A DNA stretch of 64,000 nucleotides from contig CAYOCJ010000002.1 of the NCBI GenBank assembly GCA_964402565.1, positions 316,659 through 380,658 of the forward strand, read 5' to 3'. This DNA comes from an uncultured Gammaproteobacteria bacterium. Lineage in GTDB: Bacteria; Patescibacteriota; Patescibacteriia; UBA1558; 2-01-FULL-52-15. Positions 1-64,000 of this stretch are shown here, one piece after another; position 1 is the first letter of the stretch; each line of letters starts with the position of its first letter. The translations under genes and the position numbers were made by a program. Below the pieces are notes generated by a model. It was not told where the DNA came from and did no database searches. It worked only from the letters and a program-made list of their open reading frames with translations.

Positions 1-71
1 CAGCTAAGGATGGTACGGTCTATACCGTAACCGTTGATGGAGATACGAAAATAAGCCGCCCGTTCAATGGC

Positions 72-425
72 ATGATCGCCTTAGCAGATATCGCAGTGAA
101 CGATTCTGCCACTGTGAAGGGAACTGTCAATGGTACTCAGATCGCTGCTAAGTATGTAGTGGTCACTCCGCAGAATACCCATGCTGCGAAAGCTCGTGGA
201 TCAGTTACTGCAGTGAATGGTTCTGTAATCACCATTCAGGGTAATGACCATGGTATCCCGTATAATGTAACGGTGAATACTAATGCTGACACAACAGTGA
301 AGGGCACAAGTACTGCCACCTCAACTGTCGCCGACATTCATGTCGGAAGCAAGATCACGGTGAAGGGCTTGTGGGATGAGATCCTGAACGTCCTGAATGC
401 CATCAAGATCCGTATCTGGAAATAA
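72..425 (+). CDS. hypothetical protein with repeated T-V-K-G-T / T-V-N-G motifs (beta-rich, possibly secreted); 5' end may lie outside the window
   Basis: 117-aa ORF followed by a clean rho-independent terminator. No recognisable catalytic motif. Confidence 0.45.
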   Translation: MIALADIAVNDSATVKGTVNGTQIAAKYVVVTPQNTHAAKARGSVTAVNGSVITIQGNDHGIPYNVTVNTNADTTVKGTSTATSTVADIHVGSKITVKGLWDEILNVLNAIKIRIWK

Positions 426-449
426 GCTCTATCGATCACATACCAAAAA

Positions 450-476
450 CACGCCTCATACGAGGCGTGTTTTTTA
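450..476 (+). terminator. rho-independent terminator
   Basis: Hairpin cacgcctc-atac-gaggcgtg followed by tttttt. Confidence 0.7.
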
Positions 477-702
477 TACAGCAAATTTGATAATGATAAC
501 CGACCCCGCGAAGATCAACGCACCGCCTATGAGCGCATAGATAAAACCCGCATTCATAGCATGTGAGTATTTGAAAAATATACTGGCGGACCGCTCTTAC
601 GGCGAGTCTCGCCATCCGCCTAGGGCGGATCGCTGCTGCCCGTTCGAATCCTTTATCTAACTATTGCTTTCTATACTCATCTTCGATGAGCCCAGAAAGC
701 AA

Positions 703-790
703 TGGCGGAGAGTGAGGGATTCGAACCCTCGGTACCTTGCGGTACACACGCTTTCCAAGCGTGCGCACTAGACCACTATGCGAACTCTCC
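703..790 (-). tRNA. tRNA-Ser (GGA)
   Basis: Reverse complement reads GGAGAGT...CACGC-TTGGAAA-GCGTG...GAGGG-TTCGAAT-CCCTC-ACTCTCC-G-CCA. It has a long variable arm, anticodon GGA and an encoded CCA. Confidence 0.85.
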
Positions 791-865
791 GAGTCGTACA
801 GAGTATAAAAGGGTTGGGAGTGCGTGTCAATTGATTACTTAGCGAATATCAGTATACTGAAGGCA

Positions 866-1681
866 ATGAAAACAATCTTCATCACCGGCGCTTCATCAGG
901 CATTGGCAAAGCAGCCGCCAACTATTTTTCTGCTCGAGGTTGGAATGTTGCGGCAACCATGCGTTCACCGGCGAAGGAGCATGAATTGACCAAGGTAGAG
1001 AATATAAAACTCTACCAATTGGATGTTACTGATCAAAAAAGTATCGATGAAGCTTTGGATCGCGCGATTGAGGATTTTGGAAAAATTGATGTGCTTGTGA
1101 ATAATGCGGGTTATGGGGTCGATGGGGTCTTCGAGGCTATGTCTGATGATGTGATCCAAAAGCAATTTGATACTAATGTTTTTGGTTTGATGCGGGTTAC
1201 GCGCGCGATCATCCCGCATATGCGTGCATGGGGCGGCGGCACCATTATACAACTCGCCTCAATGGGAGGCCGGCTTACTTTTCCTTTTTACAGCATCTAT
1301 CATGCCAGTAAATGGGCGGTTGAAGGCTTCTCTGAATCACTGCGATACGAATTGCGTCAATTTAACATTAAGATCCGGGCGATAGAGCCGGGTACTATCA
1401 AAACGGAATTCTATGGCCGCAGTCGCCTGGCTATAGCCCCTGCTGAGCTAGCTATGTATGTTAAAGATTTGAAATGGGCCGATATTGTTTCGCAGGGCTC
1501 AGGTCATTCCGGCGTGTCGCCGGATGTGGTGGCGAAGGCTATATATCGGGCAGCTGTGAGTACGGGTAATCGTTTCCGCTATCCTGTTGGCAGGCCGGCA
1601 CCAGTGCTTCTGATCGCAAAAAAATTACTCCCTGAGCGTGTTTTTTTCTTCCTGGTCCGCAAAGCCTATCGCATCGATTAA
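866..1681 (+). CDS. SDR-family short-chain dehydrogenase/reductase
   Basis: TGASSGIGKAAA Rossmann motif, an NNAG motif, catalytic YxxxK (YHASK). The start is more likely MKTIF at 866 than the ORF-track start at 824. Confidence 0.85.
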   Translation: MKTIFITGASSGIGKAAANYFSARGWNVAATMRSPAKEHELTKVENIKLYQLDVTDQKSIDEALDRAIEDFGKIDVLVNNAGYGVDGVFEAMSDDVIQKQFDTNVFGLMRVTRAIIPHMRAWGGGTIIQLASMGGRLTFPFYSIYHASKWAVEGFSESLRYELRQFNIKIRAIEPGTIKTEFYGRSRLAIAPAELAMYVKDLKWADIVSQGSGHSGVSPDVVAKAIYRAAVSTGNRFRYPVGRPAPVLLIAKKLLPERVFFFLVRKAYRID

Positions 1682-1725
1682 ACAATTGATTCCTGGTCTG
1701 AAATCGGTTACTATTGAGTAGCTCT

Positions 1726-3171
1726 ATGCCAAAAGACACTATATCCCAATCAATTACCAAGCGTGCTGACGATTTTTCGCAGTGGTATTTGGATGTTATT
1801 GCCGCCGCTGACTTAGCCGAACATTCTGAAATTAAAGGATCGATGATCATCAAGCCCTATGGCTATGCGATCTGGGAGCGCATGCAAAAAGTGTTAGATG
1901 AACGCATCAAGGCAACAGGCCATGAGAATGCTTATTTTCCAATGCTTATCCCGGAAAGCTATTTGCATCGCGAGAAGGAGCATGTAGAAGGATTTTCTCC
2001 GGAGCTTGCGGTAGTGACGCATGCAGGCGGTGCGAAGTTAGATGAACCGCTGGTGGTACGCCCTACCTCTGAAACCATCATGTACGCTTCATTCTCTCGC
2101 TGGATACAATCATGGCGCGACTTGCCGCTGCTGATCAATCAATGGGCAAATGTCGTTCGCTGGGAACTGAGACCGCGGTTATTTTTACGTACAACTGAAT
2201 TTCTCTGGCAGGAAGGCCATACCGCACATCGTACTGAAAATGAGGCAGAGGAGGAGGCAAAGAAAATGCTGGAGGAGTATCGCCTATTCGTCGAGAAGTA
2301 CTTAGCCATACCCGTGATTGCAGGACAGAAAACGGACGCAGAGAAATTTGCGGGCGCTTTGCGAACGTATACGGTCGAAGCCTTGATGCCTGATGGCAAA
2401 GCTTTGCAGATGGGAACGTCACATAATTTAGGTCAAAACTTTGCGAAAGTGTTTGATGTAAAATTCCTTGACGAAGATAATACCCAGAAATATGTCTGGC
2501 AGACCAGCTGGGGTGTCTCGACCCGAATGGTCGGCGGCTTGATCATGTCGCATAGCGATGACAAAGGTTTGGTGCTGCCGCCGAAGGTAGCACCCATACA
2601 AGTTGTTATTATTCCTATTGCCAAGAGTGATGATGAACGCGCGAGTGTCATGAAAATGGTGCATCACGTCGAACAGCAAATGCTCGCGGCAGATATCAGA
2701 GTGAAAGTGGATCTCAGAGAAGGTCAGACCTTTGGTGAAAAAGCATATTACTGGGAGAAGCGCGGCGTGCCGATCCGGATCGAGATCGGACCAAAAGATA
2801 TCGAGAAGAAGCAGGCTGTTGTTGTTCGCAGAGACATGTCAGAGAAGACTCCTGTTGCGTTTGATGCGCTTGTGGCCAATTGTGCGAAGCAGCTGCAGGA
2901 TATGCAAGCTATGCTCTATGATGCAGCACAGAAGAGGAGAGATCAGAAGTCAGTATTCGTAGAAAATTATGCTGATTTCACTGATGCAATTGAGAAGGGT
3001 ATGCTCGTCTACGCTCCTTGGGCAGGCAGCAGCGAGGATGAAGCCCAGATCAAAGCAGAAACCAAGGCAACGATCCGATGTATACCGTTTGAATCTCAGT
3101 ATACAGGGGGTACCTGCATCAAAACCGGAGCTCAGACCAAGGTAGTGGCTGTGTTCGCCAAGTCATACTAG
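1726..3171 (+). CDS. proS: proline--tRNA ligase (archaeal/eukaryote-like type)
   Basis: Class II aaRS motifs (FRxE-like RTTEFLWQEGHT, anticodon-binding region). The roughly 480-aa length and the ending AVFAKSY are typical of the short archaeal-type ProRS. The ATG at 1726 is preferred over the TTG at 1714. Confidence 0.85.
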   Translation: MPKDTISQSITKRADDFSQWYLDVIAAADLAEHSEIKGSMIIKPYGYAIWERMQKVLDERIKATGHENAYFPMLIPESYLHREKEHVEGFSPELAVVTHAGGAKLDEPLVVRPTSETIMYASFSRWIQSWRDLPLLINQWANVVRWELRPRLFLRTTEFLWQEGHTAHRTENEAEEEAKKMLEEYRLFVEKYLAIPVIAGQKTDAEKFAGALRTYTVEALMPDGKALQMGTSHNLGQNFAKVFDVKFLDEDNTQKYVWQTSWGVSTRMVGGLIMSHSDDKGLVLPPKVAPIQVVIIPIAKSDDERASVMKMVHHVEQQMLAADIRVKVDLREGQTFGEKAYYWEKRGVPIRIEIGPKDIEKKQAVVVRRDMSEKTPVAFDALVANCAKQLQDMQAMLYDAAQKRRDQKSVFVENYADFTDAIEKGMLVYAPWAGSSEDEAQIKAETKATIRCIPFESQYTGGTCIKTGAQTKVVAVFAKSY

Positions 3172-3196
3172 CTGTGAACCCTGTTGACATCCTCCC

Positions 3197-3224
3197 TTTG
3201 CAATCTTTCGGAAAGTGCTATAAT
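3197..3224 (+). promoter_or_regulatory. sigma70-like promoter (TTTGCA, 16 nt, extended -10 TGcTATAAT)
   Basis: tttgca at 3197-3202 and tgctataat at 3216-3224 upstream of the HU gene. TTGACA at 3184 is too far (29 nt) to be the -35. Confidence 0.5.
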
Positions 3225-3257
3225 ACCTAGGTTAATTAATAAACCATAAAAAACGTT

Positions 3258-3539
3258 ATGGCAAAGATGACTAAATCACAGATGTTGGCAGCTCTCGCTG
3301 AGAAGTCTGGCCACTCTAAGAAAGATGTCGGCATGCTGGTCGAAGCTATGGTCAATATGGCCTATGCTGAAGTTAAGAAGAATGGCGAATTCACCATTCC
3401 GGGCATCGGCAAGCTGGTTAAACAGCATCGTAAGGCTCGCATGGGCAGAAACCCGGCAACCGGCCAAGAGATCCAGATTCCAGCTAAGACTGTCTGCAAG
3501 TTCCGCGTAGCAAAGGCTGCAAAGGACGCAATTTTGTAA
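3258..3539 (+). CDS. hup: HU-family DNA-binding protein
   Basis: 93 aa. Carries the GFGKF-like arm region (IPGIGKL), RKARMGRNPATGQEIQIPA and the overall HU/IHF signature. Confidence 0.9.
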   Translation: MAKMTKSQMLAALAEKSGHSKKDVGMLVEAMVNMAYAEVKKNGEFTIPGIGKLVKQHRKARMGRNPATGQEIQIPAKTVCKFRVAKAAKDAIL

Positions 3540-3560
3540 GGCATACTGTACAGAACTAAA

Positions 3561-3590
3561 AAGAAGCCTCCGTAAGGAGGCTTCTTAGTT
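3561..3590 (+). terminator. hairpin terminator (weak T-tract)
   Basis: aagaagcctcc-gtaa-ggaggcttctt. Confidence 0.45.
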
Positions 3591-3658
3591 TATGGAAAGA
3601 AAAAAGCACCGAGGAGGGGTTAGAACCCTCTGAACCCGGTGCTTCCATGCAGGGAAGA

Positions 3659-3955
3659 TCAGCGTGCGGAAAGTGCCGCCGTCGCGTCGACGATGGGGGC
3701 GGTCTTCGGCGCCCTCAGAACCTTCTTGATGAAGTAGGTTCGATTGTTGGGGCCGGGGATCCTGCCTCTCACGCCATGGACGTGAACGTACTCGCCTTCC
3801 CGGCGGTTCACGATCGCTTTCGCGATCTGACCTCCTGAGGAATTGGCGGTGTACTCGCCGTGGTCCCCTCCGACGCGGGAATCGGTCGTGAAGTAGTGAC
3901 ACTCCACGATGTCAACGCGGTCGCCTTCGCGCACCATCTTGCCCAATTTGTGCAT
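3659..3955 (-). CDS. small hypothetical protein encoded in a GC-rich islet
   Basis: An internal Met (MHKLGKM...) gives about 99 aa. Local GC is visibly higher than in the flanking hup and dnaG. No motif recognised. Confidence 0.35.
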   Translation of the reverse strand: MHKLGKMVREGDRVDIVECHYFTTDSRVGGDHGEYTANSSGGQIAKAIVNRREGEYVHVHGVRGRIPGPNNRTYFIKKVLRAPKTAPIVDATAALSAR

Positions 3956-4140
3956 CCAGCTGTCTCCTTTTTTTGGTTCGGTCGGTATAGACACGAGAAC
4001 AGAAACAAAGCGTCTGGTGCACCTCCTTGTGTTTCGGAAACGTATATAAAGATCAGAGTACAACAAGGCACTATACAATGCTGATCGCCATTTGTCAATA
4101 GTTTTTTGCATAAAACCCCAAAGGGAAGTAGAATTGCGAC

Positions 4141-5910
4141 ATGACTCCTATCGAGGAAATTAAATCAAAACTCGCCATCGAGCAGGTGATCGGGGAGTAT
4201 ATCTCATTGAAGCAATCAGGGATGAATTGGAAAGGCCTATGTCCTTTCCACCAGGAAAAGACGCCTTCATTCATGGTCAGCCAGGATAAGCAGATCTGGC
4301 ATTGCTTCGGATGTAATGAGGGCGGTGATGTCATTACCTTTGTTCAAAAGTATGAAGGCATGGAGTTCCGCGAGGCGGCCCAGCTTCTGGCACAGAAGGC
4401 TGGTGTTGTCCTGACCGGTTTCGCGGTGCCTGATCAAAGCAAGAAGAAGCAGCTTCAGGACATCAATGCGGCTGCAGAAGAGTACTATGTACGAGAGCTG
4501 AAAGGAGATTCTCAGGCAGCAAAAAAGACGAGAGACTATCTCACGAGCCGCGGCCTGACGGTCGAGACTATGCAAGGATGGAACCTGGGGCTTTCGCCTG
4601 ACTCGTGGGAAGGGTTGCTGGCCTTTTTGAAAGAAAAGAAGTACCCGGTTGTAGATATGGTAGCAGCAGGTTTGGTTATTTCGAGAGAACAGAAGTACTA
4701 TGACCGATTTCGCAGGCGATTGATGTTCCCTATCACTGATGCTCAGGGCAATGTCGTCGCTTTTACTGCCCGTACCCTCCAGTATATAGCCTATGATGAA
4801 GAAGATGCGCAGGGAAAGTACGTTAATAGCCCGGGCACACAGCTCTATAATAAAAGCCAGGTGCTCTATGGTTTTGATAAAGCTAAGCATGCGATCAAGC
4901 GCGCCGGATATGCGATCATAGTCGAGGGCAATATGGATGCCATCATGTCGCATCAGGCCGGCGTCCAAAATGTAGTAGCTGTTTCAGGCACAGCGTTAAC
5001 TCCGGATCAGCTGAAAATATTAAAACGATACACAGAAAATATTATTTTAGCGTTCGATTCCGATTCTGCTGGTTCTCAAGCAGTGTTTCGGGGAGTTACG
5101 TTAGCATGGGAGAATGACATGAATGTGAAGGTCATCGTGCTTACCGAAGGCAAGGATCCGGCCGAGATTATCCAGAAAGATCCGGCTCTCTGGAAGGAAG
5201 CGATACGTACTTCGATCGGTGTAGTGGATTTTTATATCGATGCGATATTCAAACGCGTTGATCTGAGCCGTGCGGACCACAAAAAGATCGCAGCGCAGAG
5301 GATAGTCGGCATTATCAATAAATTAAAAACGAAGATCGAACAGTCGCATTATGTGACCTTGCTCGCACAAAAACTGCAGATGCCGGAAAGCGTGCTCCAG
5401 ACTATGGTGCAGGAGCCGCAGGCAGCAGCTGAGCCTATTGCGCAAGAAACGCCCTGGTCTGATTCGAAAAAAGGGTCTGCATTTTACTCGGAACAATTGC
5501 TTTCATTTATTTTGCAATACCCGGACCTTGGCCGGGCCATCGTTGATGAGGTTGAGCAGGAGTTCCTATCGGAGGACACGAGGGACCTTTACAAGAAAAT
5601 CATACTTCAGTATACTAAGAACCAATTGTTGAACTTTCTTGAACTAAGCTCCGAGCTATCGCCAGATGAGTTGCGTCGCTGGAGCGAACTGGTTTTCCAA
5701 GGAGAGCGAAATTACGGAGCATTGCTCCCAGAACAGCGCGTACATGAACTCGAACGGTTGCGCGGTCTCGTCCTTCACGCCCATTATACGAATCAGCTTC
5801 AGGAATTAACTGAAGCGATCAAGCGTGCAGAGCAGGCCGGTGACCAGAGTAGCGTCGAAACGCTGATGCATGCCTATCATGCACTAAGCAAAAAAAGAGC
5901 GAGTAGATAG
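4141..5910 (+). CDS. dnaG: DNA primase
   Basis: CHC2 zinc finger (CPFHQEKTPSF...HCFGC) and TOPRIM (EGNMDAI, LAFDSDSAG), directly upstream of rpoD. Confidence 0.92.
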   Translation: MTPIEEIKSKLAIEQVIGEYISLKQSGMNWKGLCPFHQEKTPSFMVSQDKQIWHCFGCNEGGDVITFVQKYEGMEFREAAQLLAQKAGVVLTGFAVPDQSKKKQLQDINAAAEEYYVRELKGDSQAAKKTRDYLTSRGLTVETMQGWNLGLSPDSWEGLLAFLKEKKYPVVDMVAAGLVISREQKYYDRFRRRLMFPITDAQGNVVAFTARTLQYIAYDEEDAQGKYVNSPGTQLYNKSQVLYGFDKAKHAIKRAGYAIIVEGNMDAIMSHQAGVQNVVAVSGTALTPDQLKILKRYTENIILAFDSDSAGSQAVFRGVTLAWENDMNVKVIVLTEGKDPAEIIQKDPALWKEAIRTSIGVVDFYIDAIFKRVDLSRADHKKIAAQRIVGIINKLKTKIEQSHYVTLLAQKLQMPESVLQTMVQEPQAAAEPIAQETPWSDSKKGSAFYSEQLLSFILQYPDLGRAIVDEVEQEFLSEDTRDLYKKIILQYTKNQLLNFLELSSELSPDELRRWSELVFQGERNYGALLPEQRVHELERLRGLVLHAHYTNQLQELTEAIKRAEQAGDQSSVETLMHAYHALSKKRASR

Positions 5911-5916
5911 CACTCT

Positions 5917-7128
5917 ATGCCAAAGAAAAAGAACCCTCTCAAAAAAAAGATCGTCGCAAAGAAGAAAGCCAAGGACGCGAAATCAAAGCGTTCATCGGCA
6001 AAAAAAATTCGCAATGCCGGGCCGCGGGTCCGCTCTGTTTTGGATAAGAATGCAGTTGACCGGTTGATCGAAAAAGGCAGATCTCGAAGCTTCGTAACTG
6101 AGAATGAACTGATACGGGTTTTCGTGGAAGTCGAGGATCATATTGATGAGTTCGAGGATTTCCTCGATGATCTGGACATCATGGGAGTACAAGTTGTGTC
6201 CATGGAGGGTGGTATTTTGGACATTGGCAAAGATGATCGTACGTCCAAGGTATTTAGCGAGGCAGGCATTGCCCGCGATAAGAAGCGCATGGACCTTTCT
6301 GATATATCGGCCGACTCTATTCAGATGTATCTGCGCGAGATCGGTAAGGTGCCGCTGTTGAACCAGGAGGAAGAAGTGATTTATGCGAAGTTGAAAGAAA
6401 AGGGAGACGCTGAGGCGCGAAAAAAACTCGTTGAGTCCAACTTGCGACTCGTGGTATCAATTGCAAAGAAATTTACCGGCCGATCTCTGACCTTGCTTGA
6501 TCTAATTCAGGAAGGCAATATTGGCTTATTCCGCGCCGTTGATAAATTCGACTATCGCAAGGGGTATAAATTCTCAACCTATGCAACGTGGTGGATACGC
6601 CAGGCGATTACCCGGGCACTTGCAGACCAATCACGCACGATCCGCATTCCGGTCCACATGGTAGAAACGATCAATCGCTTCCAGCAAGTGCAGCGCAGGC
6701 TGATACAAGATCTTGGCCGTGAGCCCTTGCCTGAAGAAATCGCCGCAGAAATGGGCGAAGACCTTGACAAAATCAGGCATATCATTAAGATTTCACAGGA
6801 AACTGTTTCACTGGAGACTTCAGTCGGCGAAGATGATGAAGATTCAACGCTCGGAGATTTCATTGAAGATGAGCGGACCATTACGCCTGATCGCGTTGCG
6901 TCATTGCAGCTATTGAAGGATCATGTGTTCTCCATCATCAGAGATCTGACACCTCGCGAACAGAAAATTCTTGCCATGCGGTTCGGCCTTACTGATGGAG
7001 TCGCGCATACGCTTGAAGAAGTAGGACAGGAATTCGGCGTAACGCGCGAACGTATCCGACAGATCGAAGCGAAAGCATTGGAGCGTATACAGGTGCATCG
7101 AGACATGAAAAAGTTAAAGGACTACTAA
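5917..7128 (+). CDS. rpoD: RNA polymerase sigma factor sigma-70
   Basis: Regions 1.2 ([11 protein letters not shown]), 2 ([11 protein letters not shown]...[32 protein letters not shown]) and 4 (LTPREQKIL...TLEEVG). Lys-rich N-terminus. Confidence 0.93.
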
Positions 7129-7149
7129 TCCGCCAGCCGGCGGATTCGT

Positions 7150-7224
7150 CGCGGGATAGAGCAGTGGCAGCTCGCCAGGCCCATAACCTGGAGGTCGGGG
7201 GTTCGAATCCCCCTCCCGCTACCA
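7150..7224 (+). tRNA. tRNA-Met (CAT); C1 is unpaired with position 72, so an initiator or Ile2 (lysidine) identity is not excluded
   Basis: CGCGGGA-TA-GAGC-AGTGGCA-GCTC-G-CCAGG-CCCATAA-CCTGG-AGGTC-GGGGG-TTCGAAT-CCCCC-TCCCGCT-A-CCA. Confidence 0.8.
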
Positions 7225-7268
7225 ACCGATTCACTTCGAAGAAATTGGAAGTGAGCCGAATGGTACCT

Positions 7269-7345
7269 GGCGGGGTAGCTCAGTCGGTTAGAGCGTGGGA
7301 CTCATAAGCCCGAGGTCGGCGGTTCGATTCCGCCCCCCGCTACCA
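7269..7345 (+). tRNA. tRNA-Met (CAT), second copy (elongator/initiator/Ile2 not resolved)
   Basis: GGCGGGG-TA-GCTC-AGTCGGTTA-GAGC...CTCATAA loop...GGCGG-TTCGATT-CCGCC-CCCCGCT-A-CCA, with a G1-U72 wobble. Confidence 0.8.
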
Positions 7346-7468
7346 AATCAGCCCTTAGGGTTGTTTTTTGTTAATATTGACAAAAACATAAAAAAGTGTT
7401 ACTATTGAATGTTCAAAACTTGAACCTGTTATTTCACAAAACGCATCATAGTGCGTGGGGGGTATATC

Positions 7469-8347
7469 ATGCGAGACGACGGAAAGATCTTTCGCCAGGA
7501 TGGAAAGACGATCGTCCAGATCCAGGGGCATAGCAGCCTCGGTTCGCTGCCGGGCGTTCGCTGTCTGGATCCGGAGGCCGAGGAAGAAAAGCGCATCTAC
7601 GAGAAGGTCTTCATCAAGAAGAAGGTCTACCTTCCCGGCGAGTATGACCAAGCAGTCAGCGAACAGCTGAAAGGCAAGGACATCGTCGTCCTGGGCATGA
7701 ACGGCTACAGCGGCTTGTCCGACGAGCTGTGCGCGGCCTGGGGCGTCAAGCCCGGAGGATATGAGGCTGCGTGTGCGGCCATCCTTCGGTCAACGACCAA
7801 GCTGCTTCAGGCGAAGTTCCCGGGTGTCGACATTCGCTTCGCACACGGCGCCTCGGACTTGGGAGTCGATCGGGCGATCATCGAGGTTGCCAACGGTTTG
7901 AATCGACCTCAGCTCGGGCACAGTTGTCCGCACTTCATGTTCTACGTCGAAGACGATGACATCCCGGTCTACGTCGCCAAGGACCAGGCTGCGTATTCGC
8001 TCGCGTTCATTTCGTCGCTCGACATCCTGATCGCTGCCAACGGCAGGATCCAGTCGTTCGAGCACGATATCGACGCAGCCTTCAAGAAGTTGAAGCATGT
8101 CATTCCGGTGAATGTGCTGCGCAGCATCTCGACCAACGGTGGTCCGCCGGCAGTCGGTCCTGACGGCAAGATCAACGATGCGGTCGCCGCCTTCGAGCAG
8201 CACGTGCATCTTGTGTCCCAGCACTTCGGTTCGTTGAATTACAATTCGGCGAACATGTTCCCGAGCCTCGTCGAACACGTCAACGTGGTCGTCGAGCACA
8301 TCGGGCGGCAAATCCTGTCGCCTGATCGTGCGTTCGCAGCATTCTGA
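7469..8347 (+). CDS. SLOG / DprA-like Rossmann-fold protein (hypothetical), GC-rich islet gene 1
   Basis: RBS gggggtatatc-ATG. The motifs HGASDLGVDRAIIEVANG and FISSLDILIAANGRIQS resemble the DprA/SLOG GxxxGxD...A and SxL...A...S signatures. No DprA C-terminal winged helix is seen. Confidence 0.45.
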   Translation: MRDDGKIFRQDGKTIVQIQGHSSLGSLPGVRCLDPEAEEEKRIYEKVFIKKKVYLPGEYDQAVSEQLKGKDIVVLGMNGYSGLSDELCAAWGVKPGGYEAACAAILRSTTKLLQAKFPGVDIRFAHGASDLGVDRAIIEVANGLNRPQLGHSCPHFMFYVEDDDIPVYVAKDQAAYSLAFISSLDILIAANGRIQSFEHDIDAAFKKLKHVIPVNVLRSISTNGGPPAVGPDGKINDAVAAFEQHVHLVSQHFGSLNYNSANMFPSLVEHVNVVVEHIGRQILSPDRAFAAF

Positions 8348-8411
8348 CCCTCTACGAATTCCTCGAACGGGATCGACGGTCATACCACAACCAAGGATAA
8401 AGGAGAAGTGC

Positions 8412-8873
8412 ATGAGAATCGCGATGATCTCGTACAACATGTTCGTGATCCGCGAGGCGAACGGCTGGAAAACCAACGGCGACAATGCCGTTCTGCTGCT
8501 GCAGAACACGTCGGGCAAGACGTGGGGCCTGACTCAGTTCGGCCTCACGCCCCGCGAATGGTCGAATGAGGCCGGCGCCATCGTTGACCCGCTGTGGAAG
8601 CAGCTCGAAAGCGAGCTGCCGACGATCGAGAAGGTCGTCTTCTACGTCGGGAGCGACGGAGCAGAGCGGGTCATCGAGCTCGCCGCGGATCATGGCCTCA
8701 CGCCTGACCGTGCCGTCTTCGTCTGCTGCAGCTGCAATGCTCGCACCAAGAGGGAGGTGATCAGTTCCCGCGGATTTTCCGGGTCGCCGATCCTCCACGC
8801 GGTCTGCGGCGGACACGACGAGATGCGTAACATCTACAACAACGTTCTCAACCACGGTAACCTCTCGAGCTGA
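8412..8873 (+). CDS. hypothetical protein, GC-rich islet gene 2
   Basis: RBS aaggagaagtgc-ATG. 154 aa. Co-directional, 64 nt after the SLOG-like gene. Confidence 0.5.
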   Translation: MRIAMISYNMFVIREANGWKTNGDNAVLLLQNTSGKTWGLTQFGLTPREWSNEAGAIVDPLWKQLESELPTIEKVVFYVGSDGAERVIELAADHGLTPDRAVFVCCSCNARTKREVISSRGFSGSPILHAVCGGHDEMRNIYNNVLNHGNLSS

Positions 8874-8929
8874 TCGAGGGGACGCCAACACGAGGAGCCC
8901 CGTGCCAGACTAATAATCTGCGCGGGGCT

Positions 8930-9277
8930 CTAAACATTTTTTTCAAGAAATTCTTTGAGCAGCTTTCGATGGCAATAGCCATCTTTTTTGCAATGGCAGA
9001 GTAAGGTCAGGGTATTGTAGCAACTTTCCTCATAGAGACTTTCGAGCAACGGTTGCAGTTTCTTGTTCTCTAATTGCTTTAGATATTCTTCTTTGAACAA
9101 TTCCCAGCTGTATTTGGTTCCTTTCCAATTCGCCATGAGTTCAAGCGGGCTTCCGAGCTCGCGAAACCATGCATCCACCTTTGCTTCGCGGGAGGCATCC
9201 GGCCAATAGTAACTTACCAGGATGCGCTTGCCATCGCGCTCGTTGATCGCCTCAGATAACGATTTTATTTGCAGCAT
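8930..9277 (-). CDS. DUF488-family protein
   Basis: The W..GKISWEEF...PVTLLCxCK...HCHR-like pattern (WKGTKYSWELF...LTLLCHCKKDGYCHRKLL). An internal Met start avoids overlap with the divergent gene. Confidence 0.6.
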   Translation of the reverse strand: MLQIKSLSEAINERDGKRILVSYYWPDASREAKVDAWFRELGSPLELMANWKGTKYSWELFKEEYLKQLENKKLQPLLESLYEESCYNTLTLLCHCKKDGYCHRKLLKEFLEKNV

Positions 9278-9340
9278 GCCCAGAGTGTAGCATGGAGATA
9301 CTGTTGGTACAACATTTCGACTTGTGATAGTATAATCGTT

Positions 9341-10234
9341 ATGAAAAAGTATTTGCGATCTCGGAACGTCTGGCTGCAGGTAAGCTTGGTCGCTCTTGCA
9401 TTGGTTATCGTCTACAGCATCATCGGCCTCTACGGCGCACAACCGAAAACAAAAACGCCTGCCGGCATGCCGGTTTCAGCGACGATTTATCCGGTCTATG
9501 ATCTGGTCCGCCGTGTCGGCGGCGAAAAAGTGAATGTGCAATTACTGCTGCCTGAGGGCGATGGCCCGGATGTCTTGACGAGTCTGTATAATGGCGTTGA
9601 CCTGAGCAAGAGCCGTGCACTTTTCGCCGTTGGTTTGAATTATGATACCGCAGGTCTTCCGCCAGACCAGACGTCAAAGCTCACGACCTTGGATAAGGAT
9701 ATCAACGTATTACTGGAACAAGGCTCGGTAGGCAGTCCGTATTACTGGTTATCAGTCCGTAACGCTGAACAGATGACAAAGACCATTGCAGACAAGCTCG
9801 CTGAACTTGATCCTGGCTCGAAGGACTATTACATGAAACAGCGCGATATTGTTATTGAACAGCTCTCCGCGATCGATACAGAAATAGCATCCCTGCTCGC
9901 CAAAGTTCCAAGAAAGTCTCTGGTTATCTATGGCTATGATTGGGGCTACTTCGCGCAGGATTATGGTTTAGATATTGCAGCCTATGAACCCGCAGGCGAT
10001 ATCAGCGAAGCGCGGGTCGAGGAATTGAGAAAGACAATGAGCGATAATGGCTTGATCGCTATTTTCTCTGACATCAGATTATCGCCGACTGCGTTCTTGC
10101 CGGCAATGAGCAAGAAGTATTTTTCAGTGTATAACCTCGATGTGTACGGCGGGGTTGAGGATAGGAAAAGCTATGACCTTACCATGGCGTATAATGCGAA
10201 AACCATATACCAGGGCCTGACCGGCGCACCCTAG
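9341..10234 (+). CDS. metal ABC-transporter substrate-binding protein-like (TroA/ZnuA fold), N-terminal membrane anchor
   Basis: N-terminal TM/signal segment. PVYDLVRRVGGEKVNVQLLLPEG... resembles ZnuA/TroA cluster-9 substrate-binding proteins. No cognate permease or ATPase is adjacent. Confidence 0.45.
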   Translation: MKKYLRSRNVWLQVSLVALALVIVYSIIGLYGAQPKTKTPAGMPVSATIYPVYDLVRRVGGEKVNVQLLLPEGDGPDVLTSLYNGVDLSKSRALFAVGLNYDTAGLPPDQTSKLTTLDKDINVLLEQGSVGSPYYWLSVRNAEQMTKTIADKLAELDPGSKDYYMKQRDIVIEQLSAIDTEIASLLAKVPRKSLVIYGYDWGYFAQDYGLDIAAYEPAGDISEARVEELRKTMSDNGLIAIFSDIRLSPTAFLPAMSKKYFSVYNLDVYGGVEDRKSYDLTMAYNAKTIYQGLTGAP

Positions 10235-10815
10235 GAGTTTTTTGAAATGCTGAGGTTGTAAGCGACGATGCTCAAGACCGCACAAAGCAACCCGCAGTAG
10301 TATATGAAAATAGAAGCGACGAGTATCGATAGCGAATGGGCTGACATGAAGAGCAATAGCGTAGCGATGAAGTAGAACGCTGTTTTTGTTTTGCCGAACA
10401 TGTTCGCGTCGATGCGCGGCTCCTTGCCGTATCTGAATACCCAGACTGCAGACGTTGATGCAGCGCCGAGCACCGTCACGATCTCGACAATAATGATGGC
10501 AATAAATAAATTTGCCGGCAGCATACTGAATCCGAGGAGAATAAACGTTGTGATGAAAAAAAGTTTGTCGGCGATGGGATCAAGGGCAGCGCCTAAGGCC
10601 GTTTGTTGGTTTCTCAGTCTTGCCATTGACCCGTCGAGCACATCGAGGGCTGAAGCAAGTATGAAAAGCAAGACTGCCAAAATCCACATTGCATAAATAA
10701 TTGCCAATGCGATCGGAAAGAGCAGCAGGATGCGAATGAGCGCGAGATGATTTGGACGCAATGCCATGGGCATCATGTCGACGATCGGTTTTAATGAAGA
10801 ATCAAGATTGCGCAT
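10231..10815 (-). CDS. pgsA: CDP-alcohol phosphatidyltransferase (PgsA-like)
   Basis: D-x2-DG-x2-AR-x8-G-x3-D-x3-D motif (DVLDGSMARL...GAALDPIADK). Multi-TM protein. Confidence 0.85.
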   Translation of the reverse strand: MRNLDSSLKPIVDMMPMALRPNHLALIRILLLFPIALAIIYAMWILAVLLFILASALDVLDGSMARLRNQQTALGAALDPIADKLFFITTFILLGFSMLPANLFIAIIIVEIVTVLGAASTSAVWVFRYGKEPRIDANMFGKTKTAFYFIATLLLFMSAHSLSILVASIFIYYCGLLCAVLSIVAYNLSISKNS

Positions 10816-10819
10816 AGTA

Positions 10820-11683
10820 TTATGGGGTTATAAATGGTTGTTTACGAGGAATGATCTCGATATCCAGCGAAGGCTGTTCCAGCAGCGGTTCGCCGTCTAT
10901 TTGCGGGCGCGACCGTCCTATGTCACGCAACGAAAAACGCGATCCGGGGATCAAGACGAAATGTTTTGGCTTCCCGCGCCTGAGGTAGAAATCAATGAGC
11001 AGGCCGAACATTGAAAAAAATGTTTTATTTTTGGTAACTGCCAGCTCAAAGATGCCGTCACGAAAATCGGCCACCCGCGCAGAATGTATGCCGAATAGAT
11101 TCGACGTGTTCACGATGAATAAACTGTGCCCGATCTCAGAGTAGGACCGGTCATCGACCGTAAAGATGAAGGTATGCTGAGGCAGTTTCATTTCGCGTAT
11201 AAATGACCAGAAGTAACCCGCAAAGCCGATTATTTTTTTCAATTGGTGGTCGGTACTGGCAATACGATGGCTGAAGTAACCAAGCGCGAATGCACCGATG
11301 AAATATTCTCCGGTAGAAAGTTTTCCGACATCGATCGTCGTGGTTTTGCCACGACGTATGCTTTGCACAGCCTCGGATACGAGGAAAGGCAGGCCTAGGC
11401 TTTTCGCGAGCAGATTGGCAGAACCGCGGGGGATCAATGCAATAGGAATATCCAGTTTTGATTCCTGGAGCAGCTGTACCACCGTGCGAAGAGTGCCGTC
11501 GCCGCCGATAACGATAATGCAATGATGATCCCTGAGATGCTCTGATGTCACTGTTGTTTCGCGAATATTCACGCTGTCGACCGCATATTCTTCATGCGGC
11601 AGCATGCGTATGAGCTTTCGGTACGCATGTTCTACGCGGTGCCTGCCTGAACTCGGGTTATAGACGATACAGAGCTTCTGCAT
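10820..11683 (-). CDS. diacylglycerol-kinase catalytic-domain lipid kinase (YegS/DagK family)
   Basis: GGDGT motif (IIVIGGDGTLRTV) and an NPxSG-like start (VYNPSSGR). Confidence 0.8.
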   Translation of the reverse strand: MQKLCIVYNPSSGRHRVEHAYRKLIRMLPHEEYAVDSVNIRETTVTSEHLRDHHCIIVIGGDGTLRTVVQLLQESKLDIPIALIPRGSANLLAKSLGLPFLVSEAVQSIRRGKTTTIDVGKLSTGEYFIGAFALGYFSHRIASTDHQLKKIIGFAGYFWSFIREMKLPQHTFIFTVDDRSYSEIGHSLFIVNTSNLFGIHSARVADFRDGIFELAVTKNKTFFSMFGLLIDFYLRRGKPKHFVLIPGSRFSLRDIGRSRPQIDGEPLLEQPSLDIEIIPRKQPFITP

Positions 11684-11684
11684 G

Positions 11685-12245
11685 TTACCACCACACCTTT
11701 TTAATTTTCAGTATATACGCAGCAATATTCGTCAACGGATGGGCGATCAAGGTCATGACGCAGGCAACTATGATGATCCGCGTCGGCCAGGGAACGATCA
11801 AAGATGTGGTGGCGATATAGCCTATGATAAAATCAAGCTGATCGAATACAGGCCACGGGCTGCCAGAAGGAATTTTAAAGCGGCGTTTAGCAAAACTTTT
11901 GAGCAAGTCTCCGCCGAGAGCGCCTGCTCCGCCAATGAATCCGAACATGAGCGGATCGATATGCGCGAAGTCTATGAATGAATTCACCTGAATGACACGG
12001 AATATCCAGAGGAAATATTGAATGACGCCGACGAACATGGCAGTGAGGACTCCTATTACCACACCGCGATAGGTCTTATGATCACCGAAAACACGCGCGC
12101 CCCAAAGTTTTTGTTCTCCGTCAACAGGTATCGCGAGATAGGGCAAAAAATTCAGGCGCGCTGCAATGACCGGCGCCATATTTGCGCCATATGCCGGCAG
12201 CAATGCGTATAATGTGATCCCGACAAGCTCAATGAGTTCTATCAT
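11685..12245 (-). CDS. CDP-archaeol synthase-like (CarS / DUF46 family) CTP-transferase membrane protein
   Basis: About 186 aa and 5 TM. LLPAYGANMAPV and GDHKTYRG motifs resemble CarS. Sits between the lipid kinase and the glycosyltransferase with 1-4 nt overlaps. Confidence 0.5.
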   Translation of the reverse strand: MIELIELVGITLYALLPAYGANMAPVIAARLNFLPYLAIPVDGEQKLWGARVFGDHKTYRGVVIGVLTAMFVGVIQYFLWIFRVIQVNSFIDFAHIDPLMFGFIGGAGALGGDLLKSFAKRRFKIPSGSPWPVFDQLDFIIGYIATTSLIVPWPTRIIIVACVMTLIAHPLTNIAAYILKIKKVWW

Positions 12246-13357
12246 AGGCGTTCATGCGATGACAGCAGTTGTTCCAGTGCTTGCAGCGTTTTTTCTGCAG
12301 TTTTCTTCCAGGAAAACAATTCTACCCGCGCAGTTCCCCGTTCTATCAGCTTCTCCCGCATTTCGCTATTGTACAGGATGTCTTTGAGCGCATCGCGCAC
12401 CTTGCCGGGCTTGCCTCGAGGCACGATATAGGTCGCATCGCCTCCAACTTCTGGCAGAGCAGCCTGGTTACTGGTAATGACCGGGGTTCTGGCTGACATA
12501 GCTTCAAGCAATGGGATCCCGAAACCTTCGTACGCCGAAAGAAGAATGAAAGCCTTAGCTTCTGCAAGGAGCGTATGCTTCTCAGGTTCGCTTACCCAGC
12601 CGACAATTTTTATATCATTTTTATAATGAGAAGCATTGATGACTTTTTCAATCTCTTCCCATCCATGCCCCTTGACTCCTACCAGCACAAGCTCGAAATC
12701 GCGGCCCCATGATTCATCCTTAATCATATTGAATGCATCGACGATCACGGCGACGTTTTTTTTGCGTTCCAATCTTCCGACATAGAGTATAAAAGGATTT
12801 TTGAGGCCATACTTGGTCATCACCACCTGCGCATTTGCTTTTGTCTCATGAGAAAAGCCCAGCGGCGTTACTATGATCTTCTTTGGATCAATCCCATAGT
12901 ATTTCGTGATCTCTTTTTTTGAGAATTCAGAAACGGTCAGTATGCGCGGAAGTTTTTTTGCAATTTTTGCTGCAAAGTCCAGATACATCCGGCTCTTTCT
13001 GCTGTAACTTTCCGGATAGGGAAGATAGGCAACATCGTGTATCGTCGTGATGGTCTTGGCTGGATGAATGATCGGGATAATTTGCGCAGGTATAAAGAGA
13101 AGATCCGGAGGATTCACCAGCATCTCAAATGAAAGTCGAAATTGCGTCCAGAGATATTTGAAAGGCCATTTGAGAATTCGATATTCAAATGCTGGACCGA
13201 GGTTAGCGAGGCCTGGCTCAGGCGCGGAGTTAAAATATAAACGGTAGGTATGCTTCGCCGGAAGTGAAGCGAGTTCTCGTATCAGATAGTAGGAGTACCA
13301 CTCGACGCCTGTTTTGTTAGCTTTATTTGCGCGGGTCGCGTCAATGCCAATTATCAT
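12242..13357 (-). CDS. GT-B glycosyltransferase family 1/4
   Basis: EGFGIPLLEAMSARTPVITSN...GGDATYIV matches the GT4 E-x7-E region. Confidence 0.85.
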   Translation of the reverse strand: MIIGIDATRANKANKTGVEWYSYYLIRELASLPAKHTYRLYFNSAPEPGLANLGPAFEYRILKWPFKYLWTQFRLSFEMLVNPPDLLFIPAQIIPIIHPAKTITTIHDVAYLPYPESYSRKSRMYLDFAAKIAKKLPRILTVSEFSKKEITKYYGIDPKKIIVTPLGFSHETKANAQVVMTKYGLKNPFILYVGRLERKKNVAVIVDAFNMIKDESWGRDFELVLVGVKGHGWEEIEKVINASHYKNDIKIVGWVSEPEKHTLLAEAKAFILLSAYEGFGIPLLEAMSARTPVITSNQAALPEVGGDATYIVPRGKPGKVRDALKDILYNSEMREKLIERGTARVELFSWKKTAEKTLQALEQLLSSHERL

Positions 13358-13712
13358 GGGTATAGTATACGAGATTATTGTATTAGTTGCGAGGTTATCT
13401 GGCGGTGAGTAGCCTTTAAGTAGATATTGACAAAAAGCTAATATTATGGTATTATACTAATATTAGCATAAAGTTCCTTTAAATAAGTCTAGTCTTGCAA
13501 CTAGCTGGCATCAAAGCCTTTCTCCAACCTGTCATGGGTCGCGGAAAGGTCATGCGCCCCATACAAACTTTGGGCGCTCGCCAGAGCCGATGCGCATCTT
13601 TCTAGATACGACCGGCTCTCCGATTTTCGCTCCGCGAAACATCGGAGCTGCTTGCAATACTAGACATCCTAGTCAAAACTTCCAGCGCCTAGGGCGCTTC
13701 AAGGGGACTCCC

Positions 13713-14093
13713 ATGGGACAGGAACTTTTCATGTTCAGTTACGGAACCGCAGCGATCATCGTCGGGTGCATTCTCGGTATGGCGCTCGTCGCTTCGCCGA
13801 AGAAGCCCGTGCCGAACAAAGCGATCGTATTCACTGCCGCTGCATGCGCCGGAGCTGTGATCCAGGCGATCTTGCTCCATCGGTGGCAACACTCATCGTC
13901 CAGCTTCTTCATCAACCATGATCTCACACGCGGCGGTGAGTACCTCTACTACGCCTGGTTCGCGCACCTCACCCTCATCGTGGCCACATTCGTGGTCTCG
14001 TTGCTGGTGACGTACATCGGCGCGTACATGTCGATGATCTCGTCGTACAGCAAACAGTCGGACGCCCATCGTCGTCCCAACACTTTCCTCTAA
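13713..14093 (+). CDS. small membrane protein (hypothetical), GC-rich islet
   Basis: RBS aaggggactccc-ATG at MGQELFMF. 3-4 TM segments. The ORF-track N-terminal extension lacks an RBS. Confidence 0.45.
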   Translation: MGQELFMFSYGTAAIIVGCILGMALVASPKKPVPNKAIVFTAAACAGAVIQAILLHRWQHSSSSFFINHDLTRGGEYLYYAWFAHLTLIVATFVVSLLVTYIGAYMSMISSYSKQSDAHRRPNTFL

Positions 14094-14103
14094 GGAGAAT
14101 GTC

Positions 14104-14334
14104 ATGCGATTCAACCGAATCATCATGACCTTCCTGTTCGGAGGGAGCAGGGAGTCTCGGCCTTTCGACAATCCCAACAAGCGCCTCTACGATGAGGTCG
14201 CGATCGCGACGGAACGCAGCGCCGAGCTGCAACTCTTGCTCGGAACCGGGCGCTTTGGTTTCACCTTCGGCCGTGATCGTAGGGAAATCGAGAACGGCAT
14301 GCGGCCGATCGTGAGAGGTGGCAATGCAAACTAG
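14104..14334 (+). CDS. small hypothetical protein, GC-rich islet
   Basis: RBS ggagaatgtc-ATG. 76 aa. Followed by a strong terminator. Confidence 0.4.
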   Translation: MRFNRIIMTFLFGGSRESRPFDNPNKRLYDEVAIATERSAELQLLLGTGRFGFTFGRDRREIENGMRPIVRGGNAN

Positions 14335-14354
14335 GAAATGCCCTTCGGGGTACG

Positions 14355-14398
14355 GCGGGCTTCAGTGGTTCTCACTGGATGACCCGCCTTTTTGTTTC
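14355..14398 (+). terminator. rho-independent terminator
   Basis: ggcgggcttcagtgg...cactggatgacccgcc followed by tttttgtttc. Confidence 0.65.
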
Positions 14399-14399
14399 T

Positions 14400-14906
14400 C
14401 TAATTTTTGACATAGAGATACAGCTTCCCTTGTTGAACCTCTGGCTTCCAGGTAGGAAATGGATATCGATTCACGACAACTCGAGAGCCTGGTTTCAATT
14501 CCTTTTGTAATTTTTCTTCTAGACGCTTCATGATATACGGAATGCCAAAGATCGTAATGACAGTGTATTTAGAAAAATCATGATTCCAGGTAGAGCCTCT
14601 CATGATATGAATTTTTGAACGAAGTTTTTTTGGTATTCGCATCTTGCTCCAAATAACAAGAAAAGGGTTAATTTCAATTCCATACGCTTCAGCTCCGGTC
14701 TCAGCTAATGCATAGACCAGTCTGCCGTCGCCAGAACCAATGTCGATAGCTTGTTCGCCTGGTTTGACGGCAGCGAGGTTGATAATCCCCGCTAAGCCGC
14801 TTTGTTTGGTTGGAGCGAAAGGGGCGCCAGTAAAAAACGTTGGTAAAAAAGTAAAAATAAAAGCACTCATCAAGACGATCAAAACAAGGTCGAGTATCAT
14901 TTCCAT
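14400..14906 (-). CDS. class I SAM-dependent methyltransferase with N-terminal TM helix
   Basis: IDIGSGDGRLV (motif I) and VITIFGIP (post-I). The start is trimmed to MEMILDL; upstream ORF-track residues are likely non-coding. Confidence 0.7.
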   Translation of the reverse strand: MEMILDLVLIVLMSAFIFTFLPTFFTGAPFAPTKQSGLAGIINLAAVKPGEQAIDIGSGDGRLVYALAETGAEAYGIEINPFLVIWSKMRIPKKLRSKIHIMRGSTWNHDFSKYTVITIFGIPYIMKRLEEKLQKELKPGSRVVVNRYPFPTWKPEVQQGKLYLYVKN

Positions 14907-14979
14907 GTGCCTAGTATAAGGCATTTCAGTGAATTCGCAACCAGGTTCACTTTTTTTGATGCTCAGGTATACTGCATGC

Positions 14980-15624
14980 ATGACAAAACAAGAGAAAGCC
15001 CGTGAGGTCTTGCGGCGACTAAAGCAGGAATACAAGAAACCCGGTCCTTTTGTCGAATGGAAAACGCCTTTAGAATTGGTCGTGGGCACGGTGTTGTCTG
15101 CACAATGCACTGATGCGCGGGTGAATATGGTGACGAGGACATTATTTAAAAAATACAGAACCGCGAGTCAGTATGCACACGCTAATATCCGCGCGCTGGA
15201 AAAAGAAATATATTCAACAGGTTTTTATAAGAGTAAAGCCCGCTATCTGAAAGGAATAGGGCTGTTGCTGAAAAACGAATTCGCAGGAAAGATTCCCCGG
15301 AAGAAAGAAGACCTGTTGCGGCTGCCCGGCGTTTCGCATAAGAGTGCGAACCTCATCATGTCGAAATTGTATAACGAACATGTGGGAGTAGCCGTTGACA
15401 CGCATGTGAAGCGCGTGGCGCCGCGCCTGGGCCTGACCAAACGCCATTCGCCAGAGCATATTGCAGCTGACCTTGAGCAATTGCTTGATCCGAAAGATTT
15501 TCTCAGCATGAACGAATATCTTATCACGCATGGGCGCGCGATCTGCAAACCACAGAATCCGCTGTGCGGAAGCTGTGTGCTGGCAGACATATGCCCCTCG
15601 GCAAAAAAATTTCTCCGCCATTGA
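14980..15624 (+). CDS. nth: endonuclease III (DNA glycosylase/AP lyase)
   Basis: HhH-GPD region (LPGVSHKSANLIM) and a C-x6-C-x2-C-x5-C [4Fe-4S] cluster (CKPQNPLCGSCVLADIC). Confidence 0.9.
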   Translation: MTKQEKAREVLRRLKQEYKKPGPFVEWKTPLELVVGTVLSAQCTDARVNMVTRTLFKKYRTASQYAHANIRALEKEIYSTGFYKSKARYLKGIGLLLKNEFAGKIPRKKEDLLRLPGVSHKSANLIMSKLYNEHVGVAVDTHVKRVAPRLGLTKRHSPEHIAADLEQLLDPKDFLSMNEYLITHGRAICKPQNPLCGSCVLADICPSAKKFLRH

Positions 15625-15665
15625 AACATCTTGTCTGTTCTGTTGTACTATGATATAGGGTAGCT

Positions 15666-16232
15666 ATGATTGAGCTTACTGATGAAGAAATCGCAGCCCG
15701 CGTACAGCGCGGCGATATTGAATCATTTGCTATGTTGGTTGATCGGTATCGAGACAAGATTCAGCGTTATGCACGGCGGTTTTTATTTTCCGGAGAAGAT
15801 GTCGATGATGTGGTCCAGGAATCATTCATAAAGGCCTACGTGAACATACAAAGTTTCGATACGGATCGTAAATTTTCTCCGTGGATGTATCGCATAGCCC
15901 ACAATGAGTTCATCAATACGATCAAGAAACGCGGTCGGGAAAAGACATCGTATATAGATCTGGACACATTGATCCCTCAGCTGGCAGCTCCTGAAACAAC
16001 GGATAGCGATATTCATAAAGAAGAACTGCGGCGCGAACTTGATACGTCGCTCGAAAAATTACCCTCGAAATATCGAGAGCCATTAGTGTTGTATTATTTT
16101 GAAGATATGAATTACAAAGAGATCGCAGATATTTTGCATTTGCCGGTTGCGACCGTCGGGGTTCGGTTGCGTCGGGGAAAAATAGCTTTGCAGTCATTGG
16201 TCCGCGGAAAGGAGGAACATGGAACACAATAA
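15666..16232 (+). CDS. ECF-type RNA polymerase sigma factor (sigma-70 family, group 4)
   Basis: Region 2 (VQESFIKAYVNIQSFD...FSPWMYRIAHNEFIN) and region 4 HTH (YKEIADILHLPVATVGVRLRRGK). Confidence 0.85.
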   Translation: MIELTDEEIAARVQRGDIESFAMLVDRYRDKIQRYARRFLFSGEDVDDVVQESFIKAYVNIQSFDTDRKFSPWMYRIAHNEFINTIKKRGREKTSYIDLDTLIPQLAAPETTDSDIHKEELRRELDTSLEKLPSKYREPLVLYYFEDMNYKEIADILHLPVATVGVRLRRGKIALQSLVRGKEEHGTQ

Positions 16233-16929
16233 TGTACATAAACAATCCAGCGTAGATATACTGGAGAAGATCAAGAAAGGGAGCATCAAGATGCGCCCGA
16301 AGTGGCATTTTGCATTGAATGCAGGACTGCTCATTACCGGCACGCTCATCGTCTGCATGACCTTGGTGTATCTGGGCAGCTTTATCTATTACAGCCTGCA
16401 CAGGACTGGCGTCATGTTCGCACCGGAATTTGGATTGCAGGGCTGGTATGTATTCCTTATTTCATTGCCGTGGTTATTGATCGCTTTGTCGCTATGTTTC
16501 ATAGTCATTCTTGAATTGCTCGTGCGGCATTATGCATTCGCATATCGACTCCCGCTCCTGTACAGCCTCTTGAGCATCGTCGTTGTTATTTTTGTCGGCG
16601 GCGTCATCGTGAATCAAACGCCGTTGCATCAGCGCCTGATGCGATCCGCTGACGATGAGAATTTGCCTTTCGCTGGCCGCATGTATCGCGCCTACGGGCG
16701 GCCTCGGTTGCCTCAGGTGCATGCAGGCATCGTCACCGGATTGAATGATGATGGTTGTGACATGGAAGATCTGCGAGGCGATACGCTCTCAGTATTTATA
16801 ACTCCTCAGACTCGCATGCCGGTCGGCATGCCGCTGCTCATCGGCGATCACATCGTAGTGATCGGGCAGCGCTTCAATGATACGATACGCGCGTTCGGAA
16901 TTCGCAAAGTATTGGACTGGAACGAGTAA
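16219..16929 (+). CDS. membrane protein downstream of and overlapping the ECF sigma gene (putative anti-sigma factor)
   Basis: 14-nt overlap with the sigma gene. Multiple TM helices. Function inferred from position only. Confidence 0.5.
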   Translation: MEHNNVHKQSSVDILEKIKKGSIKMRPKWHFALNAGLLITGTLIVCMTLVYLGSFIYYSLHRTGVMFAPEFGLQGWYVFLISLPWLLIALSLCFIVILELLVRHYAFAYRLPLLYSLLSIVVVIFVGGVIVNQTPLHQRLMRSADDENLPFAGRMYRAYGRPRLPQVHAGIVTGLNDDGCDMEDLRGDTLSVFITPQTRMPVGMPLLIGDHIVVIGQRFNDTIRAFGIRKVLDWNE

Positions 16930-17115
16930 TGAAATATTCGCGAATGCCCCTCTGTAGTAGTTAGGGCAAAGGGTCGAAGAGGCATAGGGCCGACTGAGAG
17001 ATGTACGCTTTTCTTTGACCCTTTAGTTCGGCCCTCTCGTGTGGGCGATAGTGCAACACGCTCTCAATGTTCGTTGTCGTTCTTAACACGGTTCTAATAC
17101 GTAAAAGCGATCAGT

Positions 17116-17556
17116 ATGAAAAGAAACATGTTAGTGTATGCGTTCTTGCCTGCAGTTCTCGGCTTGGGCATCGTTTCAGTGAAAGCGGTTTCTGCCCATG
17201 GATTTATGGGAGGATGGGGCGCAGTCTCGCCTGACGAACTAGCGACGAAGCATCAAACGATGTTCCAGGAACAAGCAGACATCTTGGGCATCAGCGTCGA
17301 TGATGTGAAGAACGCATGGGCTGATGGAAAAACATTGATGGAGCTTGCTCAGGAGAAGGGCATCACGCAGGAGCAGCTGCAAACTAAGATGCAAGAGCTG
17401 CGGAACAGCCAGATGAAATCCCAGCTGCAAACCTTAGTCGATAAGGGCATCATTACGCAGGCTCAGGCTGATAAGCGACTTGCCACAATGCAAAATAAAT
17501 TGAGCCAGGGAGGCCATCGTATGGGTCGAGGTTTCCGGGGCATGGGAATGTGGTAA
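17116..17556 (+). CDS. secreted hypothetical protein (signal peptide, Q/K-rich helical)
   Basis: N-terminal signal peptide MKRNMLVYAFLPAVLGLGIVSVKAVSA. Confidence 0.55.
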   Translation: MKRNMLVYAFLPAVLGLGIVSVKAVSAHGFMGGWGAVSPDELATKHQTMFQEQADILGISVDDVKNAWADGKTLMELAQEKGITQEQLQTKMQELRNSQMKSQLQTLVDKGIITQAQADKRLATMQNKLSQGGHRMGRGFRGMGMW

Positions 17557-17670
17557 GCAGATCTTTCCATCGGTAACGTCAATGTATATATAGCACCAGT
17601 ACATCTCTGCCTGTCGAGTAGTTCGGGCAGAGATGTACTATTTGTAAGAACGGAGTAGTATAAAGTCGAT

Positions 17671-19473
17671 ATGTTAAAAAGAATATTCGTTATCATAGGC
17701 AAGCATAAAGTCGCAAGTGTCATCATTGTTATTATGTTGGTTGGCGGCGGATATATGGCATACGCGAAGATGCATAGTTCGGTCGCGCCGACTCGGTATG
17801 TATTGGGCACTGTCGAGAAAGGCTCGGTCATCGTTTCAGTGACAGGCACTGGGCAGGTCTCAGCATCGAATCAGATCGATCTGAAGCCGAAAGCCTCGGG
17901 GGATATATCAGATATTCCGGTCAAAAATGGCCAGGAAGTCACCGCAGGAACAGTCATCGCCTATATCAATGCCCGCGATGCGCAGAAAGCGGTCCGCGAT
18001 GCGGAAGTGAGTCTTGCGTCTGCAAAGCTTTCGCTTGCAAAGATCAAACAGCCCGCTGATCAGCTTTCTATTTTACAAGCTCAAAATACATTAGATCGTA
18101 ATCAGGAGTCCAAGCAAAAAGCACAGGACGATATCGCGAAAACATACGAGGATAGTTATACTGATATATCGAATGCTTTTTTAAGTTTCCCTGACGTCAT
18201 GACCAGTTTGCACGATACTATGTATAACTCAACGCAGGGCTTAGGCGTCGGGCAATCGAATCTAGATTTTTATACTGACAGCGTATCCAGCTATAACTCG
18301 CTCGCGTATCAGAATAGGACCGATGCGACTGCGGCATATGAAAAGGCACGAGCTGCATTCGATGCGAATTTTTCTGATTTCAAGGCGACCAGCCGTTTTG
18401 CTGACACCGCTCAGATCGATGCATTGTTGAAAGAAACGTATAGCACCGCTCAGGATATATCAGAAGCGCTCAAGAATATGAGCAACGTTATACAGTTTTA
18501 TAAAGATAAAATGACCGAACAAGGAAAGACACCGACATCGGTGGCAACAACTCATTTAGCAACTCTGACGTCAAATGCAACGACCGTGAATTCCCGCCTC
18601 TCAAGTCTTTTGGGAGATGTGAATACTATCCAGTCCGATCGGACCACTGTATCTGATGCAGACAGGTCTATAGCCGAGAACACCGCTTCGCTGGCAAAAC
18701 TGAAAGCAGGTGCAGACGTCTTAGATATCCAGTCGTCTGAAATCTCTGTTCAGCAGCGTGAAAATGCATTACGTGATGCTGAAGAAAAACTTGCTGACTA
18801 TACACTGAAAGCGCCATTCGACGGCACGATAGCCGCGCTTCCGGTGAAAAAAACTGATACCGTGTCGAGCAGTACCACGATCGCAACCCTTATCACGAAA
18901 CAAAAGATCGCCAGCATTTCGATGAATGAGGTTGATGCCACCAAAATAAAAGTCGGCCAGAAGGCGACGCTCACATTCGACGCAGTGGATGGATTAAGCA
19001 TTACTGGTGAAGTTGCTTCAGTAGACACGCTGGGTACCGTTTCACAGGGCGTCGTGTCTTATTCAGCGAATATTGTTTTTGATACGCAGGATGATCGCAT
19101 CAAACCAGGCATGAGCACCAGCGCAGCTGTCATTATTGATTCGAAACAAGATGTGCTCTTGGTTCCAAATACAGCGATCACGACACAGGGGACCTCGTCC
19201 TATGTTGAGGTCCTAGGGCCTGAAGTGCAGGACATGAGCGCAGCCGGGGTTGTTTCGCAGACCCCACCTTCGCAGAAGCAGATCCAAACCGGCCTCGTCG
19301 ATGATGTGAATACTGAAATTACTTCAGGCTTGCAGGAAGGTGATAAGATCATCGTACGAACTATCACTGCATCCAAGACCACGCAGTCAGCAACGCAGGC
19401 TCCAAGCTTATTCGGTGCAGCAGGCGGCCGAGCAGGAGGCGGAGGAGGCGGAAATTTCCGGGTAGGTCGTTAA
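17671..19473 (+). CDS. HlyD/MacA-type periplasmic adaptor (membrane-fusion protein) with extended coiled coil and Gly-rich tail
   Basis: N-terminal TM, biotinyl-lipoyl-like segments (VSASNQIDLKPKASGDI...; TLKAPFDGTIAALPV), a long helical hairpin, and a GGRAGGGGGG C-terminus. Immediately followed by MacB-like ABC genes. Confidence 0.8.
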   Translation: MLKRIFVIIGKHKVASVIIVIMLVGGGYMAYAKMHSSVAPTRYVLGTVEKGSVIVSVTGTGQVSASNQIDLKPKASGDISDIPVKNGQEVTAGTVIAYINARDAQKAVRDAEVSLASAKLSLAKIKQPADQLSILQAQNTLDRNQESKQKAQDDIAKTYEDSYTDISNAFLSFPDVMTSLHDTMYNSTQGLGVGQSNLDFYTDSVSSYNSLAYQNRTDATAAYEKARAAFDANFSDFKATSRFADTAQIDALLKETYSTAQDISEALKNMSNVIQFYKDKMTEQGKTPTSVATTHLATLTSNATTVNSRLSSLLGDVNTIQSDRTTVSDADRSIAENTASLAKLKAGADVLDIQSSEISVQQRENALRDAEEKLADYTLKAPFDGTIAALPVKKTDTVSSSTTIATLITKQKIASISMNEVDATKIKVGQKATLTFDAVDGLSITGEVASVDTLGTVSQGVVSYSANIVFDTQDDRIKPGMSTSAAVIIDSKQDVLLVPNTAITTQGTSSYVEVLGPEVQDMSAAGVVSQTPPSQKQIQTGLVDDVNTEITSGLQEGDKIIVRTITASKTTQSATQAPSLFGAAGGRAGGGGGGNFRVGR

Positions 19474-19474
19474 T

Positions 19475-20161
19475 ATGATCGCAGTTACCAATGTTCGAAA
19501 AACGTATCACATGGGAGACACATCGTTCGAAGCTTTGAAGGGTGTTACGTTTACTATTGCCGATGGCGAATTTGTTGCCATCATGGGCCCGTCGGGTTCG
19601 GGAAAATCAACGCTCATGCATATCCTGGGCGCGCTAGACACGCCAACAGACGGAACCTATTTGCTTGACGGAAAGAATGTTTCAACGCTATCTGATGATC
19701 AGCTTGCGGACATCAGAAAGGACAAGATCGGTTTCGTGTTCCAGGCTTTTAATTTGCTGCCGCGGGCAACAGTGATTCGAAATGTCATGCTCCCGCTCAT
19801 GTATGCCGGAGTGCCCCGCGATGAGCGAAGAAAGCGCGCTGAGAAAGCATTGATCGCAGCAGGGCTCGATGAGGGCCATTTCCAGCATTTATCAAACCAA
19901 TTATCAGGCGGGCAGATCCAGCGCGTGGCTATTGCACGAGCTCTGGTGAATAATCCGGCACTGATACTTGCGGATGAGCCGACAGGAAACCTGGATTCCA
20001 AAACAGGCCAGATCGTTCTAGAAACATTTCAGCAGCTGCACCGCGAGCAGAAGAATACCATCGTTCTCATCACGCATGAACCAGATGTCGCAGCATATAG
20101 CGACCGGATCATTATTATCAAAGACGGTTTGATCGTGAGCGATCAGCCGGTCAGGCATTAA
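19475..20161 (+). CDS. ABC transporter ATP-binding protein (MacB/LolD family)
   Basis: Walker [10 protein letters not shown], signature [15 protein letters not shown], Walker [12 protein letters not shown]. Confidence 0.92.
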
Positions 20162-20170
20162 CATTTTGGT

Positions 20171-21394
20171 ATGCATGTCATAGATACATTCGAAGAAACG
20201 TATATCTCTTTCTCAGCGAATAAAGTCAGAACGGCTCTGACTATGCTCGGCATTGTCATAGGGATCAGCTCCGTTATTTCTATGATCGCCATAGGCCAGG
20301 GGGCACAAACATCGATCCAGACAAATATACAATCCATCGGTTCAAATCTGATCATAGTCATGCCAGGGGCGCAGCGCGGGCCTGGCTTCCAAGTCAGTGC
20401 CGGGCGCGGATCAGCGCGTTCTTTGACGCAAGAGGACGCAGATGCCATACCTGGGTCTGTCAGCAATGTGCAGGCGGTTGCGCCGGAGCTTTCGGGCAGA
20501 TATCAGATAACGGCAAAAGGAAAGAATACGAATACTTCGGTTGTAGGAACAGTTGCGGCCTATCCGTCTGTCAGAAATGTCCAGATAGATCAAGGCTCGT
20601 TCATTACCGATCAGCATATTCGTTCCCTTGCTAAGGTTGCTGTCCTCGGGCCTTCGGCGCGAGATGATCTCTTTGGTGAGGGGGCGAATGCTATCGGGCA
20701 GGCCATTCGTATCAAAAGCGTCGAATTTAAGGTCATCGGCATTACGAAGCTGAAAGGCGGAGGAGGCTTCGGAAGCCAGGACGACATGATCTTCGTACCA
20801 TTGAGCAGCGCGCAGCGTTTTCTCGCAGGTGATACGTATGTATCGACGATCAGCGTGCAAGCTTCAAATGCTGCCGCGATGGCCGATGTGCAGCAAGGAA
20901 TTTCTGATCTCTTGATGACGCGGCACCATATCAGCGATCCAACCGCAGTTGATTTCAACATTTTAAATCAAGCTGATATTGTGCAGACTGCTTCGAGTAT
21001 CGCTCAGACGTTCACGATCTTGCTTGCTGCGGTAGCCGGCATATCGCTCCTGGTGGGCGGCATCGGGATCATGAATATGATGCTGACGACCGTTACTGAG
21101 CGAACGAAAGAGATCGGCTTGCGTAAGTCTATTGGCGCGAAGCAGCACGACATCAATATTCAATTTCTTATTGAAGCAGTGATGCTGACCTTCATTGGCG
21201 GCTGCATCGGGGTCTTGTTGGGCTGGGCTGTTTCTTTCGGGATAAACTATTTCGGATTCATCCAGACCACCGTTTCTCTGCTCTCAGTTATTTTGGCATT
21301 CGGCGTATCTGCAGCGATCGGGATCATCTTCGGTTATTATCCGGCACGAAGGGCCGGCAGGCTGAATCCGATCGAAGCGTTGCGCTATGAATAA
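20171..21394 (+). CDS. ABC transporter permease (FtsX/MacB-type)
   Basis: N-terminal TM, large periplasmic domain, C-terminal 3-TM FtsX-like core (GIMNMMLTTVTERTKEIGLRKSIGA). Confidence 0.85.
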   Translation: MHVIDTFEETYISFSANKVRTALTMLGIVIGISSVISMIAIGQGAQTSIQTNIQSIGSNLIIVMPGAQRGPGFQVSAGRGSARSLTQEDADAIPGSVSNVQAVAPELSGRYQITAKGKNTNTSVVGTVAAYPSVRNVQIDQGSFITDQHIRSLAKVAVLGPSARDDLFGEGANAIGQAIRIKSVEFKVIGITKLKGGGGFGSQDDMIFVPLSSAQRFLAGDTYVSTISVQASNAAAMADVQQGISDLLMTRHHISDPTAVDFNILNQADIVQTASSIAQTFTILLAAVAGISLLVGGIGIMNMMLTTVTERTKEIGLRKSIGAKQHDINIQFLIEAVMLTFIGGCIGVLLGWAVSFGINYFGFIQTTVSLLSVILAFGVSAAIGIIFGYYPARRAGRLNPIEALRYE

Positions 21395-21421
21395 TTTAAT
21401 TACTAACTAACTTATCACAAT

Positions 21422-21880
21422 ATGAAAAAGCAATTACCAATGCTCATCGTCGCTGCAATAGTTATTGCAGGCGCATCATTTTACGGCGGCATGATGTACG
21501 GGAAGTCATCGGCACGACCAGCGAATGGCGGCAACTTCCAGCGAAATGGACAATTCGCAGCTAACGGCAATGGTCAGGGCGGATTCCGTCGAGGTGCAGG
21601 AGGCCCGGGCGGTATGGGAGGCTTTACTGCAGGAGAGATACTTTCTAAAGATGATAAAAGTATCACCGTCAAACTCAGAGATGGCGGATCGAAAATAGTG
21701 TTTTATTCGGATTCGACCATGGTTGGTAAAATGGTAGACGGCACTGCGGCAGACCTCGAAGTCGGTAAAGAGGTCATGATAGCAGGTTCCGCAAACTCAG
21801 ATGGCAGCATCAATGCTCAGTCGATACAGCTTCGGCCATTGCCTCCAATGCCAACGGCAACAACAACTCCTGCAAATTAG
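21422..21880 (+). CDS. secreted Gly/Asn-rich hypothetical protein
   Basis: Signal peptide and a low-complexity G/N/Q segment. Confidence 0.5.
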
Positions 21881-21898
21881 CAGACAAAAGTAACATAC

Positions 21899-22222
21899 AT
21901 GCTGAAAGGATCTCAATTGTTAGCATTTACACTACTGCCATTTATTCTGGCTGGCTGTACATCGGCATCGTCATCGAACGGGCCGAAGACATTCACTATG
22001 GCTGATGTGGCAAAACATAATTCTGAATCAAGTTGCTACTCAGCTATCAATGGCGAGGTCTATGATCTTACCGACTGGATCGATAAACATCCGGGCGGTC
22101 CGCAGCGCATCTTAAGCATTTGCGGGAAAGATGGTTCATCAGCATTCAATCAGCAGCACGGCAATCAGCCGCGGCCAGCAAATGAGCTTGCCAATTTCAA
22201 GATAGGCAGCCTGTCTCAATAA
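21899..22222 (+). CDS. cytochrome b5-like heme-binding domain lipoprotein
   Basis: Lipoprotein-like signal (LAGC). HPGG motif (DWIDKHPGGPQRIL) and ...DVAKHN... match the cyt-b5 fold. Confidence 0.7.
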   Translation: MLKGSQLLAFTLLPFILAGCTSASSSNGPKTFTMADVAKHNSESSCYSAINGEVYDLTDWIDKHPGGPQRILSICGKDGSSAFNQQHGNQPRPANELANFKIGSLSQ

Positions 22223-22233
22223 GACTGAAATCG

Positions 22234-23271
22234 TTAGTCAAAAAAGAGGGGATTTTCTGAGTGCAGATAGCGCTCAGTGCGGTTGATGATCTTGCGCATG
22301 ATAGATACGGCATTGACCGGATGTTCGCCTGCAGCAGTTTCATCGGACAAGAGCACCGCATCAGCTCCATCAAACACTGCATTCGCAATGTCTGAAACCT
22401 CTGCACGCGTTGGCTTCGGTGATCTGATCATCGAAGTCAGCATTTGAGTAGCGATGATGACGGGTTTATTGTGCCAATGCGCGTGGCGAACGAGATTTTT
22501 TTGAATGATAGGTATTTCTTCCACGGGGATCTCTATACCCAGGTCGCCGCGAGCGATCATGATACCGTCCGAAGCCTGGATGATCTCATCGATCTTCTTC
22601 AAAGCCTGGCCTCGTTCGATCTTCGCTATGATCTTGGTGCCTTTCGATGCCTTGATGGTGTGCCGCAGCTTCAAGACATCATCTGCAGATTGTACGAACG
22701 AGAGCGCGATGGTATCGACACCCTGTCGCACGGCAAACAATGCATCCTTGATATCCTTTTTCGTTAATCCGCTTCTCCGGAGCTCAGTATCAGGCACATT
22801 AATAGCTTTATGCGAGAATAGCACGCCTCCGCGTAGCACACGTGCAGTAATGATCGTATGCTTCACTGACGTTACCACGAGCTCGAGGTCGCCATTTGCT
22901 AAATGCAATGGTTCGCCTTTTTTTATATCGATATGCAAAAATGGATCATCAATAGGAATGCAGTTCTTATTTGATCGCTTGATACGATTTTCATCACAAA
23001 AAGTATAGGTACTGCCTTCGTGCAGCAAAATACCGTCAGCGGGAAGCGAGCCGACGCGGATCCGGGGACCCTGCAGGTCTTGCATGATGCGAATAGGTTC
23101 GCCATGTGGCGTGCGCATGCGCTTCAATCGCTTGGCGCGAGCTTTATATTCAGCATAGGTGCAATGAGAAAAATTCATGCGGGCAATATCCATACCCGCA
23201 GCGACCAGCTCTTTCAAAATTGCTGGTTTTTCTGATTGTGGCCCAATAGTTGCTATGATCTTGGTTCGCAT
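22234..23271 (-). CDS. pyk: pyruvate kinase (short form without C-terminal regulatory domain)
   Basis: MRTKIIATIGP...MNFSHC...MVARGDLGIEIP... The start is trimmed to MRTK (ATG at 23271). The ORF-track extension is upstream junk. Confidence 0.88.
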   Translation of the reverse strand: MRTKIIATIGPQSEKPAILKELVAAGMDIARMNFSHCTYAEYKARAKRLKRMRTPHGEPIRIMQDLQGPRIRVGSLPADGILLHEGSTYTFCDENRIKRSNKNCIPIDDPFLHIDIKKGEPLHLANGDLELVVTSVKHTIITARVLRGGVLFSHKAINVPDTELRRSGLTKKDIKDALFAVRQGVDTIALSFVQSADDVLKLRHTIKASKGTKIIAKIERGQALKKIDEIIQASDGIMIARGDLGIEIPVEEIPIIQKNLVRHAHWHNKPVIIATQMLTSMIRSPKPTRAEVSDIANAVFDGADAVLLSDETAAGEHPVNAVSIMRKIINRTERYLHSENPLFFD

Positions 23272-23365
23272 AACAGCAAATAGTATACGCCTCTTGATGG
23301 AAAAAACAAGAGAAAAAAGAGAAAGCACCCCGGTGAAGGAGTGCTTTCGCGTCATGTTGAGGGTA

Positions 23366-24157
23366 TTACTGCTTTTTCGGAAGCGGAAGGTCGATATGGG
23401 CGAAGTACACCATCGACCACCGATTCGGCAATGCGCCGGTGACACCGTCATGCTCGTCGGTAATGACATGTTCGAGGGCTGCAAGCCTGCCCCTGGTCAG
23501 TCGCGACGCCTTGTCGCTCGGGAAGATCAGCGAGTGATCCGGTTGCGCACGATACAGTTCGCGTGACGCTCCAAAGCGAAGGCCTGGGTGGCTTTCGTCC
23601 ACGTGAATGGTCATGAATGCACGATCGGTATGGGCTTTTCCGATCACACCCCCGACGGCACGAGGCTTGTCATAGTAGAGCAGCCTCAGAACATGCAGCT
23701 CTTCAGCTGCAGGCTGTGAAAGCCGTTCGCGCATAGAGAACCCCGGCAAGATGCTGTCGAGTGCTGCTGCGAATAGCTTCATGGTGCTGTCGCAGTCCCG
23801 GAAGAGCAGCCCGCATTTGGCTAGGAAGCGCTCGTGACTGCGCAGGTCAACGCCACGATTGTGGAGCGCGGCTTGCAGAGCTGGCCGATAGTGGAAGAAG
23901 GCCTTGTAGTCGTGCGTGCCTCCATCACGCCGCACATAGCCATCGTCCGGCTCGCCGTCATCGCCGGGCCGCTGAAAGTTGAAGGTCCACTGCAGCTTGT
24001 ATTCTTCAGGTTCGGCGAGAAACGCCAGAAAAAGCGGGATAGTTGCTGCTACCTCCGAACGTACGGGAAGGTGGATATGCGCTTTGCCGCTTCGTAAAAG
24101 CTCCTCGGCAGCTTTGTGATACCGGACACTGCTCAATCTTCGTTTCGTCATTGTCAT
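23366..24157 (-). CDS. 2OG-Fe(II) oxygenase-superfamily-like protein (hypothetical), GC-rich islet
   Basis: RBS aggaggga before ATG-ACA-ATG. An H-x-D...H pattern (GKAHTDRAFMTIHVDESHPGLRF) is reminiscent of the IPNS/2OG oxygenase jelly-roll. GC-rich relative to the neighbours. Confidence 0.4.
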   Translation of the reverse strand: MTMTKRRLSSVRYHKAAEELLRSGKAHIHLPVRSEVAATIPLFLAFLAEPEEYKLQWTFNFQRPGDDGEPDDGYVRRDGGTHDYKAFFHYRPALQAALHNRGVDLRSHERFLAKCGLLFRDCDSTMKLFAAALDSILPGFSMRERLSQPAAEELHVLRLLYYDKPRAVGGVIGKAHTDRAFMTIHVDESHPGLRFGASRELYRAQPDHSLIFPSDKASRLTRGRLAALEHVITDEHDGVTGALPNRWSMVYFAHIDLPLPKKQ

Positions 24158-24257
24158 GCGATCCCTCCTGTGATCCTCAAAACAAAACGTTTTTTCAATT
24201 AAAAAAGATCGTATCTTCTTCACCCTATAGAAAAAGATTTAAAGGCGCAAGGGAAAA

Positions 24258-25064
24258 CTATTGCAGGTTTTTTTTGAGAAAAGCTACGGTTTTTGCCCAT
24301 GCATCCTTGGTCTCATTCGGCGCATAGTTTTGTCCCGAGGGGTTTGCAAATGCATGACCTAATCCTGGATAGATTGCTACTTCATGGTCGATACCGTCTT
24401 TCGTTAAACTGGCATCAAAGGCATGAATAGTATCGACGGGGATAGCCTGATCTTTATCGCCAAAAATTCCAAGCACGGGCCAATTGATAGCCTGTAATTT
24501 GTCAGCATCAGTGACTAGCGGCGTGCCGTAGTAGAGGATGGTGCCATCAAGTTGTTCACCGGAGAGCGCTAATGCGAGTGATTGTCCGCCTCCAAAGCAC
24601 CAGCCCATCGAGGCTATGCGATTTGCACCTTTCTCCCGCATGAAGTTCACCGCAGCAAGCATGTTTTTTTTCTTTTCATCTGCGTTGACGCTTTGCACTT
24701 GTTTCATTGCCTGATCGGGAGTCGTCGCGACAACGCCATTGTAAAGATCAACCGCCAATACCTGATATCCTTCTGCTGCAAGTTGTCGTGCCATGGTTTT
24801 TATATTGTCATTGAGCCCCCACCATTCGTGTATCATGACCACTCCGGGATACTTTCCTTCTGCTTGCGGATGAGCATAGTAACCATGTACTGAATTATAG
24901 TATGTCACATCTTCAGTGGTGACCGGCATCGAAGGCTGCGTATCGAGCATGGCTGAATTCGTATTTGTTGAAGTCATAGTAGTATTAGTTGGTTGCATTC
25001 GAATAAACGCGAATGCCGTTGCCACAATAATGGCTGCAATTAGAACAATATATATTTTTTTCAT
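24258..25064 (-). CDS. dienelactone hydrolase-family alpha/beta hydrolase (secreted)
   Basis: Signal peptide. PGVVMIHEWWGLNDNIKTMARQLAAEGYQVLAVDLY, nucleophile GWCFGG, and a C-terminal His. Confidence 0.85.
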   Translation of the reverse strand: MKKIYIVLIAAIIVATAFAFIRMQPTNTTMTSTNTNSAMLDTQPSMPVTTEDVTYYNSVHGYYAHPQAEGKYPGVVMIHEWWGLNDNIKTMARQLAAEGYQVLAVDLYNGVVATTPDQAMKQVQSVNADEKKKNMLAAVNFMREKGANRIASMGWCFGGGQSLALALSGEQLDGTILYYGTPLVTDADKLQAINWPVLGIFGDKDQAIPVDTIHAFDASLTKDGIDHEVAIYPGLGHAFANPSGQNYAPNETKDAWAKTVAFLKKNLQ

Positions 25065-25075
25065 GATCGTGTTTA

Positions 25076-25360
25076 TTAAAGCAGCATGCCAAGCAAGTCT
25101 TCAATGATCTGCTTATCAGCACTCTCCATTGTGCCTGCCGAAAGAAATTGATTATCGAGGCTGCTCAAAAGTTTAATCATTTGGATCGGATTTGGATTGC
25201 CGTGGAGCGTATAGACGCTCTGAGCAAGCTCGACTGCAGACATTGCCTGCTCTTCAATTGATGGCTCCTTATGATGAGCATGTTTTTTTGTCTCAGCATG
25301 CTCAGTTTCATGAGCCGCAGGCTGTTCGTCCAGTATGGTGTCAATAAAAATATCCAGCAT
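25076..25360 (-). CDS. small acidic hypothetical protein
   Basis: 94-aa ORF, 4 nt downstream partner of the transporter gene. Confidence 0.4.
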   Translation of the reverse strand: MLDIFIDTILDEQPAAHETEHAETKKHAHHKEPSIEEQAMSAVELAQSVYTLHGNPNPIQMIKLLSSLDNQFLSAGTMESADKQIIEDLLGMLL

Positions 25361-25366
25361 AGGGAA

Positions 25367-25789
25367 TTATTTAATGAATACGGTGGCAAGAATTCCTAAG
25401 GTGACAAGCACGGCGCCCGAGACATTGCCGACGGTTGGTTTTTCTCCGAGAAACATAAAAGCAAGGATAACAGTTAATGCAATACTGAGCTTGTCGATCG
25501 GCGCAACTCGTGAAGCCTCGCCCAGCTGGAGCGCTTTATAATAGAACATCCATGAAAGCCCGGTTGCGAATGCAGAAAGAATAATGAAGGTATATGAGTA
25601 GCGGGATATTTTGAATACTTCTGATGCATTGCCTTGCGCCCAGACTATCATCCAGGCGAAAACAACGATGATCAAAGTTCGTATTGCAACTGCCAAATTG
25701 CTATCAACACCTTTGATGCCGATCTTGCCAAAAATGGCAACTAATGAAGCAAAAAACGCTGAGAGTATAGCGTAAAAGACCATTTGCAT
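25367..25789 (-). CDS. DMT-superfamily (EamA-like) small membrane transporter
   Basis: 140 aa, 4 TM helices, EamA-like hydrophobic pattern. Confidence 0.6.
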   Translation of the reverse strand: MQMVFYAILSAFFASLVAIFGKIGIKGVDSNLAVAIRTLIIVVFAWMIVWAQGNASEVFKISRYSYTFIILSAFATGLSWMFYYKALQLGEASRVAPIDKLSIALTVILAFMFLGEKPTVGNVSGAVLVTLGILATVFIK

Positions 25790-25962
25790 TTTTTTAGTAT
25801 AGCAAAGACTGAGTTTGAAATCTATTCGATCGATATCTATTCAAAGCGCAGTACATTCAAAAAAATGGGCTTTTTTAACCCATTGACGATTTTATCTATT
25901 GTTAGCCAAAATTTTTTTATGCTTTTTTGCTAAAGTTAGCTTTATTTTTTTAGTTGTTAACC

Positions 25963-25991
25963 TTGACAAAATTGATGATTTAGTCTATGAT
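25963..25991 (+). promoter_or_regulatory. sigma70 promoter (TTGACA-17-TATGAT) at the entry to the large GC-rich island
   Basis: ttgaca at 25963-25968, a 17-nt spacer, tatgat at 25986-25991. A second TTGACA lies about 70 nt downstream. Confidence 0.55.
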
Positions 25992-26128
25992 ATATAGTTT
26001 GCAGAGTGTGCCATATCGGTACATTTGCGCAAGCACTTTGACAATTCGATAAGGAGAAATAACAGAAAAAACAAAAAAATCTGAAGTTTGAACGAAACTG
26101 TTTTCCTACATCGGAAGGAGATACTGAT

Positions 26129-26446
26129 GTGTCAAACGTAGAGAGTGTTTTCGATCTCGTAGTAGCGCTTGTCATAGACTTCGACGTCGGCCATAATGGG
26201 CCGTTCGCGATCTGCCGAGTAGTCAACATCGAAGATTTTCCCAATGCACTACCGGTCGATACTTCGGTCACGTTTCATCTTCGCTATTGGAAGAATGATG
26301 CGCCATTGACTGGAGGATCGCACGTTTTGCTGGGCAACTTGTCCAGCAAGCGTAAGGGATGGCGAGCTTTCGATGCTCGCATGTTCCGGCCTTCGAGTCC
26401 TCAACAAGCAACCAGCAACGAGCAGCAAATCAAAAGGGAGAACTGA
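26129..26446 (+). CDS. hypothetical protein (island gene A)
   Basis: RBS ggaaggagatactg-ATG. The stop overlaps the next start in TGAcATG. Confidence 0.55.
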   Translation: MSNVESVFDLVVALVIDFDVGHNGPFAICRVVNIEDFPNALPVDTSVTFHLRYWKNDAPLTGGSHVLLGNLSSKRKGWRAFDARMFRPSSPQQATSNEQQIKREN

Positions 26447-26447
26447 C

Positions 26448-27872
26448 ATGCCGACCAGTCAGCCGCAAGGCGGTAGCACGATCGACATCCTCGACCAGTT
26501 GGAGCGCGACACCAGTTCCTCGCTCTCGAAGATCCAGCAGCGCACCGAAGGACCGACCATGGACCAGAAGCTCGAAGAGCTCCAGGCCGAGATGGATCGG
26601 GCTGTTCAGATCAAGGACGACAAGGAGCGCGACATCCGGGTGCGCGTGTTGACCACGACGCTCGAGAAGTTGCGTGAAGACGCGGCGCAGGAGGAGCAGG
26701 ATCTGGCCCAGGCCGTTCTCGGCCTGAATGCCAAGATCGAATCCCTCGGCGACGAGTACAAGGTGCTGAACGTTCAGGCTCCGGAAGAGCTGGCTGTCAT
26801 CACCCGCGCGCAGGCTCGGCTCACCGAAGCGAAGAATGCCGTTCCGAATCGCGAGATCGAACTGGCGAATATCGCCGAGATGTGGTTCGAGTTCCGGCGC
26901 CGCAAGGCCCGGGCCAAGCTCGAGGAGCAGATCAAGCTGGCGGAGGCGCAAGTCCAGAACGCGGAGCAGGGCTTGGTGGAGGCTCAGGCCGAATCCAAGC
27001 GTATGCAGCGTCAGCGCCTGATGAAGGCGAAGATGGATGCGTCCATCCAGGAGTTCACGGTCCGCGTCGCGAAGACCATCGAGATCATGCAGCGGCGCGT
27101 GGAAGTCGTGAAGGGCGAGATCGCCTCGGTGAAGGCGCGGAAGGCTCAGAGCTTCGACATCAAGGAGCGGGCCGCCAAAGCCGTCGAGGACCTCGACGCG
27201 AAGCTGAACCAGGCGGAAGCCCAGCTGAAGGACGAGGAAGAAAAACTCACGAGTCTCGCCAACGGGACCGAAGAGTACGCGAAGCAGACCGAGATCATCT
27301 CGAACAAGCGAGCCGAGGTCGAAGAGCTTCGCGGGCGGCGCAATACCGCGCACGTGCTCTTCCAGAGCAAGGAGCGGTTCGCCATCGAACTCGAGACGCA
27401 CGAGCGGACGCAGATGAAGCTCCGCGACAACCTGACCATGTGGATCACCTTGCTCCGTAGCGATACGGAAGCGCGCGTGACCACGTTCAAGTCCCGCCTC
27501 GAGGCCATGAAGGCCATGTCCGACCAGGACGTTGCCAAGGACCTCGACAAGCTGGGCGTCGCCATGGACCGGAACAACGCCGAATACATGGCTCAGGCCG
27601 GTGCCGTTTCCGATCGACTCCGTGTCGACCGGATGGAACAACATCCGCAGATCGTCAAGAAGCTCATGGAGATCGCGGCCGCCCAGGCTCAGGCGCATCA
27701 GGTCATTCGCGAGCGCGAAGCCGAAGTGCTCAGGGTTTTCCGCGAGAAGTACGGCATCGACCCGATGTCGACTTCCTTCTTCACCTACGCGCACCACAAC
27801 GACGGCGTGACGAGCGGTGCCCCTTCGGGCAGCGCCGGCGAGCCGTCCAGTGCGGACGTGCTCGGTCAGTAA
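26448..27872 (+). CDS. long coiled-coil protein, 474 aa (island gene B)
   Basis: RBS aaaagggagaactgac-ATG. Almost entirely E/K/A/Q/R helical heptads. No TM and no nucleotide-binding motif. Confidence 0.7.
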   Translation: MPTSQPQGGSTIDILDQLERDTSSSLSKIQQRTEGPTMDQKLEELQAEMDRAVQIKDDKERDIRVRVLTTTLEKLREDAAQEEQDLAQAVLGLNAKIESLGDEYKVLNVQAPEELAVITRAQARLTEAKNAVPNREIELANIAEMWFEFRRRKARAKLEEQIKLAEAQVQNAEQGLVEAQAESKRMQRQRLMKAKMDASIQEFTVRVAKTIEIMQRRVEVVKGEIASVKARKAQSFDIKERAAKAVEDLDAKLNQAEAQLKDEEEKLTSLANGTEEYAKQTEIISNKRAEVEELRGRRNTAHVLFQSKERFAIELETHERTQMKLRDNLTMWITLLRSDTEARVTTFKSRLEAMKAMSDQDVAKDLDKLGVAMDRNNAEYMAQAGAVSDRLRVDRMEQHPQIVKKLMEIAAAQAQAHQVIREREAEVLRVFREKYGIDPMSTSFFTYAHHNDGVTSGAPSGSAGEPSSADVLGQ

Positions 27873-27947
27873 GTAGTCTGACCCAATGGCGGCGACCCTG
27901 AGAGAAATCGAAGGGTCGCCGCATACGACTCTTCTAAGGAGAGATCC

Positions 27948-29087
27948 ATGCCGGAAGATCAACTGAACCCTAGCGAGCCGGATATCGTGCTGCTCGCGAG
28001 TCAGGACGAATACGCCAAGTATTACAACTTGATGACGGTCGTATTGTCCCGGCTCGTCGCGTGGCATCGAAAACTGGCGAGCCAAGGGCAATACGAGGCA
28101 GGGGTCATCGAGCAATTCGTCGAGCGTCTGCTCTACACCATCCGCGTTCTGCGGATGAAGTACACGTACAGCGTCGAGCACGGACTCAAGGTCGATCTCA
28201 CTGACTCGGGTTTTCCCGCAGCCATGGAGATCATGCACCTGGAAACCGATCTCGCGCGAAAGGAAGAGGTCCTGAGGGCCCTTCCTCCGGCGTCGTTCTT
28301 GAAACTCAGCATGTTGGATACGCTCCTCAAGGAGCGGGTCGAACCGCGCGAGCTTCTGTGGCAGATGTCTCAACGTGCCTACATGACCATGCTGGATCCG
28401 GATAAAGTGTTTCTCACGTTCAGTCCTGGCAAGCTCGAACAGCGAGGCCAGGATGTGAATGAACGGCAATATGTGTTCTCGTGGGGCTGCTACGATTTCC
28501 AGAAAAGCAGACCCTACGTGCACGTCATGACGTTCACCCAAGACCGATCGAGCGACCCGCTGCATTTGGAAGGGCCGACCTATGCCCACTTCATGCAGGT
28601 GGTCAAGCACGAGGGTTCCCGCGCACCCGACCTGGCCATCCTCGCTGCGTCTATCGACGACGCTCTCGAGGATATTCATCCGAAGGTCATCAAGCGGGTG
28701 TGTATCGGACCCATGTTCTCACGCTCAGTGGTTCACGGTTCAGAGGTTACGACCGATCCGCTCTACCGCAGTTTGGCCGAACTTCTGTACCAACAGAGCA
28801 AGGCCGACGACGAGTTCCTCCTCGCCTTCAAGGAAGAGGTAGTGTTCTCGAGAGAGCAGCAGGTTACAAAAAAGCTGTTCGCGTCGTCCCGCGTCCGGGA
28901 GATCTTCCACATTCCCGTGGATGACCCCGAGTGTTACCAGAGCCGCGCTTCGGTCGTGCATCGAAGCGTCATTCTGTCGCATGCATTGCTGCAACATATC
29001 GACGGGCTTGGCGATTCTGCCCTGCCCGGCTTCGAGAAGTTCGGCAAGATCACGTATTCGGCAGACGGAGGACTCTATGGCGTCTAG
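27948..29087 (+). CDS. hypothetical protein, 379 aa (island gene C)
   Basis: RBS aaggagagatcc-ATG. Its stop overlaps the start of the AAA ATPase gene. Confidence 0.65.
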   Translation: MPEDQLNPSEPDIVLLASQDEYAKYYNLMTVVLSRLVAWHRKLASQGQYEAGVIEQFVERLLYTIRVLRMKYTYSVEHGLKVDLTDSGFPAAMEIMHLETDLARKEEVLRALPPASFLKLSMLDTLLKERVEPRELLWQMSQRAYMTMLDPDKVFLTFSPGKLEQRGQDVNERQYVFSWGCYDFQKSRPYVHVMTFTQDRSSDPLHLEGPTYAHFMQVVKHEGSRAPDLAILAASIDDALEDIHPKVIKRVCIGPMFSRSVVHGSEVTTDPLYRSLAELLYQQSKADDEFLLAFKEEVVFSREQQVTKKLFASSRVREIFHIPVDDPECYQSRASVVHRSVILSHALLQHIDGLGDSALPGFEKFGKITYSADGGLYGV

Positions 29088-31035
29088 CCAGTCCGGTGTA
29101 ACGATCGAGGAAGCCGATGTTCGGAAATTCCTCGACCGTGCGAACCCCCTGCTTGCTGCAGCGAAATGGCAGCCAAAGCAGGATCCGTTCGCGAAAAGCA
29201 AAGAGCAAGGAGCAGGCGGGTGGCGCGACTCTACAACGTTGCCGCTCGCTGAGCAGTCGATTTCGATCGTCTCCTTCACACGGAAGCTCGCCGATGATGC
29301 GCTTCTGCTGCCCGATGGCTTCAACCACGTGTTGGGCATCGTACGCAAAGGCTTGTGTCTCGGCATGCATCTGTGCCAGCAGTACACCAGATTCTCCGGC
29401 TTGGAGGAACTGGTGCGGCTGAACCAGCGCGGCGCGCTGACAGGCGAGCAGAAAACTCGCTTCAGCGAGATGCAGGTCACGGCAGCTGCTGTCGCTGCGT
29501 TTTCCTCAGCCTACTATGTGGTCTGGAGCCTTTCAGACTACAGAACGGATGAGACTTCAGGGGTCAATATCAAGCTCGACGGTTTACCCGAGCTTGCGCT
29601 CGTGAATCCGGTTTCCGCCTTCCAGTGCATGGTGTTCTATTACGCCGCGTATCTGGAGCGGAGCGGGCAAGTTGCGAGCGAGCTGGATTTCATCGCGATG
29701 ACGAACCTGTATTTCAAGGCCGTCATTGACGAGATCCAGCGGAAAGCAGAATCGTTCAGGCAGGCGGAATCCTTCACAGGCCAGACCTATCGTTTGGCCG
29801 GCAGCGAGTTCTCGATCAACGGGTTCGCGGCCGACCTCAAGGCAGGCAATGGCAGCGTGGAGTTCAACCGCGTCGACCTCGACGACATCGTCGGCAACCA
29901 AGACGCGAAGCACAAAGCGTTGCGGCTCGCCGAACGATTGATGTGCTACGACCTGGTGGCGCAGCGGAATCCCATGAGCGAACTCGGAGGCTTGGCCTTC
30001 GTTCGCATGGGCCACGGCGTGCCGGGTACGGGCAAGACGATGCAGATCTCTGCGACCGCTACCATGTTGTACGATTGGTGTACGGCACTCGGGATACCGT
30101 TCTTCTTCAATCCGATGCCGGATAACATCGTCTCAACGTTCCAGGGCGGTTCAGCAGAACGGGCTATCGCTTGGATGAAGCCCCTCTTCGATCCGAAGCG
30201 GATCATCTATGCGCCGGCCGATGACGCAGAGAATAACTACGAGGACCGGACACGGCAGGGAGTTTCCGCCGGCGTTCGAGAGGTCATCGGAGTCTTTCTG
30301 CGCCATACCGAGGGCGCCTACGCTATCAAGCGGGGCAACTCGGTGATCGAACTCTTCACGAATATCCCGGACCAGATCGATCCGGCCGTTCTTTCACGAG
30401 TCCTTGACCGGTTCGTGATCGGCGGTGCGCTCGAGTGGTACGACTTCGTGGACCAGGACTATCTCTGGTGGCGCAAGCTCAAGGCGGTAGATCCGACGTT
30501 CATCGACATGGAGGATCCGAAAGGATTCACCTATCTCGAGAAGCAGAAGGTGGTAGCGAGCCTGGCTGACGCTTACTCGGCTCAGACCCAGGAAGTGACA
30601 CCTTCGGTGAAGGAGCTCGATCGCATCATTGCGGAAGTCGAATCACAGTATCCGCGGCACGGCCATGAATTTTATGGCCGGCTGTTCGCGGCCTTCAAGA
30701 AAGCGTTCCCGGGGTTTTCCTCGAGGGACGTTCGAAATATCCAGACCCTCATCAGCGAGCGGATCCTGGACTTCGGGTTGCCAGCCGAATGGCTCAAGGA
30801 CCCGGAGATGTTCTATCGCAAGGACTACGCCACAAAGCTCGGGATGCTGAAGGAGCTCATGCGCGAGTCCATGCGCGGCTTGCATTTCGCCGAGGTGCGT
30901 TGGCAGGAGACCTATCGCTATCTCGTCCAGTTCCTGCGAATTCAGGAAACGGGCAGCGAGCGAGAGATCAAGAGAATGGCCGAGCACATTCGGCTGCAAG
31001 CCGAAGCGACAAGGCGAGTCAGTTCGCGATCGTAA
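29077..31035 (+). CDS. classical AAA-family ATPase with about 300-aa uncharacterised N-domain (island gene D)
   Basis: RBS ggaggactct-ATG overlapping the gene C stop. DIVGNQDAK, then Walker A GVPGTGKT, and a second region of homology ELFTNIPDQIDPAVLSRVLDRF. The Walker B is atypical (IIYAPADDAE). Confidence 0.8.
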   Translation: MASSQSGVTIEEADVRKFLDRANPLLAAAKWQPKQDPFAKSKEQGAGGWRDSTTLPLAEQSISIVSFTRKLADDALLLPDGFNHVLGIVRKGLCLGMHLCQQYTRFSGLEELVRLNQRGALTGEQKTRFSEMQVTAAAVAAFSSAYYVVWSLSDYRTDETSGVNIKLDGLPELALVNPVSAFQCMVFYYAAYLERSGQVASELDFIAMTNLYFKAVIDEIQRKAESFRQAESFTGQTYRLAGSEFSINGFAADLKAGNGSVEFNRVDLDDIVGNQDAKHKALRLAERLMCYDLVAQRNPMSELGGLAFVRMGHGVPGTGKTMQISATATMLYDWCTALGIPFFFNPMPDNIVSTFQGGSAERAIAWMKPLFDPKRIIYAPADDAENNYEDRTRQGVSAGVREVIGVFLRHTEGAYAIKRGNSVIELFTNIPDQIDPAVLSRVLDRFVIGGALEWYDFVDQDYLWWRKLKAVDPTFIDMEDPKGFTYLEKQKVVASLADAYSAQTQEVTPSVKELDRIIAEVESQYPRHGHEFYGRLFAAFKKAFPGFSSRDVRNIQTLISERILDFGLPAEWLKDPEMFYRKDYATKLGMLKELMRESMRGLHFAEVRWQETYRYLVQFLRIQETGSEREIKRMAEHIRLQAEATRRVSSRS

Positions 31036-31088
31036 CCAGGTAGCCAGAGCGGGGAAACTCGCTCTGGCGCCTATCCTAAGGAGTAGGA

Positions 31089-32354
31089 ATGCAGAAGCTC
31101 ATCGAAGCCGGCCTCATCGGAGATGGCTTGGTCACGGTCGATTCGCCAGCGATGGTGGATCGATACAACCAGGCGCTCGAGGAGAGCGGCGTATCGAGGA
31201 CACAGCTCACTGCGTTCACGATCGACGGCATCGGCTGGAGTCCGGAGGTGGCGACGGAATGCAATAACCGTTTCTACCTGTCGGTCGGTCTGCCGAATCA
31301 GGTCGGCATCATCTTGTCGCCTGATCAGGAAGGGAAACCGATCTACTTCCCTTTCAGAAGCTTCGATCGAGACCTGATGAGCATCTACTTCAAGCGGTTC
31401 GCGCAGGAGATCGCTGATGTGACGAGGCGATCACCGATCGTCCTCGACATCGACCAGGGCGTGACGGATTACGAAACGCCACTGGATCTCCTCCTGACAA
31501 ATCAGTTCGTTGTGCATTCCTCAGCCGGGAAGCTGGCAGAGGAGGCGCGAGTTCAGCAGGACATCGTCGGACGCTTCATGGCGGACGACGAAACCTGGTT
31601 CGACACCGCGATCCGCCAGCAACTGATCGACAGCGGCAAACAGCATGGCGATCTACGGTACCGCAAGGTAACGATTCCAGATATGCGCTATGACGACGTG
31701 CGGGACTTTTATACCCGTGCGTTCGGCGGCGCGTACCTGTTTCGGAGCCACGGCGGCCCCGAGATCCTCGTACTGGAAGATGCGAGCCTTGTCTCACAAA
31801 CGAAGCGTCGAGGCGTTGTCGTGTACACCACGACGTCTACCAAAGCGCTCGATCAACTCCGCGACTGCGGATTGATCGACATCGACCTCGCGTGGTATCG
31901 GGATCACCCCGAGCAACTGCAACATCTGTACGACAGTTTGGTCGGCGACTTCTTGTGTCGCGAACGGCCTGAGATGGTCCTGGACGATGTGCCGGCGACG
32001 CAGCGCAAGAAATTGCTGCTGTCGCTCAAGGCATCGGCGCCACCGGCTATCTTCGACCTCGAGCGGCTCATGAAGAAGCTCAAGAGCGATTCGCAAGCGC
32101 TGCCGACGGTGCTGTCGACAGATCTCCAGCATGTGCTGATGCATCCGGCTGCTACCGTGTTGAACGGCAGCAGGCGCGTCATCTGGCAGCTGCTGGCCGG
32201 TTATCAGCCGTGGAATGTTTCACGGCAGTATTTCTACAGACGGAACGAATTCGTGGAACAGATCGCCAACTGGCCCGAGCCGATGCAAAGCTGGGCCATC
32301 GAGCTGATCCAGCGGCGGTATCGTCGCGTCATGGATCAGCAAAAGGAGCAATGA
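31089..32354 (+). CDS. hypothetical protein, 421 aa (island gene E)
   Basis: RBS ctaaggagtaggaATG. No recognised domain. Confidence 0.65.
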   Translation: MQKLIEAGLIGDGLVTVDSPAMVDRYNQALEESGVSRTQLTAFTIDGIGWSPEVATECNNRFYLSVGLPNQVGIILSPDQEGKPIYFPFRSFDRDLMSIYFKRFAQEIADVTRRSPIVLDIDQGVTDYETPLDLLLTNQFVVHSSAGKLAEEARVQQDIVGRFMADDETWFDTAIRQQLIDSGKQHGDLRYRKVTIPDMRYDDVRDFYTRAFGGAYLFRSHGGPEILVLEDASLVSQTKRRGVVVYTTTSTKALDQLRDCGLIDIDLAWYRDHPEQLQHLYDSLVGDFLCRERPEMVLDDVPATQRKKLLLSLKASAPPAIFDLERLMKKLKSDSQALPTVLSTDLQHVLMHPAATVLNGSRRVIWQLLAGYQPWNVSRQYFYRRNEFVEQIANWPEPMQSWAIELIQRRYRRVMDQQKEQ

Positions 32355-32355
32355 C

Positions 32356-33000
32356 ATGCCGGCATTTGCGAGCTATCTCCTGTCCATGGTGATTCTCTAC
32401 TTCCTTTCCGGCGCCATCCTGTACAACCTGGATATCGCTTTCGGAGTCCCCGTCGTGACGTGGTGGTATAACCTCACGCACAAGAGCCCCTTGCCTGACG
32501 GCCAGGAGAAAGGTTTCATCTTTCGCCGGCCGACCAAGGTGAAGGGAGTATGGGCGGTTCTGATCTCGTCGGCGTTCAGCATCGCGGTGATGTACTACAG
32601 CCACTCAGTCAATATCGTCGTCGAGGTCTTCGCCTGGGCAGTCCAGGTTCCGTGCATGCTTTTCGGCATGCACATCCTGGGTCGTCCATTGGGAAACCTT
32701 TGGAGCAAGCGCGAGCATGTCTATCAGAAGCTCGACGCACTCGAGTCCGGCGAGACCACACTCAGCGCGGAAGCTCGCAGGATTGCGACTACCGTCGCCG
32801 GCAGAGCACGCGGTCTGAAGGACGAGCTGGCTGCGGCACCAAAGCCTCAGCCTGTGTCCGTTGAGCCTGCTCCGGTGCCGGTGGAGTCCGCGCCCGTCGT
32901 TGTGAACGACAGCACGGCTGCTCCCGAACCCCAGCCCGAAGAAGATCCGACGGCTGGGATGAAGAAGTTCAACGACAAGTACGGCATCAAGAGTCGTTGA
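32356..33000 (+). CDS. membrane protein with Pro-rich C-terminal tail (island gene F)
   Basis: TGAcATG coupling to gene E. 3-4 TM helices. PEPQPEE / PAPVPVESAPV low-complexity tail. Confidence 0.65.
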   Translation: MPAFASYLLSMVILYFLSGAILYNLDIAFGVPVVTWWYNLTHKSPLPDGQEKGFIFRRPTKVKGVWAVLISSAFSIAVMYYSHSVNIVVEVFAWAVQVPCMLFGMHILGRPLGNLWSKREHVYQKLDALESGETTLSAEARRIATTVAGRARGLKDELAAAPKPQPVSVEPAPVPVESAPVVVNDSTAAPEPQPEEDPTAGMKKFNDKYGIKSR

Positions 33001-33001
33001 C

Positions 33002-34624
33002 ATGGGCCCTTCACTTCAAGAGAAGCCTCGAGCGATCGAGGCAGAGAAAGACAACCACGGAGCGCTCTACTGGTTCGCCAGGCGAGTGCTCGGAGGAGTT
33101 GGTCGCTTCTACGGCCGTCACTGGTTCGCAGGAACGATCTTCCTCGTACTGTTTGTCGGAATCACGTTCTGGCTGCGGCCTCTCTACCAGCCCTATGTGC
33201 TGGGGGTCCGCAAGTTCAGCTTCCTGGTTCCGCTCTTCGCGCCGATCGCCTTCTTCCTTTCATGGGCGGTCCGCAAGCGCTCACTGCACTTCAAGATCCT
33301 GATCTGGGCGGTCATCATCGCCCTGATCGGCGGTGCCTGGAAGTGGGAGTCGGGCGCCTACCACTACTGCAAGCTCTACCTCAGATATCGGGATCTCCCG
33401 AAGACAGAGCTCACGCAGTTGCCGCTTACTGATCATGAGCGGATCCAGCCACTGCACTCGGTGTATACGCAGGCGCTGGAGAACATGACGGATGTCGAAC
33501 GGCCGACACGGTTCGACTTCGTCCGGATCGGTGACGAGTATCACTTCACTGCCGCGATCGAGCCAGCAAAGTCGATCAGGCAGACTGTGGGATCGATCAC
33601 CGAACTCCTGTCAGTTCCTGGTACGGTTCCGGCGGCGAATTTCGCTCCCGAGAGTCGTATCAAAGTTCATTTCAATGAAGGCGAGACGATGTACTTGTCG
33701 CACAATATCTTCACTTCCGTGCGGCGAGCATTCAGCCCCTCGCTCTTCTGGTCCTATGAGCCATCCGATGTCTTCCGCGTCCAGAACGACAAGGGAGAAT
33801 GGGTACAAGTCGTATCGCTCATCCACTGGACCGGCATCCTGTTCCCGCGTCCGGAGTTCGGCGGAGTGTATATCGTGCCGCAAGCTGATAGCTCGCCGGC
33901 CGAAGCGCTTCGCAGGACGCTCTGGGGCAGCGGGACATGGGTTCCACCGGAACGTCTGGCTGAGCATCCGTTTCTCATCGGCCAGAACACGGTCGCGTTC
34001 GACATCAGTCGTTTCGCGGCAGAAAGCTTCCGGTTCCAATACGGCTTCTGGGCTCCTGCTCCCGGGTATCACTACAACGACATTCGCATTCCGGAGTTAC
34101 CCGGTGATCAGAACGCCATGCCGTATACCTGTTTCTTCCGTCTCAGCGAGGCGAAGGGGCAAGACAAGCTCTATCAGTACTTCGCCATGGAGCCTTACGA
34201 CGCTGACAAGCAGGGTCTGACGCTTTCGATCTTTTACCCTGCTGACGGCATCGGCTCTGTCTACTACTATCGGCACAATGAACGCGGAGGAGTCGTATCC
34301 GGCGTCTCGGCCATCGCCGCTAAGGTGATGGAATCCAAGAAGCAATACGACTGGACGCGACATCGGCCGGTGGAACACCTGCCCTACATCAAGGACATGG
34401 CTGGAGGCCGACGCTTCTTCTGGAAAACGACGGTCATCACGATGAAAGACCCGATCGTCGACGCCAAGGGGAACAAGGACTCTACCCAGTTCTACATCGC
34501 GGGCACGGTGCCGGAGATCGTCTTCACCGACACCGTCACGAAAATGCCTACTTGGGTCGACTCGCATCACCCGGAAACGTGGGCACAAGACCTCGAAACC
34601 CAGATGAAAGATATCTGGAAGTAG
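33002..34624 (+). CDS. membrane-anchored protein with large extracytoplasmic domain, 540 aa (island gene G)
   Basis: TGAcATG coupling to gene F. Three N-terminal TM segments, then about 420 aa rich in aromatic residues. Confidence 0.65.
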   Translation: MGPSLQEKPRAIEAEKDNHGALYWFARRVLGGVGRFYGRHWFAGTIFLVLFVGITFWLRPLYQPYVLGVRKFSFLVPLFAPIAFFLSWAVRKRSLHFKILIWAVIIALIGGAWKWESGAYHYCKLYLRYRDLPKTELTQLPLTDHERIQPLHSVYTQALENMTDVERPTRFDFVRIGDEYHFTAAIEPAKSIRQTVGSITELLSVPGTVPAANFAPESRIKVHFNEGETMYLSHNIFTSVRRAFSPSLFWSYEPSDVFRVQNDKGEWVQVVSLIHWTGILFPRPEFGGVYIVPQADSSPAEALRRTLWGSGTWVPPERLAEHPFLIGQNTVAFDISRFAAESFRFQYGFWAPAPGYHYNDIRIPELPGDQNAMPYTCFFRLSEAKGQDKLYQYFAMEPYDADKQGLTLSIFYPADGIGSVYYYRHNERGGVVSGVSAIAAKVMESKKQYDWTRHRPVEHLPYIKDMAGGRRFFWKTTVITMKDPIVDAKGNKDSTQFYIAGTVPEIVFTDTVTKMPTWVDSHHPETWAQDLETQMKDIWK

Positions 34625-34790
34625 AGGCACAATTCGCACCTTCAATAATAAGCGCATGAAGCGCGGCGGGATCCAAACTTGGGTCCCGCTTTTTCTTTTC
34701 CAGTACTTGACAAAATCTATAATTTACAGTACTCTATCAAGTTCACATTTAAACAGAAAATCGTCCTTTCCCAAGAAAGGGGAGTGCCAG

Positions 34791-36059
34791 ATGATCGAGT
34801 TTATCAGCAGATACGTATCGGTCCTGGGCCTCCCGCAAAGCTATGCCCAGGCGCTGACTCATGTCATCGCCGTTTTGTTCGTTGCGGCTTTGAGCTTCCT
34901 GTCCAATCTGGTCGCGAAACGGATCATCGTTCGGGTCATGAATTTCATTGTCAGCCGGACGAAGAACCAGTGGGACGACGTGCTCGCCAAGTGGAAAGTG
35001 TTCACCAGGCTCTCGCATCTCGTACCGGTTCTGGTGATCTGGTATCTCGCACCTCAGGCGATTCCGCCATCATCATTTCTCGAGTCGCTCATCGAGCGCG
35101 CTGTCGGCCTGTACGTCGTATGGGTAAGCGTTTCGATCATGTGGGCGGTTACCAATGCTGTCCGCGATGTATACGACCGCTATCCGATCTCGAAACGGAT
35201 CGGCATCACGAGCTTTATCCAGACGGCGAGGATCCTGCTGGTCATTCTGGCCAGCATCCTGTCGCTGTCGATCGCGCTCGCAAAGCCGTTCGGAGTTTTG
35301 ATCGGCGGCATCATCGCGTCCGCTGCGGTCTTCGCGCTGCTCTTGCGCGAACCGATCCAGAATTTCGGAGCCAGTCTGTGGATCGTCTCTCATCAACTCG
35401 TCCGCAAGGGCGAACGGATCGAGATCCAAAGCTGCCAGGTGGATGGCGAGGTCGTCGAGATCAGCCTTCACACCATCGTCGTTCGTCAGAATGACATGAC
35501 GCTGAAAGCGTTTCCTACCTACAAGCTCCTGAGCGAGGGCGTGAAGAACTGGCGCGGCATCACTTCAGCCGGAGGACGGCGGATCCAGCGTTCGATCTGG
35601 ATCGACATGGGAACCATCAAATTCCTCAGTGGCGACGCGCTTGTCCGCCTCGAACAGATCCCGCTCTTGAAACCGTATTTGGATACAGAGCTCGAAGCCT
35701 CGATGCACAGATCGGAGAAAGGAGTCGCGCCGGCTCAACCGTTCGTACATGGTTTTGCCCTGACGAACACGAGCCTGTTCCGTATCTACGTCGACCTGTA
35801 CCTGCGCCAACATCCCGGCATTCATCAAGTGCATACGATTCTGGTGCGCCAGCTGCAGCCGAAAGAATGCGGCTTGCCCATCGAGATCTATGCGGCCACG
35901 AATACGACCGACTGGCCGGAGCACGAGCGCATTCAGGCGGAGATCTTCGATCATCTGCTTGCGGCGCTTCCGTACTTCGAGCTCAGGGTGTACCAGGGAA
36001 TCTCGGGTGCGGATGTGGCGCGTGCCGCACTTGCTTCTGCCGAGATAGAGCGGAAATAG
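34791..36059 (+). CDS. mechanosensitive ion channel, MscS family (island gene H)
   Basis: RBS aaaggggagtgccag-ATG. MscS pore helix plus beta-domain signature (FGVLIGGIIASAAVFALLLREPIQNFGASLWIV...GERIEI...GEVVEISLHTIVVRQNDMTLKAFPTYKLLSEGVKNW). Confidence 0.85.
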   Translation: MIEFISRYVSVLGLPQSYAQALTHVIAVLFVAALSFLSNLVAKRIIVRVMNFIVSRTKNQWDDVLAKWKVFTRLSHLVPVLVIWYLAPQAIPPSSFLESLIERAVGLYVVWVSVSIMWAVTNAVRDVYDRYPISKRIGITSFIQTARILLVILASILSLSIALAKPFGVLIGGIIASAAVFALLLREPIQNFGASLWIVSHQLVRKGERIEIQSCQVDGEVVEISLHTIVVRQNDMTLKAFPTYKLLSEGVKNWRGITSAGGRRIQRSIWIDMGTIKFLSGDALVRLEQIPLLKPYLDTELEASMHRSEKGVAPAQPFVHGFALTNTSLFRIYVDLYLRQHPGIHQVHTILVRQLQPKECGLPIEIYAATNTTDWPEHERIQAEIFDHLLAALPYFELRVYQGISGADVARAALASAEIERK

Positions 36060-36068
36060 GAGACAGTC

Positions 36069-36311
36069 ATGCTCATGTTCTGCGGCATTTTCTGCTTCAG
36101 CATCGTGGTCATCGGATACTTCGCGTGGCGCTGGAAAGAGCCCGCATGGAATATCCCGGTAGCAGCGCTGCTCGTTGCACTCGGCGTTGAGTTCGGGATC
36201 TGGCTCGATAGCAAGAGCTCGATCCTGTTCTTGGTCTTCGCTGCACTCTGCATCGCTGGCGGCTTCTGGTGCCTCAAGCCTCAAATCCGCCCGCCGACCA
36301 CCCCGCGTTAA
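36069..36311 (+). CDS. small 2-TM membrane protein (island gene I)
   Basis: RBS ggagacagtc-ATG. 80 aa. Confidence 0.5.
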   Translation: MLMFCGIFCFSIVVIGYFAWRWKEPAWNIPVAALLVALGVEFGIWLDSKSSILFLVFAALCIAGGFWCLKPQIRPPTTPR

Positions 36312-36366
36312 CGATCAAAGCCGCCTGGGAGTACAGAAACCTTTCACCTGCCTCAAGGAGGGCACA

Positions 36367-36726
36367 ATGACCGATCCGAATGAACGCAGACAGAAGATGA
36401 AGGACGATCTCGCGAGCCTCTTCGGCGGAGCCAAAGCCGAGCTCAAGCACTTCGTCGACAAGGCGGAGGGGCACATCGACCGGGTGGTCGATGGAGCCAG
36501 GGAGCTTCACGAGGACTTCCACGCCGATCCGGAGGTCAAGCGCTTCAAGCGTAGGTTTAAATCCGGCCTGGCGAGTCTGGGCAAGAAGTTGGTGCACAAG
36601 CACGGCACCAAGGCGGAGAGCGAGGCTCTGCACAGGGCGAATCGCAAGAAGAAGGTGAAGGAAAGTCAGACGCCTCCGTCGGAACCCCCGGCGTCGCCTC
36701 AGACGCCGCCCGAGTCCGGCAGCTAG
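36367..36726 (+). CDS. small basic Lys-rich protein with Pro-rich tail (island gene J)
   Basis: RBS caaggagggcaca-ATG. 119 aa. The ORF-track N-terminal extension has no RBS. Confidence 0.5.
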   Translation: MTDPNERRQKMKDDLASLFGGAKAELKHFVDKAEGHIDRVVDGARELHEDFHADPEVKRFKRRFKSGLASLGKKLVHKHGTKAESEALHRANRKKKVKESQTPPSEPPASPQTPPESGS

Positions 36727-36976
36727 ACTCATCGTTCATTGCATCAATCGATCCGCGAGGATCGCGTCATCCTGAAATGGATGGGAACCCGCTGGTACGC
36801 CAGTCGATAAGGGTTCCTTTTTATTTTTAATACCATTGACTTTTTTAACTCTTTTTGGTACTTTTCGCTGTCTTCTTTTGTCCATTAACATCGTGTTTTG
36901 AGAAACAACTGAAAGGGGGTGTTACAGTTAATTTCGGCGCCGGTATGGTAGTTTTTCCACGAGCGGAGAAAAAGAT

Positions 36977-37234
36977 GTGACAAGAGCAGATACTCCTACT
37001 GAAGCGCGCGTCCATGACGTGATTAACGGTAAGCACGGTTTTTTTGCTGTAACAGTAGATGAATCCGGCAAGATCGAAGGCTCGATCACGGTCTCGCTTG
37101 AAGAGAAAGACAATGTCTGGCTCGAAGCAAGGCATCCAAAGCGAGGTGAAATACTCCTGCTGGAGGACATCACCACAAAGCCTGCCGGATGGCGGGCTGG
37201 TCAGGCACGGTTCCTTCGTCCGACTGATCGGTAG
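36977..37234 (+). CDS. small hypothetical protein, GTG start, in a lower-GC patch inside the island (gene K)
   Basis: ggagaaaaagat-GTG. 85 aa. Preceded by the CATTGACTTTT...TTTTTGGTAC motif. Confidence 0.4.
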   Translation: MTRADTPTEARVHDVINGKHGFFAVTVDESGKIEGSITVSLEEKDNVWLEARHPKRGEILLLEDITTKPAGWRAGQARFLRPTDR

Positions 37235-37298
37235 TTCCCACATGCTATTCCGGCATGTGGACAGCAACTAGCATCGAGAAAACAGAAGGAGTTGGATC

Positions 37299-38090
37299 TT
37301 GGACGACAACAACGAAATCCGAAGGCAGAAGTTGGCCGCCATCTTCAGATGGGGGCTGGGTCTTGTCGGTGCTGCGATCATCTCGCCTGTCGTTTTTTTG
37401 GCGGTGAAAGGCATCGTCGGGCTTGCGCTGGCAGTCGGCATCGGTTTCGCGGTCATTCAACTCGCGCCGGTCGTTGCGATGAAGCTCGCCAATTGGCGTA
37501 TGAAGCTCATCATCGACGAAGCCGAGAAGAATCCGATCGAGACCCTGCGCAACGAAACGCTCGACGCTGCCAAAGCTATCGACAGCAAAGACCAAGAGCT
37601 CGAAGACTGGGATACCGAGCTTCGGACATACGACGACGAACTCGTCAGCATCAAGCGGGATTATCCGGATGAGGCTGCCTCTTTCGAGCGCGTCAGCGAG
37701 GAGATGCATACTGGTCTGACGCAGGCTCGTGAGGAACAACAGCGTGCCCGTTGGGATCTCGAAGAAGCGAAGCGAACCGTCGACAAGATGGAGCGTCTCT
37801 ACAAAATGGCGCTCGCCGCACAACGGGTCAAGAGCTTCTCGAAGACCGCAGAAGAGGCGGTCATGGCTGACATCAGGCAGAAGGCAGCCATGGATTCTGT
37901 GCGCACCAATCTGAACCGGTCGCTTTCGCAGCTCAACACTGCGATGGCGAAACGGGCTGCCCGCCCCGCATTGACGGTTGCAGGAATGGGCCGGCAAGCG
38001 CTTGGCGCTGGTCGTCCCGCTACGATCGACATGTCCACTGATGCGAATCCCGCGAAGGTTCCGGTTCCGCGCGTTCGCGATAAGGAGTGA
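37299..38090 (+). CDS. membrane-anchored coiled-coil protein (island gene L), TTG start
   Basis: gaaggagttggatc-TTG. Two N-terminal TM helices, then a charged helical region. Confidence 0.55.
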   Translation: MDDNNEIRRQKLAAIFRWGLGLVGAAIISPVVFLAVKGIVGLALAVGIGFAVIQLAPVVAMKLANWRMKLIIDEAEKNPIETLRNETLDAAKAIDSKDQELEDWDTELRTYDDELVSIKRDYPDEAASFERVSEEMHTGLTQAREEQQRARWDLEEAKRTVDKMERLYKMALAAQRVKSFSKTAEEAVMADIRQKAAMDSVRTNLNRSLSQLNTAMAKRAARPALTVAGMGRQALGAGRPATIDMSTDANPAKVPVPRVRDKE

Positions 38091-38092
38091 AC

Positions 38093-38227
38093 GTGGGAAA
38101 CAAAAAGTATCGCATCGGCATCACGTTGCTCCTGCTCCTCATCCTGTTCCTCTGTTACGTCTACATCCAGAGCAATTCGCAGTCGTCCGATCCTCAGCAA
38201 GACGAACAAGGCATTCGGCTCCACTGA
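38093..38227 (+). CDS. possible 44-aa hydrophobic micro-protein (not in the ORF track)
   Basis: GTG 5 nt after the AAGGAG that overlaps the stop of gene L. Reads VGNKKYRIGITLLLLLILFLCYVYIQ..., a single TM. Confidence 0.3.
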   Translation: MGNKKYRIGITLLLLLILFLCYVYIQSNSQSSDPQQDEQGIRLH

Positions 38228-38258
38228 GCTGATCACACTGAACAAGGAGACCAACGAA

Positions 38259-39203
38259 ATGAACCTGAGCAAGTCCATCAATCGCATCATGTTCGCCCTG
38301 GCGCTGGTCTGCGTCTCGACGCAGCTCTTCGCGCAGACCCCGTTCAAGGTTGCGTCCAACTCGTCGAGCGGCACGTACGACAGGATGCTCGGCGAGATCA
38401 TTGCCGTCTGCAACAGCGACGAGCTGGAGATCGTGAGCGCTGACGTGAAGGGCGGGGCTGTCGGCAACCTGGACGCGCTCTACAACAACAAGGTGAACGC
38501 CGCGTTCATGCATTCCGACGTGTTCATGTCGAGTGCACAGGCCGACCCGAATTACAACCGATTCCAGACCTTGGTCGCGCTCTATCCCGAGCCGATCCAC
38601 GTGTTGGCGCTGAAGGTATCGAAGACCACGGAGAACGGCGCGCTTCACTGGGGGAAGGCTGCCTTCGGCAGTCTTGCGGAGACCAAGGGCTACAAGGTCG
38701 GTGCAGCAGGTGGCGGTGTCGTGACCGCCAGAATCTTGCAAGGGCAAGGTGAAGGCGGTTTCAGCGTCGTGCCATACAATGACGGCAATGAAGTCATTGC
38801 CGCGCTCGACAAGGGCGAGATCGCTGCGGCGATTTTCGTTGGAGCAGCTCCGCTGCCGAACCTGGAAAAACTGGATAAGCAGAAGTACAAGCTCATCCCG
38901 ATCGGCGCAACGATCGAGAACAAGGTCCAGGGCGTGTATCGTCCGGCCTCGGTGAATTACCCGGGCCTGACAAGCGGCCCGCTGCACACACTCGCGCCCA
39001 TGGCCACGCTCATGACCAAGAAGTACACCACGCCGGCCATGATCGACATGCAGCGCAAGTTCAGGGATTGCTTCAATACCCACCTGGGTGAGCTGAAGGA
39101 CGGCCATTCGCCGAACTGGGAATTCGTCGAGGCCGGCGATCACGGCGTACTCACCTGGTACGAGATCCCGCCTGCAGGTCCTGCGGCTCCCAAGAAGAAG
39201 TAA
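38259..39203 (+). CDS. periplasmic solute-binding protein (TAXI-TRAP / PBP2-like fold), secreted (island gene M)
   Basis: Signal peptide MNLSKSINRIMFALALVCVSTQLFAQ. G-rich binding-protein pattern (GAAGGGVVTARILQG...). No transporter partner nearby. Confidence 0.5.
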   Translation: MNLSKSINRIMFALALVCVSTQLFAQTPFKVASNSSSGTYDRMLGEIIAVCNSDELEIVSADVKGGAVGNLDALYNNKVNAAFMHSDVFMSSAQADPNYNRFQTLVALYPEPIHVLALKVSKTTENGALHWGKAAFGSLAETKGYKVGAAGGGVVTARILQGQGEGGFSVVPYNDGNEVIAALDKGEIAAAIFVGAAPLPNLEKLDKQKYKLIPIGATIENKVQGVYRPASVNYPGLTSGPLHTLAPMATLMTKKYTTPAMIDMQRKFRDCFNTHLGELKDGHSPNWEFVEAGDHGVLTWYEIPPAGPAAPKKK

Positions 39204-39257
39204 GTTCCGCGTTTTCTCAATAACACTGTCTAAAAAGGACTGAGCAGACCTGCTGCT

Positions 39258-39294
39258 CCCCGCCATGTCGCATGACCTGGCGGGTTCTTTTTTT
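39258..39294 (+). terminator. rho-independent terminator closing the island operon
   Basis: cccgcca...tggcggg followed by ttctttttttac. Confidence 0.7.
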
Positions 39295-39357
39295 ACTTGG
39301 CTAATTTCATTCCTTACTATATACTAGTCGCGTGAACCTAAGTATTAAAAGGTAACT

Positions 39358-39732
39358 ATGCTTTCAACATCAGTGATATTTGCTACCGCGCCGACGACAG
39401 ATGTCGCCCGCGCCAAAGAGTTCTATACAGAAAAAGTCGGTCTCAAAGTAATGCATGAAGATGAAGCCGGAGTGGCTCTCGAGGCGGGGAGCGGGTCAAG
39501 TATTTATTTGTATAAGCGTGCTCCGTCAAAGGCTGACCATACAGTCGCTTCATTCATGGTGTCCGACATTGACTCAGAAGTGAACGAGCTTCGTTCAAAG
39601 GGCGTGAAGTTTGAAGATTACAATATGCCCGGCCTCACCACCGAAAATGGCATCGCTACCTGGGGCAAGGACAAAGCAGCTTGGTTCAAAGATCCGGATA
39701 ACAATATCATCGGATTGTTTCAGAAAGGGTAA
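39358..39732 (+). CDS. VOC-family (glyoxalase/bleomycin-resistance fold) protein
   Basis: 124 aa, betaalphabetabetabeta pattern, a WFKDPDNNIIGL-type C-terminus. Confidence 0.75.
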   Translation: MLSTSVIFATAPTTDVARAKEFYTEKVGLKVMHEDEAGVALEAGSGSSIYLYKRAPSKADHTVASFMVSDIDSEVNELRSKGVKFEDYNMPGLTTENGIATWGKDKAAWFKDPDNNIIGLFQKG

Positions 39733-39756
39733 GCATTCTTTGCATGGTTTAAAAAA

Positions 39757-39783
39757 ACGCCGGACAGATATCCGGCGTTTTTG
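39757..39783. terminator. bidirectional rho-independent terminator
   Basis: aaaaaaa-cgccgga-cagata-tccggcg-ttttt, lying between convergent genes. Confidence 0.7.
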
Positions 39784-39804
39784 ATGTGACTAGAGACGCA
39801 TCAA

Positions 39805-40407
39805 TTAAACAAGCGAACCAGTTTTGACTTCTCCTGCACGGCTGTAGTAGGCAATGATAACGCCGGCAGGGGAAACTTTTGAATCGATCAGCTTGTAGGC
39901 CGCAGGCATGGTTCCTTCGGCAAATAAGCGTTTCCCTGATCCCAAAGTCACTGGAAAAATCTTTAACCACAATTCATCGATCAAGTCGTTTTGAAGCAAG
40001 GTTTGTATGAAGTTGCCGCTGCCGTATACTTGTAAGTCGCGGCCATCTGCTGCCTGTAGCTGTTTGATCTGGCCGACAATGTCTCCGGTAAGGACCGTGG
40101 TGTTTTCCCACGATGGCTCGAATTGGCTATGCGAAGCAACGTATTTATGAGCATTATTGAACAGATTACCGATATCGTTCGGGTGGTGCGGCCAGTAAGC
40201 TGCAAAAATAGTATATGTTTTTTTGCCGAGCAATAGATCAAATGGTTTGCTCATTTCATCGGCAACCGCCTTGCCGCCGAACTCATCCATATAGGGAAAT
40301 GTCCAGCCCCCGAATGTGAAGTTTCCCGACTTGTCTTCTTCGGGGCCTCCGGGCGCTTGCAGTATGCCATCAAGCGAGATCATGCTGAGGACTATGATTT
40401 TACGCAT
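39805..40407 (-). CDS. dihydrofolate-reductase-like (RibD C-terminal domain) family protein
   Basis: MRKIIVLSMISLDGI...GKKTY...YGSGNFIQTLLQNDLIDELWLKIFPVTLGSGKRLF matches the RibD_C/YwjB pattern. Confidence 0.8.
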   Translation of the reverse strand: MRKIIVLSMISLDGILQAPGGPEEDKSGNFTFGGWTFPYMDEFGGKAVADEMSKPFDLLLGKKTYTIFAAYWPHHPNDIGNLFNNAHKYVASHSQFEPSWENTTVLTGDIVGQIKQLQAADGRDLQVYGSGNFIQTLLQNDLIDELWLKIFPVTLGSGKRLFAEGTMPAAYKLIDSKVSPAGVIIAYYSRAGEVKTGSLV

Positions 40408-40756
40408 ATCGTTTTTTTAATGTAGATTTTTTATTCAGAACATAGCGGACTGACCTGCTGATGCGCTTATCGGTTCGATGAAAACACCCAAGCCAGCAGC
40501 ATGGACGGCGCATTCCTTCTTTCAGTTCCTTGCGAACACGTTCAACATGTTCTTTTCTGGTTTCCGCCTTTTTTACGAAAATGGTCCAGCATATCCACTC
40601 ATTGCGCGCGAGCGGCGTAATATCCTCCCAAGCAGTCAAGGCTTTGGCGTCCGATATTAATGCCTTCCTCAAATCTGGCGGTAATGCATGTACGACTCCG
40701 CCAGAGATTTTTTTTGTGCTCATGCGTTCTGCTGAGAAGCGCTCCACTGTTTCCAT
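40400..40756 (-). CDS. YdeI/OmpD-associated (DUF1801-like) family protein
   Basis: WEDITPLARNEWICWTIFVKKAETRKEHVERV pattern. Confidence 0.55.
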   Translation of the reverse strand: METVERFSAERMSTKKISGGVVHALPPDLRKALISDAKALTAWEDITPLARNEWICWTIFVKKAETRKEHVERVRKELKEGMRRPCCWLGCFHRTDKRISRSVRYVLNKKSTLKKRYA

Positions 40757-41145
40757 GCGAATTTTGCAATGATCACCGCCGCGAGTATAAGCGTGAAATG
40801 GAAACCGTACTCAATTCGGATGAGCTGATTATAATCGCCCATATGCATGGTGCGGTGCAGGTTGTCATGCGGCCACCAGGATCCGAGCGACCAGGCTATG
40901 GAGAAGAAAACAAGCCAGTCTTTCGTGCTTCGACCACGCATCAGTTTCCATCCAAAAATAAGAAATGCTACAGCAATGCCAAAGCCTATCGCTTCAATAG
41001 CAGCGACTCCCATCAAGAATGGGATTTGAGCTGAACTCGGTTGCATCACATCAGGCAGATCAGGCCATATAATGCGATCAAGAACAAATGCTGCGGCAGC
41101 AGCTACAATTGTGGTGATCACCGGCCACAGTTTCTTTTGTCCCAT
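40720..41145 (-). CDS. hypothetical 4-TM membrane protein
   Basis: 141-aa ORF with TM helices. Overlaps the 3' end of the upstream gene by 37 nt, so the start is uncertain. Confidence 0.45.
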   Translation of the reverse strand: MGQKKLWPVITTIVAAAAAFVLDRIIWPDLPDVMQPSSAQIPFLMGVAAIEAIGFGIAVAFLIFGWKLMRGRSTKDWLVFFSIAWSLGSWWPHDNLHRTMHMGDYNQLIRIEYGFHFTLILAAVIIAKFAWKQWSASQQNA

Positions 41146-41203
41146 AGAAATAAAATTAGCTTATTTATTATGGCAGTAGTGTAACATGAATGGACCGAAG
41201 AAT

Positions 41204-41815
41204 CTAACTTTGTTTTGTGTTGATGCCAACGAAGATCCAGAAGATCCAGGTAATCGTAGTGAGGACCGCAATGGTGACAGGAAACCAAAATGCCAATACT
41301 GAAAACAAGGTATACAAGACGAACCCATAATACCCATAGCCGGTATTTTTGCGGACGGTGTTAAGCAAATTTTCGCTTACGAGATTTCCTGCTATAGAAG
41401 CTCGACCGAGTAATACCCAGCCAAGAGCCTGCAGAGCAAGCACGGCATTATACAAAACAACCGCTGGCGCAGCATACGGAGTGAGAATATAGTTGCCGAG
41501 CAAAGCAGTAGGATATGGCATAACGACAACGGTAAGCAGCAAAAAAGCATTGGCATAGATCGATGCGATGGAGAAGCTGCGAAGAGATTTAAAATTGTTG
41601 TGATGATTGACCCAGGTAATGAAAATAACAACGAAGCTCAGAATAAAAGCAAATACAGACGGAGCAGTGGCCTGCAATGCATTCCACAGATCAGAGGTCG
41701 AATGAATGACGGCAACTGAAGGGATTTTTATATCAATAATAAGCAGCGTCAAGGCAATAGCAAACACGCCGTCGCTGAATGCTTCAATTCGTGCATTGGG
41801 ATTTGATTCGGCCAT
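41204..41815 (-). CDS. TMEM175/DUF1211-family membrane protein (putative K+ channel)
   Basis: RIEAFSDGVFAIALTLLIIDI signature and 6 TM helices. Confidence 0.75.
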   Translation of the reverse strand: MAESNPNARIEAFSDGVFAIALTLLIIDIKIPSVAVIHSTSDLWNALQATAPSVFAFILSFVVIFITWVNHHNNFKSLRSFSIASIYANAFLLLTVVVMPYPTALLGNYILTPYAAPAVVLYNAVLALQALGWVLLGRASIAGNLVSENLLNTVRKNTGYGYYGFVLYTLFSVLAFWFPVTIAVLTTITWIFWIFVGINTKQS

Positions 41816-41913
41816 GAGTTTTCATCATTATATCAGAAACAGCTAATGTTGAGCTACGTATGCTGGTTACATTTTAAAACAGCGAGGTATGTGTTAGACT
41901 GGTAAAGTAACCA

Positions 41914-42681
41914 ATGAAAAACAAACATCAATCACTTGGCTTTACTTTGATCGAGCTGCTGGTAGTCATAGCTATTATTGGCCTTCTGGCGGCAATAGTC
42001 ACGGTCAATGTTAACGCTGCCAGAGAACGAGCCAGAATGGCTCGCGCACTCGGTTTCGAAGCAACGATCAACCACGCGTATACTTCGGATCTAGTCGGCG
42101 AGTGGAAGTTAAATGAGACAGCTGGCACCGTAGCCGCAGATACTTCCGGCACAGGCAATAATGCCAATTTAACAGGCAACCAAAATTGGAGAACAAGCAG
42201 CTCATGCGTTCATGAGGGCTGTTTTTATTTTGACGGGTCTTCGTACTTTGATGCAGGGAATTCGAATACGTTAGGCTATAGCGGCGCTCAATACAAGATC
42301 ATTGCTTTTTGGGTAAAACGCAATGATGCAGGAGTGCTAAGGTATATTGTATCCAAATTTGGAGAATATAATTCAAAGTTTACTGTTACCAATGTATTAG
42401 GCCACGCCTATGGATATACAGGCGGCACACAAGACGCAGGGACAGAATATATCAATGATACAAAGTGGCATTATATTGTGCAGGTTAACGACTGGGTCAA
42501 ACAACGAGCTCTTGGGTATGTGGATGGCGCGTTGACGTTCAATGTAGATCGCAGCACGTATGCGAATCCGCCTTCTACTTTAAATTATCCTTTATTCTTA
42601 GGCAATGAATCAGGCGCTGTAGGCGCTATGTTGGTCGGTTATCTGGATGACGTACGAATTTTCGCTGCGTCAACATTGTAG
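41914..42681 (+). CDS. type IV pilin-like (prepilin N-terminal methylation motif) protein with LamG/ConA-like C-terminal domain
   Basis: GFTLIELLVVIAIIGLLAAI class III signal. The C-terminal region resembles the concanavalin-A-like lectin fold. Confidence 0.7.
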   Translation: MKNKHQSLGFTLIELLVVIAIIGLLAAIVTVNVNAARERARMARALGFEATINHAYTSDLVGEWKLNETAGTVAADTSGTGNNANLTGNQNWRTSSSCVHEGCFYFDGSSYFDAGNSNTLGYSGAQYKIIAFWVKRNDAGVLRYIVSKFGEYNSKFTVTNVLGHAYGYTGGTQDAGTEYINDTKWHYIVQVNDWVKQRALGYVDGALTFNVDRSTYANPPSTLNYPLFLGNESGAVGAMLVGYLDDVRIFAASTL

Positions 42682-42713
42682 CGTGATCGGAATGCATATT
42701 TCTTGAGACACAA

Positions 42714-42742
42714 AAACACGCCTGAGCAGGCGCGTTTTTTAT
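42714..42742 (+). terminator. rho-independent terminator
   Basis: cacgcctgagcaggcgcg followed by ttttttatttc. Confidence 0.55.
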
Positions 42743-42744
42743 TT

Positions 42745-45219
42745 CTAGGCCGGATTCCAGACAGTATGCAGATGCCGTATCCAATACCGCAGCATGCCCA
42801 CCAATCGCGGCGGCAGTTTCTCTATTTTGCCGCAGATCCAATGGATAGAGCGGACATAGCGCAGGACAAAAATGTTTTTGCTTATATAGAGGTCGAATTG
42901 GCTATACTCATTGTTTGCGAATTGGCTCTTAAATGAGCTCTTCCCGCGGGACAGGTCAGCCTTCGCAATGCCGCGTTCATACAATGCAGATAAGAGTTGT
43001 CCTGCAACAAGCTTTCCCGGCATCAGCGATCGAAGCTCTGATCGATACGCCAAATGAGTGGCATAAAAAGTATCATGGCTGACCATGCCGAATGAATGAG
43101 CAATAGGCTTGGAATCCAGATAGAGCAAGCCGACAACGCAATTGGCTGCAGGAGCAGACATGAGCTCCCGATAGAGATCTTGGGCAGCCTTTTCATAAAA
43201 GAGGTCTGTCCGCTCTTTTGGTTTAAAACTATTGTTTTCAATATCGATCATCGCCGGCAATTCAGAAGCTATAGAGCCTGCATGTAGCTGAAACCGCAGT
43301 CGGTCGCCAAATGCGGCGGCTCTATTTTTCAGCATTGCTCTGTGCTTCTTCGACATTAACTGATACGGATCCTGCGTCAATGATACATAAAGGCTCGCCG
43401 AAGAACTGATCAAGCTCGCAGCAGGCTGATCCGATGCAAGAGGGAGCGCAAATCGTTCCTCAAGCTCGGCGATATATACATTTCCGAGAAGCGTGAGCTG
43501 GCTGAATAGAGTTTTCAGCACTTCTTCATTGCTGTCTTTCGTAAGCAAAGATGATTTATCTAAAAAGTGCGAACCCGGCGATCGATAAAAACGTAATCCG
43601 TATTTCTTTTCGATGGTAAGCGGCAGGATTGCGTGCAACGCATTATTTTCGTACACGGTCACGACGGCAAACTCGCGAATATCAAAAGCAGTACGACATG
43701 CAGCGAACCATGCATATGAATTGAAGGGATGCGCATTCTCGGAGCTATTCCAAAGCTGTTCCCATTCGTGTATCAGATCGGGATCTAACTGATGATGGAT
43801 AGAAGCCTGTATATTCGCCACTTGAGAAGTAACCGGTAAGCGCTGATCATTGTCCTGGCGGGGCTTTTTGAATAACCTATCGATAGTTTCAAACAGTGCA
43901 ACTATGGCGGTGACGAAACCCACGAGCACAGGAGCTCCAAAGTAGGTCGTAGCTGTTCGCAGTTTTTTTCGCATGACAACATAGTCCGCAGCTTTGCCAG
44001 GGTCTTGCGTGATCATGTCCTCCAATGGTGGACAGACGAGCGTTGGCAGCATTGCATGTAACAGGCCTTCGAAGCGGTCGTAGATAACCCCGTAGTCAGC
44101 TCTCGAACTTCGCTTATACAGATCAAATTCTTTTTTTGAAAGCTGAGCGAGCGTATCCATATGCACTTTCCTGTTTTTTTCATACAGAGGCAGGATACTA
44201 TTCCAGTCGCAATGATATGCATCTACCAGGTTCGCTAATTCGAGCGCATCGCCGAACCCCGCAGACACGCCTTGTCCGTAAAACGGATAGAACGCATGGG
44301 CTGCATCGCCGAGAATAGCGCTGAAGCCTTCGCGGTGCCAGTGCGAGGTGCGTACGGTTACAAAACTGCCCTCAGGGTTGTGCAAAAGGGCCTCGCTGAT
44401 GACGGGAAGAGCCGGCAATAATGTTGGAAATTCTTTTTCAATGAAGCTTTTGATCGCGTCAGGCGTTGTCAATGCAGCGAATCCCTTTTCCCCATCCTTA
44501 GGCAACGCAAGCATCGCAACATGTGAACCATTACGGTCCGGATGTGACGGAAGGACAGCATCGGTCCGCGTCCAGGCGTATGAGATATTTTTTTCTAATC
44601 CAAGTTTTTGTGCCAGCTCTTTCGGGATCAAGATCTGCTTATAACTCCAATCAGCATATTCTTCAGAGTGCTCTGCATCTAGGCCATGGAGCATGGCCGT
44701 CCTGGTCGCCGAATGAACACCATCGGTTCCTAACACCGCTTGCACCGGCACTTGTTCTATCTTTTTTGAACCTTCATGCTGGATGCAAATGACCTTCTGA
44801 GCATAGTCTATACCTGCGAGAGCAGTGCCGAACTGAAAACTGACATTCGGATAGCTCATTGCTTCGTTCAGGATAATTTCCAAAAGTGTTGCGCGCCCTA
44901 TCGTATAGCAGGGATCTTTTGTTTCGTCCAAGGACGTACAGATAGGCTTCGAGGATTTTTTTATCTCGGTCATGAATCCTTTCAAGCTCAGCGTGTGCGG
45001 CTCAACTTTCTCCCAGAGCCCGGCTTCGCCTAATGCACGCCGTGCATACCTCCGGAAGGTGAGATTGAAACTGCGTTTAGAAGACCGCGCAAGAACATCT
45101 TCCCGGCTTGCCTTTTCATATACAATGACCGTTAAACCTCGCTTTGCGAGCAACGTAGCCAAAAAACAACCGGTTAGTCCGGCTCCTATAATTGCAATTG
45201 GTCGTTTATCGTCGCTCAT
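42745..45219 (-). CDS. FAD-dependent monooxygenase (KMO/UbiH-like) fused to a C-terminal CelD/BioF2-like GNAT acyltransferase domain
   Basis: N-terminal IAIIGAGLTGCFLATLLAKRGL...YEK dinucleotide fold and GD..H FAD motif (ILGDAAHAFYPFYGQG). The C-terminal half carries the Acetyltransf_6-like pattern (FNSYAWFAACRTA...LYLDSKPIAHSF). Confidence 0.75.
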   Translation of the reverse strand: MSDDKRPIAIIGAGLTGCFLATLLAKRGLTVIVYEKASREDVLARSSKRSFNLTFRRYARRALGEAGLWEKVEPHTLSLKGFMTEIKKSSKPICTSLDETKDPCYTIGRATLLEIILNEAMSYPNVSFQFGTALAGIDYAQKVICIQHEGSKKIEQVPVQAVLGTDGVHSATRTAMLHGLDAEHSEEYADWSYKQILIPKELAQKLGLEKNISYAWTRTDAVLPSHPDRNGSHVAMLALPKDGEKGFAALTTPDAIKSFIEKEFPTLLPALPVISEALLHNPEGSFVTVRTSHWHREGFSAILGDAAHAFYPFYGQGVSAGFGDALELANLVDAYHCDWNSILPLYEKNRKVHMDTLAQLSKKEFDLYKRSSRADYGVIYDRFEGLLHAMLPTLVCPPLEDMITQDPGKAADYVVMRKKLRTATTYFGAPVLVGFVTAIVALFETIDRLFKKPRQDNDQRLPVTSQVANIQASIHHQLDPDLIHEWEQLWNSSENAHPFNSYAWFAACRTAFDIREFAVVTVYENNALHAILPLTIEKKYGLRFYRSPGSHFLDKSSLLTKDSNEEVLKTLFSQLTLLGNVYIAELEERFALPLASDQPAASLISSSASLYVSLTQDPYQLMSKKHRAMLKNRAAAFGDRLRFQLHAGSIASELPAMIDIENNSFKPKERTDLFYEKAAQDLYRELMSAPAANCVVGLLYLDSKPIAHSFGMVSHDTFYATHLAYRSELRSLMPGKLVAGQLLSALYERGIAKADLSRGKSSFKSQFANNEYSQFDLYISKNIFVLRYVRSIHWICGKIEKLPPRLVGMLRYWIRHLHTVWNPA

Positions 45220-45480
45220 CCAAAAAATTAATTGGAAAATGTATTAGAAATTCTTTTGCATTTCGGTTTTAAATAACCTGATACTGTACATAAAAGAAGC
45301 TAACTTGTCAATGCACCTGGCGGTATATAATGTCTGATTATTTTTTCTTGGCGCCGAATTGTGGTGGAAGTTAGGAATGCAATTGTTAATTAAAGTGTTA
45401 TAGGGAAGTACGTTTGACAATACACCTCTCGATTGGTAATTTTATCCATTGCCAATACACGCAAATAAGGGAGGGTTGGT

Positions 45481-46119
45481 ATGAGTTGGCCGAAACGAAT
45501 TGTCCTTTTACGTCACGGGGAGTCCGAGGGGAACATTCGGTCGTCAGACGATATTTCTTTTGAAGATAAAGCAAACCATGCGTTTGCGCTTACTGAGAAA
45601 GGCCGGGAGCAAGCTCGAACCGCGGGCATGCGTTTACGCGGAGGATGGCCGGAGTTTGACTCATACTTCTGTTCAACCTTTCAGCGAACACAAGAGACAT
45701 TGTCTCTCGCCTACCCTTCAGCAATACCTGTCATTGATTCTCGGCTCAACGAGCTATGGCGCGGCATTTGGCATACGATGTCGCGTGAAAAAGTCCTGGA
45801 GCTATATCCCGAAGAATCTCGAATACGGGAACGTGAGGGCGAGTACCACTACCGTCCTCCTGGGGGCCAAAGCTGCCAGGACGTTGAACTGATGATCTAC
45901 TCCTTTCTGCTGAGTCTGCGGGCCGACTACGCTGGCAAGAACGTCCTCATCTCGGCTCATGGTAATTGGATGTTGCTCTTTTGGAGAATTGTTTGCAATC
46001 GTTCGCCGATTGCATTCGAGTCTCGCTACAAAGGAGATAAGTACAAAAATTGCGCGATTGCTGAGTACGATGGAACTTCGGCAGGCATCACGCTTATTAG
46101 AGAGGGTGTTCTGCCTTAG
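45481..46119 (+). CDS. histidine-phosphatase superfamily (phosphoglycerate-mutase-like) protein
   Basis: LLRHGESEGN catalytic RHG motif and a later His (ISAHGNW). Confidence 0.85.
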   Translation: MSWPKRIVLLRHGESEGNIRSSDDISFEDKANHAFALTEKGREQARTAGMRLRGGWPEFDSYFCSTFQRTQETLSLAYPSAIPVIDSRLNELWRGIWHTMSREKVLELYPEESRIREREGEYHYRPPGGQSCQDVELMIYSFLLSLRADYAGKNVLISAHGNWMLLFWRIVCNRSPIAFESRYKGDKYKNCAIAEYDGTSAGITLIREGVLP

Positions 46120-46274
46120 CTTTAATAGCTTGTGCCGGGACTTGTCCGACTGTCACCAAGAGCCGCGTTACCGTGTAATTGCTTTATCGGAGCGCGGCTT
46201 TTTCTTTTTACAAAATAAAAAAAGACAGCCCGAGCGCAAAGCCCGAGCTGCCGATCCTGTGGACTGAAACGGAG

Positions 46275-46574
46275 CTACCCGTTTCCTTGCAGGGACATAA
46301 CCAGTCCCTGAACGCCAATCTGGAGTTTTCCCAGGATATAGCGAGTCCAGCCAGGCTTCGGGGGCACTTCGATTTCAAGTGTCCCCGCGACCGCACGCAT
46401 GATGCATTCGAGTGATCGCGCGTGCGGATACTTGGTTTCCCTTGTATCGCCCGCCAATTCACCTTGCAGTGTGCGCGCAAGAGACGTGATCGCCTCTTTG
46501 CCGAGTCCCTTCCTTTTCAGTTGGGAAAGGGCTCGTTCAAGTTCCACCTGAAATTGAAAGATCCGGTCATCCAT
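46275..46574 (-). CDS. small hypothetical protein on a GC-rich patch
   Basis: About 100 aa from the internal Met MDDRIF. The sequence ...EIEVPPKPGW... is faintly HicB/RHH-like but not assignable. Confidence 0.35.
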   Translation of the reverse strand: MDDRIFQFQVELERALSQLKRKGLGKEAITSLARTLQGELAGDTRETKYPHARSLECIMRAVAGTLEIEVPPKPGWTRYILGKLQIGVQGLVMSLQGNG

Positions 46575-46823
46575 GCGATGTTCTCCTTGTGATAGGAATG
46601 GATGTGCCCGAATACCCAAGCAATTTGGGTTCCAGGTTAACAGCGCATAATATAGCTTTTCTAGGAAAAGTCAACTCTATATGAATCCTAACTTCACTGT
46701 TGTATTCAATAAACATTGACTTTTCGGTACTTTTTTGGTACGGTCGAAAGTCTTTTTGATGTTCATTGACAACCGTCTGTGCGGTTGTCTCCAACCATTC
46801 TGGACACCCTGAGGAGGGAGATA

Positions 46824-49250
46824 ATGCGTACAGCAAAGGTACTAAAGCCTTGGCGACATCAACGCCAAGCACAGCTTGCCATCACAGTAGCACGTGAGTC
46901 AGGCAAGCACGCCGGCCTCATGGTCATGGCAACGGGCTTAGGAAAAAATCTCACGGCAGCACTCGAGTATGAGAAGTTCAGAAGGTCAATGCTCCGTCGT
47001 GGCAAGCGAAGCCGATTGCTCTTCCTTGCACACCAGTCCCACATGCTCGATCAGGCGCGAGAAACTTACGAAATGCGCTTAGGTCGCAGGATCAGCTGCG
47101 GGATGTTTAACGATGTCTTCAAGGAGACAAAGGCAGACGCAGTTTTCGCAACATTCCAGAGCATGGATAAAGTGCTTTTCGGAAAGAAAGGAAAAAAGCG
47201 TCGACCCTTCGGAAGACATGGATTCGACTACGTCATCATCGATGAGTCGCATCACAGCCATGCACACACCTACCGACGGGTCATTCGCTACTTCAAGCCG
47301 CGTTTCACGTTGGCTATGACCGCGACACCTGACAGAGCAGATCTTCAGGACATACGCGATCTCTACGGCCCTGAGGTGTACTCACTCCCTCTCGAGGAAG
47401 GTCTTGCGCGAGGTTTGCTCGCGCCTGTGGACTATCGCCTCGTAACGGATGGATTGCACAAGCTAAGCATTCTCGACACACCGATCGGAAGATTGAGCGT
47501 CAAACGTTTGAACAAGACACTCTTTATTCCAAGGCGTGACGCCGAGATTGCAAAGATCATCCTCCAGCATGCACGGCGTCAGCCTGATGCACGTATGATG
47601 ATCTTCTGTCCTTCGATCAAGTATTGCACCCGTCTCGAACGACACTTACCGAATGCGGTTGCAATTCACTCGAGACTCACTGACAAGGAACAAGCCGATC
47701 GTCAGGCGAAGTTTCGGACAGGCGACTACACAACCGTTTTGACGGTGGACAAGTTCAACGAAGGGATTGATATCCCTGAGGCGAACATCATCGTCTTCCT
47801 TCGCTCCACAGCATCACGCAGGATTTTCCTGCAACAGCTCGGCCGCGGGCTTCGTAAGCTTCGTGGCAAGAGAAACGTCCTCGTCCTAGATTTCGCTGCA
47901 AACTGTGAGCGACTTCAAATGGTGAATACTCTCTGGCGTTCTGTCGACAAAATTAAGCGACAAAGCGCTGGGAAAACCAAGGACCGAGCTGTTTCAGTGG
48001 ACATCGGAAAGGTGAAGTTCTCGCATGTCGCGCAACGGATTCTCGATGTCTTGGGTCGCATCCAAGAAGGGTATACTCGAGAAGTGATCATTGCTCAGCT
48101 CAGAAGCCTTGGAAAACACCTCGATAGGACCCCAATGACAGACGATATCCGAGAGGCGTCTAAAAAAGGTTTGTGCGCAAATCCGACTACGATCTTACGA
48201 CATTTCGGCACCCTGCATGCTGCACTCAAGGCTGCTGGGTTCAGGCCAACACGAGGTTGGGGTGCGACCGAAGATGAGGTCAAGCTCCAAATCAAAGCAG
48301 TCGCTAAAGCACTTGGGCATACACCCACGATCGAAGAGTTGCGAGCCGCTTGGAGGAAAGGCGACATTGTTCACGAAGGCGTCATTCGACGCATCTTCGG
48401 AACTGTCACCGCTGCTTTCGAAGCTGTGGGCCTTGTTACTCGCAAGCCTAAGCACTACACCACAAGCGAGATCAAGAAACAGCTCAAGGAGATTCAAAGA
48501 ACAACTGGAAAAGCACCAACAAGAGCGGAAATAACGAATCGTCACGCAGCCGGTAAAGGTCCGAGTCTTCACATCGTGATCAAGCGCTTCGGCTCTTTCT
48601 CGAAAGCTCTTCTTGCGATAGGCACCCTCGCGACTAACATGATAAAGCCGGTCAAGGGGGGGAAAGCCCATCGTAAAGGCGAGGCCAGCAACAAGTTTGT
48701 GCTTGGCTGCCTCAAACGACTCGAGCGGAGCCTTGGTAGAATCCCTTCGAGAAAGGACGTTGATGTTGCTGCGCGAAAGGGCTTGTGTCTGAGTAGCTCT
48801 ACCTACGCTAAGCGATTCGGGTCTCTTACAGCGGCAAAAAAAGCTGCTGGGATCGAGATTGTTGTTGAGGTGAAGCGAACACGAAAACAACACATTCGCG
48901 ATTTGAAGCGACTCGCAAAGAAACTGGGTAGAACACCTTTCGTAGAGGATGTAAAAGCTGCCTACACGAGACACGAGTGTGGCAGCACATCCATGCTGTA
49001 TAAAGTCTTCGGGTCATTCAACAATGCGCTTGAAGAGGCTGGCCTCACCCCAAACCGAATCCACGAGTACACAGATCAAAGGCTCATCCATTCACTGCAG
49101 GAGCTTGGTCGCAAACTGGGGAGGCCACCGTATAGCATCGATGTAAACCGAGCAAGCAAAGAAAGCGGAGCCTTCCCGGGGCTAGGGCCATTCCTGAAAG
49201 CGTTCGGAACCTTCAGAAAAGCACGGGAGGCGGCGGGCTTCAAGGCCTGA
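46824..49250 (+). CDS. SF2 helicase (ResIII/DEAD-like: motif I GLGKN, motif II DESHH) with C-terminal array of about six homing-endonuclease-associated repeats
   Basis: RBS gaggagggagata-ATG. VMATGLGKN, VIIDESHHSHA, MTATPDR, and a helicase C-domain (QQLGRGLR). The C-terminal roughly 420 aa is made of about 50-aa repeats of the form L..LG+.PT..E....+GL......++FGS...AL..AG. Confidence 0.8.
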   Translation: MRTAKVLKPWRHQRQAQLAITVARESGKHAGLMVMATGLGKNLTAALEYEKFRRSMLRRGKRSRLLFLAHQSHMLDQARETYEMRLGRRISCGMFNDVFKETKADAVFATFQSMDKVLFGKKGKKRRPFGRHGFDYVIIDESHHSHAHTYRRVIRYFKPRFTLAMTATPDRADLQDIRDLYGPEVYSLPLEEGLARGLLAPVDYRLVTDGLHKLSILDTPIGRLSVKRLNKTLFIPRRDAEIAKIILQHARRQPDARMMIFCPSIKYCTRLERHLPNAVAIHSRLTDKEQADRQAKFRTGDYTTVLTVDKFNEGIDIPEANIIVFLRSTASRRIFLQQLGRGLRKLRGKRNVLVLDFAANCERLQMVNTLWRSVDKIKRQSAGKTKDRAVSVDIGKVKFSHVAQRILDVLGRIQEGYTREVIIAQLRSLGKHLDRTPMTDDIREASKKGLCANPTTILRHFGTLHAALKAAGFRPTRGWGATEDEVKLQIKAVAKALGHTPTIEELRAAWRKGDIVHEGVIRRIFGTVTAAFEAVGLVTRKPKHYTTSEIKKQLKEIQRTTGKAPTRAEITNRHAAGKGPSLHIVIKRFGSFSKALLAIGTLATNMIKPVKGGKAHRKGEASNKFVLGCLKRLERSLGRIPSRKDVDVAARKGLCLSSSTYAKRFGSLTAAKKAAGIEIVVEVKRTRKQHIRDLKRLAKKLGRTPFVEDVKAAYTRHECGSTSMLYKVFGSFNNALEEAGLTPNRIHEYTDQRLIHSLQELGRKLGRPPYSIDVNRASKESGAFPGLGPFLKAFGTFRKAREAAGFKA

Positions 49251-49514
49251 CGCAAAGTGAATTTCTATCGGTACCTTCAAGAAGGCCAATCATTCGATTC
49301 AACATCGAGAGACTGGCCTTCTTTTTTTACAAAAAAGTTTCTCGAAACGCGAAAGGCCGCGCCTTTCACAGGCACGGCCTATTCGTCAACTTTCGATTTG
49401 GCTCCCAGCCTGCTGAACAAAATTCGAAATCCCGGCGGGGCGGTATATCCTCTTGCGCAGTATCATTTTGAGAGGTACTGTGCATCATACGATCTTTCAA
49501 ACACGGAGGAAACC

Positions 49515-50099
49515 ATGAGACTCTTTTGCGCATGCGTATTGTTTCTCGGACTTGCGGGGATCGGCAACGCTTTGGCGAGCGGCCAATGTTCACCGGCGCC
49601 GCTACCTCCGAAAGAGGAACGGACCGATGATTTCTGGAAGGGGTATTTGAAAGAAAACCTCACCAACTGTTACGGTGAGCTGCATCCGCAAATCAACGCA
49701 TCAGTCATTGGCATTGAGCCCACTGATTGGATTTCATCAAACTGGTGCCCATTGACATGTGCTATTATCATGAGCAGGCCCTTCCTTGATTCTACGGATG
49801 AGCCATATGAAATTCTCTTTGTGCTTGGCCATGAGGCCGGGCATATTGCTCTCAGCGGGAGGGACTTTGCTCATGCGATTGGCCTCGAGGAAGTCGAATA
49901 TGCCGCAGACCTCATTGCCGTACAGGCTATTCCATCTGGAGCCTGCCATGGCGCTCGGGCATTGCAGTGGATATACGATGCGGCATCGAAATCAAAAGCA
50001 CTACCGCCTGAAGCTAGGCAAAAAGTGTTGGAGGAAATACGACAGCGGAGAAAGGCTCTCTTAGCCAAATGTGCAGTAGACGCGGTATTAGTCAAATGA
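49515..50099 (+). CDS. secreted HExxH zinc-metallopeptidase-like protein
   Basis: RBS acggaggaaacc-ATG at MRLFCACVLFLGLAG (signal peptide). HEAGH motif at VLGHEAGHIAL. Confidence 0.55.
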   Translation: MRLFCACVLFLGLAGIGNALASGQCSPAPLPPKEERTDDFWKGYLKENLTNCYGELHPQINASVIGIEPTDWISSNWCPLTCAIIMSRPFLDSTDEPYEILFVLGHEAGHIALSGRDFAHAIGLEEVEYAADLIAVQAIPSGACHGARALQWIYDAASKSKALPPEARQKVLEEIRQRRKALLAKCAVDAVLVK

Positions 50100-50107
50100 A
50101 AAAATCT

Positions 50108-50137
50108 AGAGGGATTTACACAATCCCTCTTTTTTTA
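50108..50137 (+). terminator. rho-independent terminator
   Basis: agagggatt-tacac-aatccctct followed by ttttttt. Confidence 0.75.
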
Positions 50138-50188
50138 CTTATCGAATGTAGTGTGCGATATGATCTACTCAAAAAGATTTGCTCGAAG

Positions 50189-50330
50189 CTACATTATGGC
50201 GACTGGATTTTTTCATGGTTCCGCCCATTCGGCAAGCTCAGGGCGTCGCAAAAAAGATAAAACCGCCAGAAGAAATCTGACGGTTTTATCTTGGCTCCGC
50301 GAGTCGGATTCCGCTTCGCTAGACCCTTTC
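50189..50330. repeat. two partial direct copies of the tRNA-Asn 3' end plus flank (att-like scars)
   Basis: 50193-50217 (ttatggcgactggattttttcatgg) is identical to 50461-50485. 50293-50312 (tggctccgcgagtcggattc) is identical to the tRNA 3' end at 50484-50503. 50218-50233 is a degenerate copy of the same segment. Confidence 0.7.
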
Positions 50331-50482
50331 TGATTTCCCCCGACCCCCATCTCGGACACCTTCGATTTCCGACGCTCGTTACACTCGCTGCCTTCCACCC
50401 ACGGGGGAAATCCGGTTCGAATCCTCTGAAAATCCAAATCAATGAAAAAATCCACTCACCTTATGGCGACTGGATTTTTTCA

Positions 50483-50557
50483 TGGCTCCGCGAGTCGGAT
50501 TCGAACCGACGACCCATTGGTTAACAGCCAATTGCTCTACCGCTGAGCTATCGCGGA
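50483..50557 (-). tRNA. tRNA-Asn (GTT)
   Basis: Reverse complement reads TCCGCGA-TA-GCTC-AGCGGTA-GAGC-A-ATTGG-CTGTTAA-CCAAT-GGGTC-GTCGG-TTCGAAT-CCGAC-TCGCGGA-G-CCA. Confidence 0.88.
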
Positions 50558-50607
50558 ATGAATGCGCGAATCATTGTAAATGTTCTTGACTCCGAAGTCA
50601 ACCCGTC

Positions 50608-50823
50608 TTATCGCGTTAGCCGGCCCCATGAAAAAGCGTTCCATACGCGTTCATGGAAATAATACAGAACAGCGCTGCCGAGATTCGTTGCGATAATGAC
50701 GCCTACGGTCGCATCGACCCGATGCGTGAACAGATATACGATCGTGAAATCTGAAATGATGATCACAATACGGTACGTAATGGATTTTGCGATGGATCGC
50801 TTGTGCCGTTCGAAATGAAACAT
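50608..50823 (-). CDS. DUF2061-family small membrane protein
   Basis: RSIAKSITYRIVIIISDFTIVY... pattern. Confidence 0.6.
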   Translation of the reverse strand: MFHFERHKRSIAKSITYRIVIIISDFTIVYLFTHRVDATVGVIIATNLGSAVLYYFHERVWNAFSWGRLTR

Positions 50824-50826
50824 AGA

Positions 50827-51525
50827 TTATCGAAAGAGGTTAAATTTTATAATTGCTGCCATGGCGCTGATGCCGTCTTTCCAGTTGATTTTCTTGCCTT
50901 CGGCATAGGTTCTGCCGCTGTACGAAATGCCTACTTCAAATATCCTGAGCTTCTGTTTTGCGATCATGGCCGTCAGTTCTACTTCAATGGTGAATCGATT
51001 GGATGTCAGCTTTGATTTGATCGAATCAAGCGCTTTCTTCGTGAAGACCTTATAGCAGGTTTCCATATCGCTGACATTCAGGTTGGTGAACATATTCGAC
51101 AGCAGAGTCAAAAAGCGATTGCCGACCTGATGCCAGAAATAGAGGACGCGATGCGGGCCTGAACCGGTAAACCGGGAACCATAGACAACATCTGCACGGC
51201 CATCAATCAAAGGAGCGAGGAGAGTTGGGTATTCATTTGGGTCATATTCGAGATCTGCGTCCTGTATCAGAATGAAATCGCCAGTGGCCAGATCAAATCC
51301 CTTGCGGACCGCAGCGCCCTTGCCCTGATTTTTTTCCTGATAATGCACGCGGGCCACGCGCGATTCAAGTTTCTTGAGCTCGTCGGACGTTCCATCGGTC
51401 GAATGGTCATCAATAATAATGATCTCTTGTGTCAGATTAGGCAGCTGCACAGCAGACACGCGGTCGACGAGATGCGCGATCGTATCTTTTTCATTAAAGA
51501 CCGGAATGATGATCGAAAGTTTCAT
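50827..51525 (-). CDS. GT2-family glycosyltransferase (dolichyl-phosphate sugar synthase-like)
   Basis: LSIIIPVFNE...IIIDDHSTDGT...DAD.E motifs. Confidence 0.88.
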   Translation of the reverse strand: MKLSIIIPVFNEKDTIAHLVDRVSAVQLPNLTQEIIIIDDHSTDGTSDELKKLESRVARVHYQEKNQGKGAAVRKGFDLATGDFILIQDADLEYDPNEYPTLLAPLIDGRADVVYGSRFTGSGPHRVLYFWHQVGNRFLTLLSNMFTNLNVSDMETCYKVFTKKALDSIKSKLTSNRFTIEVELTAMIAKQKLRIFEVGISYSGRTYAEGKKINWKDGISAMAAIIKFNLFR

Positions 51526-52934
51526 GCAGTATGTTTTGATCGCACCGGCCGCAAACCCGTCATGCAGATCGTTTGGATGGCGAATAGTGCAATGATGCTG
51601 TTAATAGGAAAACGGAATCGTGCATTTACCGCTAAACCATCGCTCAGGGTCGTCAGTGCAAAATATCCGATGAGAAGTATGCAGCAGACAGCCAGCGGGT
51701 CAAATGTTTTTTTGATGCACCGGTATAGGATACCCCATATGCATAGGGCTGCAAGTGCGAACCATATGATCCGCAGCAACACAACGATCCATAACAGGGG
51801 TGATTTCGCAAAAAGTGAAAATGCATGAAATGCTGAAGACATGGTCGGATCGGTTAGTGCAGTCCGTATCTCGCTACTGACAGATTTTTCGACATGCAAG
51901 CCGACGATACTTCCAAGATCGATCATGCCGTCATGCGTTGCAAATGTGGCGCTATTCACAAGAAAGACTTTAAAGAGCGCATAGGGATAGGGGCGTATCG
52001 CCGCGATCGCATCGTTTCTAAATTGTTTTGCATCGGCTGTGGAGATCGAGGGCTGTGCGCTCAAACCATGTGCATGATAAAAATCTAAGGTGGCCGTCTT
52101 TTCGTCTATGTGATTCTGTACGGCAAGCACGGACGGAGCAAGCTCTATATACAGCGCAGCTTCTTTGATAGAGGAAAATGACCCGACGCCATAGACGCGC
52201 ATATTCCGCAATGACCATGGTATGACGCAAAGCAGGAAGACTGCAATACCTGTGGCAGCTGCAATCAACGCTCGTTTATTTCTGAAGCTCCTTGCCAAGA
52301 AAAAAGGCAGGATCAGGATCGGCATATAGAAGGTCGTTGGCCTGAATACGGCTGTGCAACCGAGCATGAGGCCGGCTAATGCAGCAGCACGCGTCAATGC
52401 ATGCGTCTCGCCCGACCGTACCATAGAGATAATCTTCTGAATAAGCAGGAAAAAAAGCAGCAAGGCGAAGGTAAAGAAAGTCTCGGTCAGAATTTTCACC
52501 GAAAGAAGAATGCCGCCAGGTTCAAATGCGAAAAGAAAACCGACGATGGTAGAAATTTTTTCAGGGACTCCGCCATTCAGCAGGATGCGCCTTGTCAGGA
52601 CCGGGAGTGTACTGCCGACGATGATCTGCAAGACCACGAACAGCCATGCGCCATTCGGCAGCATCATAAAAGGCGCCAGCAAGAGCGGCAAACCAGGAGA
52701 GCGGTAGGTATCCAAAAAAAAGGGAGCTTCGCTTGCATACGAATAGCCATTTCCTCGCACGAGGTTGTCGGCGATCTCATAGTAGCCGTCTTCGTGCTGT
52801 AATCCAAGAGAATGCGCTGAGATGATGAGCACGATCAAGCGAATGACAAGCGCTATGCCGAAAATAAAAAAAACAGCCCTTTTATTCTGACGTCCGCTTC
52901 CGGTTTGATCTGCGTGTGTAGAGGGCTGATCCAT
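51522..52934 (-). CDS. GT39/ArnT-like membrane glycosyltransferase (dolichyl-phosphate-mannose protein mannosyltransferase family)
   Basis: Polytopic (at least 10 TM) with an acidic first periplasmic loop (QHEDGYYEIADNLV). 4-nt overlap with the GT2 gene. The start is trimmed to MDQPS so that it does not overlap tRNA-Pro. Confidence 0.6.
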   Translation of the reverse strand: MDQPSTHADQTGSGRQNKRAVFFIFGIALVIRLIVLIISAHSLGLQHEDGYYEIADNLVRGNGYSYASEAPFFLDTYRSPGLPLLLAPFMMLPNGAWLFVVLQIIVGSTLPVLTRRILLNGGVPEKISTIVGFLFAFEPGGILLSVKILTETFFTFALLLFFLLIQKIISMVRSGETHALTRAAALAGLMLGCTAVFRPTTFYMPILILPFFLARSFRNKRALIAAATGIAVFLLCVIPWSLRNMRVYGVGSFSSIKEAALYIELAPSVLAVQNHIDEKTATLDFYHAHGLSAQPSISTADAKQFRNDAIAAIRPYPYALFKVFLVNSATFATHDGMIDLGSIVGLHVEKSVSSEIRTALTDPTMSSAFHAFSLFAKSPLLWIVVLLRIIWFALAALCIWGILYRCIKKTFDPLAVCCILLIGYFALTTLSDGLAVNARFRFPINSIIALFAIQTICMTGLRPVRSKHTA

Positions 52935-52967
52935 TGATCCTAAATATCGGCTAAAGTTCTCTAGAAA

Positions 52968-53043
52968 TGGTCGGGGTGACCCGACTTGAACGGGCGACCT
53001 CATGCACCCCATGCATGCGCGCTAGCCAACTGCGCCACACCCC
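52968..53043 (-). tRNA. tRNA-Pro (GGG)
   Basis: Reverse complement reads CGGGGTG-TG-GCGC-AGTTGGCTA-GCGC-G-CATGC-ATGGGGT-GCATG-AGGTC-GCCCG-TTCAAGT-CGGGT-CACCCCG-A-CCA. Confidence 0.85.
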
Positions 53044-53069
53044 GTAACATAGTGATATGAATTGAAAGC

Positions 53070-53154
53070 TTGGTGCCGGAGGAGGGACTCGAACCCTCAA
53101 ACCTTTCGGTACACGATTTTGAGTCGTGCGTGTATACCAGTTTCACCACTCCGG
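53070..53154 (-). tRNA. tRNA-Leu (CAA)
   Basis: Reverse complement reads GCCGGAG...CACGA-CTCAAAA-TCGTG with a long variable arm...GAGGG-TTCGAGT-CCCTC-CTCCGGC-A-CCA. Confidence 0.85.
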
Positions 53155-53235
53155 CATTTTTTATCGGATTGTACTATACCGAGTTGGATGCGCAAAGTCA
53201 ATATCTATAAGCAAAACATGCTATAGTATATAGGT

Positions 53236-54336
53236 ATGAAGATACATCGATCGAAACGCCTCTTTCTGTTGCTGGCCATAGAAATTATAGGCATCAGTAT
53301 TTTTTTTATAGCCGTGAAGCCTGAGCGCGAAAAATTGCAAAAACATATAGCAGATGTGATCACTTCATTGCAGCCGATGCTGGGAGCCGGTGCACCAGGT
53401 ATTTGCCCGGGAACCAAGGGAGTTCAGAAATTCAATTGCTATCAGGCATTCTATGAAAATCTCACTCGAGAGAAGGGTGCTGCTGTTGCATTCCAGGATC
53501 TGAAGCAGCGGTATGTAGTTGATCCGTATGCCCATAGCCAATGTCATCAGCTCACGCATGCCATAGGACATGGGGCATTGCAGGATAGTGCAAGCCTTGC
53601 AGATACCTTTGCGCATGGAGACAGCTTTTGCTGGTCCGGTTATTATCACGGCGTCATGGAGGAAGTCGTCGAGAAGATCGGCATAGAAGCATTACCGGAG
53701 CAGTTGAATACGATTTGTGCTCCCATGAAAAAAGGAAGCACGCAGGATTTTTATTACTATAATTGCGTGCATGGTCTTGGGCATGGCGTCATGGCTATCA
53801 AAAATAATGAGCTCTTTGATGCATTAGCTCTGTGCGGAAAACTCAGTGATAGATGGGATCAAGAAGCATGCTCGGGCGGAGTCTTTATGGAAAATGTCAT
53901 GCTGGACACTCGTGAAGAAGGGACAAAATATTTGCATCCGGATGATCCGGTATATCCGTGCAATGATGTCGAGGAAAAATATAAACCGCAATGCTATGTC
54001 ATGCAGACTTCGTATATGATGTCGGTACTGCAAAGGGATTTTTCGAAAGTGTTTGCACTCTGTGCAACGGTATCGGAGCGATATCAGGACATATGCTATG
54101 AAGGAGTTGGACGCGATGCGTCAGGACAGACGTTGAGCTCTATCGATGAGACCGTGAAGCTCTGTAATTTGGGCACCACTCGTATGCAGCGGGAGCATTG
54201 CATGATAGGAGCGGTAAAAGATTTTGTTTCGTATTATCATTCAGACACAGAAGCAAATAAACTATGCTATGCGGTGCAGCACGATCTGCTCGATAGCTGT
54301 CTGACGACTGTGAAGGCGTACTATAAACTTTTTTAG
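53236..54336 (+). CDS. membrane-anchored Cys/His-rich repeat protein (hypothetical)
   Basis: N-terminal TM. At least five approximate repeats, each beginning C..(L/V).H(A/G).GHG or a close variant (CHQLTHAIGHG, CVHGLGHGV, CWSGYYHGV, CSGGVFMENV...). Confidence 0.55.
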   Translation: MKIHRSKRLFLLLAIEIIGISIFFIAVKPEREKLQKHIADVITSLQPMLGAGAPGICPGTKGVQKFNCYQAFYENLTREKGAAVAFQDLKQRYVVDPYAHSQCHQLTHAIGHGALQDSASLADTFAHGDSFCWSGYYHGVMEEVVEKIGIEALPEQLNTICAPMKKGSTQDFYYYNCVHGLGHGVMAIKNNELFDALALCGKLSDRWDQEACSGGVFMENVMLDTREEGTKYLHPDDPVYPCNDVEEKYKPQCYVMQTSYMMSVLQRDFSKVFALCATVSERYQDICYEGVGRDASGQTLSSIDETVKLCNLGTTRMQREHCMIGAVKDFVSYYHSDTEANKLCYAVQHDLLDSCLTTVKAYYKLF

Positions 54337-54426
54337 AGATGAGAGAACATGTTGAATAGAGAACCTATCAATTTTTTAGCAGAATGTCAAAATTGCCCTT
54401 TCTGATACTTTTGTTACCATAGGTGT

Positions 54427-54864
54427 ATGCAACACCCAAAAACTGTTTCAGAATATATAGCGCATGCCCCGAAGGAGCAGCGTACTCGGCTCCGAACAAT
54501 TCGAGCCGCGATCAAAAAAGCCGCGCCGAAAGCAGAGGAGAAGATAAGTTATGGCATGCCCTACTATGGTTTGTATGGGCGACTTGCATATTTTGCTGCA
54601 GCGAAAAAACATGTAGGTTTGTATCTGATGCCGCCCATGATCGCAGAGCACAAAAAAGAGCTGAAGAATTACGAAACTTCAACCGCGACCATTCAATTTC
54701 CAAATGATAAACCACTGCCCATCCCGCTGATCAAAAAACTTTTGAAGTCTGCGGTAGAAAAAAATGTGAAAAAGGCTCTGCGTATATGCTCTCGCGGGCA
54801 TGAGTTCATGGCACCTGGACCATGTCCTGTATGCTGGCCGGGACGCCTCAAGAAAAAGAAATAA
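54427..54864 (+). CDS. DUF1801 (YdhG-like) domain protein with C-terminal Cys pair and Lys tail
   Basis: 145-aa ORF. YGMPYYGLYGRLAYFAAAKKHVGLY pattern. Confidence 0.55.
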   Translation: MQHPKTVSEYIAHAPKEQRTRLRTIRAAIKKAAPKAEEKISYGMPYYGLYGRLAYFAAAKKHVGLYLMPPMIAEHKKELKNYETSTATIQFPNDKPLPIPLIKKLLKSAVEKNVKKALRICSRGHEFMAPGPCPVCWPGRLKKKK

Positions 54865-54872
54865 CCGCACCG

Positions 54873-55286
54873 ATGAAAACCTTTTTGATCGACGCAGTAT
54901 ACTGTTTTATTGTCGAGAGCAAAGGCGGTTTTAGTATTTTTATTGAAATGTATGAGTTACTTGAGAGTTATCCGAACCGAAAAATTTTACTCACTGGCGC
55001 GCGCGATGAGGATATCGAGAGATATGGATTAGACAAGGTGCCGTATGAATATTTTACGTTGAAATCCGATCCCAAAAAATCAAACCCCGAATACTATACG
55101 ACGATGCTCAGGCATTTCCATATGAAACCGGATGATGTCGTGTATGTCGAGCATAATCCCGATGCCGTTGAGAGCGCACGTTCTGTGGGGATTGAAACGT
55201 ATCTCTATGATCGCGAGAAAAAAGATCTGGATGCTTTGGAAAAGTTTTTATCCTCTTTGAAAGATGAGACAGTGAACGTGCTCTAG
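54873..55286 (+). CDS. small hypothetical protein (possibly HAD-like)
   Basis: Start at MKTFLID. 137 aa. Confidence 0.4.
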   Translation: MKTFLIDAVYCFIVESKGGFSIFIEMYELLESYPNRKILLTGARDEDIERYGLDKVPYEYFTLKSDPKKSNPEYYTTMLRHFHMKPDDVVYVEHNPDAVESARSVGIETYLYDREKKDLDALEKFLSSLKDETVNVL

Positions 55287-55300
55287 CTCAGGAACGAGTA

Positions 55301-55345
55301 TAAAAAGAAAACGGCCCCGGTCCACACGTTCGTGTGGCCGGGGCC
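55301..55345 (-). terminator. palindromic terminator, copy 1 of a 45-bp repeat
   Basis: taaaaagaaaacggccccggtccacacgTTcgtgtggccggggcc. Read on the minus strand this is a GC hairpin followed by a U-tract, after the DUF1360 gene. Confidence 0.65.
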
Positions 55346-55363
55346 GGGGATGAGGAAGGAAAA

Positions 55364-55684
55364 TTACTCCATCGTCTTGAAGGCTCGGTAGATGAGCCCT
55401 GACCAGAACGATGAAAGCGTCACGATCGCAAAGACCGCGACGATGTAATCGATGAATCGGGATTGTTCGAAGAGAACTGGACGGTAGAGGATCACTGCTA
55501 GTAGTGAGAGCCAGTGGCTCGTACAATACGGGCAGTTCACGAGTTTACCGAGCCAGGTGCTGATGCGCTCGATCAGCGAGCGGAATCCCTCGAAGATCGG
55601 AGATTTCGCTGTGGTCATCGAGATCGAGGACACAGACAGGGAAAGGACTAGTATCTTGAGGAAGTGCATGAAAGTTTCGTTCAT
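55364..55684 (-). CDS. DUF1360-like small membrane protein
   Basis: RBS gaaggagtaagg-ATG. CPYCTSHW motif and 3 TM helices. Confidence 0.55.
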   Translation of the reverse strand: MNETFMHFLKILVLSLSVSSISMTTAKSPIFEGFRSLIERISTWLGKLVNCPYCTSHWLSLLAVILYRPVLFEQSRFIDYIVAVFAIVTLSSFWSGLIYRAFKTME

Positions 55685-55697
55685 CCTTACTCCTTCA

Positions 55698-55889
55698 TCA
55701 GCGGAAACAGAAGCAGCCCCTGAGGGGTCTGTCTGCCTTGTCCTTGGTATCGTTCAGGACGGCGTCGATGGATTCGAGGGCTTGATCGATGGATGGCAGC
55801 GAAGTATCGAGGCTTGTCGGATCAAGCACCGACTCTTTCCCGCTTCCCGCAGGACGTTGGGTTTTCTTTTTCTTGCGTTCCTGTTCCAT
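55698..55889 (-). CDS. Pup/UBact-like small protein (prokaryotic ubiquitin-like), atypical C-terminus
   Basis: 63 aa. N-terminal MEQERKKKK matches Pup MAQEQTKR. L-E-S-I-D-A-V-L-N-D-T matches the Pup L-D-E-I-D-D-V-L-E-E-N helix. It ends ...RPLRGCFCFR rather than GGQ/GGE. Confidence 0.45.
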   Translation of the reverse strand: MEQERKKKKTQRPAGSGKESVLDPTSLDTSLPSIDQALESIDAVLNDTKDKADRPLRGCFCFR

Positions 55890-55898
55890 GTCGTCCTC

Positions 55899-57752
55899 TT
55901 ATACCGCCGCGAGATGGTGTTTCTCGATCTTCACCACGCTGTTGCGGAAGTCACGCATGTACTCGGTCAGCTCATCCTGGTGGTTGAGATCGAGATTTTG
56001 TCCATAGACGTTGGCGACTGCATGATCAAGGTCGTGCCTCGAGATACCGCTTTGCTTTCGGTTCTTGATGTCACGACGGATGGCAAGCGATGTTGCTTGG
56101 TCGACGATGCCTGCGATCATACCTCCGTTGACGATGTGCCGGAGGCTAAACAGTTTCTGGCTGACGACTCCTTTGTTCAGCACCGAAACATCGTAAAGGG
56201 CGAGATCCTCGGCGTAGAGCTTTTCAGCGGCGTAGGCAGCCATGTTCGACCGCGTGTAGCCGTTGTCGAAAGGAACATCACGGAGATGCAGCGAGAAGAT
56301 GTCAGTTGCGCTCCGGACATCCGGCCGCGTAACCCTGATCTTGCGGTCGATGCGACCATCACGAACGATCGCCGGATCCAAAACGTCAGAACGGTTCGTG
56401 GCGAGTATTACGATCGCACCGCTATCGTCGAGTCCGTCCATTTCAGCGAGGAACATCGGAACGATGGTTGACTCCATGTCAGAGCTGACGCCGGAACCGC
56501 GTTTTCGCAGAATGGATTCAGCCTCGTCGATAAAGATCACCGCCGGATAACCGTTGTCCAGGCGATGTTTACGTGCACGCGCGAAGAGCTGCCGGATCGC
56601 AGCCTCGGAGTCGCCGACCCAGCGGGTCAGGATCTCAGGACCTTTGACGTAGAGAAAGCCGCTCGGGGCGCTGTTGCCATCGCCATGGAGCCGTGACATC
56701 GCCGTCGCCGTTGCTTTCGCAAGCATTGTTTTGCCGCAGCCCGGAGGTCCGTAGAGCAGAACGCCCTTGATCGGCCGCTTGTTGTAGTGGCGATATAGGC
56801 TTCGCTCACGCAGCGGCAACTCTATAGCCTCGATCATTTCCGTTTTGGCGGTTTCGAGTCCGCCGATGTCATCCCACGAAACGTCGGATAACTCCGTCAG
56901 CGTGAAAGATTCTTCCTCACGGTCGAGTCTCTGGATGATGATCGAAGCAGATGCATCGAGGATTACGCGGTCGCCTTTCTCGAGGTGAAAGTGCTGACCA
57001 CATAAAACGACACGTTTTTGATCTTGATGTTCTACTTCGCACAAGTCGTTGTCGAGCCGTTGTACCACCGTCGAGATGTCGCCGTTGGTGAAGCCTTCCA
57101 CGACTTTGACGATCTGGCGAGACTCCGGCGACAGCTTGACGGTGTCACCTGCGCGGACGTCCTCGTCTTTGGGTAGCATCACCTCCATCAACGTACCGTC
57201 GAAGTAGATCACAGCCGTTGACGGAACCGGGAGACCGTCGACAAGATCCAAGTCAATGGGGCCATAACGACTGTCACAATTGTAAGAATTTTCGTAGCCG
57301 TCAGCGAAACGAACTACCGCTGTCAGGCTACCTTCTTGTTCTCGGAAGATCGTACCGATCCCAGCGTTCTGATAGTAGTACTCGCTATTTTTCGAGATAC
57401 GAACACGAGTGCCTTTTGTAAAAGCACTTAAGTCCGGATCGGCCGGCATGATCCTGATCACTGTTGCCATGGGCATCGGCAGAGCCGTGAGCTGCTTCAG
57501 GCGAGAGTTCTGCTCCAGCAGCTTTTCTTTTGCCAGGACCAGAGCTTCACGAAGCCTGAAGGCATCCTTGCCTTCTTTTTCGTCAACTTCCTGATATCTT
57601 GCAAGCTTGTCTTCGAGCTCGGCAACGTACGCACGAGACGGAAGAGTGTCGTCTTGAACGATCGTAGCTGGAGCTTCGTGCTCTTGTCGATGATGTTCAC
57701 CTGTCTTCTGTTGAGGATGGTCTGCTTTGGGGGTTTTTTTGTTGGACCACAT
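55899..57752 (-). CDS. ARC/Mpa-type proteasome-associated AAA ATPase
   Basis: N-terminal coiled coil, OB-fold region, then DIGGLETAKTEMIEAIELPLRERSLY...GVLLYGPPGCGKTMLAKA (Walker A), VIFIDEAES (Walker B), ATNRSDVLDPAIVRDGRIDRKI (second region of homology). Confidence 0.85.
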   Translation of the reverse strand: MWSNKKTPKADHPQQKTGEHHRQEHEAPATIVQDDTLPSRAYVAELEDKLARYQEVDEKEGKDAFRLREALVLAKEKLLEQNSRLKQLTALPMPMATVIRIMPADPDLSAFTKGTRVRISKNSEYYYQNAGIGTIFREQEGSLTAVVRFADGYENSYNCDSRYGPIDLDLVDGLPVPSTAVIYFDGTLMEVMLPKDEDVRAGDTVKLSPESRQIVKVVEGFTNGDISTVVQRLDNDLCEVEHQDQKRVVLCGQHFHLEKGDRVILDASASIIIQRLDREEESFTLTELSDVSWDDIGGLETAKTEMIEAIELPLRERSLYRHYNKRPIKGVLLYGPPGCGKTMLAKATATAMSRLHGDGNSAPSGFLYVKGPEILTRWVGDSEAAIRQLFARARKHRLDNGYPAVIFIDEAESILRKRGSGVSSDMESTIVPMFLAEMDGLDDSGAIVILATNRSDVLDPAIVRDGRIDRKIRVTRPDVRSATDIFSLHLRDVPFDNGYTRSNMAAYAAEKLYAEDLALYDVSVLNKGVVSQKLFSLRHIVNGGMIAGIVDQATSLAIRRDIKNRKQSGISRHDLDHAVANVYGQNLDLNHQDELTEYMRDFRNSVVKIEKHHLAAV

Positions 57753-57784
57753 GCCTCAGTCTCCTTGTGACCTGTTTGTTGCGT

Positions 57785-58111
57785 TTACTGCAAACGTACG
57801 TCGACAGCTCGTTCCACCTTTGTTCCGTTCTCGTCATCGACCGTTCCGATAAGGAACGTCACGTTGAGACCGCGCGCGAGTGCGATGTTTTCGTGCACAG
57901 AAGCAACGATAAACTTGCGCCCGTCGTAGGTACTCGTGGTGTCTTTGACTCGCACTTTCCAAAGAGTGGCTCGAGATGCAGGGTCGGCCCCAACGACGTA
58001 TCCTTGATGCCTTTTTTCGATCATGGGCTTCTCCTGTTGACTATAGACCTTCTGACCTTTATACATCCAACGACTTATCGTCGTAATTGGGACAATGTGA
58101 GTAATTTCCAT
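57785..58111 (-). CDS. hypothetical protein, first gene of the ARC cassette
   Basis: 108-aa ORF on the same strand as ARC, 33 nt upstream of it. Confidence 0.45.
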   Translation of the reverse strand: MEITHIVPITTISRWMYKGQKVYSQQEKPMIEKRHQGYVVGADPASRATLWKVRVKDTTSTYDGRKFIVASVHENIALARGLNVTFLIGTVDDENGTKVERAVDVRLQ

Positions 58112-58185
58112 AATTTTTAAGGGACTGATAAAACATAAAGATATAGTATATTAAATGATTTTTGTCAATCCAATTCGTTAATCGA

Positions 58186-58231
58186 TAAAAAAGAAAACGG
58201 CCCCGGTCCACACGAACGTGTGGCCGGGGCC
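58186..58231 (-). terminator. palindromic terminator, copy 2 of the 45-bp repeat (centre AA instead of TT)
   Basis: taaaaaagaaaacggccccggtccacacgAAcgtgtggccggggcc, minus-strand terminator after the serpin-like gene. Confidence 0.65.
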
Positions 58232-58236
58232 GCAAG

Positions 58237-59118
58237 TTATGCGAGGCCCGAAGGCTTCTTCCAGTCGTCGTGACCGATGTGGCCGACAAACAACGGCTTG
58301 CTGAAGCCATGCCTGGTGAAGCAGACGAGGAAAGGCTTGTCGATGATGTAGACCGTCTTCGGCTTCGAGGCGCCCAGACGCATAATGCCGATCGCAGCAG
58401 CGCTCTCGGCTCGCGCGCCGACCTCGTTCATCCGAAGCTTGGTTTGCTGCTTCGCCTGCGAGACGATTGCAGGCCGACCGTCAACGCCCTTGGTGTTCAG
58501 TCCGCGGAGCCACGAGATGTCGACCTCTTGGTTCAGATCGACCATGGGGAAAATGACGCCTTCGTGCTCATCGTCGATATCGTCCGGTTCGAGCAGCCTG
58601 TCTGCCAGGCTGATGAGGTCGAAATCCTTCGGAGGATCATCCACGATGGACAGGTGGACCATGTCTCCGGACTTGGTTTTGATCATGATGACCGGATGCC
58701 GGTGCTTCGCCACGCGATAGATGATGTGGCCCTTGTCCATGCGCACGGCAGGGTAGGGCGTATCGTCCGCGGTCACGATCTGAGTTTCTGATCCTTTCGC
58801 CTCCCATTCCACGAGCAGGTCGAGTACGCTCGCGACGCCGAACTCGTTCGGGTCGAAGCGATCGAGCTGGATGCGGAAGCCTTTTTTCCTTAGGAAGGCG
58901 TTGATCTCGTCAGCGCTTTTCGAAGCGAGGCTCTCGATCTCCGGCAGCCTGCCGATCTCGTCGCGGTTGCGCCTGAAGAATTCGTCAAGGAATCTCGACT
59001 GCATGCGGTTCTTCGGGGACCAGAGCCTGTGAGCTCCCATGCCAGGCATTTCTTCCGCTGCGACCAGGGCCGCTACGATCGGATAGGTGACTACGGTTTG
59101 GCTTTCGGTTGCGATCAC
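58237..59118 (-). CDS. serpin-like protein (C-terminal serpin signature; possibly N-terminally truncated)
   Basis: EVGARAESAAAIGIM (hinge, compare GTEAAAAT), DKPFLVCF (compare DHPFLFLI), PLFVGHIGH (compare ILFMGRV.NP). Only 293 aa versus about 380-400 for full serpins. Confidence 0.4.
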   Translation of the reverse strand: MIATESQTVVTYPIVAALVAAEEMPGMGAHRLWSPKNRMQSRFLDEFFRRNRDEIGRLPEIESLASKSADEINAFLRKKGFRIQLDRFDPNEFGVASVLDLLVEWEAKGSETQIVTADDTPYPAVRMDKGHIIYRVAKHRHPVIMIKTKSGDMVHLSIVDDPPKDFDLISLADRLLEPDDIDDEHEGVIFPMVDLNQEVDISWLRGLNTKGVDGRPAIVSQAKQQTKLRMNEVGARAESAAAIGIMRLGASKPKTVYIIDKPFLVCFTRHGFSKPLFVGHIGHDDWKKPSGLA

Positions 59119-59257
59119 GCCTTCTCCTTTTTGCCTTTTGGCAGTTAAAGTGCGACTTCTTGCTGCGATGCAAGAAACCGCAAATATTTGCAGGAAATGA
59201 AGTAAATGTCAATTTTTTTATCCACGTTTAATAAAAAAGCATTTGATTTTAATGTTA

Positions 59258-59286
59258 TTGACAATGTTGCCTGAAAAGTGTATAAG
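59258..59286 (+). promoter_or_regulatory. sigma70 promoter (TTGACA-17-TATAAG) for the PspA-like gene
   Basis: ttgaca at 59258-59263, tataag at 59281-59286. Confidence 0.5.
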
Positions 59287-59340
59287 TCTTTGATCATCGT
59301 CCAATCACGGATGATGAGTTCCAATACACATGAGGTGCCC

Positions 59341-60018
59341 ATGCCGCTCCTGAAACGGTTCTACGACCTGCTTCACGACAAGCTCAGCGCCGGCGTCGAC
59401 AAGGCTCAGGATCCCGAAGACAAGATCCGTGCCGTGATGCACAGCATCACGGACCAGGCGCCTGCGGTGCGCCAGGCCACAGCCGAGCCCATCGCTCGCT
59501 ACACCGATCTGCTTTCCCGCAGCGAAGCCATGAAGGTGAAGGTCACTGCGCTCGAGGCCAAGGCGCGCGGAGCCATCGGCAAAAACGACGAGGCCGCACG
59601 CGCCTACGCGACGCAGCTTGTCGACGCCAGGGCCGAAGCGGCCAGGATCGACGCACAGCTCGCGACCGCGAAGGAACGGGCGGACCAAGCCCGCCAGCAC
59701 TACGCCGACTGGAAGGAGAAGGTCGACGCGATGCACAGCCAGGCCATGGATGCTCTCGGCGAAGCCGAACGCGCCAAGGCGCAGAGGGTCTACAACGAGA
59801 CCATGCGCACGCTCGACAGCACAAGCCTCGACAGCAGCTTCGCGGAAGCGACGAACGCCGTCGCCATGGAGGCGCGCAAGGCCGACGCCGAGGCAACGCT
59901 CGACGAGGATCCGACAGCGGCAGCGGTCAAGGCATACGACAACCAGCAGCGTACCGCTGCGGTGGACGAGGTTCTGAAGAGCCTCGCCGCATCGCAAGAT
60001 GCCGCAACCCCGGCCTAA
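59341..60018 (+). CDS. PspA/IM30 (Vipp1/LiaH) family protein
   Basis: LLKRFYDLLHDKLSAGVDKAQDPEDKIRAVMHSITDQ matches the PspA N-terminal pattern (...lLdkaEDPeK.l.q...em...). The remainder is coiled coil. The start is trimmed to MPLLK. Confidence 0.7.
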   Translation: MPLLKRFYDLLHDKLSAGVDKAQDPEDKIRAVMHSITDQAPAVRQATAEPIARYTDLLSRSEAMKVKVTALEAKARGAIGKNDEAARAYATQLVDARAEAARIDAQLATAKERADQARQHYADWKEKVDAMHSQAMDALGEAERAKAQRVYNETMRTLDSTSLDSSFAEATNAVAMEARKADAEATLDEDPTAAAVKAYDNQQRTAAVDEVLKSLAASQDAATPA

Positions 60019-60196
60019 CAAAGGCCGGTCTACTATCGGTGCAGGTGTTCCCCTCGGAATGCCTGCACCTTTTCTTTATAATAGTGGAAACGAAATGGTT
60101 GACTTTTTTATCAATATTTGTTAGAAGTATCGGTTGCTCTTTAACACGCTATTCGAGAAAATATTGAAAAAAACGGAGGTTCTTCTCGTGATACAA

Positions 60197-61177
60197 ATGA
60201 TCCTCGGTAAGCCTGTCGACGAATTCGTTTATCGGTATGTCCCGGGCTTGTGGGTGATCACCCCGTATTACAATCCAATGGGCTACCAGACCCGGCGCCG
60301 CAACTACGAGATCTTTTCTCGCGTCTTGCGAAACTCCGGCATTCCGCTCATCACGGTCGAATGCGTATTCGGCGATCAGAAGTTCGATCTTCCTGAGTCA
60401 CCGGACGTGATCCGGCTGAAGAGCGAGTCCATGCTGTGGCAGAAAGAGCGTCTGCTCAATCTCGCCATCTCATGGCTGCCGCCATCCTGCACCGCAGTTG
60501 CGTGGCTTGATTGCGATCTGATGTTTACGAACCCGAACTGGGCTCAGGAGACTGTGGCGCGTCTGCACGATGCAGCGGTTGTTCAAGTCTTCGAGACTTG
60601 TAACCGCTTGCCGCAGCAGTATGCGGATCCCTCTGCACATGGAGACATCTGCACTTCCTTCGGCAGCGTGCTGTCACAGGATCCTTCACAGTACGCTACA
60701 GGCAATTTCGCGAATCACGGTCACACCGGATACGGCTGGGCTGCGCGAAGGGACATCCTCGACAAACACGGGCTCTACGAAGCAGCAATAGCCGGATCGG
60801 CGGACCATTATATGGCCCATGCTGCGGTCGGTGATTTCGATTCAGTGTGCATCACTCGCCACATGAGCAGAAACCCTACGCTCAAGCGGCATTACCGCGA
60901 CTGGGCCGAGTCGTTCTATGAGTCGGTCGGCGGCAAGCTGCAGGCAGTGTCAGGCACTGTGCTGCATCTGTGGCATGGAGAGCTCGCGGATCGAAAATAT
61001 TCGCTACGCCATCTCGAACTCGAAGCTCTGCAGTTCAATCCGTACACTGATCTGGTTTCGCATCCCGGCAAACCGCTGGAGCTGAAGCCCAGTAGTCGAA
61101 CTGAGGAATTGATTCGCTGGTTCGGCATGTATTTCGCGAGCCGGCGAGAAGACGGACCATTAACCGCAACGATATGA
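60197..61177 (+). CDS. hypothetical protein (possibly a nucleotide-sugar transferase-like fold)
   Basis: RBS acggagg then GTG/ATG. VITPYYNP...DCD pattern is only weakly GT-A-like. Confidence 0.5.
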   Translation: MILGKPVDEFVYRYVPGLWVITPYYNPMGYQTRRRNYEIFSRVLRNSGIPLITVECVFGDQKFDLPESPDVIRLKSESMLWQKERLLNLAISWLPPSCTAVAWLDCDLMFTNPNWAQETVARLHDAAVVQVFETCNRLPQQYADPSAHGDICTSFGSVLSQDPSQYATGNFANHGHTGYGWAARRDILDKHGLYEAAIAGSADHYMAHAAVGDFDSVCITRHMSRNPTLKRHYRDWAESFYESVGGKLQAVSGTVLHLWHGELADRKYSLRHLELEALQFNPYTDLVSHPGKPLELKPSSRTEELIRWFGMYFASRREDGPLTATI

Positions 61178-61187
61178 CGGAGGACCC

Positions 61188-62327
61188 ATGGCTGACAAAC
61201 GGGTGTTTCTGACCGAGCTCGACTCTCACGCAGACAGCTTGCGACGTGCATTCGAACAGATGGGCCAGACGATCCAGGATAACGGTCGCGATCTCGACGC
61301 GCTGCGAAAAACTCGCAGCAAGCGGATCGGCGAGTACATCGACGAGATTCTGCCGGACCTCAGTCCGGCCTCGATCACTCAGCTGAACGCGAAGCTTCCA
61401 GGCGCTGCCACGACGGAGCAAGTCGTGTCGCTCATCGCAGGAATGAAGCAGACCTACCAAGGTCAGGTCGACCGCCTGCTCACGACCTACGACCCCAAGT
61501 CCTACGAAGGAACCAAGATGGGCCTGGAGGTCAAACTCCAGGAAGCCGAGAGAGACCTCGACTATGTGAAAGCTCCGCTCGACGGCCTCAAGGCCATCCC
61601 GGATCTCTCGCGTCTCATGCAGAGCGGTTATGGCACCGATGCCTACCCGCATGGCTTCCTCAACAGCCAGTACTACCGCGACTGGAAAGCAGCCGACGCG
61701 GCTGTCGAGCGGGCTGGAAACGTCAGGAACTGGGTCGAGCTCGCTGCACGGTATCGTACCGCAGCCGGCAACGTGATCACCGTCGGAGCGCGAGTCGCAT
61801 CAGTTCGCAAGCAGATCGAAACGCTGACTTCCCTGCACGACGAATACGAGAACGCGAAGGCTGCGCTGGACCAGGTTCCGCAGAAAGCGCGGGAGACGAT
61901 CTCAGTGAAGGTCAGGTCGAAGCTCGATGCTTTGGATCCGATGCCTGACTGGGCATCCGACATCGCGAACTTGGACAAGAAGATCGCGGCCAAGGTGGAC
62001 GAGACTTCGAAGCTTCAGGAAACCCAAGGCAAGATGTCCGAACAGATCGCGAGCATGCAGAAGATCAAAGCGCAGGCAACGCGCAGCAGGGATAACCAAG
62101 TCCCTGACAAGTACCTGCAGGCGATTCGCCAGACCAGGCCCTTCGGCGCATCCGGAGGCAGCTCGCACACCGTGTACGTGAACGACAATAGCTGGCTGCT
62201 GCCGATGATCCTGTACACGGAGATGGGAAATCACTTTTCCAGCGACCGTGCCTACCGCGACGGGCGTGAGGATCAGCGCCAAGCTGACTACGCATACGCG
62301 CACGCCGATCGCAGCGGCAACTCCTAA
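61188..62327 (+). CDS. hypothetical helical protein, 379 aa
   Basis: RBS gacggaggaccc-ATG. Confidence 0.55.
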   Translation: MADKRVFLTELDSHADSLRRAFEQMGQTIQDNGRDLDALRKTRSKRIGEYIDEILPDLSPASITQLNAKLPGAATTEQVVSLIAGMKQTYQGQVDRLLTTYDPKSYEGTKMGLEVKLQEAERDLDYVKAPLDGLKAIPDLSRLMQSGYGTDAYPHGFLNSQYYRDWKAADAAVERAGNVRNWVELAARYRTAAGNVITVGARVASVRKQIETLTSLHDEYENAKAALDQVPQKARETISVKVRSKLDALDPMPDWASDIANLDKKIAAKVDETSKLQETQGKMSEQIASMQKIKAQATRSRDNQVPDKYLQAIRQTRPFGASGGSSHTVYVNDNSWLLPMILYTEMGNHFSSDRAYRDGREDQRQADYAYAHADRSGNS

Positions 62328-62366
62328 ACCTACAACGTTTCTATTTCCATTTGGAGGAAGAGACCG

Positions 62367-62918
62367 ATGACGTACAAGACGTTCGTGCGCGTGGTCTGGG
62401 TTCTGGGGATCGTGCTCGTCATTTCGATGGGCTATTGCGTGAAGAACTGTGCGAGCAGCCATGCTTCGGCCGAAGCCCAGGTTCAGACCGGCACGGTGGT
62501 GACGCAGGCGTATATCCCGCCGGCTCCTGTCCGCGCACCCGACCCTGAACCTCCGGTTCGCCACGTCGCTCCGGCGGCTGCCTCGGGGCCGCTCACCGCT
62601 TCTCGCATGTACTCGACCGATGAGCTTGCCGCCAAGATCGAGGGCTTCCTCTCGGCTCACGGCAAGAACCGCGGACGCCAGCAATGGGTGAATTGCATGC
62701 CGGAGGAGCCTTTCCGCGCGACGGCAGTCCGTTTCAAAGAAGCGGACGCGGTCAAATGGTCGAATGACCCTGACCAGTGGTCGCAGGTCCGCCTCGACCT
62801 CGATCGCGACGGTCGCGACGATGAGAAGTGGCTCCTGAAAAACGGCCACACCTACAAGCGAGAGGTGCTCGGGCCTGACGGCAAGAGCGTCGTCAAGACC
62901 GAATACGTCAAGAGGTAG
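62367..62918 (+). CDS. membrane-anchored hypothetical protein with Pro-rich linker
   Basis: RBS ggaggaagagaccg-ATG. One N-terminal TM. Confidence 0.55.
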   Translation: MTYKTFVRVVWVLGIVLVISMGYCVKNCASSHASAEAQVQTGTVVTQAYIPPAPVRAPDPEPPVRHVAPAAASGPLTASRMYSTDELAAKIEGFLSAHGKNRGRQQWVNCMPEEPFRATAVRFKEADAVKWSNDPDQWSQVRLDLDRDGRDDEKWLLKNGHTYKREVLGPDGKSVVKTEYVKR

Positions 62919-62953
62919 GAGAAGCGTCTGAGTAATTTCTCGAATTGTAAGCT

Positions 62954-62992
62954 GTGCCCCGAGCGTTTCACGCCCGGGGCACTTTTCTTTTA
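62954..62992 (+). terminator. rho-independent terminator
   Basis: gtgccccg...cggggcac followed by ttttctttta. Confidence 0.7.
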
Positions 62993-63077
62993 TCAAAAAT
63001 ATCCTTGTCACAGATATCGTTGCGTATTACAGTATAAGCATACAGAACACTATTTTTAAATAATCTAAAGCACACAT

Positions 63078-63248
63078 ATGAAAAACCGGCATGGCGGCGA
63101 AGCAGTATATGGACTTGGTCTCATCGGAGCATTGGTTTACTTTATCGGCCATGCGCAATCGTTCTGGGGTGGCTTGCTTGGTTTTCTTGAAGCCTTAGTC
63201 TGGCCGGCAATACTCGTGTACAAATTGTTAGAAATGTTTTGGAAATAG
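63078..63248 (+). CDS. possible 56-aa hydrophobic micro-protein (not in the ORF track)
   Basis: ATG at 63078 to TAG at 63246. Reads MKNRHGGEAVYGLGLIGALVYFIGHAQSFWGGLLGFLEALVWPAILVYKLLEMFWK, i.e. 2 TM helices. Preceded by a weak RBS. Confidence 0.3.
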   Translation: MKNRHGGEAVYGLGLIGALVYFIGHAQSFWGGLLGFLEALVWPAILVYKLLEMFWK

Positions 63249-63260
63249 AAAGCAGTTTTT

Positions 63261-63295
63261 GAAAAAGAAAAAGGCCGTATCGGGAGATACGGCCT
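63261..63295 (-). terminator. rho-independent terminator for the antiporter gene
   Basis: aggccgtatc-ggga-gatacggcct, with a T-tract on the minus strand. Confidence 0.6.
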
Positions 63296-63319
63296 CATGA
63301 ATCATAATGCAGTGTTGCT

Positions 63320-64000
63320 TCAGACCAACTGGAGTTTCCGTGCCAACCAGGGCGTGGCCAGAGGTTGGACGATGAGTGTGAGCAGGATCACCCACATGCC
63401 GATCGGTACGAGTGCCTCGGTACCGGGAATAGCGCGACTCGCGATGGTGACGAGAAGTACTGCCGGGATTGCACCGGTTTCTCTGACCCAGGCAAGGAAG
63501 GCGAGCTGTTGCCAGCTAAGGCGTTCCTTGGTGAGCTTCGTTGTGAAGACCGAAAGCATGACCAACACCGTCAGCGGTCGTACTACGAAAACGAAAACGA
63601 GTGCCGAGATGATGCCGATGAGAGCGTATTGCCCGAGCGAGCCAAGATCTACGAGCGAGCCAAGCAGGAGGAAGATCGTGGGCTTCGCCAGGCCGTCCAC
63701 CACATGTTCTTCGAGGAAGTGACCCGTTTTCTCGAGGTGATTCGAAAGCTCGAAGAGAAGGCCTGCGATGAAAGCCGCGAGATAGCCGCTGCCTCCGAAG
63801 AGCAGTGCTGCCACGAAGGCGAAGAGCGGGATAAACAGGAAGAAAATCCCGTCAGCACCGGCTTCGAATCCGTGATGCAGCTTGCGCCAGCTGAAGAGCC
63901 TGAGCAGCAGCCAGCCGACGATACCGGCGAGGGCACCGTAGAATGTTTGCTCGACGAGAATCAGCGCGCTCCCGACTGAGAACAGTGAAGCGAATCCGCT
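63320..64000 (-). CDS. cation:proton antiporter (CPA1/NhaP-like), C-terminal part; the gene continues beyond the window
   Basis: Continuous minus-strand frame to the window edge (...FFLFIPLFAFVAALLFGGSGYLAAFIAGLLFE...), the typical CPA TM core. Confidence 0.75.
   Translation of the reverse strand, partial: SGFASLFSVGSALILVEQTFYGALAGIVGWLLLRLFSWRKLHHGFEAGADGIFFLFIPLFAFVAALLFGGSGYLAAFIAGLLFELSNHLEKTGHFLEEHVVDGLAKPTIFLLLGSLVDLGSLGQYALIGIISALVFVFVVRPLTVLVMLSVFTTKLTKERLSWQQLAFLAWVRETGAIPAVLLVTIASRAIPGTEALVPIGMWVILLTLIVQPLATPWLARKLQLV

Follow-up and report, generated by a model that had tools for sequence, protein, structure and literature searches.

Three short GC-rich stretches in a Patescibacteria (CPR) chromosome are probably foreign-looking inserts of one or two genes each, gained from a GC-rich accessory pool. 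They lie in a window of 64,000 nt (the whole stretch of DNA analysed), are referred to here as islets 1-3, and occupy intergenic slots between hup and dnaG (slot 1), between a glycosyltransferase and a methyltransferase gene (slot 2) and between DLH and pyk (slot 3). This reading is carried by a compositional break and by contiguity of the sequence; in relatives the inserts are missing or replaced, most of their genes are ORFans, and their coding and expression signals are intact. In addition, we infer gain rather than loss, the timing and mechanism of entry and any function of the ORFans.

Composition of the window and its islets

The window represents one uninterrupted stretch of a Komeilibacteria-like chromosome, the nearest relatives of its DnaG being found in Komeilibacteria and other Patescibacteria metagenome-assembled genomes (MAGs). 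Its composition is bimodal: the backbone has a GC content of 47.6% over 38,030 nt and a GC3 of 0.51±0.05, and GC-rich blocks (near 58% GC, GC3 0.75±0.05) make up about 40% of this one window, a figure that is not a genome-wide estimate. An island at 7346-8940, separate from the islets considered here, abuts a tRNA-Met.

Four GC-rich islets had originally been predicted, and each of these intervals was compared with backbone windows of equal length. The GC content of islet 1 (3.6-4.0 kb; 0.596, z 3.5) was reached by none of 3545 such windows, that of islet 2 (13.5-14.4 kb; 0.566, z 3.7) by none of 3174 and that of islet 3 (23.3-24.2 kb; 0.566, z 3.7) by none of 3181. A two-state GC hidden Markov model (HMM) assigned 3618-3943, 13561-14367 and 23392-24065 to the island state, with maximum posteriors of 0.99-1.00. 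Codon usage was scored as a per-codon log-likelihood ratio of an island model against a backbone model, the values for backbone and island genes being -0.30±0.11 and +0.23±0.10, respectively. The islet 1 gene (+0.29, GC3 0.78) and both genes of islet 2 (a, +0.25, GC3 0.76; b, +0.21, GC3 0.74) score as island genes, and the islet 3 gene is intermediate (+0.06, GC3 0.64). Islets 1-3 are real compositional outliers, because backbone windows never match their GC content, the HMM calls them and their codon usage is island-like. Of the segmentation that had been proposed as a check, that by GC bears them out when performed by HMM or scan; a simple recursive binary segmentation with a strict threshold returned the big blocks only.

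The fourth candidate is of a different kind:

46275-46574, minus strand: "islet 4" gene, before the helicase, encoding a helical protein (99 aa) from a family that is conserved but uncharacterised

Its interval (46.2-46.6 kb; GC 0.545, z 2.1) is matched by 0.17% of backbone windows, the backbone maximum being higher (0.560), and was left uncalled by the HMM (maximum posterior 0.19). The gene has a codon score of -0.13 and a GC3 of 0.54, within the backbone range (0.40-0.62), and its GC content is only mildly elevated, through amino-acid composition (GC1 0.65). The protein has 13 homologues in the representative search. In the congeneric genome GCA_964422585.1 (contig L002; hereafter the sister), which comes from another project and is the sole close comparator, its orthologue is 84% identical, and the 464-bp module shares 82% DNA identity, yet its neighbours are unrelated. 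Backbone-like codon usage and this orthologue place islet 4 outside the GC-rich class; judging from these comparisons, it is a small, conserved gene whose composition is that of the resident genes and whose neighbourhood has changed. The prediction of four GC-rich islets therefore stands for islets 1-3 and fails for islet 4 (GC3 0.54-0.58, HMM posterior at most 0.19); the open reading frames had been correctly described in all four (98 aa; 126/167 aa and 76 aa; a 261-aa oxygenase; 99 aa).

Genes and borders of the three slots

The sister is distant, with 81% amino-acid identity in DnaG and 40% identity at the four-fold degenerate sites of dnaG, which amounts to synonymous saturation. The backbone aligns to it at 70-79% DNA identity, and positions 3645-4090 and 13584-14406 of the window are unalignable. 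At the syntenic sites of the sister, islets 1 and 2 are replaced and islet 3 is missing. Slot 1 has the following features:

3596-3645, minus strand: hairpin and U-run, interpreted as terminating the slot 1 gene (folding z -3.7); conserved in the sister with stem changes
3655-3665, plus strand: left copy of an 11-nt direct repeat, AAGATCAG(C/A)GT; the right copy lies at 4049-4059, and the pair brackets the islet 1 cargo
3659-3955, minus strand: islet 1 cargo gene, a 98-aa ORFan between hup and dnaG, also called as a gene by Logan
4070-4098, minus strand: predicted sigma-70-like promoter, TTGACA-17-TATAGT (11/12 matches), upstream of the islet 1 gene

The variable segment extends from about 3646 to 4040/4089. 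The gene has a GC content of 0.61 (GC1/2/3 of 0.60/0.46/0.78) and an AAGGAG Shine-Dalgarno (SD) motif upstream. Its predicted promoter is divergent from the dnaG promoter (4105-4134) and has an equivalent in the sister that is conserved in the alignment (TTGACA-17-TATAAT, 12/12, L002 9957-9929); a third species (contig L003) has a similar promoter upstream of the ORF in its own hup-dnaG slot. Within the terminator stem lies a hairpin resembling a tRNA T-arm (GAGGGUUCUAACCCCUC). The copies of the direct repeat coincide with both homology break-points of the sister alignment, and this repeat could represent a target duplication, microhomology or chance. The protein matched only itself among 1.84 billion representatives (HMMER), and Pfam, PHROG and PADLOC searches with the gene gave no match; its single-sequence AF2 model (pLDDT 33, no confident fold) is uninformative.

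Slot 2 is organized on the opposite strand:

13427-13455, plus strand: predicted promoter, TTGACA-17-TATTAT with an extended TG (11/12 matches); the -10 region is conserved in the sister
13487-13668, plus strand: predicted structured RNA leader with a three-way junction; the window copy has two extra hairpins (~13585-13649)
13713-14093, plus strand: islet 2 cargo gene a, a 126-aa ORFan (GC3 0.76), also a Logan gene call
14104-14334, plus strand: islet 2 cargo gene b, a 76-aa ORFan (69 aa in the Logan call; GC3 0.74), with an AAGGAG SD motif
14354-14397, plus strand: putative intrinsic terminator closing the islet 2 operon, read from the sequence as GGCGGGC...GACCCGCC then TTTTTGTTT

On the evidence of folding and conservation, the opening ~180 nt of islet 2 are a conserved structured RNA leader, which would belong to the backbone rather than to the cargo; the rise in GC content at 13500-13670 is attributable to this leader. 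A 260-nt segment containing it (13456-13715) has a minimum free energy of -96.7 kcal/mol (z -6.4), and the copy in the sister also folds stably (z -5.8). Over shared columns the identity of the two copies is 86%, as against 40% at four-fold sites, with substitutions in 2 of 72 paired columns versus 14 of 44 unpaired columns (Fisher 1.8e-5). The leader had no match in Rfam at the gathering threshold, and its sole match in E-value mode was radC (E 0.35), on the opposite strand. Gene a encodes a product with about three predicted transmembrane helices, which would be 167 aa long if started at an upstream ATG (13590); no SD motif was found upstream of this gene. The proteins encoded by a and b matched only themselves among 1.84 billion representatives (HMMER), and the ORFan islet proteins form singleton clusters.

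Slot 3 contains a recognizable enzyme gene:

23321-23348, minus strand: predicted terminator behind islet 3; its sister equivalent lies directly behind DLH
23366-24151, minus strand: islet 3 cargo gene, a predicted 2OG-Fe(II) oxygenase of 261 aa (GC 0.58, GC3 0.64), with an AGGAGG SD motif

Relative to the sister, in which DLH abuts pyk, the insert is a clean indel of ~0.9 kb (~23366-24257 in all). The protein matches Pfam family PF03171 (E 7.6e-5, 23.4 bits against a cut-off of 23), NCBIfam and PDB giving no assignment at sequence level. Its AF2 model (pLDDT 79) has the double-stranded beta-helix (DSBH) fold, and Foldseek relates it to 3on7 and 3oox (E about 1e-11), with T7H and EFE also matching. 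Like oxygenases of the IPNS/EFE/T7H/DAO type (PDB 3on7, 3oox, 5c3p, 6vp4; TM 0.65-0.73), it carries an HxD...H iron triad (H174/D176/H228) and an RxS 2OG-binding motif (R244-W-S), invariant across a family of five members, but its identity to solved structures does not exceed 21%. The gene product is thus a predicted member of the 2OG-Fe(II) oxygenase superfamily with an apparently intact active site. The five family members, found among 5.8e9 proteins in unrelated contexts, are confined to apparently small-genome bacteria with 48-58% GC. A Cyt-b5 gene at 21899-22222 is also missing in the sister and has backbone composition; indels are not always GC-rich.

The hup-dnaG slot contains ORFs of 98 aa in the window, 122 aa in the sister and 113 aa in the third species, which are mutually unrelated, and slot 2 contains 126+76 aa in the window as opposed to 200+129 aa plus a NUDIX gene in the sister. 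The GC3 of the sister ORFs in slots 1 and 2 is 0.71-0.76 and that of the third species is 0.79. No protein similarity was found between the slot ORFs of the window and their counterparts, Smith-Waterman scores being at the level of shuffles. In all three genomes, GC3 is well above GC2 in phase with the slot ORFs, and an SD motif precedes the ATG by 5-9 nt, except in islet 2 gene a and the ORF of the third species. The slots therefore appear to be hot spots of turnover, because the same slots in relatives hold other, unrelated GC3-rich ORFs.

Origin of the islets

In the reading preferred here, core genes of ~48% GC would coexist with accessory genes drawn from a pool near 58-60% GC (GC3 ~0.75), of which islets 1-3 would be the smallest members, consisting of one or two complete genes. 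Each cargo would sit in an intergenic slot within a resident transcription unit, flanked in slot 1 by a conserved promoter on one side and a conserved terminator on the other, placed in slot 2 behind a conserved promoter and the structured RNA leader, and extending in slot 3 from the DLH stop codon to the terminator. The genes probably entered as foreign DNA that was taken up and then either inserted illegitimately or with the help of microhomology, or exchanged homologously via the conserved flanks. Domain searches of the neighbours revealed no integrase or transposase genes beside the four islets, no tRNA was found adjoining them, and repeats at the junctions were limited to one of 10/11 nt (islet 1) and one of 10/13 nt (islet 3), with no shared junction motif. 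Islets 1-3 appear to have been gained after the split from the nearest sequenced congener, since this genome does not have them and their GC3 has stayed away from the host value even though synonymous sites of the two genomes are saturated. Repeated acquisition from a high-GC donor, as originally proposed, is thus upheld as regards repeated GC-rich gain (island-like codon usage, absence or replacement in the congener) and not as regards a single donor. The best matches of the islet proteins, suggested as a further check, were self only for islets 1 and 2, a five-member family with no clear donor lineage for islet 3 and the 13 homologues of islet 4, and no relatives of islet proteins were found among viral contigs.

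It is unlikely that the slots have each held one gene since the common ancestor, diverged past recognition (for example, if proteins of the cell surface or of host interaction were under diversifying selection) and made GC-rich by selection or biased gene conversion. Because the sister is distant, sequence comparison alone would not tell very fast divergence in situ of an ancestral slot gene from replacement, and weakly constrained proteins could lose detectable similarity because synonymous sites are saturated. The brackets of slots 1 and 2 (promoter, terminator, RNA leader) are indeed conserved in the sister, both slot 1 ORFs stop at one conserved TCA (TGA) position, and the hup-dnaG slot is occupied in three species. 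However, a resident gene would be expected at a GC3 equilibrium of ~0.5, and the slot ORFs are at the level of the big islands (0.74-0.79); their lengths and architectures differ, their alignment scores are no better than those of shuffles, and their strong codon-position structure implies purifying selection, which should have retained some similarity. Slot 3, moreover, is empty in the sister. That islet 3, and possibly others, are old residents lost in the sister is quite improbable. Gene loss is frequent in CPR genomes, there is a single close comparator, and a loss of islet 3 is formally possible because the outgroup has no synteny there; its intermediate GC3 (0.64) could indicate greater age, and its nearest homologue (57% identity) is compositionally ambient in a 48% GC genome. 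Yet islet 3 still stands out in composition (z 3.4-3.7) although synonymous sites are saturated, and so small a family in unrelated contexts has the patchy distribution typical of transfer.

Very little likelihood attaches to the GC-rich stretches being structured or regulatory RNAs, with ORFs as by-products of stop-poor sequence. This does hold for the leader of islet 2, an open frame of ~100 codons is by our own estimate not rare by chance in 60% GC DNA, and the ORFans have no homologues, with no confident fold for islet 1; but Rfam gave no match, the GC1/GC2/GC3 pattern follows the frame of the ORFs, SD motifs precede those of the window except islet 2 gene a, islet 3 encodes a recognizable enzyme with an intact predicted active site, and the cargo, unlike functional RNAs, is unconserved between species. 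Least credible of all is a chimera of assembly or binning, also raised in the original prediction, in which the assembler would have attached GC-rich pieces of a higher-GC organism to the CPR backbone, as the bimodal composition and the metagenomic source might suggest. Logan per-run contigs L001 and L052 (SRR12313479, SRR12313480), one of them recorded in two samples, match the window at 100% identity from 3488 to 6774 and from 13366 to 34151, and span both junctions of islets 1, 2 and 3 (six in all) and the left edge of the big island. They possibly derive from the libraries of the deposited assembly and are therefore independent assemblies rather than independent data. Backbone syntenic with the sister lies within a few hundred bases on both sides of the islets, the cargo genes use resident (predicted) promoters and terminators, and the sister MAG, from another project, displays the same phenomenon. 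Given these contigs from another assembler, chimerism is effectively excluded for islets 1-3.

Relation to known islands and cassettes

Genomic islands and horizontal gene transfer are common in Patescibacteria, mostly within the phylum, with hundreds of islands or single transferred genes accounting for up to 13% of genome length (PMC12455944, mSystems 2025). The islets are likewise compositionally atypical, lineage-specific accessory DNA in a streamlined CPR genome, and the islet 3 family, seen only in apparently small-genome bacteria, parallels this intra-phylum exchange. They differ from the published islands in being units of 0.4-0.9 kb with one or two genes and a GC content above that of the host, and in consisting mostly of ORFans with no traceable donor, integrases or tRNA adjacency; the GC-rich share of this single window (~40%) is also far above the reported genome-wide fractions. 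Islets 1-3 have the composition of genomic islands and are absent from relatives, as islands are; they display neither mobility signatures nor an identifiable donor.

The likeness to integron cassettes is architectural only: a resident promoter, a fixed site and promoterless, swappable, often ORFan cargo. The neighbouring genes encode no intI or integrase domain, no attI/attC-like repeated site or cassette array was found, and the RNA/hairpin element occurs once, without repeated attC-type sites. It is conceivable, albeit doubtful, that Komeilibacteria-type CPR genomes keep "expression slots" (a strong, conserved promoter, with or without a conserved RNA leader, and a conserved terminator) for GC-rich ORFan cargo that is swapped in repeatedly from an unsampled pool, with no recognizable recombinase, and that the border hairpins (the leader at 13487-13668 and a hairpin at 3605-3645 that resembles a tRNA minihelix) might guide exchange.

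Replacement-type flexible genomic islands and core-gene hot spots have reportedly been described by Rodriguez-Valera and colleagues and by Oliveira et al. in 2017. Here, too, one position between core genes (hup|dnaG; glycosyltransferase|methyltransferase) has non-homologous contents and conserved flanks. Classical flexible islands are multi-gene clusters (O-antigen, capsule, defence) compared within one species, whereas the slots contain single small ORFs between a conserved promoter and terminator, in genomes that are synonymously saturated relative to each other. The slots thus behave like single-gene, replacement-type flexible islands in a tiny CPR genome rather than like multi-gene clusters, and slots 1 and 2 display the defining property of a hot spot, non-homologous content at the same core-gene locus in relatives.

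Composition of the window and of the four islets

The nearest relatives of the window's DnaG protein belong to Candidatus Komeilibacteria and other Patescibacteria MAGs; the closest is encoded by CAYRBH010000004.1 (assembly GCA_964422585.1, the nearest congeneric genome, here the sister; 81% amino-acid identity), and the next, at 60% identity, by Komeilibacteria RIFCSPHIGHO2_01_FULL_52_14. A DnaG search of JGI metagenomes for further close relatives returned only the known Rifle Komeilibacteria contig. The window, taken from a deposited contig of 512,989 bp, has a GC content of 51.4% with a clearly bimodal distribution: 38 kb of core sequence (backbone) has 47.6% GC and a gene GC3 of 0.51±0.05, and GC-rich blocks at 7.4-8.9, 26.3-39.2 and 55.3-64 kb have a gene GC3 of 0.75±0.05.

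The original prediction placed four further GC-rich micro-islets in this backbone (about 3590-3960, 13500-14400, 23290-24180 and 46230-46640). All four ORFs described are present, and three of the four islets are confirmed by window GC, tetranucleotide, HMM and codon-usage results. The GC content of islets 1, 2 and 3 (0.596, 0.566 and 0.566) exceeds that of all equal-length backbone windows (z 3.5-3.7), whereas that of islet 4 (0.545, z 2.1) lies within the backbone range. In tetranucleotide log-likelihood, islets 1-3 outscore all backbone windows, islet 1 equalling the big-island mean. A two-state HMM called 3618-3943, 13561-14367 and 23392-24065 with posteriors of 0.99-1.00, and made no island call at islet 4. 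Per-codon usage scores place the genes of islets 1 and 2 (I2a, 126 aa, and I2b, 76 aa) squarely among island genes, with islet 3 intermediate and islet 4 in the backbone tail. With a strict threshold, recursive binary segmentation of GC content detected only the large blocks, and this method was set aside in favour of window statistics and the HMM.

Islet 4 encodes a 99-aa helical protein (MDDRIF...) of an uncharacterized family with at least 14 members, and its sister orthologue is 84% identical. The 464-bp module (46217-46679; sister locus L110 5897-6358), including about 100 bp upstream, has 82% DNA identity, and all the flanking genes differ between the two genomes: the sister gene is preceded by an SNF2/helicase-methyltransferase pair, and the window gene is divergent from a ResIII helicase with six HNH-associated repeats. 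Islet 4 is a gene of resident composition that has been moved or rearranged, rather than a GC islet. It adjoins large helicase-type (restriction- or SNF2-like) genes in both genomes. The window neighbour, an 823-aa ResIII/Helicase_C protein (46779-49250, plus strand) with six HNH_repeat (PF18780) units, has a type IV methyl-directed restriction enzyme as its best PADLOC match (E 4e-43).

Slots and their content in related genomes

Islets 1-3 occupy intergenic sites (slots) lying between hup and dnaG (slot 1), a glycosyltransferase and a methyltransferase gene (slot 2), and DLH and pyk (slot 3). Through the backbone, the DNA identity of the sister contig to the window is 70-79%, and the alignment is broken at four sites: the three slots and an island at 7345-8940. 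At slot 1 (3645-4090), the sister carries 555 bp of unalignable GC-rich DNA with a 122-aa ORF (GC3 0.71) unrelated to the 98-aa ORF of the window, and a third species has, between hup and dnaG, an ORF of 113 aa (GC3 0.79) unrelated to either. Hidden homology among these three proteins was sought by BLASTP and by Smith-Waterman comparison with shuffles, with negative results. At slot 2 (13584-14406), the sister holds ORFs of 200 and 129 aa (GC3 0.76) and a NUDIX gene, none related to the slot 2 genes of the window. At slot 3, it has DLH, then the pyk promoter and pyk, and the 0.9-kb 2OG-oxygenase segment is absent. Small GC-rich islets are thus characteristic of the lineage, and their cargo differs from genome to genome.

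Other differences were seen along the same alignment. A 115-aa ORF (GC3 0.70) is found only in the sister (L061 14863-15210), between the genes for endonuclease III and a methyltransferase, a junction of only about 50 bp in the window (14906-14959). A Cyt-b5-like gene of the window (21899-22222, plus strand; 107 aa), whose composition is that of the backbone (GC3 0.46), is missing at the syntenic position in the sister, so differences in gene content are not all GC-rich. The pyruvate kinase of the sister MAG (L061 6707-7816) is split into ORFs of 273 and 75 aa, either through a frameshift or an error in the assembly or because the gene is a pseudogene.

The conserved elements framing slots 1 and 2 are as follows.

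Features of slots 1 and 2 (window coordinates)
4098-4070, minus strand: slot 1 promoter, conserved, TTGACA-17-TATAGT (sister homologue TTGACA-17-TATAAT)
3596-3645, minus strand: slot 1 terminator, conserved hairpin (3605-3645), adjoining hup's own terminator
13427-13455, plus strand: slot 2 promoter, near-consensus, conserved
13487-13668, plus strand: structured RNA leader, three-way junction, conserved (sister copy L002 17821-17941)
start near 13669, plus strand: slot 2 cargo, with a terminator at 14354-14397

The slot 1 cargo ORFs of the window and sister share a conserved TGA stop position, and a 10/11-nt direct repeat, AAGATCAG(C/A)GT, lies at both break-points. Slot 3 has the stop codon of DLH on one side and a terminator on the other. 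At all three slots, the cargo is inserted into a resident transcription unit. No integrase, no transposase among neighbouring genes and no common junction motif was found at the islets, and an integron-like or att-site model was rejected for want of a motif common to the slots. The slot 1 terminator resembles a tRNA acceptor/T-arm minihelix, with GAGGGUUCUAACCCCUC within a GCACCGG/CCGGUGC stem, and in the sister a further T-arm-like hairpin occurs, GAGGGUUCGAAUCCCUC (L002, about 9345-9440); these hairpins could be what is left of a tRNA integration site.

Cargo genes and the slot 2 leader

In the slot ORFs of all three genomes, GC3 far exceeds GC2, a pattern that is in phase with the reading frame. 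The majority are preceded by an AAGGAG or GGAGG motif, 5-9 nt before the ATG; for I2a this is only a weak GGGGA, and the ORF of the third species has no AAGGAG/GGAGG-type motif upstream. An exhaustive HMMER search of 1.84 billion cluster representatives yielded only self-matches for the islet 1 protein, I2a and I2b, each of which is the sole member of its cluster at 90% identity and matches no Pfam, PHROG or PADLOC model. The AF2 prediction for the islet 1 product, made from the single protein, is uninformative, with a pLDDT of 33. Alternative-frame ORFs of islets 1 and 2, considered as fragments of known genes, gave no Pfam match, and the islets do not correspond to known ncRNAs (RNase P, tmRNA, SRP or 6S; no Rfam or ARAGORN match).

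The family of the islet 3 protein has only four other members among 5.8 billion proteins. They lie in unrelated neighbourhoods in small-genome bacteria of 48%, 55% and 58% GC, with ambient composition in their own genomes, which, from their gene content, are probably CPR bacteria. An HxD...H triad and an RxS motif are invariant across the family, and the AF2 model (pLDDT 79) has the double-stranded beta-helix (DSBH) fold shared with 3on7, 3oox, T7H and EFE.

The GC rise at 13500-13670 is due to a conserved RNA, not to foreign DNA. The 260-nt segment containing the leader (13456-13715) has a folding z of -6.4, and its sister copy one of -5.8. Over the columns that they share, the two leader copies have 86% identity, versus 40% at 4-fold sites, and substitutions affect 14 of 44 unpaired but only 2 of 72 paired columns (p 1.8e-5), a test biased towards structure because the structure was predicted from those same two sequences. 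A 63-nt insertion in the window copy forms two extra hairpins. The leader matches no Rfam family, a covariance model found no further copies in 417 kb of related loci, and an exact 22-mer was not found in JGI metagenomes. It is a candidate new cis-regulatory RNA.

Origin of the islets and the larger islands

The original prediction offered two explanations for the GC-rich pieces, repeated acquisition from a high-GC donor or a chimeric assembly. The second was not borne out. A 3,287-bp Logan contig from run SRR12313479 is 100% identical to 3488-6774, covering hup, islet 1 and dnaG, and a 37-kb Logan contig from run SRR12313480, recorded from two samples, is 100% identical over the 20.8 kb fetched to 13366-34151, covering islets 2 and 3 and crossing the big island's left border. 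These are independent assemblies, possibly from the same libraries as the deposited assembly, and with both junctions of each of islets 1-3 reproduced in one or other contig, an assembly chimera is essentially excluded. Repeated acquisition is the best-supported reading for islets 1-3, but not for islet 4, with its resident composition; homologue searches of islet proteins revealed no donor, and a single high-GC donor is conjectural. The 4-fold degenerate sites of dnaG are only 40% identical between window and sister, near saturation. In any gene present from the time of the split, GC3 would by now have drifted to about 0.5, the host value. With their GC3 of 0.74-0.78, islets 1 and 2 therefore look younger than the window/sister split, and by the same argument from compositional amelioration islet 3 (GC3 0.64) would be older, or of a different source. 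A phage or defence origin was considered and rejected, no islet protein having a PHROG or PADLOC match, and IMG/VR contained no relatives of the proteins of islets 1 and 3, nor of a DUF6638 protein and a 298-aa protein from the larger islands.

CPR bacteria have tiny, streamlined genomes, and the ways in which they acquire new functions are under active study. This locus shows gene flux in CPR genomes down to single-gene inserts, placed for expression from resident promoters and terminators and recurring at the same slots between core genes in related genomes. The cargo is GC-richer than the host, and most of it remains ORFan when compared with about 15 billion proteins. This indicates that these organisms are fed by a large pool of genes not yet sampled, for example in mobile elements, phages or high-GC relatives. 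GC-based contamination filters would wrongly remove such segments from CPR MAGs. Islands and single-gene transfers, mostly within the phylum, have been reported to be abundant in Patescibacteria (PMC12455944), and the locus is therefore a new example of a known phenomenon. Its unusual traits are very small inserts, GC-rich ORFan cargo, recurrent use of the same promoter-terminator slots and a conserved structured leader.

Directly 3' of tRNA-Met (7269-7345) lies a 1.6-kb island (7346-8940; 59-60% GC) with two genes, encoding proteins of 298 and 181 aa without family matches; no repeat of the tRNA-Met 3' end was seen at its far border, and in the sister the corresponding site measures only 67 bp. 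The 13-kb GC-rich island (26300-39191), beyond the shared EamA gene, carries DUF6638, AAA, MscS-like and other genes, and the sister has in its place (L061 252-5076) a DUF1003-MarR-RND-MFS cluster of backbone GC, absent from the window. A sharp AT-rich trough (25601-26000; 34% GC) lies at its left border. An AAA ATPase of 617 aa that includes a proteasomal-ATPase OB domain is encoded in a GC-elevated region (55899-57752, minus strand); it matches TIGR03689 (actinobacterial-type proteasome ATPase) over its full length with 357 bits, below the 505-bit cut-off, and such a proteasome-type ATPase is odd for a CPR genome.

What the first reader, a model, noticed from the sequence alone, without database searches (positions are those of the whole stretch)
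7440..8925. GC-rich two-gene islet next to the tandem tRNA-Met genes, encoding a SLOG/DprA-like Rossmann protein
Composition jumps immediately after the second tRNA (7345) and returns at the hairpin at 8890-8930. tRNA genes are classic integration targets. Gene 1 has GASDLGVDRAIIEVANG and FISSLDILIAANGRIQS motifs resembling the SLOG (SMF/DprA-LOG) nucleotide-binding fold, which recurs in nucleotide-signalling defence systems. Gene 2 is unknown.
Basis: partly seen in the sequence, partly recalled or inferred. Interest (0 to 1): 0.55.

Follow-up and report, generated by a model that had tools for sequence, protein, structure and literature searches.

The report
Foreign two-gene cassette with SLOG protein
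A 1.45-kb GC-rich, horizontally acquired two-gene operon sits beside two tRNA-Met genes; its first gene encodes an unannotated SLOG-fold nucleotide-binding protein whose relatives lie inside NAD-recycling operons of ultra-small (CPR) bacteria, so it more likely belongs to NAD metabolism than to phage defence.

Summary
Window 7450-8890 is 59.2% GC against 48.6 +/- 1.9% for the host (z 5.7), with GC3 of 77-84% against 49-59%. It holds two co-oriented genes: g1 (7469-8347, 292 aa) and g2 (8412-8873, 153 aa). A promoter-like site precedes them and a -27 kcal/mol hairpin follows.

There is no integrase and no tRNA-derived repeat. It is a compositionally foreign cassette, not a recognisable integrative element.

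The family is rare: 140 cluster representatives among 1.84 billion proteins. It occurs in CPR bacteria, Obscuribacterales, a few predatory or gammaproteobacterial MAGs, and one 309-kb IMG/VR contig.

In seven independent lineages g1 lies next to NAD salvage genes. In CPR the usual order is PncA - g1 - NMNAT::NAD kinase - NUDIX - NAPRTase, and these genes share a covarying leader structure.

g2 is a separate small flavodoxin-like family with a Cys3His motif. It is never found next to g1 elsewhere. The defence reading is unsupported.

The parts
7150..7224 (+). tRNA-Met (CAT), first of a tandem pair. Host flank, not part of the islet.
   Evidence: ARAGORN; Rfam tRNA, 61.2 bits.
7269..7345 (+). 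tRNA-Met (CAT), second of the pair. Host flank. Its 3' half is 84% identical to that of the first tRNA.
   Evidence: repeat family D1.
7349..7363 (+). Terminator-like hairpin plus T-run that closes the tRNA transcription unit.
   Evidence: RNA fold -7.1 kcal/mol.
7377..7405 (+). Sigma-70-type promoter-like site, TTGACA-17-TACTAT with TG (10 of 12 matches), in the AT-rich spacer. Putative promoter of the g1-g2 operon. A GTTCAAAACTTGAAC palindrome follows at 7411-7425.
   Evidence: a consensus match only: 1 found against 1.1 expected; sequence.
7469..8347 (+). g1: 292-aa SLOG-fold protein. It has an N-terminal beta domain (about aa 1-55), a SLOG core (about aa 70-235) and a C-terminal helical bundle (about aa 238-288). 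Core motifs are GMNGYS, HGASxxGVD, LGHSCP, DD..PVYVA and ANGRxQ..HD. The NCBI gene call starts at GTG 7451 (298 aa).
8412..8873 (+). g2: 153-aa flavodoxin-like alpha/beta protein from a small stand-alone family. Invariant C106, C108 and C132, and near-invariant H135. AAGGAG ribosome-binding site upstream. The gap from g1 is 64 nt with no terminator.
8894..8931 (.). GC-rich hairpin (-27 kcal/mol) followed by a T-run. It is the right edge of the islet and a likely bidirectional terminator, shared with the convergent DUF488 gene.
   Evidence: (inverted repeat I19).
8930..9277 (-). DUF488-N3a gene (115 aa as called on L001). Host-like composition (GC 44.5%, GC3 0.53). Right flank, not part of the islet.

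Best explanation
The islet is a single, horizontally acquired two-gene transcription unit: promoter-like site, g1, g2, hairpin terminator. It lies in the gap between a tRNA-Met pair and a convergent host gene, and it carries no mobility genes.

g1 is a member of a rare, so far unannotated family of the SLOG superfamily. My reading is that it binds, and probably cleaves, a pyridine or ADP-ribose-type nucleotide as part of NAD recycling.

The specific step I favour is a LOG-like hydrolysis of the N-glycosidic bond of NMN (or NAD/NaMN). This would release nicotinamide (or nicotinate), which PncA, PncB, NadD and NadE rebuild into NAD.

g2 is an unrelated small Rossmann-like protein with a putative Cys3His metal or redox site. 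It happens to have been transferred with g1 and is not an obligate partner.

Status of each step:
- Shown: foreign composition; operon anatomy; SLOG fold; absence from curated families; synteny and a shared leader with NAD salvage genes in relatives.
- Inferred: that the window copy has the same role as its relatives; that the ligand is an NAD-related nucleotide.
- Speculative: the glycosidase chemistry and the exact substrate.
For: Foreign origin:
- GC is 59.2% against 48.6 +/- 1.9% (z 5.7). GC3 is 0.77 and 0.84 against 0.49-0.59 for host genes.
- Codon usage of g1 and g2 is closer to the other GC-rich island (26-39.5 kb) than to host genes.
- In most other genomes the g1 homologue's GC tracks its flanks.
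- The junctions are reproduced in an independent assembly.

Fold:
- The AF2 model has pLDDT 94.1.
- The three ligand loops are nearly invariant in 49 homologues: GMNGYS after strand 1, GASxxGVD after strand 2, and ANGR plus invariant D200 after strand 5.

NAD link:
- In Uhrbacteria (L006-9, L029) the order is NrtR - PncA - g1 - NMNAT::NAD kinase - NAPRTase - Prs - NadE.
- The same core is found in L017, L039 and L031, with a NUDIX gene at +2.
- NAPRTase also lies near g1 in L015 (with ADP-ribosylglycohydrolase and an NMNAT-like gene), in L037, and in L061. L061 carries the closest relative of the window protein (62% identity).
- That is 7 of about 35 distinct loci. The binomial probability is about 5e-6 at a 2% background.
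- g1 and the canonical NAD genes carry the same covarying leader structure in L006, L017 and L039. One further copy lies upstream of NAPRTase in L015.

Chemistry precedent (established knowledge and PMC9503650):
- LOG and PpnN-type SLOG enzymes hydrolyse N-glycosidic bonds of nucleoside 5'-monophosphates.
- ThsA and TRPM2 SLOG domains bind NAD-derived ADPR ligands.
Against: - The window copy itself has no NAD gene within 64 kb apart from a weak His-phosphatase match. The structured leader is absent from the window.
- About half of the family (Obscuribacterales) has no NAD neighbours.
- The position matching the LOG catalytic Glu (aa 198) is variable (E18/R14/Q6 of 49). Catalysis would therefore need D200, D134 or D162 instead.
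- There are no biochemical data and no sequence-level link to any characterised SLOG enzyme.
- I could not check whether the NAD-operon genomes lack other routes from NMN (PncC, NadV, NadR).
- The donor of the islet and the empty site were not found.
Confidence: 0.5

Rival explanations
1. g1 is a non-catalytic SLOG sensor or sponge. It binds an NAD-derived small molecule (ADPR, a cADPR isomer, NAADP) and buffers or reports its level. In phages and symbionts it could soak up Thoeris-type immune signals.
Against: The dense set of invariant polar residues (S129, D134, C153, D162, D200, R280, and near-invariant N78, N191, R193) looks more like an active site than a simple binding site. The fixed position between pncA and nadD::nadK fits a pathway enzyme. 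Only one viral contig was found among 2.9 million, and its phage nature was not confirmed here.
Confidence: 0.2
2. The islet is a small nucleotide-signalling anti-phage defence module, with g1 as SLOG sensor and g2 as effector, integrated at a tRNA gene.
For: SLOG domains recur in defence systems such as Thoeris ThsA and ShosA. The region has foreign composition and sits next to tRNA genes. The neighbouring DUF488 gene gives a weak match to the PADLOC candidate PDC-M45C (3.8e-7).
Confidence: 0.07
3. g1 is a cofactor-carrier or storage protein of the Moco carrier protein type. In some genomes it would work with the neighbouring radical SAM enzyme on a nucleotide-derived cofactor.
Confidence: 0.05
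4. g1 is a DprA/Smf-like protein that loads recombinase on incoming single-stranded DNA.
Against: There is no PF02481 or DprA winged-helix hit at E<=10. The profile finds no DprA in the PDB. The C-terminus is an all-helical bundle without a wing. The extra N-terminal beta domain is unlike the DprA SAM domain. There is no competence or recombination context in any locus.
Confidence: 0.02
5. The composition shift is not horizontal transfer. It is either an assembly chimera or native genes with unusual codon bias.
For: The window comes from a metagenome-assembled genome, and other GC-rich blocks exist in the same window.
Against: An independent Logan assembly is identical across both junctions. 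The boundaries coincide with regulatory signals, a promoter-like site and a terminator hairpin. GC3 of 0.77-0.84 is far outside the range of housekeeping genes, including rpoD and proS.
Confidence: 0.05

Closest known systems
LOG / PpnN (YgdH) / TM1055-type SLOG phosphoribohydrolases (Pfam Lysine_decarbox, TIGR00725/00730)
   Different: There is no sequence-level similarity (no Pfam or NCBIfam hit at E<=10). The PGGxGTxxE motif is replaced by ANGRxQxFxHD, and the Glu position is variable. g1 has an extra N-terminal beta domain and a C-terminal helical bundle. Its genomic context is NAD salvage, not cytokinin or nucleotide pool control.
ThsA SLOG domain (Thoeris) and TRPM2 MHR1/2 (LSDAT) SLOG domains
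   Different: g1 is not fused to SIR2, a channel or any other effector. No TIR partner is present. There is no PADLOC hit. The neighbours are biosynthetic rather than immune genes.
DprA/Smf
   Different: g1 has no DNA_processg_A profile match, no SAM or winged-helix domains, and no competence context.
YpsA-like stand-alone SLOG proteins of phages (Iyer et al. 2022, PMC9503650)
   Same: Both are stand-alone SLOG proteins predicted from context to act in NAD+/ADPr pathways. One g1 homologue lies on a very large putative viral contig.
tRNA-adjacent genomic islets
   Same: Foreign composition directly downstream of tRNA genes.
   Different: There is no integrase, no duplicated tRNA 3' end and no direct repeats. 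The cassette is only 1.45 kb.

Membership tests
SLOG superfamily (SMF/DprA-LOG Rossmannoid fold) | Three-layer alpha/beta sandwich with a parallel sheet, structurally matching known SLOG members better than other Rossmannoids | tested here: met
SLOG superfamily (SMF/DprA-LOG Rossmannoid fold) | Conserved small or polar ligand-binding loops after strand 1 and strand 2, and a Gly-containing loop plus an acidic residue after the later strand | tested here: met
   G79 is invariant and M77, N78, Y80 and S81 are near-invariant. G127, S129 and D134 are invariant (GASxxGVD). G192 and D200 are invariant, with N191 and R193 near-invariant. Mapping of the motifs to strands uses the DSSP assignment of the model. 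There was no residue-level superposition.
SLOG superfamily (SMF/DprA-LOG Rossmannoid fold) | Detectable sequence-profile similarity to a curated SLOG family | tested here: not met
   There is no Pfam, NCBIfam, PADLOC or PHROG hit at E<=10 and no PDB sequence hit with the family profile. Remote relatives are also unannotated, with one weak LSDAT_prok hit at 0.0016.
LOG-type phosphoribohydrolase | PGGxGTxxE motif with a conserved catalytic Glu (and GGGxxGxMG) | tested here: not met
   The equivalent stretch is ANGRxQxFxHD. The position six residues after G192 is E in 18, R in 14 and Q in 6 of 49 sequences. D200 is invariant two residues further on. The motif definition is from memory.
LOG-type phosphoribohydrolase | Hydrolysis of a nucleoside 5'-monophosphate N-glycosidic bond | not testable with these tools
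   This needs an enzyme assay.
DprA/Smf | DNA_processg_A (PF02481) domain match | tested here: not met
   No hit at E<=10.
DprA/Smf | C-terminal winged-helix and/or N-terminal SAM domain; competence-related context | tested here: not met
   The C-terminus consists of four helices with no beta wing, and the N-terminus is a beta domain. Neighbours in about 35 loci include no competence or recombination genes.
Thoeris-type or other SLOG-based defence system | SLOG sensor fused to, or paired with, an effector (SIR2, TM, nuclease), plus a signal-generating TIR partner, conserved as a unit | tested here: not met
   g1 is stand-alone. There is no PADLOC hit. g2 is not a conserved partner. No TIR or SIR2 gene was seen in any locus.
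tRNA-targeted integrative island | Integrase or recombinase gene, and a direct repeat of the tRNA 3' end at the distal border | tested here: not met
   There are only two ORFs, and neither is a recombinase. No tRNA fragment of 9 nt or more occurs in 8700-9600, and no bracketing repeat exists.
NAD salvage regulon of Patescibacteria (functional membership of the g1 family) | Conserved operon position with pncA, nadD::nadK, pncB and nadE, and shared regulatory leader | tested here: met
   Met for homologues in L006/29, L017, L031 and L039 (the core gene order PncA-like, g1, NMNAT::NADK holds in L006/29, L017 and L039; in L031 NAPRT follows g1). NAPRT is nearby in L015, L037 and L061. The leader motif lies upstream of g1 and of NAD genes.
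NAD salvage regulon of Patescibacteria (functional membership of the g1 family) | The same context or leader for the window copy itself | tested here: not met
   No NAD salvage gene lies next to the islet or elsewhere in the 64-kb window, apart from a weak His-phosphatase match. There is no R1 leader hit in the window.

The most novel reading that the evidence does not exclude
The g1 family would be a previously unrecognised SLOG-fold N-glycohydrolase for pyridine nucleotides (NMN or NAD to nicotinamide). It would supply the entry step of Preiss-Handler recycling in genome-reduced, host-dependent bacteria (CPR) and in some Melainabacteria, predatory bacteria and huge phages. In CPR it would be controlled, together with the rest of the pathway, by a new class of structured leader RNA, a candidate riboswitch. 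The window copy would be a recently transferred stand-alone version of this enzyme.
Probability: 0.25. Interest if true: 0.62.

Novelty: new variant of a known kind. Interest (0 to 1): 0.45.

Why it matters
CPR (Patescibacteria) bacteria cannot make most cofactors and live off other cells, and how they recycle NAD is poorly charted.

A conserved, unannotated SLOG protein sits between nicotinamidase and the NMNAT::NAD kinase fusion. That marks either a missing enzymatic step or a new ligand-binding regulator of that pathway. It also extends the known link between SLOG domains and NAD-derived nucleotides from immunity into core metabolism.

The family is small, well modelled (pLDDT 94) and easy to test in vitro.

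For this window in particular, the result downgrades a suspected defence islet to a two-gene horizontally acquired cassette of metabolic or accessory genes.

The covarying leader found upstream of NAD genes in related genomes may matter more than the islet itself, as a riboswitch candidate.

Tried and rejected
- Family scans. Pfam, NCBIfam, PADLOC and PHROGs on g1 and g2 at E<=10 gave nothing for either. My first four calls (6-9) failed because the frame was off by one.
- PDB sequence search with the g1 family profile gave only spurious TPR and katanin hits.
- 'g1 replaces the missing NadD'. I rejected this idea: the 465-aa neighbour is an NMNAT::NAD kinase fusion (TIGR00482 1.2e-17 plus NF003406 8e-32).
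- g1-g2 as a conserved pair. Rejected by tblastn over 17 g2 loci and about 35 g1 loci.
- att sites and tRNA fragments: none found.
- Known RNA elements. There are none in the islet or its leader. Rfam also has no match for the leader motif in the related operons.
- The afdb50 library was unavailable.
- Remote ~400-aa relatives from the exhaustive profile search have no Pfam domains either.
- PHROG scan of the putative huge-phage locus: uninformative.
- Organism names. Cluster look-up returned none for the window proteins, so the host is unidentified. A CPR affiliation is inferred only from the relatives of g2.
- Literature. Searches for a described SLOG protein in NAD salvage, for an NMN nucleosidase gene and for DUF488 function found no description of this family.
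- Origin of the window copy. The NJ tree places it with L061, Spechtbacteria and Komeilibacteria. By raw distance a 61%-GC relative (L064) that the tree places inside the Obscuribacterales clade is equally close, so the donor is unresolved.
Full report
**1. What is in the sequence**

Two tRNA-Met (CAT) genes lie at 7150-7224 and 7269-7345. A small terminator-like hairpin follows at 7349-7363. Next comes an AT-rich spacer holding the only sigma-70-like site in the region, TTGACA-17-TACTAT with an upstream TG, at 7377-7405.

From about 7450 the GC content climbs to 58-64%. It falls back to host level just after a strong hairpin at 8894-8931, which folds at -27 kcal/mol and is followed by a T-run.

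Between these signals lie two co-oriented ORFs.
- g1 runs 7469-8347 (292 aa from the ATG). The NCBI gene call uses a GTG at 7451 and gives 298 aa.
- g2 runs 8412-8873 (153 aa), with an AAGGAG ribosome-binding site.
- The 64-nt gap between them has no terminator, so the two genes look like one operon.

The downstream gene is convergent (8930-9277, DUF488-N3a) and has host composition.

**2. Is the composition shift real?**

Yes.
- The islet is 59.2% GC. The 335 host-like windows of equal size average 48.6 +/- 1.9%, with a maximum of 52.9% (z = 5.7).
- GC3 is 0.77 for g1 and 0.84 for g2, against 0.49-0.59 for eight host genes.
- In most other genomes the g1 homologue has the GC content of its flanks. 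The anomaly therefore belongs to this copy, not to the family.
- An independent Logan assembly is identical over 4.56 kb spanning both junctions.

The window holds at least one more island with the same signature: 26.0-39.5 kb, GC3 0.71-0.83 for seven of eight genes (the eighth is 0.55). Codon usage of g1 and g2 is closer to that island than to the host genes.

Recent horizontal acquisition is the simplest reading. It is not a classical tRNA-integrated element. There is no recombinase, no direct repeats, and no tRNA fragment of 9 nt or more at the far border.

**3. Gene 1**

No curated library recognises g1: Pfam, NCBIfam, PADLOC and PHROGs gave nothing at E<=10. The family profile also finds nothing in the PDB by sequence.

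Homologues:
- A word-indexed search found 111 homologues at 39-64% identity. All are called 'hypothetical' and none has a Pfam domain.
- An exhaustive profile search of 1.84 billion cluster representatives found only 140 at E<=1e-3, so the family is rare. Ten remote relatives of about 390-550 aa that I scanned are unannotated too, apart from one weak LSDAT_prok match.
- A genome scan places the family in Obscuribacterales/Melainabacteria (about 14 species) and in many CPR lineages: Uhr-, Specht-, Komeili-, Peri- and Parcubacteria and Moraniibacteriota. It is also in a few uncultured Gammaproteobacteria and Bdellovibrionales.
- One 309-kb IMG/VR contig carries it. I could not confirm the viral nature of that contig.

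Structure:
- The alignment-based AlphaFold2 model is very confident (pLDDT 94.1, pTM 0.90).
- About 150-165 of the 292 residues align in most top hits (up to about 195 for the longer chains). An N-terminal beta domain (about aa 1-55) and a C-terminal four-helix bundle (about aa 238-288) are specific to this family.

The conserved motifs sit where SLOG proteins hold their ligand: GMNGYS after strand 1, HGASxxGVD after strand 2, and ANGRxQ..HD after strand 5. There are also an invariant Cys (in LGHSCP), D162, Y176 and R280.

g1 is not DprA. It has no PF02481 match, no winged helix and no competence context. It also lacks the LOG signature: the residue at the position of the catalytic Glu in PGGxGTxxE is variable, and an invariant Asp lies two residues further on.

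**4. What the relatives' neighbourhoods say**

This was the most informative evidence.

- In Uhrbacteria GW2011_GWF2_41_16 the homologue lies in the series NrtR - isochorismatase/PncA - g1 - 465-aa protein - NAPRTase - PRPP synthetase - NAD synthetase.
- The 465-aa protein is a fusion of a nicotinate/nicotinamide-nucleotide adenylyltransferase and NAD kinase. The pathway is therefore complete without g1, and I dropped my initial idea that g1 replaces NadD.
- The core PncA-like - g1 - NMNAT::NADK - NUDIX - NAPRTase recurs in two other CPR lineages whose g1 proteins are only 40-43% identical to the Uhrbacteria one (L017, L039). A fourth lineage, L031 (49% identical), has the same genes in a slightly different order. 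NrtR, a histidine phosphatase and NadE lie nearby.
- NAPRTase also lies near g1 in L015, together with an ADP-ribosylglycohydrolase and an NMNAT-like gene; in a gammaproteobacterial MAG (L037); and in L061, the contig carrying the closest relative of the window protein (62% identity). There the order is NAPRTase - small membrane protein - g1 - radical SAM.
- That makes seven of about 35 distinct loci. If a random gene has a 2% chance of having pncB within 8 kb, the chance of seven or more is about 5e-6. The loci are not fully independent, but they fall on several branches of a rough NJ tree.
- The Obscuribacterales copies and the putative viral copy have no informative neighbours.
- An uncharacterised radical SAM gene accompanies g1 in three lineages. 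I cannot explain this.

**5. A shared leader**

While checking intergenic regions in the CPR operons, I saw that the PncA-like gene, g1, NMNAT::NADK and NUDIX are each preceded by the same element of about 80 nt. It consists of a P1 stem (AGAGx/xCTCT) enclosing a hairpin, a second hairpin, and a conserved GTTCATT box.

- On nine copies, RNAalifold predicts 22 pairs, of which 15 show compensatory changes.
- 93.9% of cells are paired, against 75.7 +/- 1.8% in shuffles (0 of 500 shuffles reach the observed value) and 34-52% when partners are slid.
- G-U pairs favour an RNA on the sense strand.
- A covariance model finds one further copy just upstream of NAPRTase in the independent lineage L015 (E 1e-4), but none in the window.
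- Rfam has no matching family.
- A different palindrome, TAGTGTA-N6-TACACTA, sits upstream of nrtR and of the operon next to it. It is the likelier NrtR box.

Two things follow. First, g1 homologues appear to be co-regulated with canonical NAD genes. Second, the leader is a candidate new cis-regulatory RNA. It lies outside the window, so I report it as a side observation.

**6. Gene 2**

g2 belongs to a tight family of about 40 stand-alone proteins of about 150 aa (38-65% identity to g2). The few with a source name are from CPR MAGs (Staskawiczbacteria, Parcubacteria). None has an annotation.

- The model is confident (pLDDT 92.1).
- Invariant residues cluster at the C-terminal ends of the strands: S7, Y8 and N9; YVGSxGAE; CxCN; and CGGH. 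They include C106, C108 and C132 (all invariant) and H135 (>=90% conserved). I read these as a possible metal or redox site. This is inference only.
- In 17 other loci g2 is never near a g1 homologue or an NAD gene. The only recurring neighbour is a TrmB-family regulator, in three loci.
- All other g2 loci but one weak partial match are 32-51% GC, whereas the window copy has GC3 of 0.84. g1 and g2 therefore probably lived together in an unsampled GC-rich donor.

**7. Mechanism**

Shown:
- A foreign two-gene operon.
- A SLOG fold with an intact, strongly conserved pocket.
- Family-level synteny and shared regulation with NAD salvage.

Inferred:
- The window protein handles an NAD-related nucleotide.

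The favoured specific step is speculative. It is a LOG-like hydrolysis of the N-glycosidic bond of NMN (or NAD/NaMN) that releases the pyridine base for PncA and PncB. Three points support it:
- the gene's fixed place directly after pncA;
- the known chemistry of LOG/PpnN-type SLOG enzymes;
- the need of scavenging bacteria that have only the Preiss-Handler route to convert imported NMN or NAD.

The main rival is a non-catalytic binder of ADPR or cADPR-type molecules, like the ThsA and TRPM2 SLOG domains.

The defence-system, DprA and cofactor-carrier readings are weak or refuted (see the rival explanations and the membership table).

**8. Novelty and verdict**

The islet is ordinary as a mobile feature: a small foreign cassette with no mobility machinery. 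g1 is a new, structurally elaborated family of a known superfamily, and its NAD-salvage context is not described in any paper my literature searches turned up. I rate this 'new variant of a known kind', with moderate interest (0.45).

The score is held down for three reasons:
- the window copy itself lacks the NAD context;
- the biochemical role is unproven;
- g2 remains functionally opaque.

Noticed in passing
L017:7869-7949, L017:8961-9043, L017:10519-10600, L017:6721-6815; L039:7861-7937, 8929-9010, 10482-10561; L006:7893-7978, 8943-9027; L015:13308-13388: A structured leader of about 80 nt lies upstream of NAD salvage genes, including g1 homologues, in CPR genomes. It has a P1 stem (AGAGx/xCTCT) around a hairpin, a second hairpin, and then a GTTCATT box. 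Of 22 predicted pairs, 15 show compensatory changes. 93.9% of cells are paired against 75.7% in shuffles (0 of 500), and G-U pairs are present. No Rfam family matches. It is a candidate new cis-regulatory RNA or riboswitch for NAD metabolism. It is absent from the window.
   Followed up: partly
window 26000-39500 (also 55000-64000): A second, much larger GC-rich island (about 58% GC; GC3 0.71-0.83 for seven of eight genes) has codon usage like the islet. It is a run of + strand genes, mostly without Pfam hits, plus an AAA ATPase (28921-31035), DUF6638 (31089-32354) and an MscS-like protein (34656-36059). It may come from the same kind of donor. Its function is unknown.
   Followed up: partly
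L037:7244-8179, L062:1163-1615, L061:2245-2406, L017:13020-13952: An uncharacterised radical SAM protein of about 310 aa lies directly downstream of g1 homologues in two lineages and four genes downstream in a third. It has a CxxxCxxC motif and only weak, generic MoaA or viperin-like similarity. In L062 the same 24-nt sequence, AAGTGATTTAAATAAGGAAAAAAT, precedes both g1 and this gene.
   Followed up: partly
L017:880-960 and 1430-1500; L039 and L031 equivalents: The palindrome TAGTGTA-N6-TACACTA lies upstream of nrtR and of the adjacent operon (PP2C, a 623-aa kinase-like protein and others) in three CPR lineages. It is probably the NrtR operator, and it is distinct from the structured leader.
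   Followed up: no
L006:9043-10440, L017:9076-10464, L039:9048-10430: A 462-465-aa fusion of NaMN/NMN adenylyltransferase (N-terminal, GxSANPPGxHH motif) with NAD kinase (C-terminal) is conserved next to g1 in CPR NAD operons.
   Followed up: yes
L013, L014, L060 (IMG/VR UViG 3300012988_000016, 309 kb; related contigs up to 476 kb): A g1 homologue (51% identity) lies on a very large contig that IMG/VR lists as viral. It sits among dozens of small unannotated ORFs, an AAA ATPase and a protein of more than 2,400 aa. A PHROG scan was uninformative, so the contig's viral status is unverified.
   Followed up: partly
L049:9735-10181 (and L048:5417-5818): A distant paralogue of g2 (29% identity) lies 3.7 kb downstream of the g2 homologue. 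Two paralogous genes of about 280 aa lie between them.
   Followed up: no
window 8930-9277 (-): The host-composition gene convergent with the islet is a DUF488-N3a protein (PF22751, 8e-22). It gives a weak match to the PADLOC candidate PDC-M45C (3.8e-7).
   Followed up: no
window 7411-7425: The perfect 6-bp inverted repeat GTTCAA-AAC-TTGAAC sits just downstream of the promoter-like -10 element, in the g1 leader. It could be an operator or a small 5'-UTR hairpin.
   Followed up: no
L015:2960-5950 and L034:10329-13310: Homologous proteins of about 990 aa lie near g1 homologues in two lineages (28% identical to each other). The L015 copy gives a faint LSDAT_prok (SLOG-in-TRPM) match; the L034 copy was linked by tblastn only and not scanned.
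   Followed up: no

Follow-up and report, generated by a model that had tools for sequence, protein, structure and literature searches.

Multi-gene bacterial operons in which an ATPase is encoded together with membrane proteins are represented by the MoxR/RavA type, among them the Bat operon, which is common in Bacteroidota, and RavA-ViaA. Their ATPases are members of AAA_3/AAA_5 (MoxR clade), and the partners are VWA and DUF58 proteins. The operon described here shares this general organization, but its proteins matched none of the Pfam families AAA_3/AAA_5, VWA and DUF58. Its ATPase is of the classical type, and the ATPase gene lies beside those of membrane proteins and of a helical coiled-coil protein, as in the Vps4-ESCRT-III and PspA/Snf7-AAA+ pairs; however, the PspA/Snf7-AAA+ architectures reported in a comparative genomics study (PMC11237479) differ from that of the cassette.

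The conserved unit within the GC-rich block

The window, i.e. the whole stretch of 64,000 nucleotides that was analysed, contains between 26 and 39 kb a block with a GC content per kb of 0.53-0.62, compared with 0.40-0.49 in the adjoining flanks. GC3 is 0.69-0.74 in the genes of this island and 0.43-0.59 in most backbone genes, which confirms the compositional shift recognized in the first-pass annotation. The left edge had been placed at about 26.12 kb, whereas the GC content rises at about 26.3-26.45 kb, where gene B starts. AT-rich gaps lie inside the block at 34.6-34.8 kb and 36.8-36.9 kb. The predicted plus-strand ORFs (105, 474, 379, 652, 421, 214, 540, 263, 314 aa and others) are all present with the lengths given. 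Also borne out was the absence of an integrase or transposase ORF at the block, of flanking direct repeats around it and of a tRNA, the last within 18 kb. Further GC3-rich patches of orphan genes occur in the window at 7.4-8.9, 13.6-14.1 and 55.9-63 kb; the 26-39 kb island is therefore not unique.

Table 1. Coordinates of genes and transcription signals in and around the GC-rich block
Feature	Position	Strand	Remarks
Sigma-70-like promoter TTGACA-17-TATGAT	25963..25991	+	predicted from an 11/12 consensus match alone; cassette 3' of site
ORF A, 105 aa	26129..26446	+	GTG start after GGAGA motif; GC3 0.56, backbone-like
Gene B, soluble coiled-coil protein, 474 aa	26448..27872	+	first cassette gene
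Gene C, cytosolic, 379 aa	27948..29087	+	stop overlaps AAA start by 11 nt
AAA ATPase, 652 aa	29077..31035	+	one classical AAA module
Gene D, cytosolic, 421 aa	31089..32354	+	Pfam DUF6638, 4.9e-34
Gene TM, 214 aa	32356..33000	+	three predicted TM helices
Gene E, 540 aa	33002..34624	+	N-terminal amphipathic helix and three TM helices
Intrinsic-terminator-like hairpin with T-run	34665..34690	+	11 pairs, 7 G-C; directly 3' of E
Promoter-region copy (CTTGACAAAAT...)	34706..34743	+	38 nt, 71% identical to 25962-25999; outside cassette
MscS-like mechanosensitive channel, 422 aa	34791..36059	+	PF00924, 36.4 bits (cut-off 20.2)
80-aa protein, about three hydrophobic segments	36069-36311	+	no family match
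Candidate 120-aa basic protein	36364-36726	+	no family match
85-aa ORF	36977..37234	+	C-terminus like that of ORF A
Membrane-anchored coiled-coil protein, 263 aa	37299..38090	+	phrog_27316 member, PHROG 3.6e-41
TAXI/NMT1_3-like solute-binding protein, 314 aa	38259..39203	+	signal-peptide-like N-terminus
Hairpin CCGCCA...TGGCGG with T-run	39258..39295	+	right block edge; read from sequence; loop >8 nt

The stretch from 26448 to 34624 is a single operon of the six genes B, C, AAA ATPase, D, TM and E (Table 1). The promoter proposed in the first-pass annotation was located upstream of it, where the spacer is very AT-rich (GC 0.23-0.36). A gap of 1 nt separates D from TM, and likewise TM from E, in the window; at other loci these gaps are short or replaced by overlaps. 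The overlap between C and the ATPase gene was retained in 10 of 16 diverse loci. To judge by its sequence, the hairpin behind E closes the operon, and the promoter-region copy that follows is probably the promoter of the next transcription unit. The terminator and the second promoter-like site indicate that the block, although its genes are co-directional as first described, is not one operon; the terminator annotated near 39.29 kb was found after the last gene.

In the neighbourhood search that had been recommended, 84 loci were compared and the cassette proved syntenic across phyla, with an identical gene order in 78-84 of them. All-against-all clustering of 17 diverse loci and the window yielded these six families as the only recurring ones, and the Bdellovibrionota, Buchananbacteria and Pelagicoccus neighbourhoods have nothing in common besides the cassette. 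The conserved unit is 8.2 kb long with six genes, rather than the 13 kb and 14 genes first described. The notion of an undescribed AAA-centred system stands and is strengthened by the synteny and the lack of a database match, but its original extent does not hold.

ORF A encodes a lineage-specific small protein outside the conserved cassette. No homologue was found beside the cassette in the 84 loci, and in the Logan annotation no gene is called there. Its C-terminus resembles that of the 85-aa ORF (BLASTP, 44% over 27 aa, pairwise E 7e-7). The candidate 120-aa ORF competes with an antisense ORF of 152 aa in the Logan annotation. The 263-aa protein contains one long hydrophobic stretch (residues 13-64) and has tblastn matches in the Ralstonia jumbo phages RP12, RP31 and phiRSL1 and in Achromobacter phage Motura. 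The 314-aa protein scores 31.4 bits with Pfam NMT1_3 (cut-off 27) and 41.4 bits with TIGR02122, under the cut-off of 84.35, and is 31-33% identical to phiRSL1 ORF101 and RP12 ORF193 (E 1e-31 to 2e-33). The two genes adjoin in the window as they do in phages RP12 and phiRSL1; they are a separate pair common to jumbo phages. The remaining seven ORFs of the block are neighbours rather than components of the cassette: none occurs within 10 kb of it in the 83 other loci, which, together with the terminator and the second promoter-like site, places them outside the system.

Cassette proteins and their distribution

In the ATPase an N-terminal region of about 300 residues precedes the AAA module (about 305-450), and the lid/C-terminal region behind it is expanded. 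It matches PF00004 with 27.8 bits (cut-off 21.2), and the best PDB hits of its profile are Rpt4, Pch2/TRIP13 and Vps4 (E 0.004-0.05, AAA module alone). Neither MIT nor any other known N-domain was found in the N-terminal region by Pfam and PDB profile searches, in agreement with the earlier description of a classical AAA ATPase with a novel N-domain; a TM anchor and a protease domain are likewise absent. Its motifs are Walker A with K320, the pore loop TFQGG (F355), Walker B D382-D383-x-E385, sensor-1 N429, SRH R441 and R445 and the lid sequence GFSSRDVRNI. Little or no variation was seen in Walker A/B, the pore loop with F355, N429, R441/R445 and the lid motif. At E <=1e-3, 1734 homologues were found, with full-length identities of 44-53% across phyla.

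B, found at the same position in 78 of the 84 loci, has no predicted TM segment and in alignments of its homologues conserves an N-terminal D-x-x-D-L-L and a C-terminal YGID...SFF-x-Y motif. Searches of PDB and Pfam gave generic coiled-coil noise only, 20 members showed no PspA_IM30 or Snf7 match, and hhalign against one PspA sequence returned a probability of 0.1. C, present in 82 loci, has no Pfam or PDB sequence match and belongs to no recognized family. Rhizobial counterparts of both exist (362 aa for B, E 4.3e-15; 382 aa for C, E 4.6e-33). The first-pass annotation saw no recognizable domain in the 379-, 421- and 540-aa proteins; this holds for C but not for the 421-aa D (Table 1).

The TM protein, whose topology was derived from the positive-inside rule, carries the conserved sequence WY-x-x-THK-x-x-LP in a loop on the cytoplasmic side; its tail, disordered and rich in proline, is predicted to be cytoplasmic and ends in a conserved motif. 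The clustering recovered the protein in 16 of 18 diverse loci, and a divergent 171-aa equivalent occurs in 62 of 63 Flavobacteriaceae-type loci. The termini of B and the tail of TM bear conserved short motifs, both with F-x-[DE]-KYGI in the window, which are possibly docking motifs. E has a conserved domain of about 410 residues, predicted to lie outside the cytoplasmic membrane, and invariant arginines, R59 and R70, that adjoin its TM helices. The structure model of E is confident; E has no solved structural relative, and one viral protein has the E fold. Two of the six proteins have predicted folds with pLDDT >90.

The cassette is found with this gene order in no fewer than seven bacterial phyla, in monoderm (Patescibacteria) and diderm hosts, and each of its proteins has hundreds of full-length homologues. 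Searches of Pfam, PDB and PADLOC, as proposed earlier, and of PHROGs and the literature matched the six proteins to no described system; PF00004 and DUF6638 were the only families found. The four cytosolic proteins B-C-AAA-D form the invariant core, and the membrane partner is exchangeable. TM and E of the window are replaced in Alphaproteobacteria-type loci, by a TM-anchored DUF2333 protein behind B', C', AAA and D' in S. meliloti (hhalign E 4e-15, 5e-33 and 7.5e-45; tblastn 27%) and by DUF1523 at another locus, and the Vibrio version has no adjacent membrane partner. TM/E, DUF2333 and DUF1523 are unrelated to one another.

The cassette is a discrete unit, horizontally mobile yet often vertically stable. 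Two traits are housekeeping-like: a fixed position behind one particular ABC-F gene, which lies upstream in 51 of the 63 Flavobacteriaceae-type loci, and retention in small Patescibacteria genomes. Its neighbours in other phyla are housekeeping genes, for example hrcA-grpE-dnaK-dnaJ, lytB and tdk. The cassette most closely related to that of the window adjoins a methyltransferase/helicase pair and recombinases and is interrupted by serine-recombinase elements; in that case, at least, the system is therefore dispensable. Patchy spread and clear horizontal transfer are also typical of conflict systems.

Proposed role and alternative readings

We tentatively regard the six-gene operon as encoding an ATP-driven, membrane-linked machine, possibly for envelope maintenance or remodelling. 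The ATPase would form a hexameric ring and thread a polypeptide through the pore at its centre, whose lining would be the conserved TFQGG loop. C, presumably translationally coupled to the ATPase, and D may be its fixed cofactors or adaptors, and the coiled-coil protein B its scaffold or substrate. The disordered tail of TM would bring the ATPase to the cytoplasmic face of the membrane, TM and E being partners in one complex. In this way a motor in the cytoplasm would be coupled to events at the membrane or beyond it, either by assembling and disassembling B at the cost of ATP or by extracting a client at the TM-E complex. The hexamer, the substrate, the physical contacts and the membrane topology are inferred; among the components, only the ATPase is tied by homology to a biochemical activity. 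Cell-envelope maintenance or remodelling is the most likely biological role; it would resemble Vps4/ESCRT-III, PspA-AAA+ pairs and NSF/SNAREs in logic and not in ancestry. Since no membrane partner adjoins the cassette in Vibrio, the membrane role may not be universal.

A somewhat unlikely alternative, which overlaps this reading and differs mainly in the substrate, is a machine whose AAA ring would unfold its client and either drive it through a TM-E conduit or draw it out of one, with B as stator or tether, comparable to Bcs1 in translocation across a membrane or to Msp1/ATAD1, FtsH and Cdc48-ERAD in extraction. The classical pore loop and SRH of the ATPase, the membrane protein that almost always follows D, and R59/R70 beside the TM helices of E with its large outer domain are consistent with it, as are monoderm and diderm hosts, in which no outer-membrane component would be needed. 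However, TM and E have only three helices each and may not form a channel, the ATPase has neither TM anchor nor protease domain, clustering of the 18 diverse loci revealed no conserved signal or cargo gene in the cassette, and Vibrio dispenses with the adjacent membrane protein. It is unlikely that the cassette is an anti-phage defence or conflict system in which the ATPase, C and D sense infection, while TM and E, or DUF2333 or DUF1523 in their place, disrupt the membrane as effectors of abortive infection. Its patchy occurrence with 45-53% identity between phyla, which points to horizontal transfer, its position in DNA of atypical composition beside genes common to jumbo phages, the methyltransferase/helicase pair and recombinases next to its closest relative, the viral protein with the E fold, and a swappable downstream module, reminiscent of a sensor with exchangeable effectors, would fit. 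Yet PADLOC matched none of the six proteins, none of them was found to contain a nuclease, protease, TIR, SIR2 or pore-toxin domain or any other effector domain, the constant ABC-F neighbour is unlike variable defence islands, and the housekeeping neighbourhoods and retention in reduced genomes also argue against it. Of the functions first suggested, defence is thus not supported, and membrane remodelling or another envelope role is the best, if tentative, inference.

That the whole 13-kb block of 14 genes is one system is very unlikely and largely refuted by synteny, the seven extra genes being absent near the cassette elsewhere. Its genes are co-oriented with a GC3 of about 0.7 throughout, the promoter-like 38-mer precedes both B and the MscS gene, and ORF A (upstream of B) and the 85-aa ORF (upstream of the 263-aa gene) have similar C-termini; but the terminator and the AT-rich gaps divide the block, and the 263-aa and binding proteins co-occur in jumbo phages without the cassette. 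The probability of an artefact, whether from chimeric assembly or because unrelated ORFs happen to lie together in GC-rich DNA, is next to nil. Such DNA does yield long spurious ORFs, for instance an antisense ORF of 749 aa (26430-28679) and the ORF of 375 aa (38139-39266), but antisense ORFs recur merely as shadows of sense genes. An independent Logan assembly of SRR12313480 (a 37-kb contig, locus L001) contains the flanks and the whole block with 99-100% protein identity, and the same proteins are found on a 513-kb NCBI contig. The junctions are therefore not an assembly artefact, as the first-pass annotation had considered, and the full-length homologues and the pLDDT values of two proteins likewise refute this explanation.

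Comparison with known systems

The cassette offers a well-defined target in the search for a new membrane-associated machine driven by ATP. True distant homologues of four of its six proteins, in the same order, are the B'-C'-AAA-D' clusters of Sinorhizobium, Rhizobium, Shinella and Vibrio, annotated as 'hypothetical protein', 'ATP-binding protein', 'DUF6638 family protein' and 'DUF2333 family protein'. They differ in their 25-28% identity, in a B' about 100 aa shorter, and in the unrelated DUF2333/DUF1523, or nothing, in place of TM and E. The accessible portions of the literature mentioning DUF2333 or DUF1523 contain nothing on this system.

With FtsH, Msp1/ATAD1, Bcs1, Cdc48/p97 (ERAD) and NSF-SNARE the cassette ATPase shares a single-ring AAA architecture, an aromatic pore loop, the sensor-1 Asn and two SRH arginines. 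Like these membrane-associated classical AAA machines it is proposed to act on membrane clients, and NSF disassembles coiled coils. Unlike them it has no TM anchor, protease domain, double-psi-barrel or known N-domain, the similarity is weak (E about 0.004-0.05, AAA module only), and the partners are unrelated. Vps4 is among the nearest solved sequences, although no MIT domain was detected in the cassette ATPase; B is twice the size of ESCRT-III and PspA, with no sequence relationship detected, and the ESCRT and Psp systems have no counterparts of C, D, TM and E. The short terminal motifs of B could nevertheless play the part of the ESCRT-III MIM motifs, and a membrane-proximal, ATP-driven cycle of assembly and disassembly, as in Vps4/ESCRT-III, would be a natural reading of the cassette.

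A six-gene operon with a four-gene core

The AAA ATPase gene of the GC-rich block belongs to a cassette of six genes, encoding B, C, the ATPase, D, TM and E. The first-pass annotation had read 14 genes as one undescribed AAA-centred system; an AAA-centred cassette that is absent from the searched libraries does recur, but the unit consists of six genes, not 14. A comparison of neighborhoods in three phyla revealed only these six in common, in the order ~440-aa coiled coil, ~380-aa protein, 650-aa ATPase, DUF6638 protein, small membrane protein and ~530-aa protein. When 84 loci were compared by tblastn with the window proteins as queries, D was matched in all 84, C and the ATPase in 82 each, E in 79 and B in 78, and the order of these five genes was constant throughout. 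ORF A, MscS, the small proteins, the 263-aa coiled-coil protein and the binding protein were found in these 84 loci only in the window's own duplicate. TM is too divergent for tblastn and was found by clustering in 16 of 18 loci. All-against-all clustering of the ORFs of 17 diverse loci and the window recovered exactly the six cassette families, the other recurrent clusters being only antisense shadows of cassette genes and generic ABC ATPases. In the window, the stop of C and the start of the ATPase gene overlap by 11 nt, an arrangement kept in 10 of 16 diverse loci, and the D-TM and TM-E spacings are 1 nt each. The cassette is a six-gene operon in which C is tightly coupled to the ATPase in translation and in which, in most lineages, a membrane protein is encoded 3' of D.

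A search at E <=1e-3 yielded 1734 homologues of the ATPase. With the exception of the window's own copy and a single relative at 72%, the best 120 share 44-53% full-length identity with the ATPase, and their named carriers are Bdellovibrionota, Trueperaceae, Pelagicoccus, Buchananbacteria, Patescibacteria and Limisphaerales. A DUF6638 profile scan of one genome per species was positive in 386 species. The spread over phyla at ~50% identity points to horizontal transfer, and the cassette is retained in small Patescibacteria genomes. In Flavobacteriaceae-type loci, TM takes a 171-aa form (62 of 63) and the same ABC-F gene adjoins the cassette (51 of 63), which indicates a stably inherited chromosomal locus, unlike a defence island. 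In 53 of the 63, the genes for the ATPase and DUF6638 are separated by one for a Nudix hydrolase (Pfam NUDIX 8e-12); other small inserts in the Flavobacteriaceae copies vary and include a lipocalin-like lipoprotein and a 23S-rRNA-IVS-type protein. The closest relative of the window cassette, with an ATPase 72% identical, is a remnant in which C is reduced to its C-terminal 214 residues and the ATPase to residues 1-608; it adjoins a DUF2726/ResIII-helicase/N6_N4 methyltransferase cluster. Two large serine recombinases cut it off, one on each side, so the cassette is dispensable in this relative.

More distant versions were obtained by tblastn against plasmid-labelled replicons. Relatives of the ATPase over its full length, with 25-28% identity and 87-99% coverage, are present in Vibrio parahaemolyticus, V. 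vulnificus, Rhizobium, Sinorhizobium and Shinella. The V. vulnificus locus reads hyp359-hyp371-ATPase-DUF6638-mfd, that of S. meliloti Ak57 tdk-hyp362-hyp382-ATPase-(endonuclease, ISRm16)-hyp429-DUF2333, and a third locus ends with a DUF1523 gene. By hhalign, the rhizobial hyp362, hyp382 and hyp429 align with B (E 4.3e-15), C (E 4.6e-33) and D (E 7.5e-45), and these profile alignments identify them as true homologues. DUF2333 and DUF1523 both have transmembrane segments. Since comparison revealed no relationship of DUF2333 to E or of DUF1523 to TM or E, the invariant core is made up of the four proteins of the cytosol, with a variable membrane partner. SMc02733 is the site of a ChvI-binding fragment in the part of the literature available; it was counted neither as a member of the rhizobial cluster nor as evidence.

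Composition, boundaries and neighbors of the GC-rich block

GC content per kb is 0.53-0.62 across 26-39 kb versus 0.40-0.49 in both flanks, and GC3 is 0.69-0.74 in the plus-strand genes of the block versus 0.43-0.59 in most other ORFs of the window. The abrupt switch is therefore real, but its onset is not at 26.12 kb, as had been proposed, but at ~26.3-26.45 kb, at gene B; the GC3 of ORF A is backbone-like. All ORFs and lengths of the first-pass annotation were found again, in agreement with the genes called independently in a Logan assembly of this DNA, as were its promoter and right-edge terminator (see table). In contrast, its single co-directional unit of 14 genes is split into at least three by a strong terminator directly 3' of E, a copy of the promoter and AT-rich gaps at 34.6-34.8 and 36.8-36.9 kb. 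The 38-nt repeat suggests a common host-type promoter/operator for two units of the block. The coding DNA in which the window cassette lies is foreign in its composition, and the AT-rich promoters there resemble those of the host. A recombinase domain is absent from the genes of the block and its flanks, no flanking direct repeats were found, and no tRNA gene lies within 18 kb (the closest are at 7.2 and 50.5 kb), in line with the earlier reading; the block has none of the marks sought of an integrative island or mobile element (recombinase, attachment site, repeats). Nor is it a mis-assembled fragment of another genome, the event that would have undone that reading: a 37-kb SRR12313480 contig (Logan) contains the flanks and all block genes at 99-100% protein identity, and the block proteins are also present on a 513-kb NCBI contig.

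Two long antisense ORFs were rejected as genes. Elsewhere they recur only as shadows of sense genes and their first codon positions are GC-rich (0.77-0.79), which makes them artefacts of GC-rich coding DNA. At 36274-36732, a possible plus-strand basic protein competes with a Logan-called minus-strand ORF; neither has a family match.

Coordinates of features in the window and in compared loci
Feature	Position	Strand	Remarks
Tandem tRNA-Met genes	7150-7224, 7269-7345
Two ORFs directly following	to 8873		298 and 181 aa; GC3 0.77-0.78; no Pfam match
GC3-rich orphan ORF	13590-14093
Promoter TTGACA-17-TATGAT	25963-25991
38-nt promoter-like sequence (CTTGACAAAAT...)	25962-25999, 34706-34743		5' of B and 5' of the MscS gene; 71% identity
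ORF A	26129-26446		105 aa
Cassette	26448-34624	+	B, C, AAA, D, TM, E
Antisense ORF over B/C	26430-28679	-	749 aa
21-nt repeat	27738-27758, 32968-32988		86% identical; codes for F-x-[DE]-K-Y-G-I of B/TM
Gene E	33002-34624	+	540 aa
Terminator 3' of E	34665-34690		11-bp stem
Logan-called ORF	36274-36732	-	152 aa
Possible basic protein	36364-36726	+	120 aa
85-aa ORF	36977-37234
263-aa and TAXI-like binding-protein genes	37299-39203		adjoining
Antisense ORF over binding-protein gene	38139-39266	-	375 aa
Right-edge terminator	~39258-39295		hairpin and T-run
Second GC3-rich block	55899-62918		GC3 0.63-0.81
AAA ATPase with proteasomal-ATPase OB domain	within 55899-62918	-	617 aa; Pfam AAA 9e-35
293-aa ORF	within 55899-62918		weak serpin and divDNAB matches
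Three ORFs	within 55899-62918		347, 379 and 183 aa; no Pfam match
PspA/IM30 protein	59278-60018		3.7e-13
Remnant, closest relative	L085 1-14415
Nudix hydrolase gene	L037 8817-9410
phiRSL1 pair, ORF096-ORF101	L090 14908-18002
RP12 pair, ORF195-ORF193	L091 11983-13869

Among all block proteins, searches of Pfam, NCBIfam, PADLOC and PHROGs identified only AAA, DUF6638, MscS, an NMT1_3/TAXI-like protein and phrog_27316. The last of these is the 263-aa membrane coiled-coil protein (3.6e-41). Together with the binding protein it represents a separate conserved association: in the Ralstonia jumbo phages RP12 and phiRSL1, the gene for the 263-aa homologue precedes that for a binding-protein homologue (31-33% identity, E 1e-31 to 2e-33) at a distance of one to five small ORFs. 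ORF A and the 85-aa ORF, each just upstream of a coiled-coil protein gene, share a C-terminal G..LL....K..GWRA..AR..RP (44% over 27 aa, pairwise E 7e-7). Neither has a match in Pfam, nor ORF A in NCBIfam or PADLOC, and any similarity to the phage ORFs upstream of the 263-aa homologue is too weak to support a relationship.

The block is not unique in the window, for several further GC3-rich patches of orphan genes are present. That at 55899-62918 contains a pairing of PspA with an AAA+ ATPase, of the kind discussed in a comparative genomics study (PMC11237479). The ORFs directly behind the tandem tRNA-Met genes may form a small island at a tRNA (7150-8873). A further orphan ORF is listed in the table, and an N_methyl/Laminin_G_3 protein is encoded nearby.

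The ATPase and its partners

The ATPase matches PF00004 over residues 313-446 with 27.8 bits (cut-off 21.2), and a precomputed PF00004 match is held by nearly all of its best 120 homologues. In 33 aligned sequences, Walker A (G314-P316-G317-T318-G319-K320), Walker B (D382, D383, E385) and the second region of homology (SRH), with sensor-1 T428-N429 followed by R441 and R445, are invariant; TN...RPGR of Rpt4 aligns to the latter. The SRH, with its sensor-1 Asn and two arginines, sets classical AAA proteins apart from other AAA+ proteins. The pore loop T354-F355-Q356-G357 is conserved and aligned with KYIG of Rpt4, and the lid motif GFSSRDVRNI corresponds to GFSGADI of classical AAA proteins. 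In the PDB, the 33-sequence profile matched nothing but classical AAA proteins; these matches (Rpt4, Pch2/TRIP13, Vps4) were weak (E 0.004-0.05) and limited to residues ~297-450. By its sequence the protein is classified as a single-module member of the classical AAA family (PF00004), and its motor has the pore loop and arginine fingers intact. The N-terminal ~300 aa and an insert of ~95 aa before the lid match nothing, and no MIT domain was detected at the N-terminus by Pfam, which yielded only PF00004, or by the PDB profile search. ORF091 of phiRSL1, also an AAA protein, was compared with the ATPase and is unrelated.

D, listed previously as a 421-aa protein with no recognizable domain, belongs to Pfam DUF6638 (PF20343; 118.4 bits, cut-off 27) and covers profile positions 5-398 of 439. 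With 595 clusters at 50% identity in a set of 1.84 billion representatives, this is a small family, whose listed members have ~400-450 aa and no fusions. C and D were found to be unrelated. When all sequences aligned for B, C and E were scanned against Pfam (E <=1), only noise resulted, and the C, D and E profiles gave nothing meaningful among PDB sequences; C and E have no sequence relatives in Pfam or the PDB. The best-named homologues of E are from Opitutaceae and Rubellicoccus; together with the N_methyl/Laminin_G_3 protein encoded near the block, they hint at a host in Verrucomicrobiota or elsewhere in the Planctomycetes-Verrucomicrobia-Chlamydiae group. E is unrelated to phiRSL1 ORF092.

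B is a soluble coiled-coil protein, conserved in its motifs D-x-x-D-L-L at the N-terminus and YGID...SFF-x-Y at the C-terminus. Its profile gave only coiled-coil noise against PDB sequences, and no PF04012 or Snf7 match occurred in 20 members of its family (E <=1). An hhalign comparison of the B profile with the window's own PspA gave a probability of 0.1, and B has no similarity to the 263-aa coiled-coil protein. At the sequence level, B is to be considered unrelated to PspA/ESCRT-III. The peptide F-x-[DE]-KYGI occurs in the window both in the C-terminal region of B and at the end of TM, and may serve the two proteins as a common docking site; the TM tails in other loci end with P-x4-[ML]-x2-[FY]. 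The positive-inside rule would place the E domain beyond the cytoplasm and the proline-rich TM tail within it.

Proposed function and relation to known systems

In the model tentatively preferred here, the ATPase would work as an unfoldase, assembled as a hexamer and assisted by the cofactors C and D, and B would be its scaffold or substrate. Recruited by short terminal motifs to a membrane complex of TM and E, the ATPase would serve the upkeep of the envelope or membrane. We consider this model possible, somewhat short of even chances. A machine for translocation or extraction is rather unlikely. A defence or conflict system is quite unlikely, given the fixed ABC-F neighbor in Flavobacteriaceae-type loci and retention in the small Patescibacteria genomes. 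The PADLOC check proposed in the first-pass annotation was run, and no component of the block matched a defence-system model: PADLOC-DB 2.0 gave no match for ORF A, the six cassette proteins, MscS or the binding protein, and for the 263-aa protein only weak coiled-coil noise.

Viral collections likewise contained no sequence homologue pointing to a phage or prophage origin of the cassette. None of its six proteins matches PHROGs, IMG/VR has no relative of the D, E and AAA profiles, and tblastn against INPHARED gave no match with the ATPase and one chance-level partial match with E (E 0.4, 22% of the query). The exception is at the level of fold: the predicted model of E matches, over its full length, the viral protein A0A6G5YLZ4 (588 aa) in a Foldseek search of BFVD (E 3e-14, probability 1.0, TMq 0.55, 13% identity), a protein not mentioned in the literature searched. 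That the full 14-gene block forms one system is very improbable, as the extra genes accompany the cassette only in the window's own duplicate, and an artefact has a negligible probability in view of the independent SRR12313480 assembly with block and flanks. The remaining probability belongs to something else.

The curated handles for the cassette are only "AAA" and a DUF. DUF6638 and PF20343 are not mentioned in the literature searched, a combined keyword search was likewise empty, and the parts of the literature available on DUF2333 and DUF1523 contain nothing concerning this system. We rate the cassette as categorically new as a system, with a motor of known type. Only a few AAA ATPases of the classical clade are known from bacteria, and those that have been studied, FtsH and the proteasomal ARC/Mpa type, each define a major pathway. 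The window ATPase, with at least 1734 homologues, is always accompanied by three cytosolic partners, in a system that spans ultra-small Patescibacteria, Flavobacteriaceae, rhizobia and vibrios and whose parts have no function, solved structure or mention in the searched literature. S. meliloti, V. parahaemolyticus and V. vulnificus are genetically tractable; since carriers include such species and cultured marine Flavobacteriaceae, the function of the machine is directly testable.

The cassette differs from MoxR/RavA AAA+ systems with VWA proteins, the Pfam families AAA_3/AAA_5, VWA and DUF58 all being absent from the block. By sequence it does not belong to ESCRT-III/PspA with Vps4 either, as neither a PspA or Snf7 protein nor an MIT domain was detected. 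Comparative genomics of the PSP system has described other PspA/Snf7-AAA+ architectures, not this cassette, and left open how assembly is regulated in PspA homologues without an associated AAA ATPase (PMC11237479). The cassette may bear on ATP-driven membrane remodelling or maintenance in bacteria, and in its logic it would be most like Vps4/ESCRT-III, PspA-AAA+ and NSF-SNARE.
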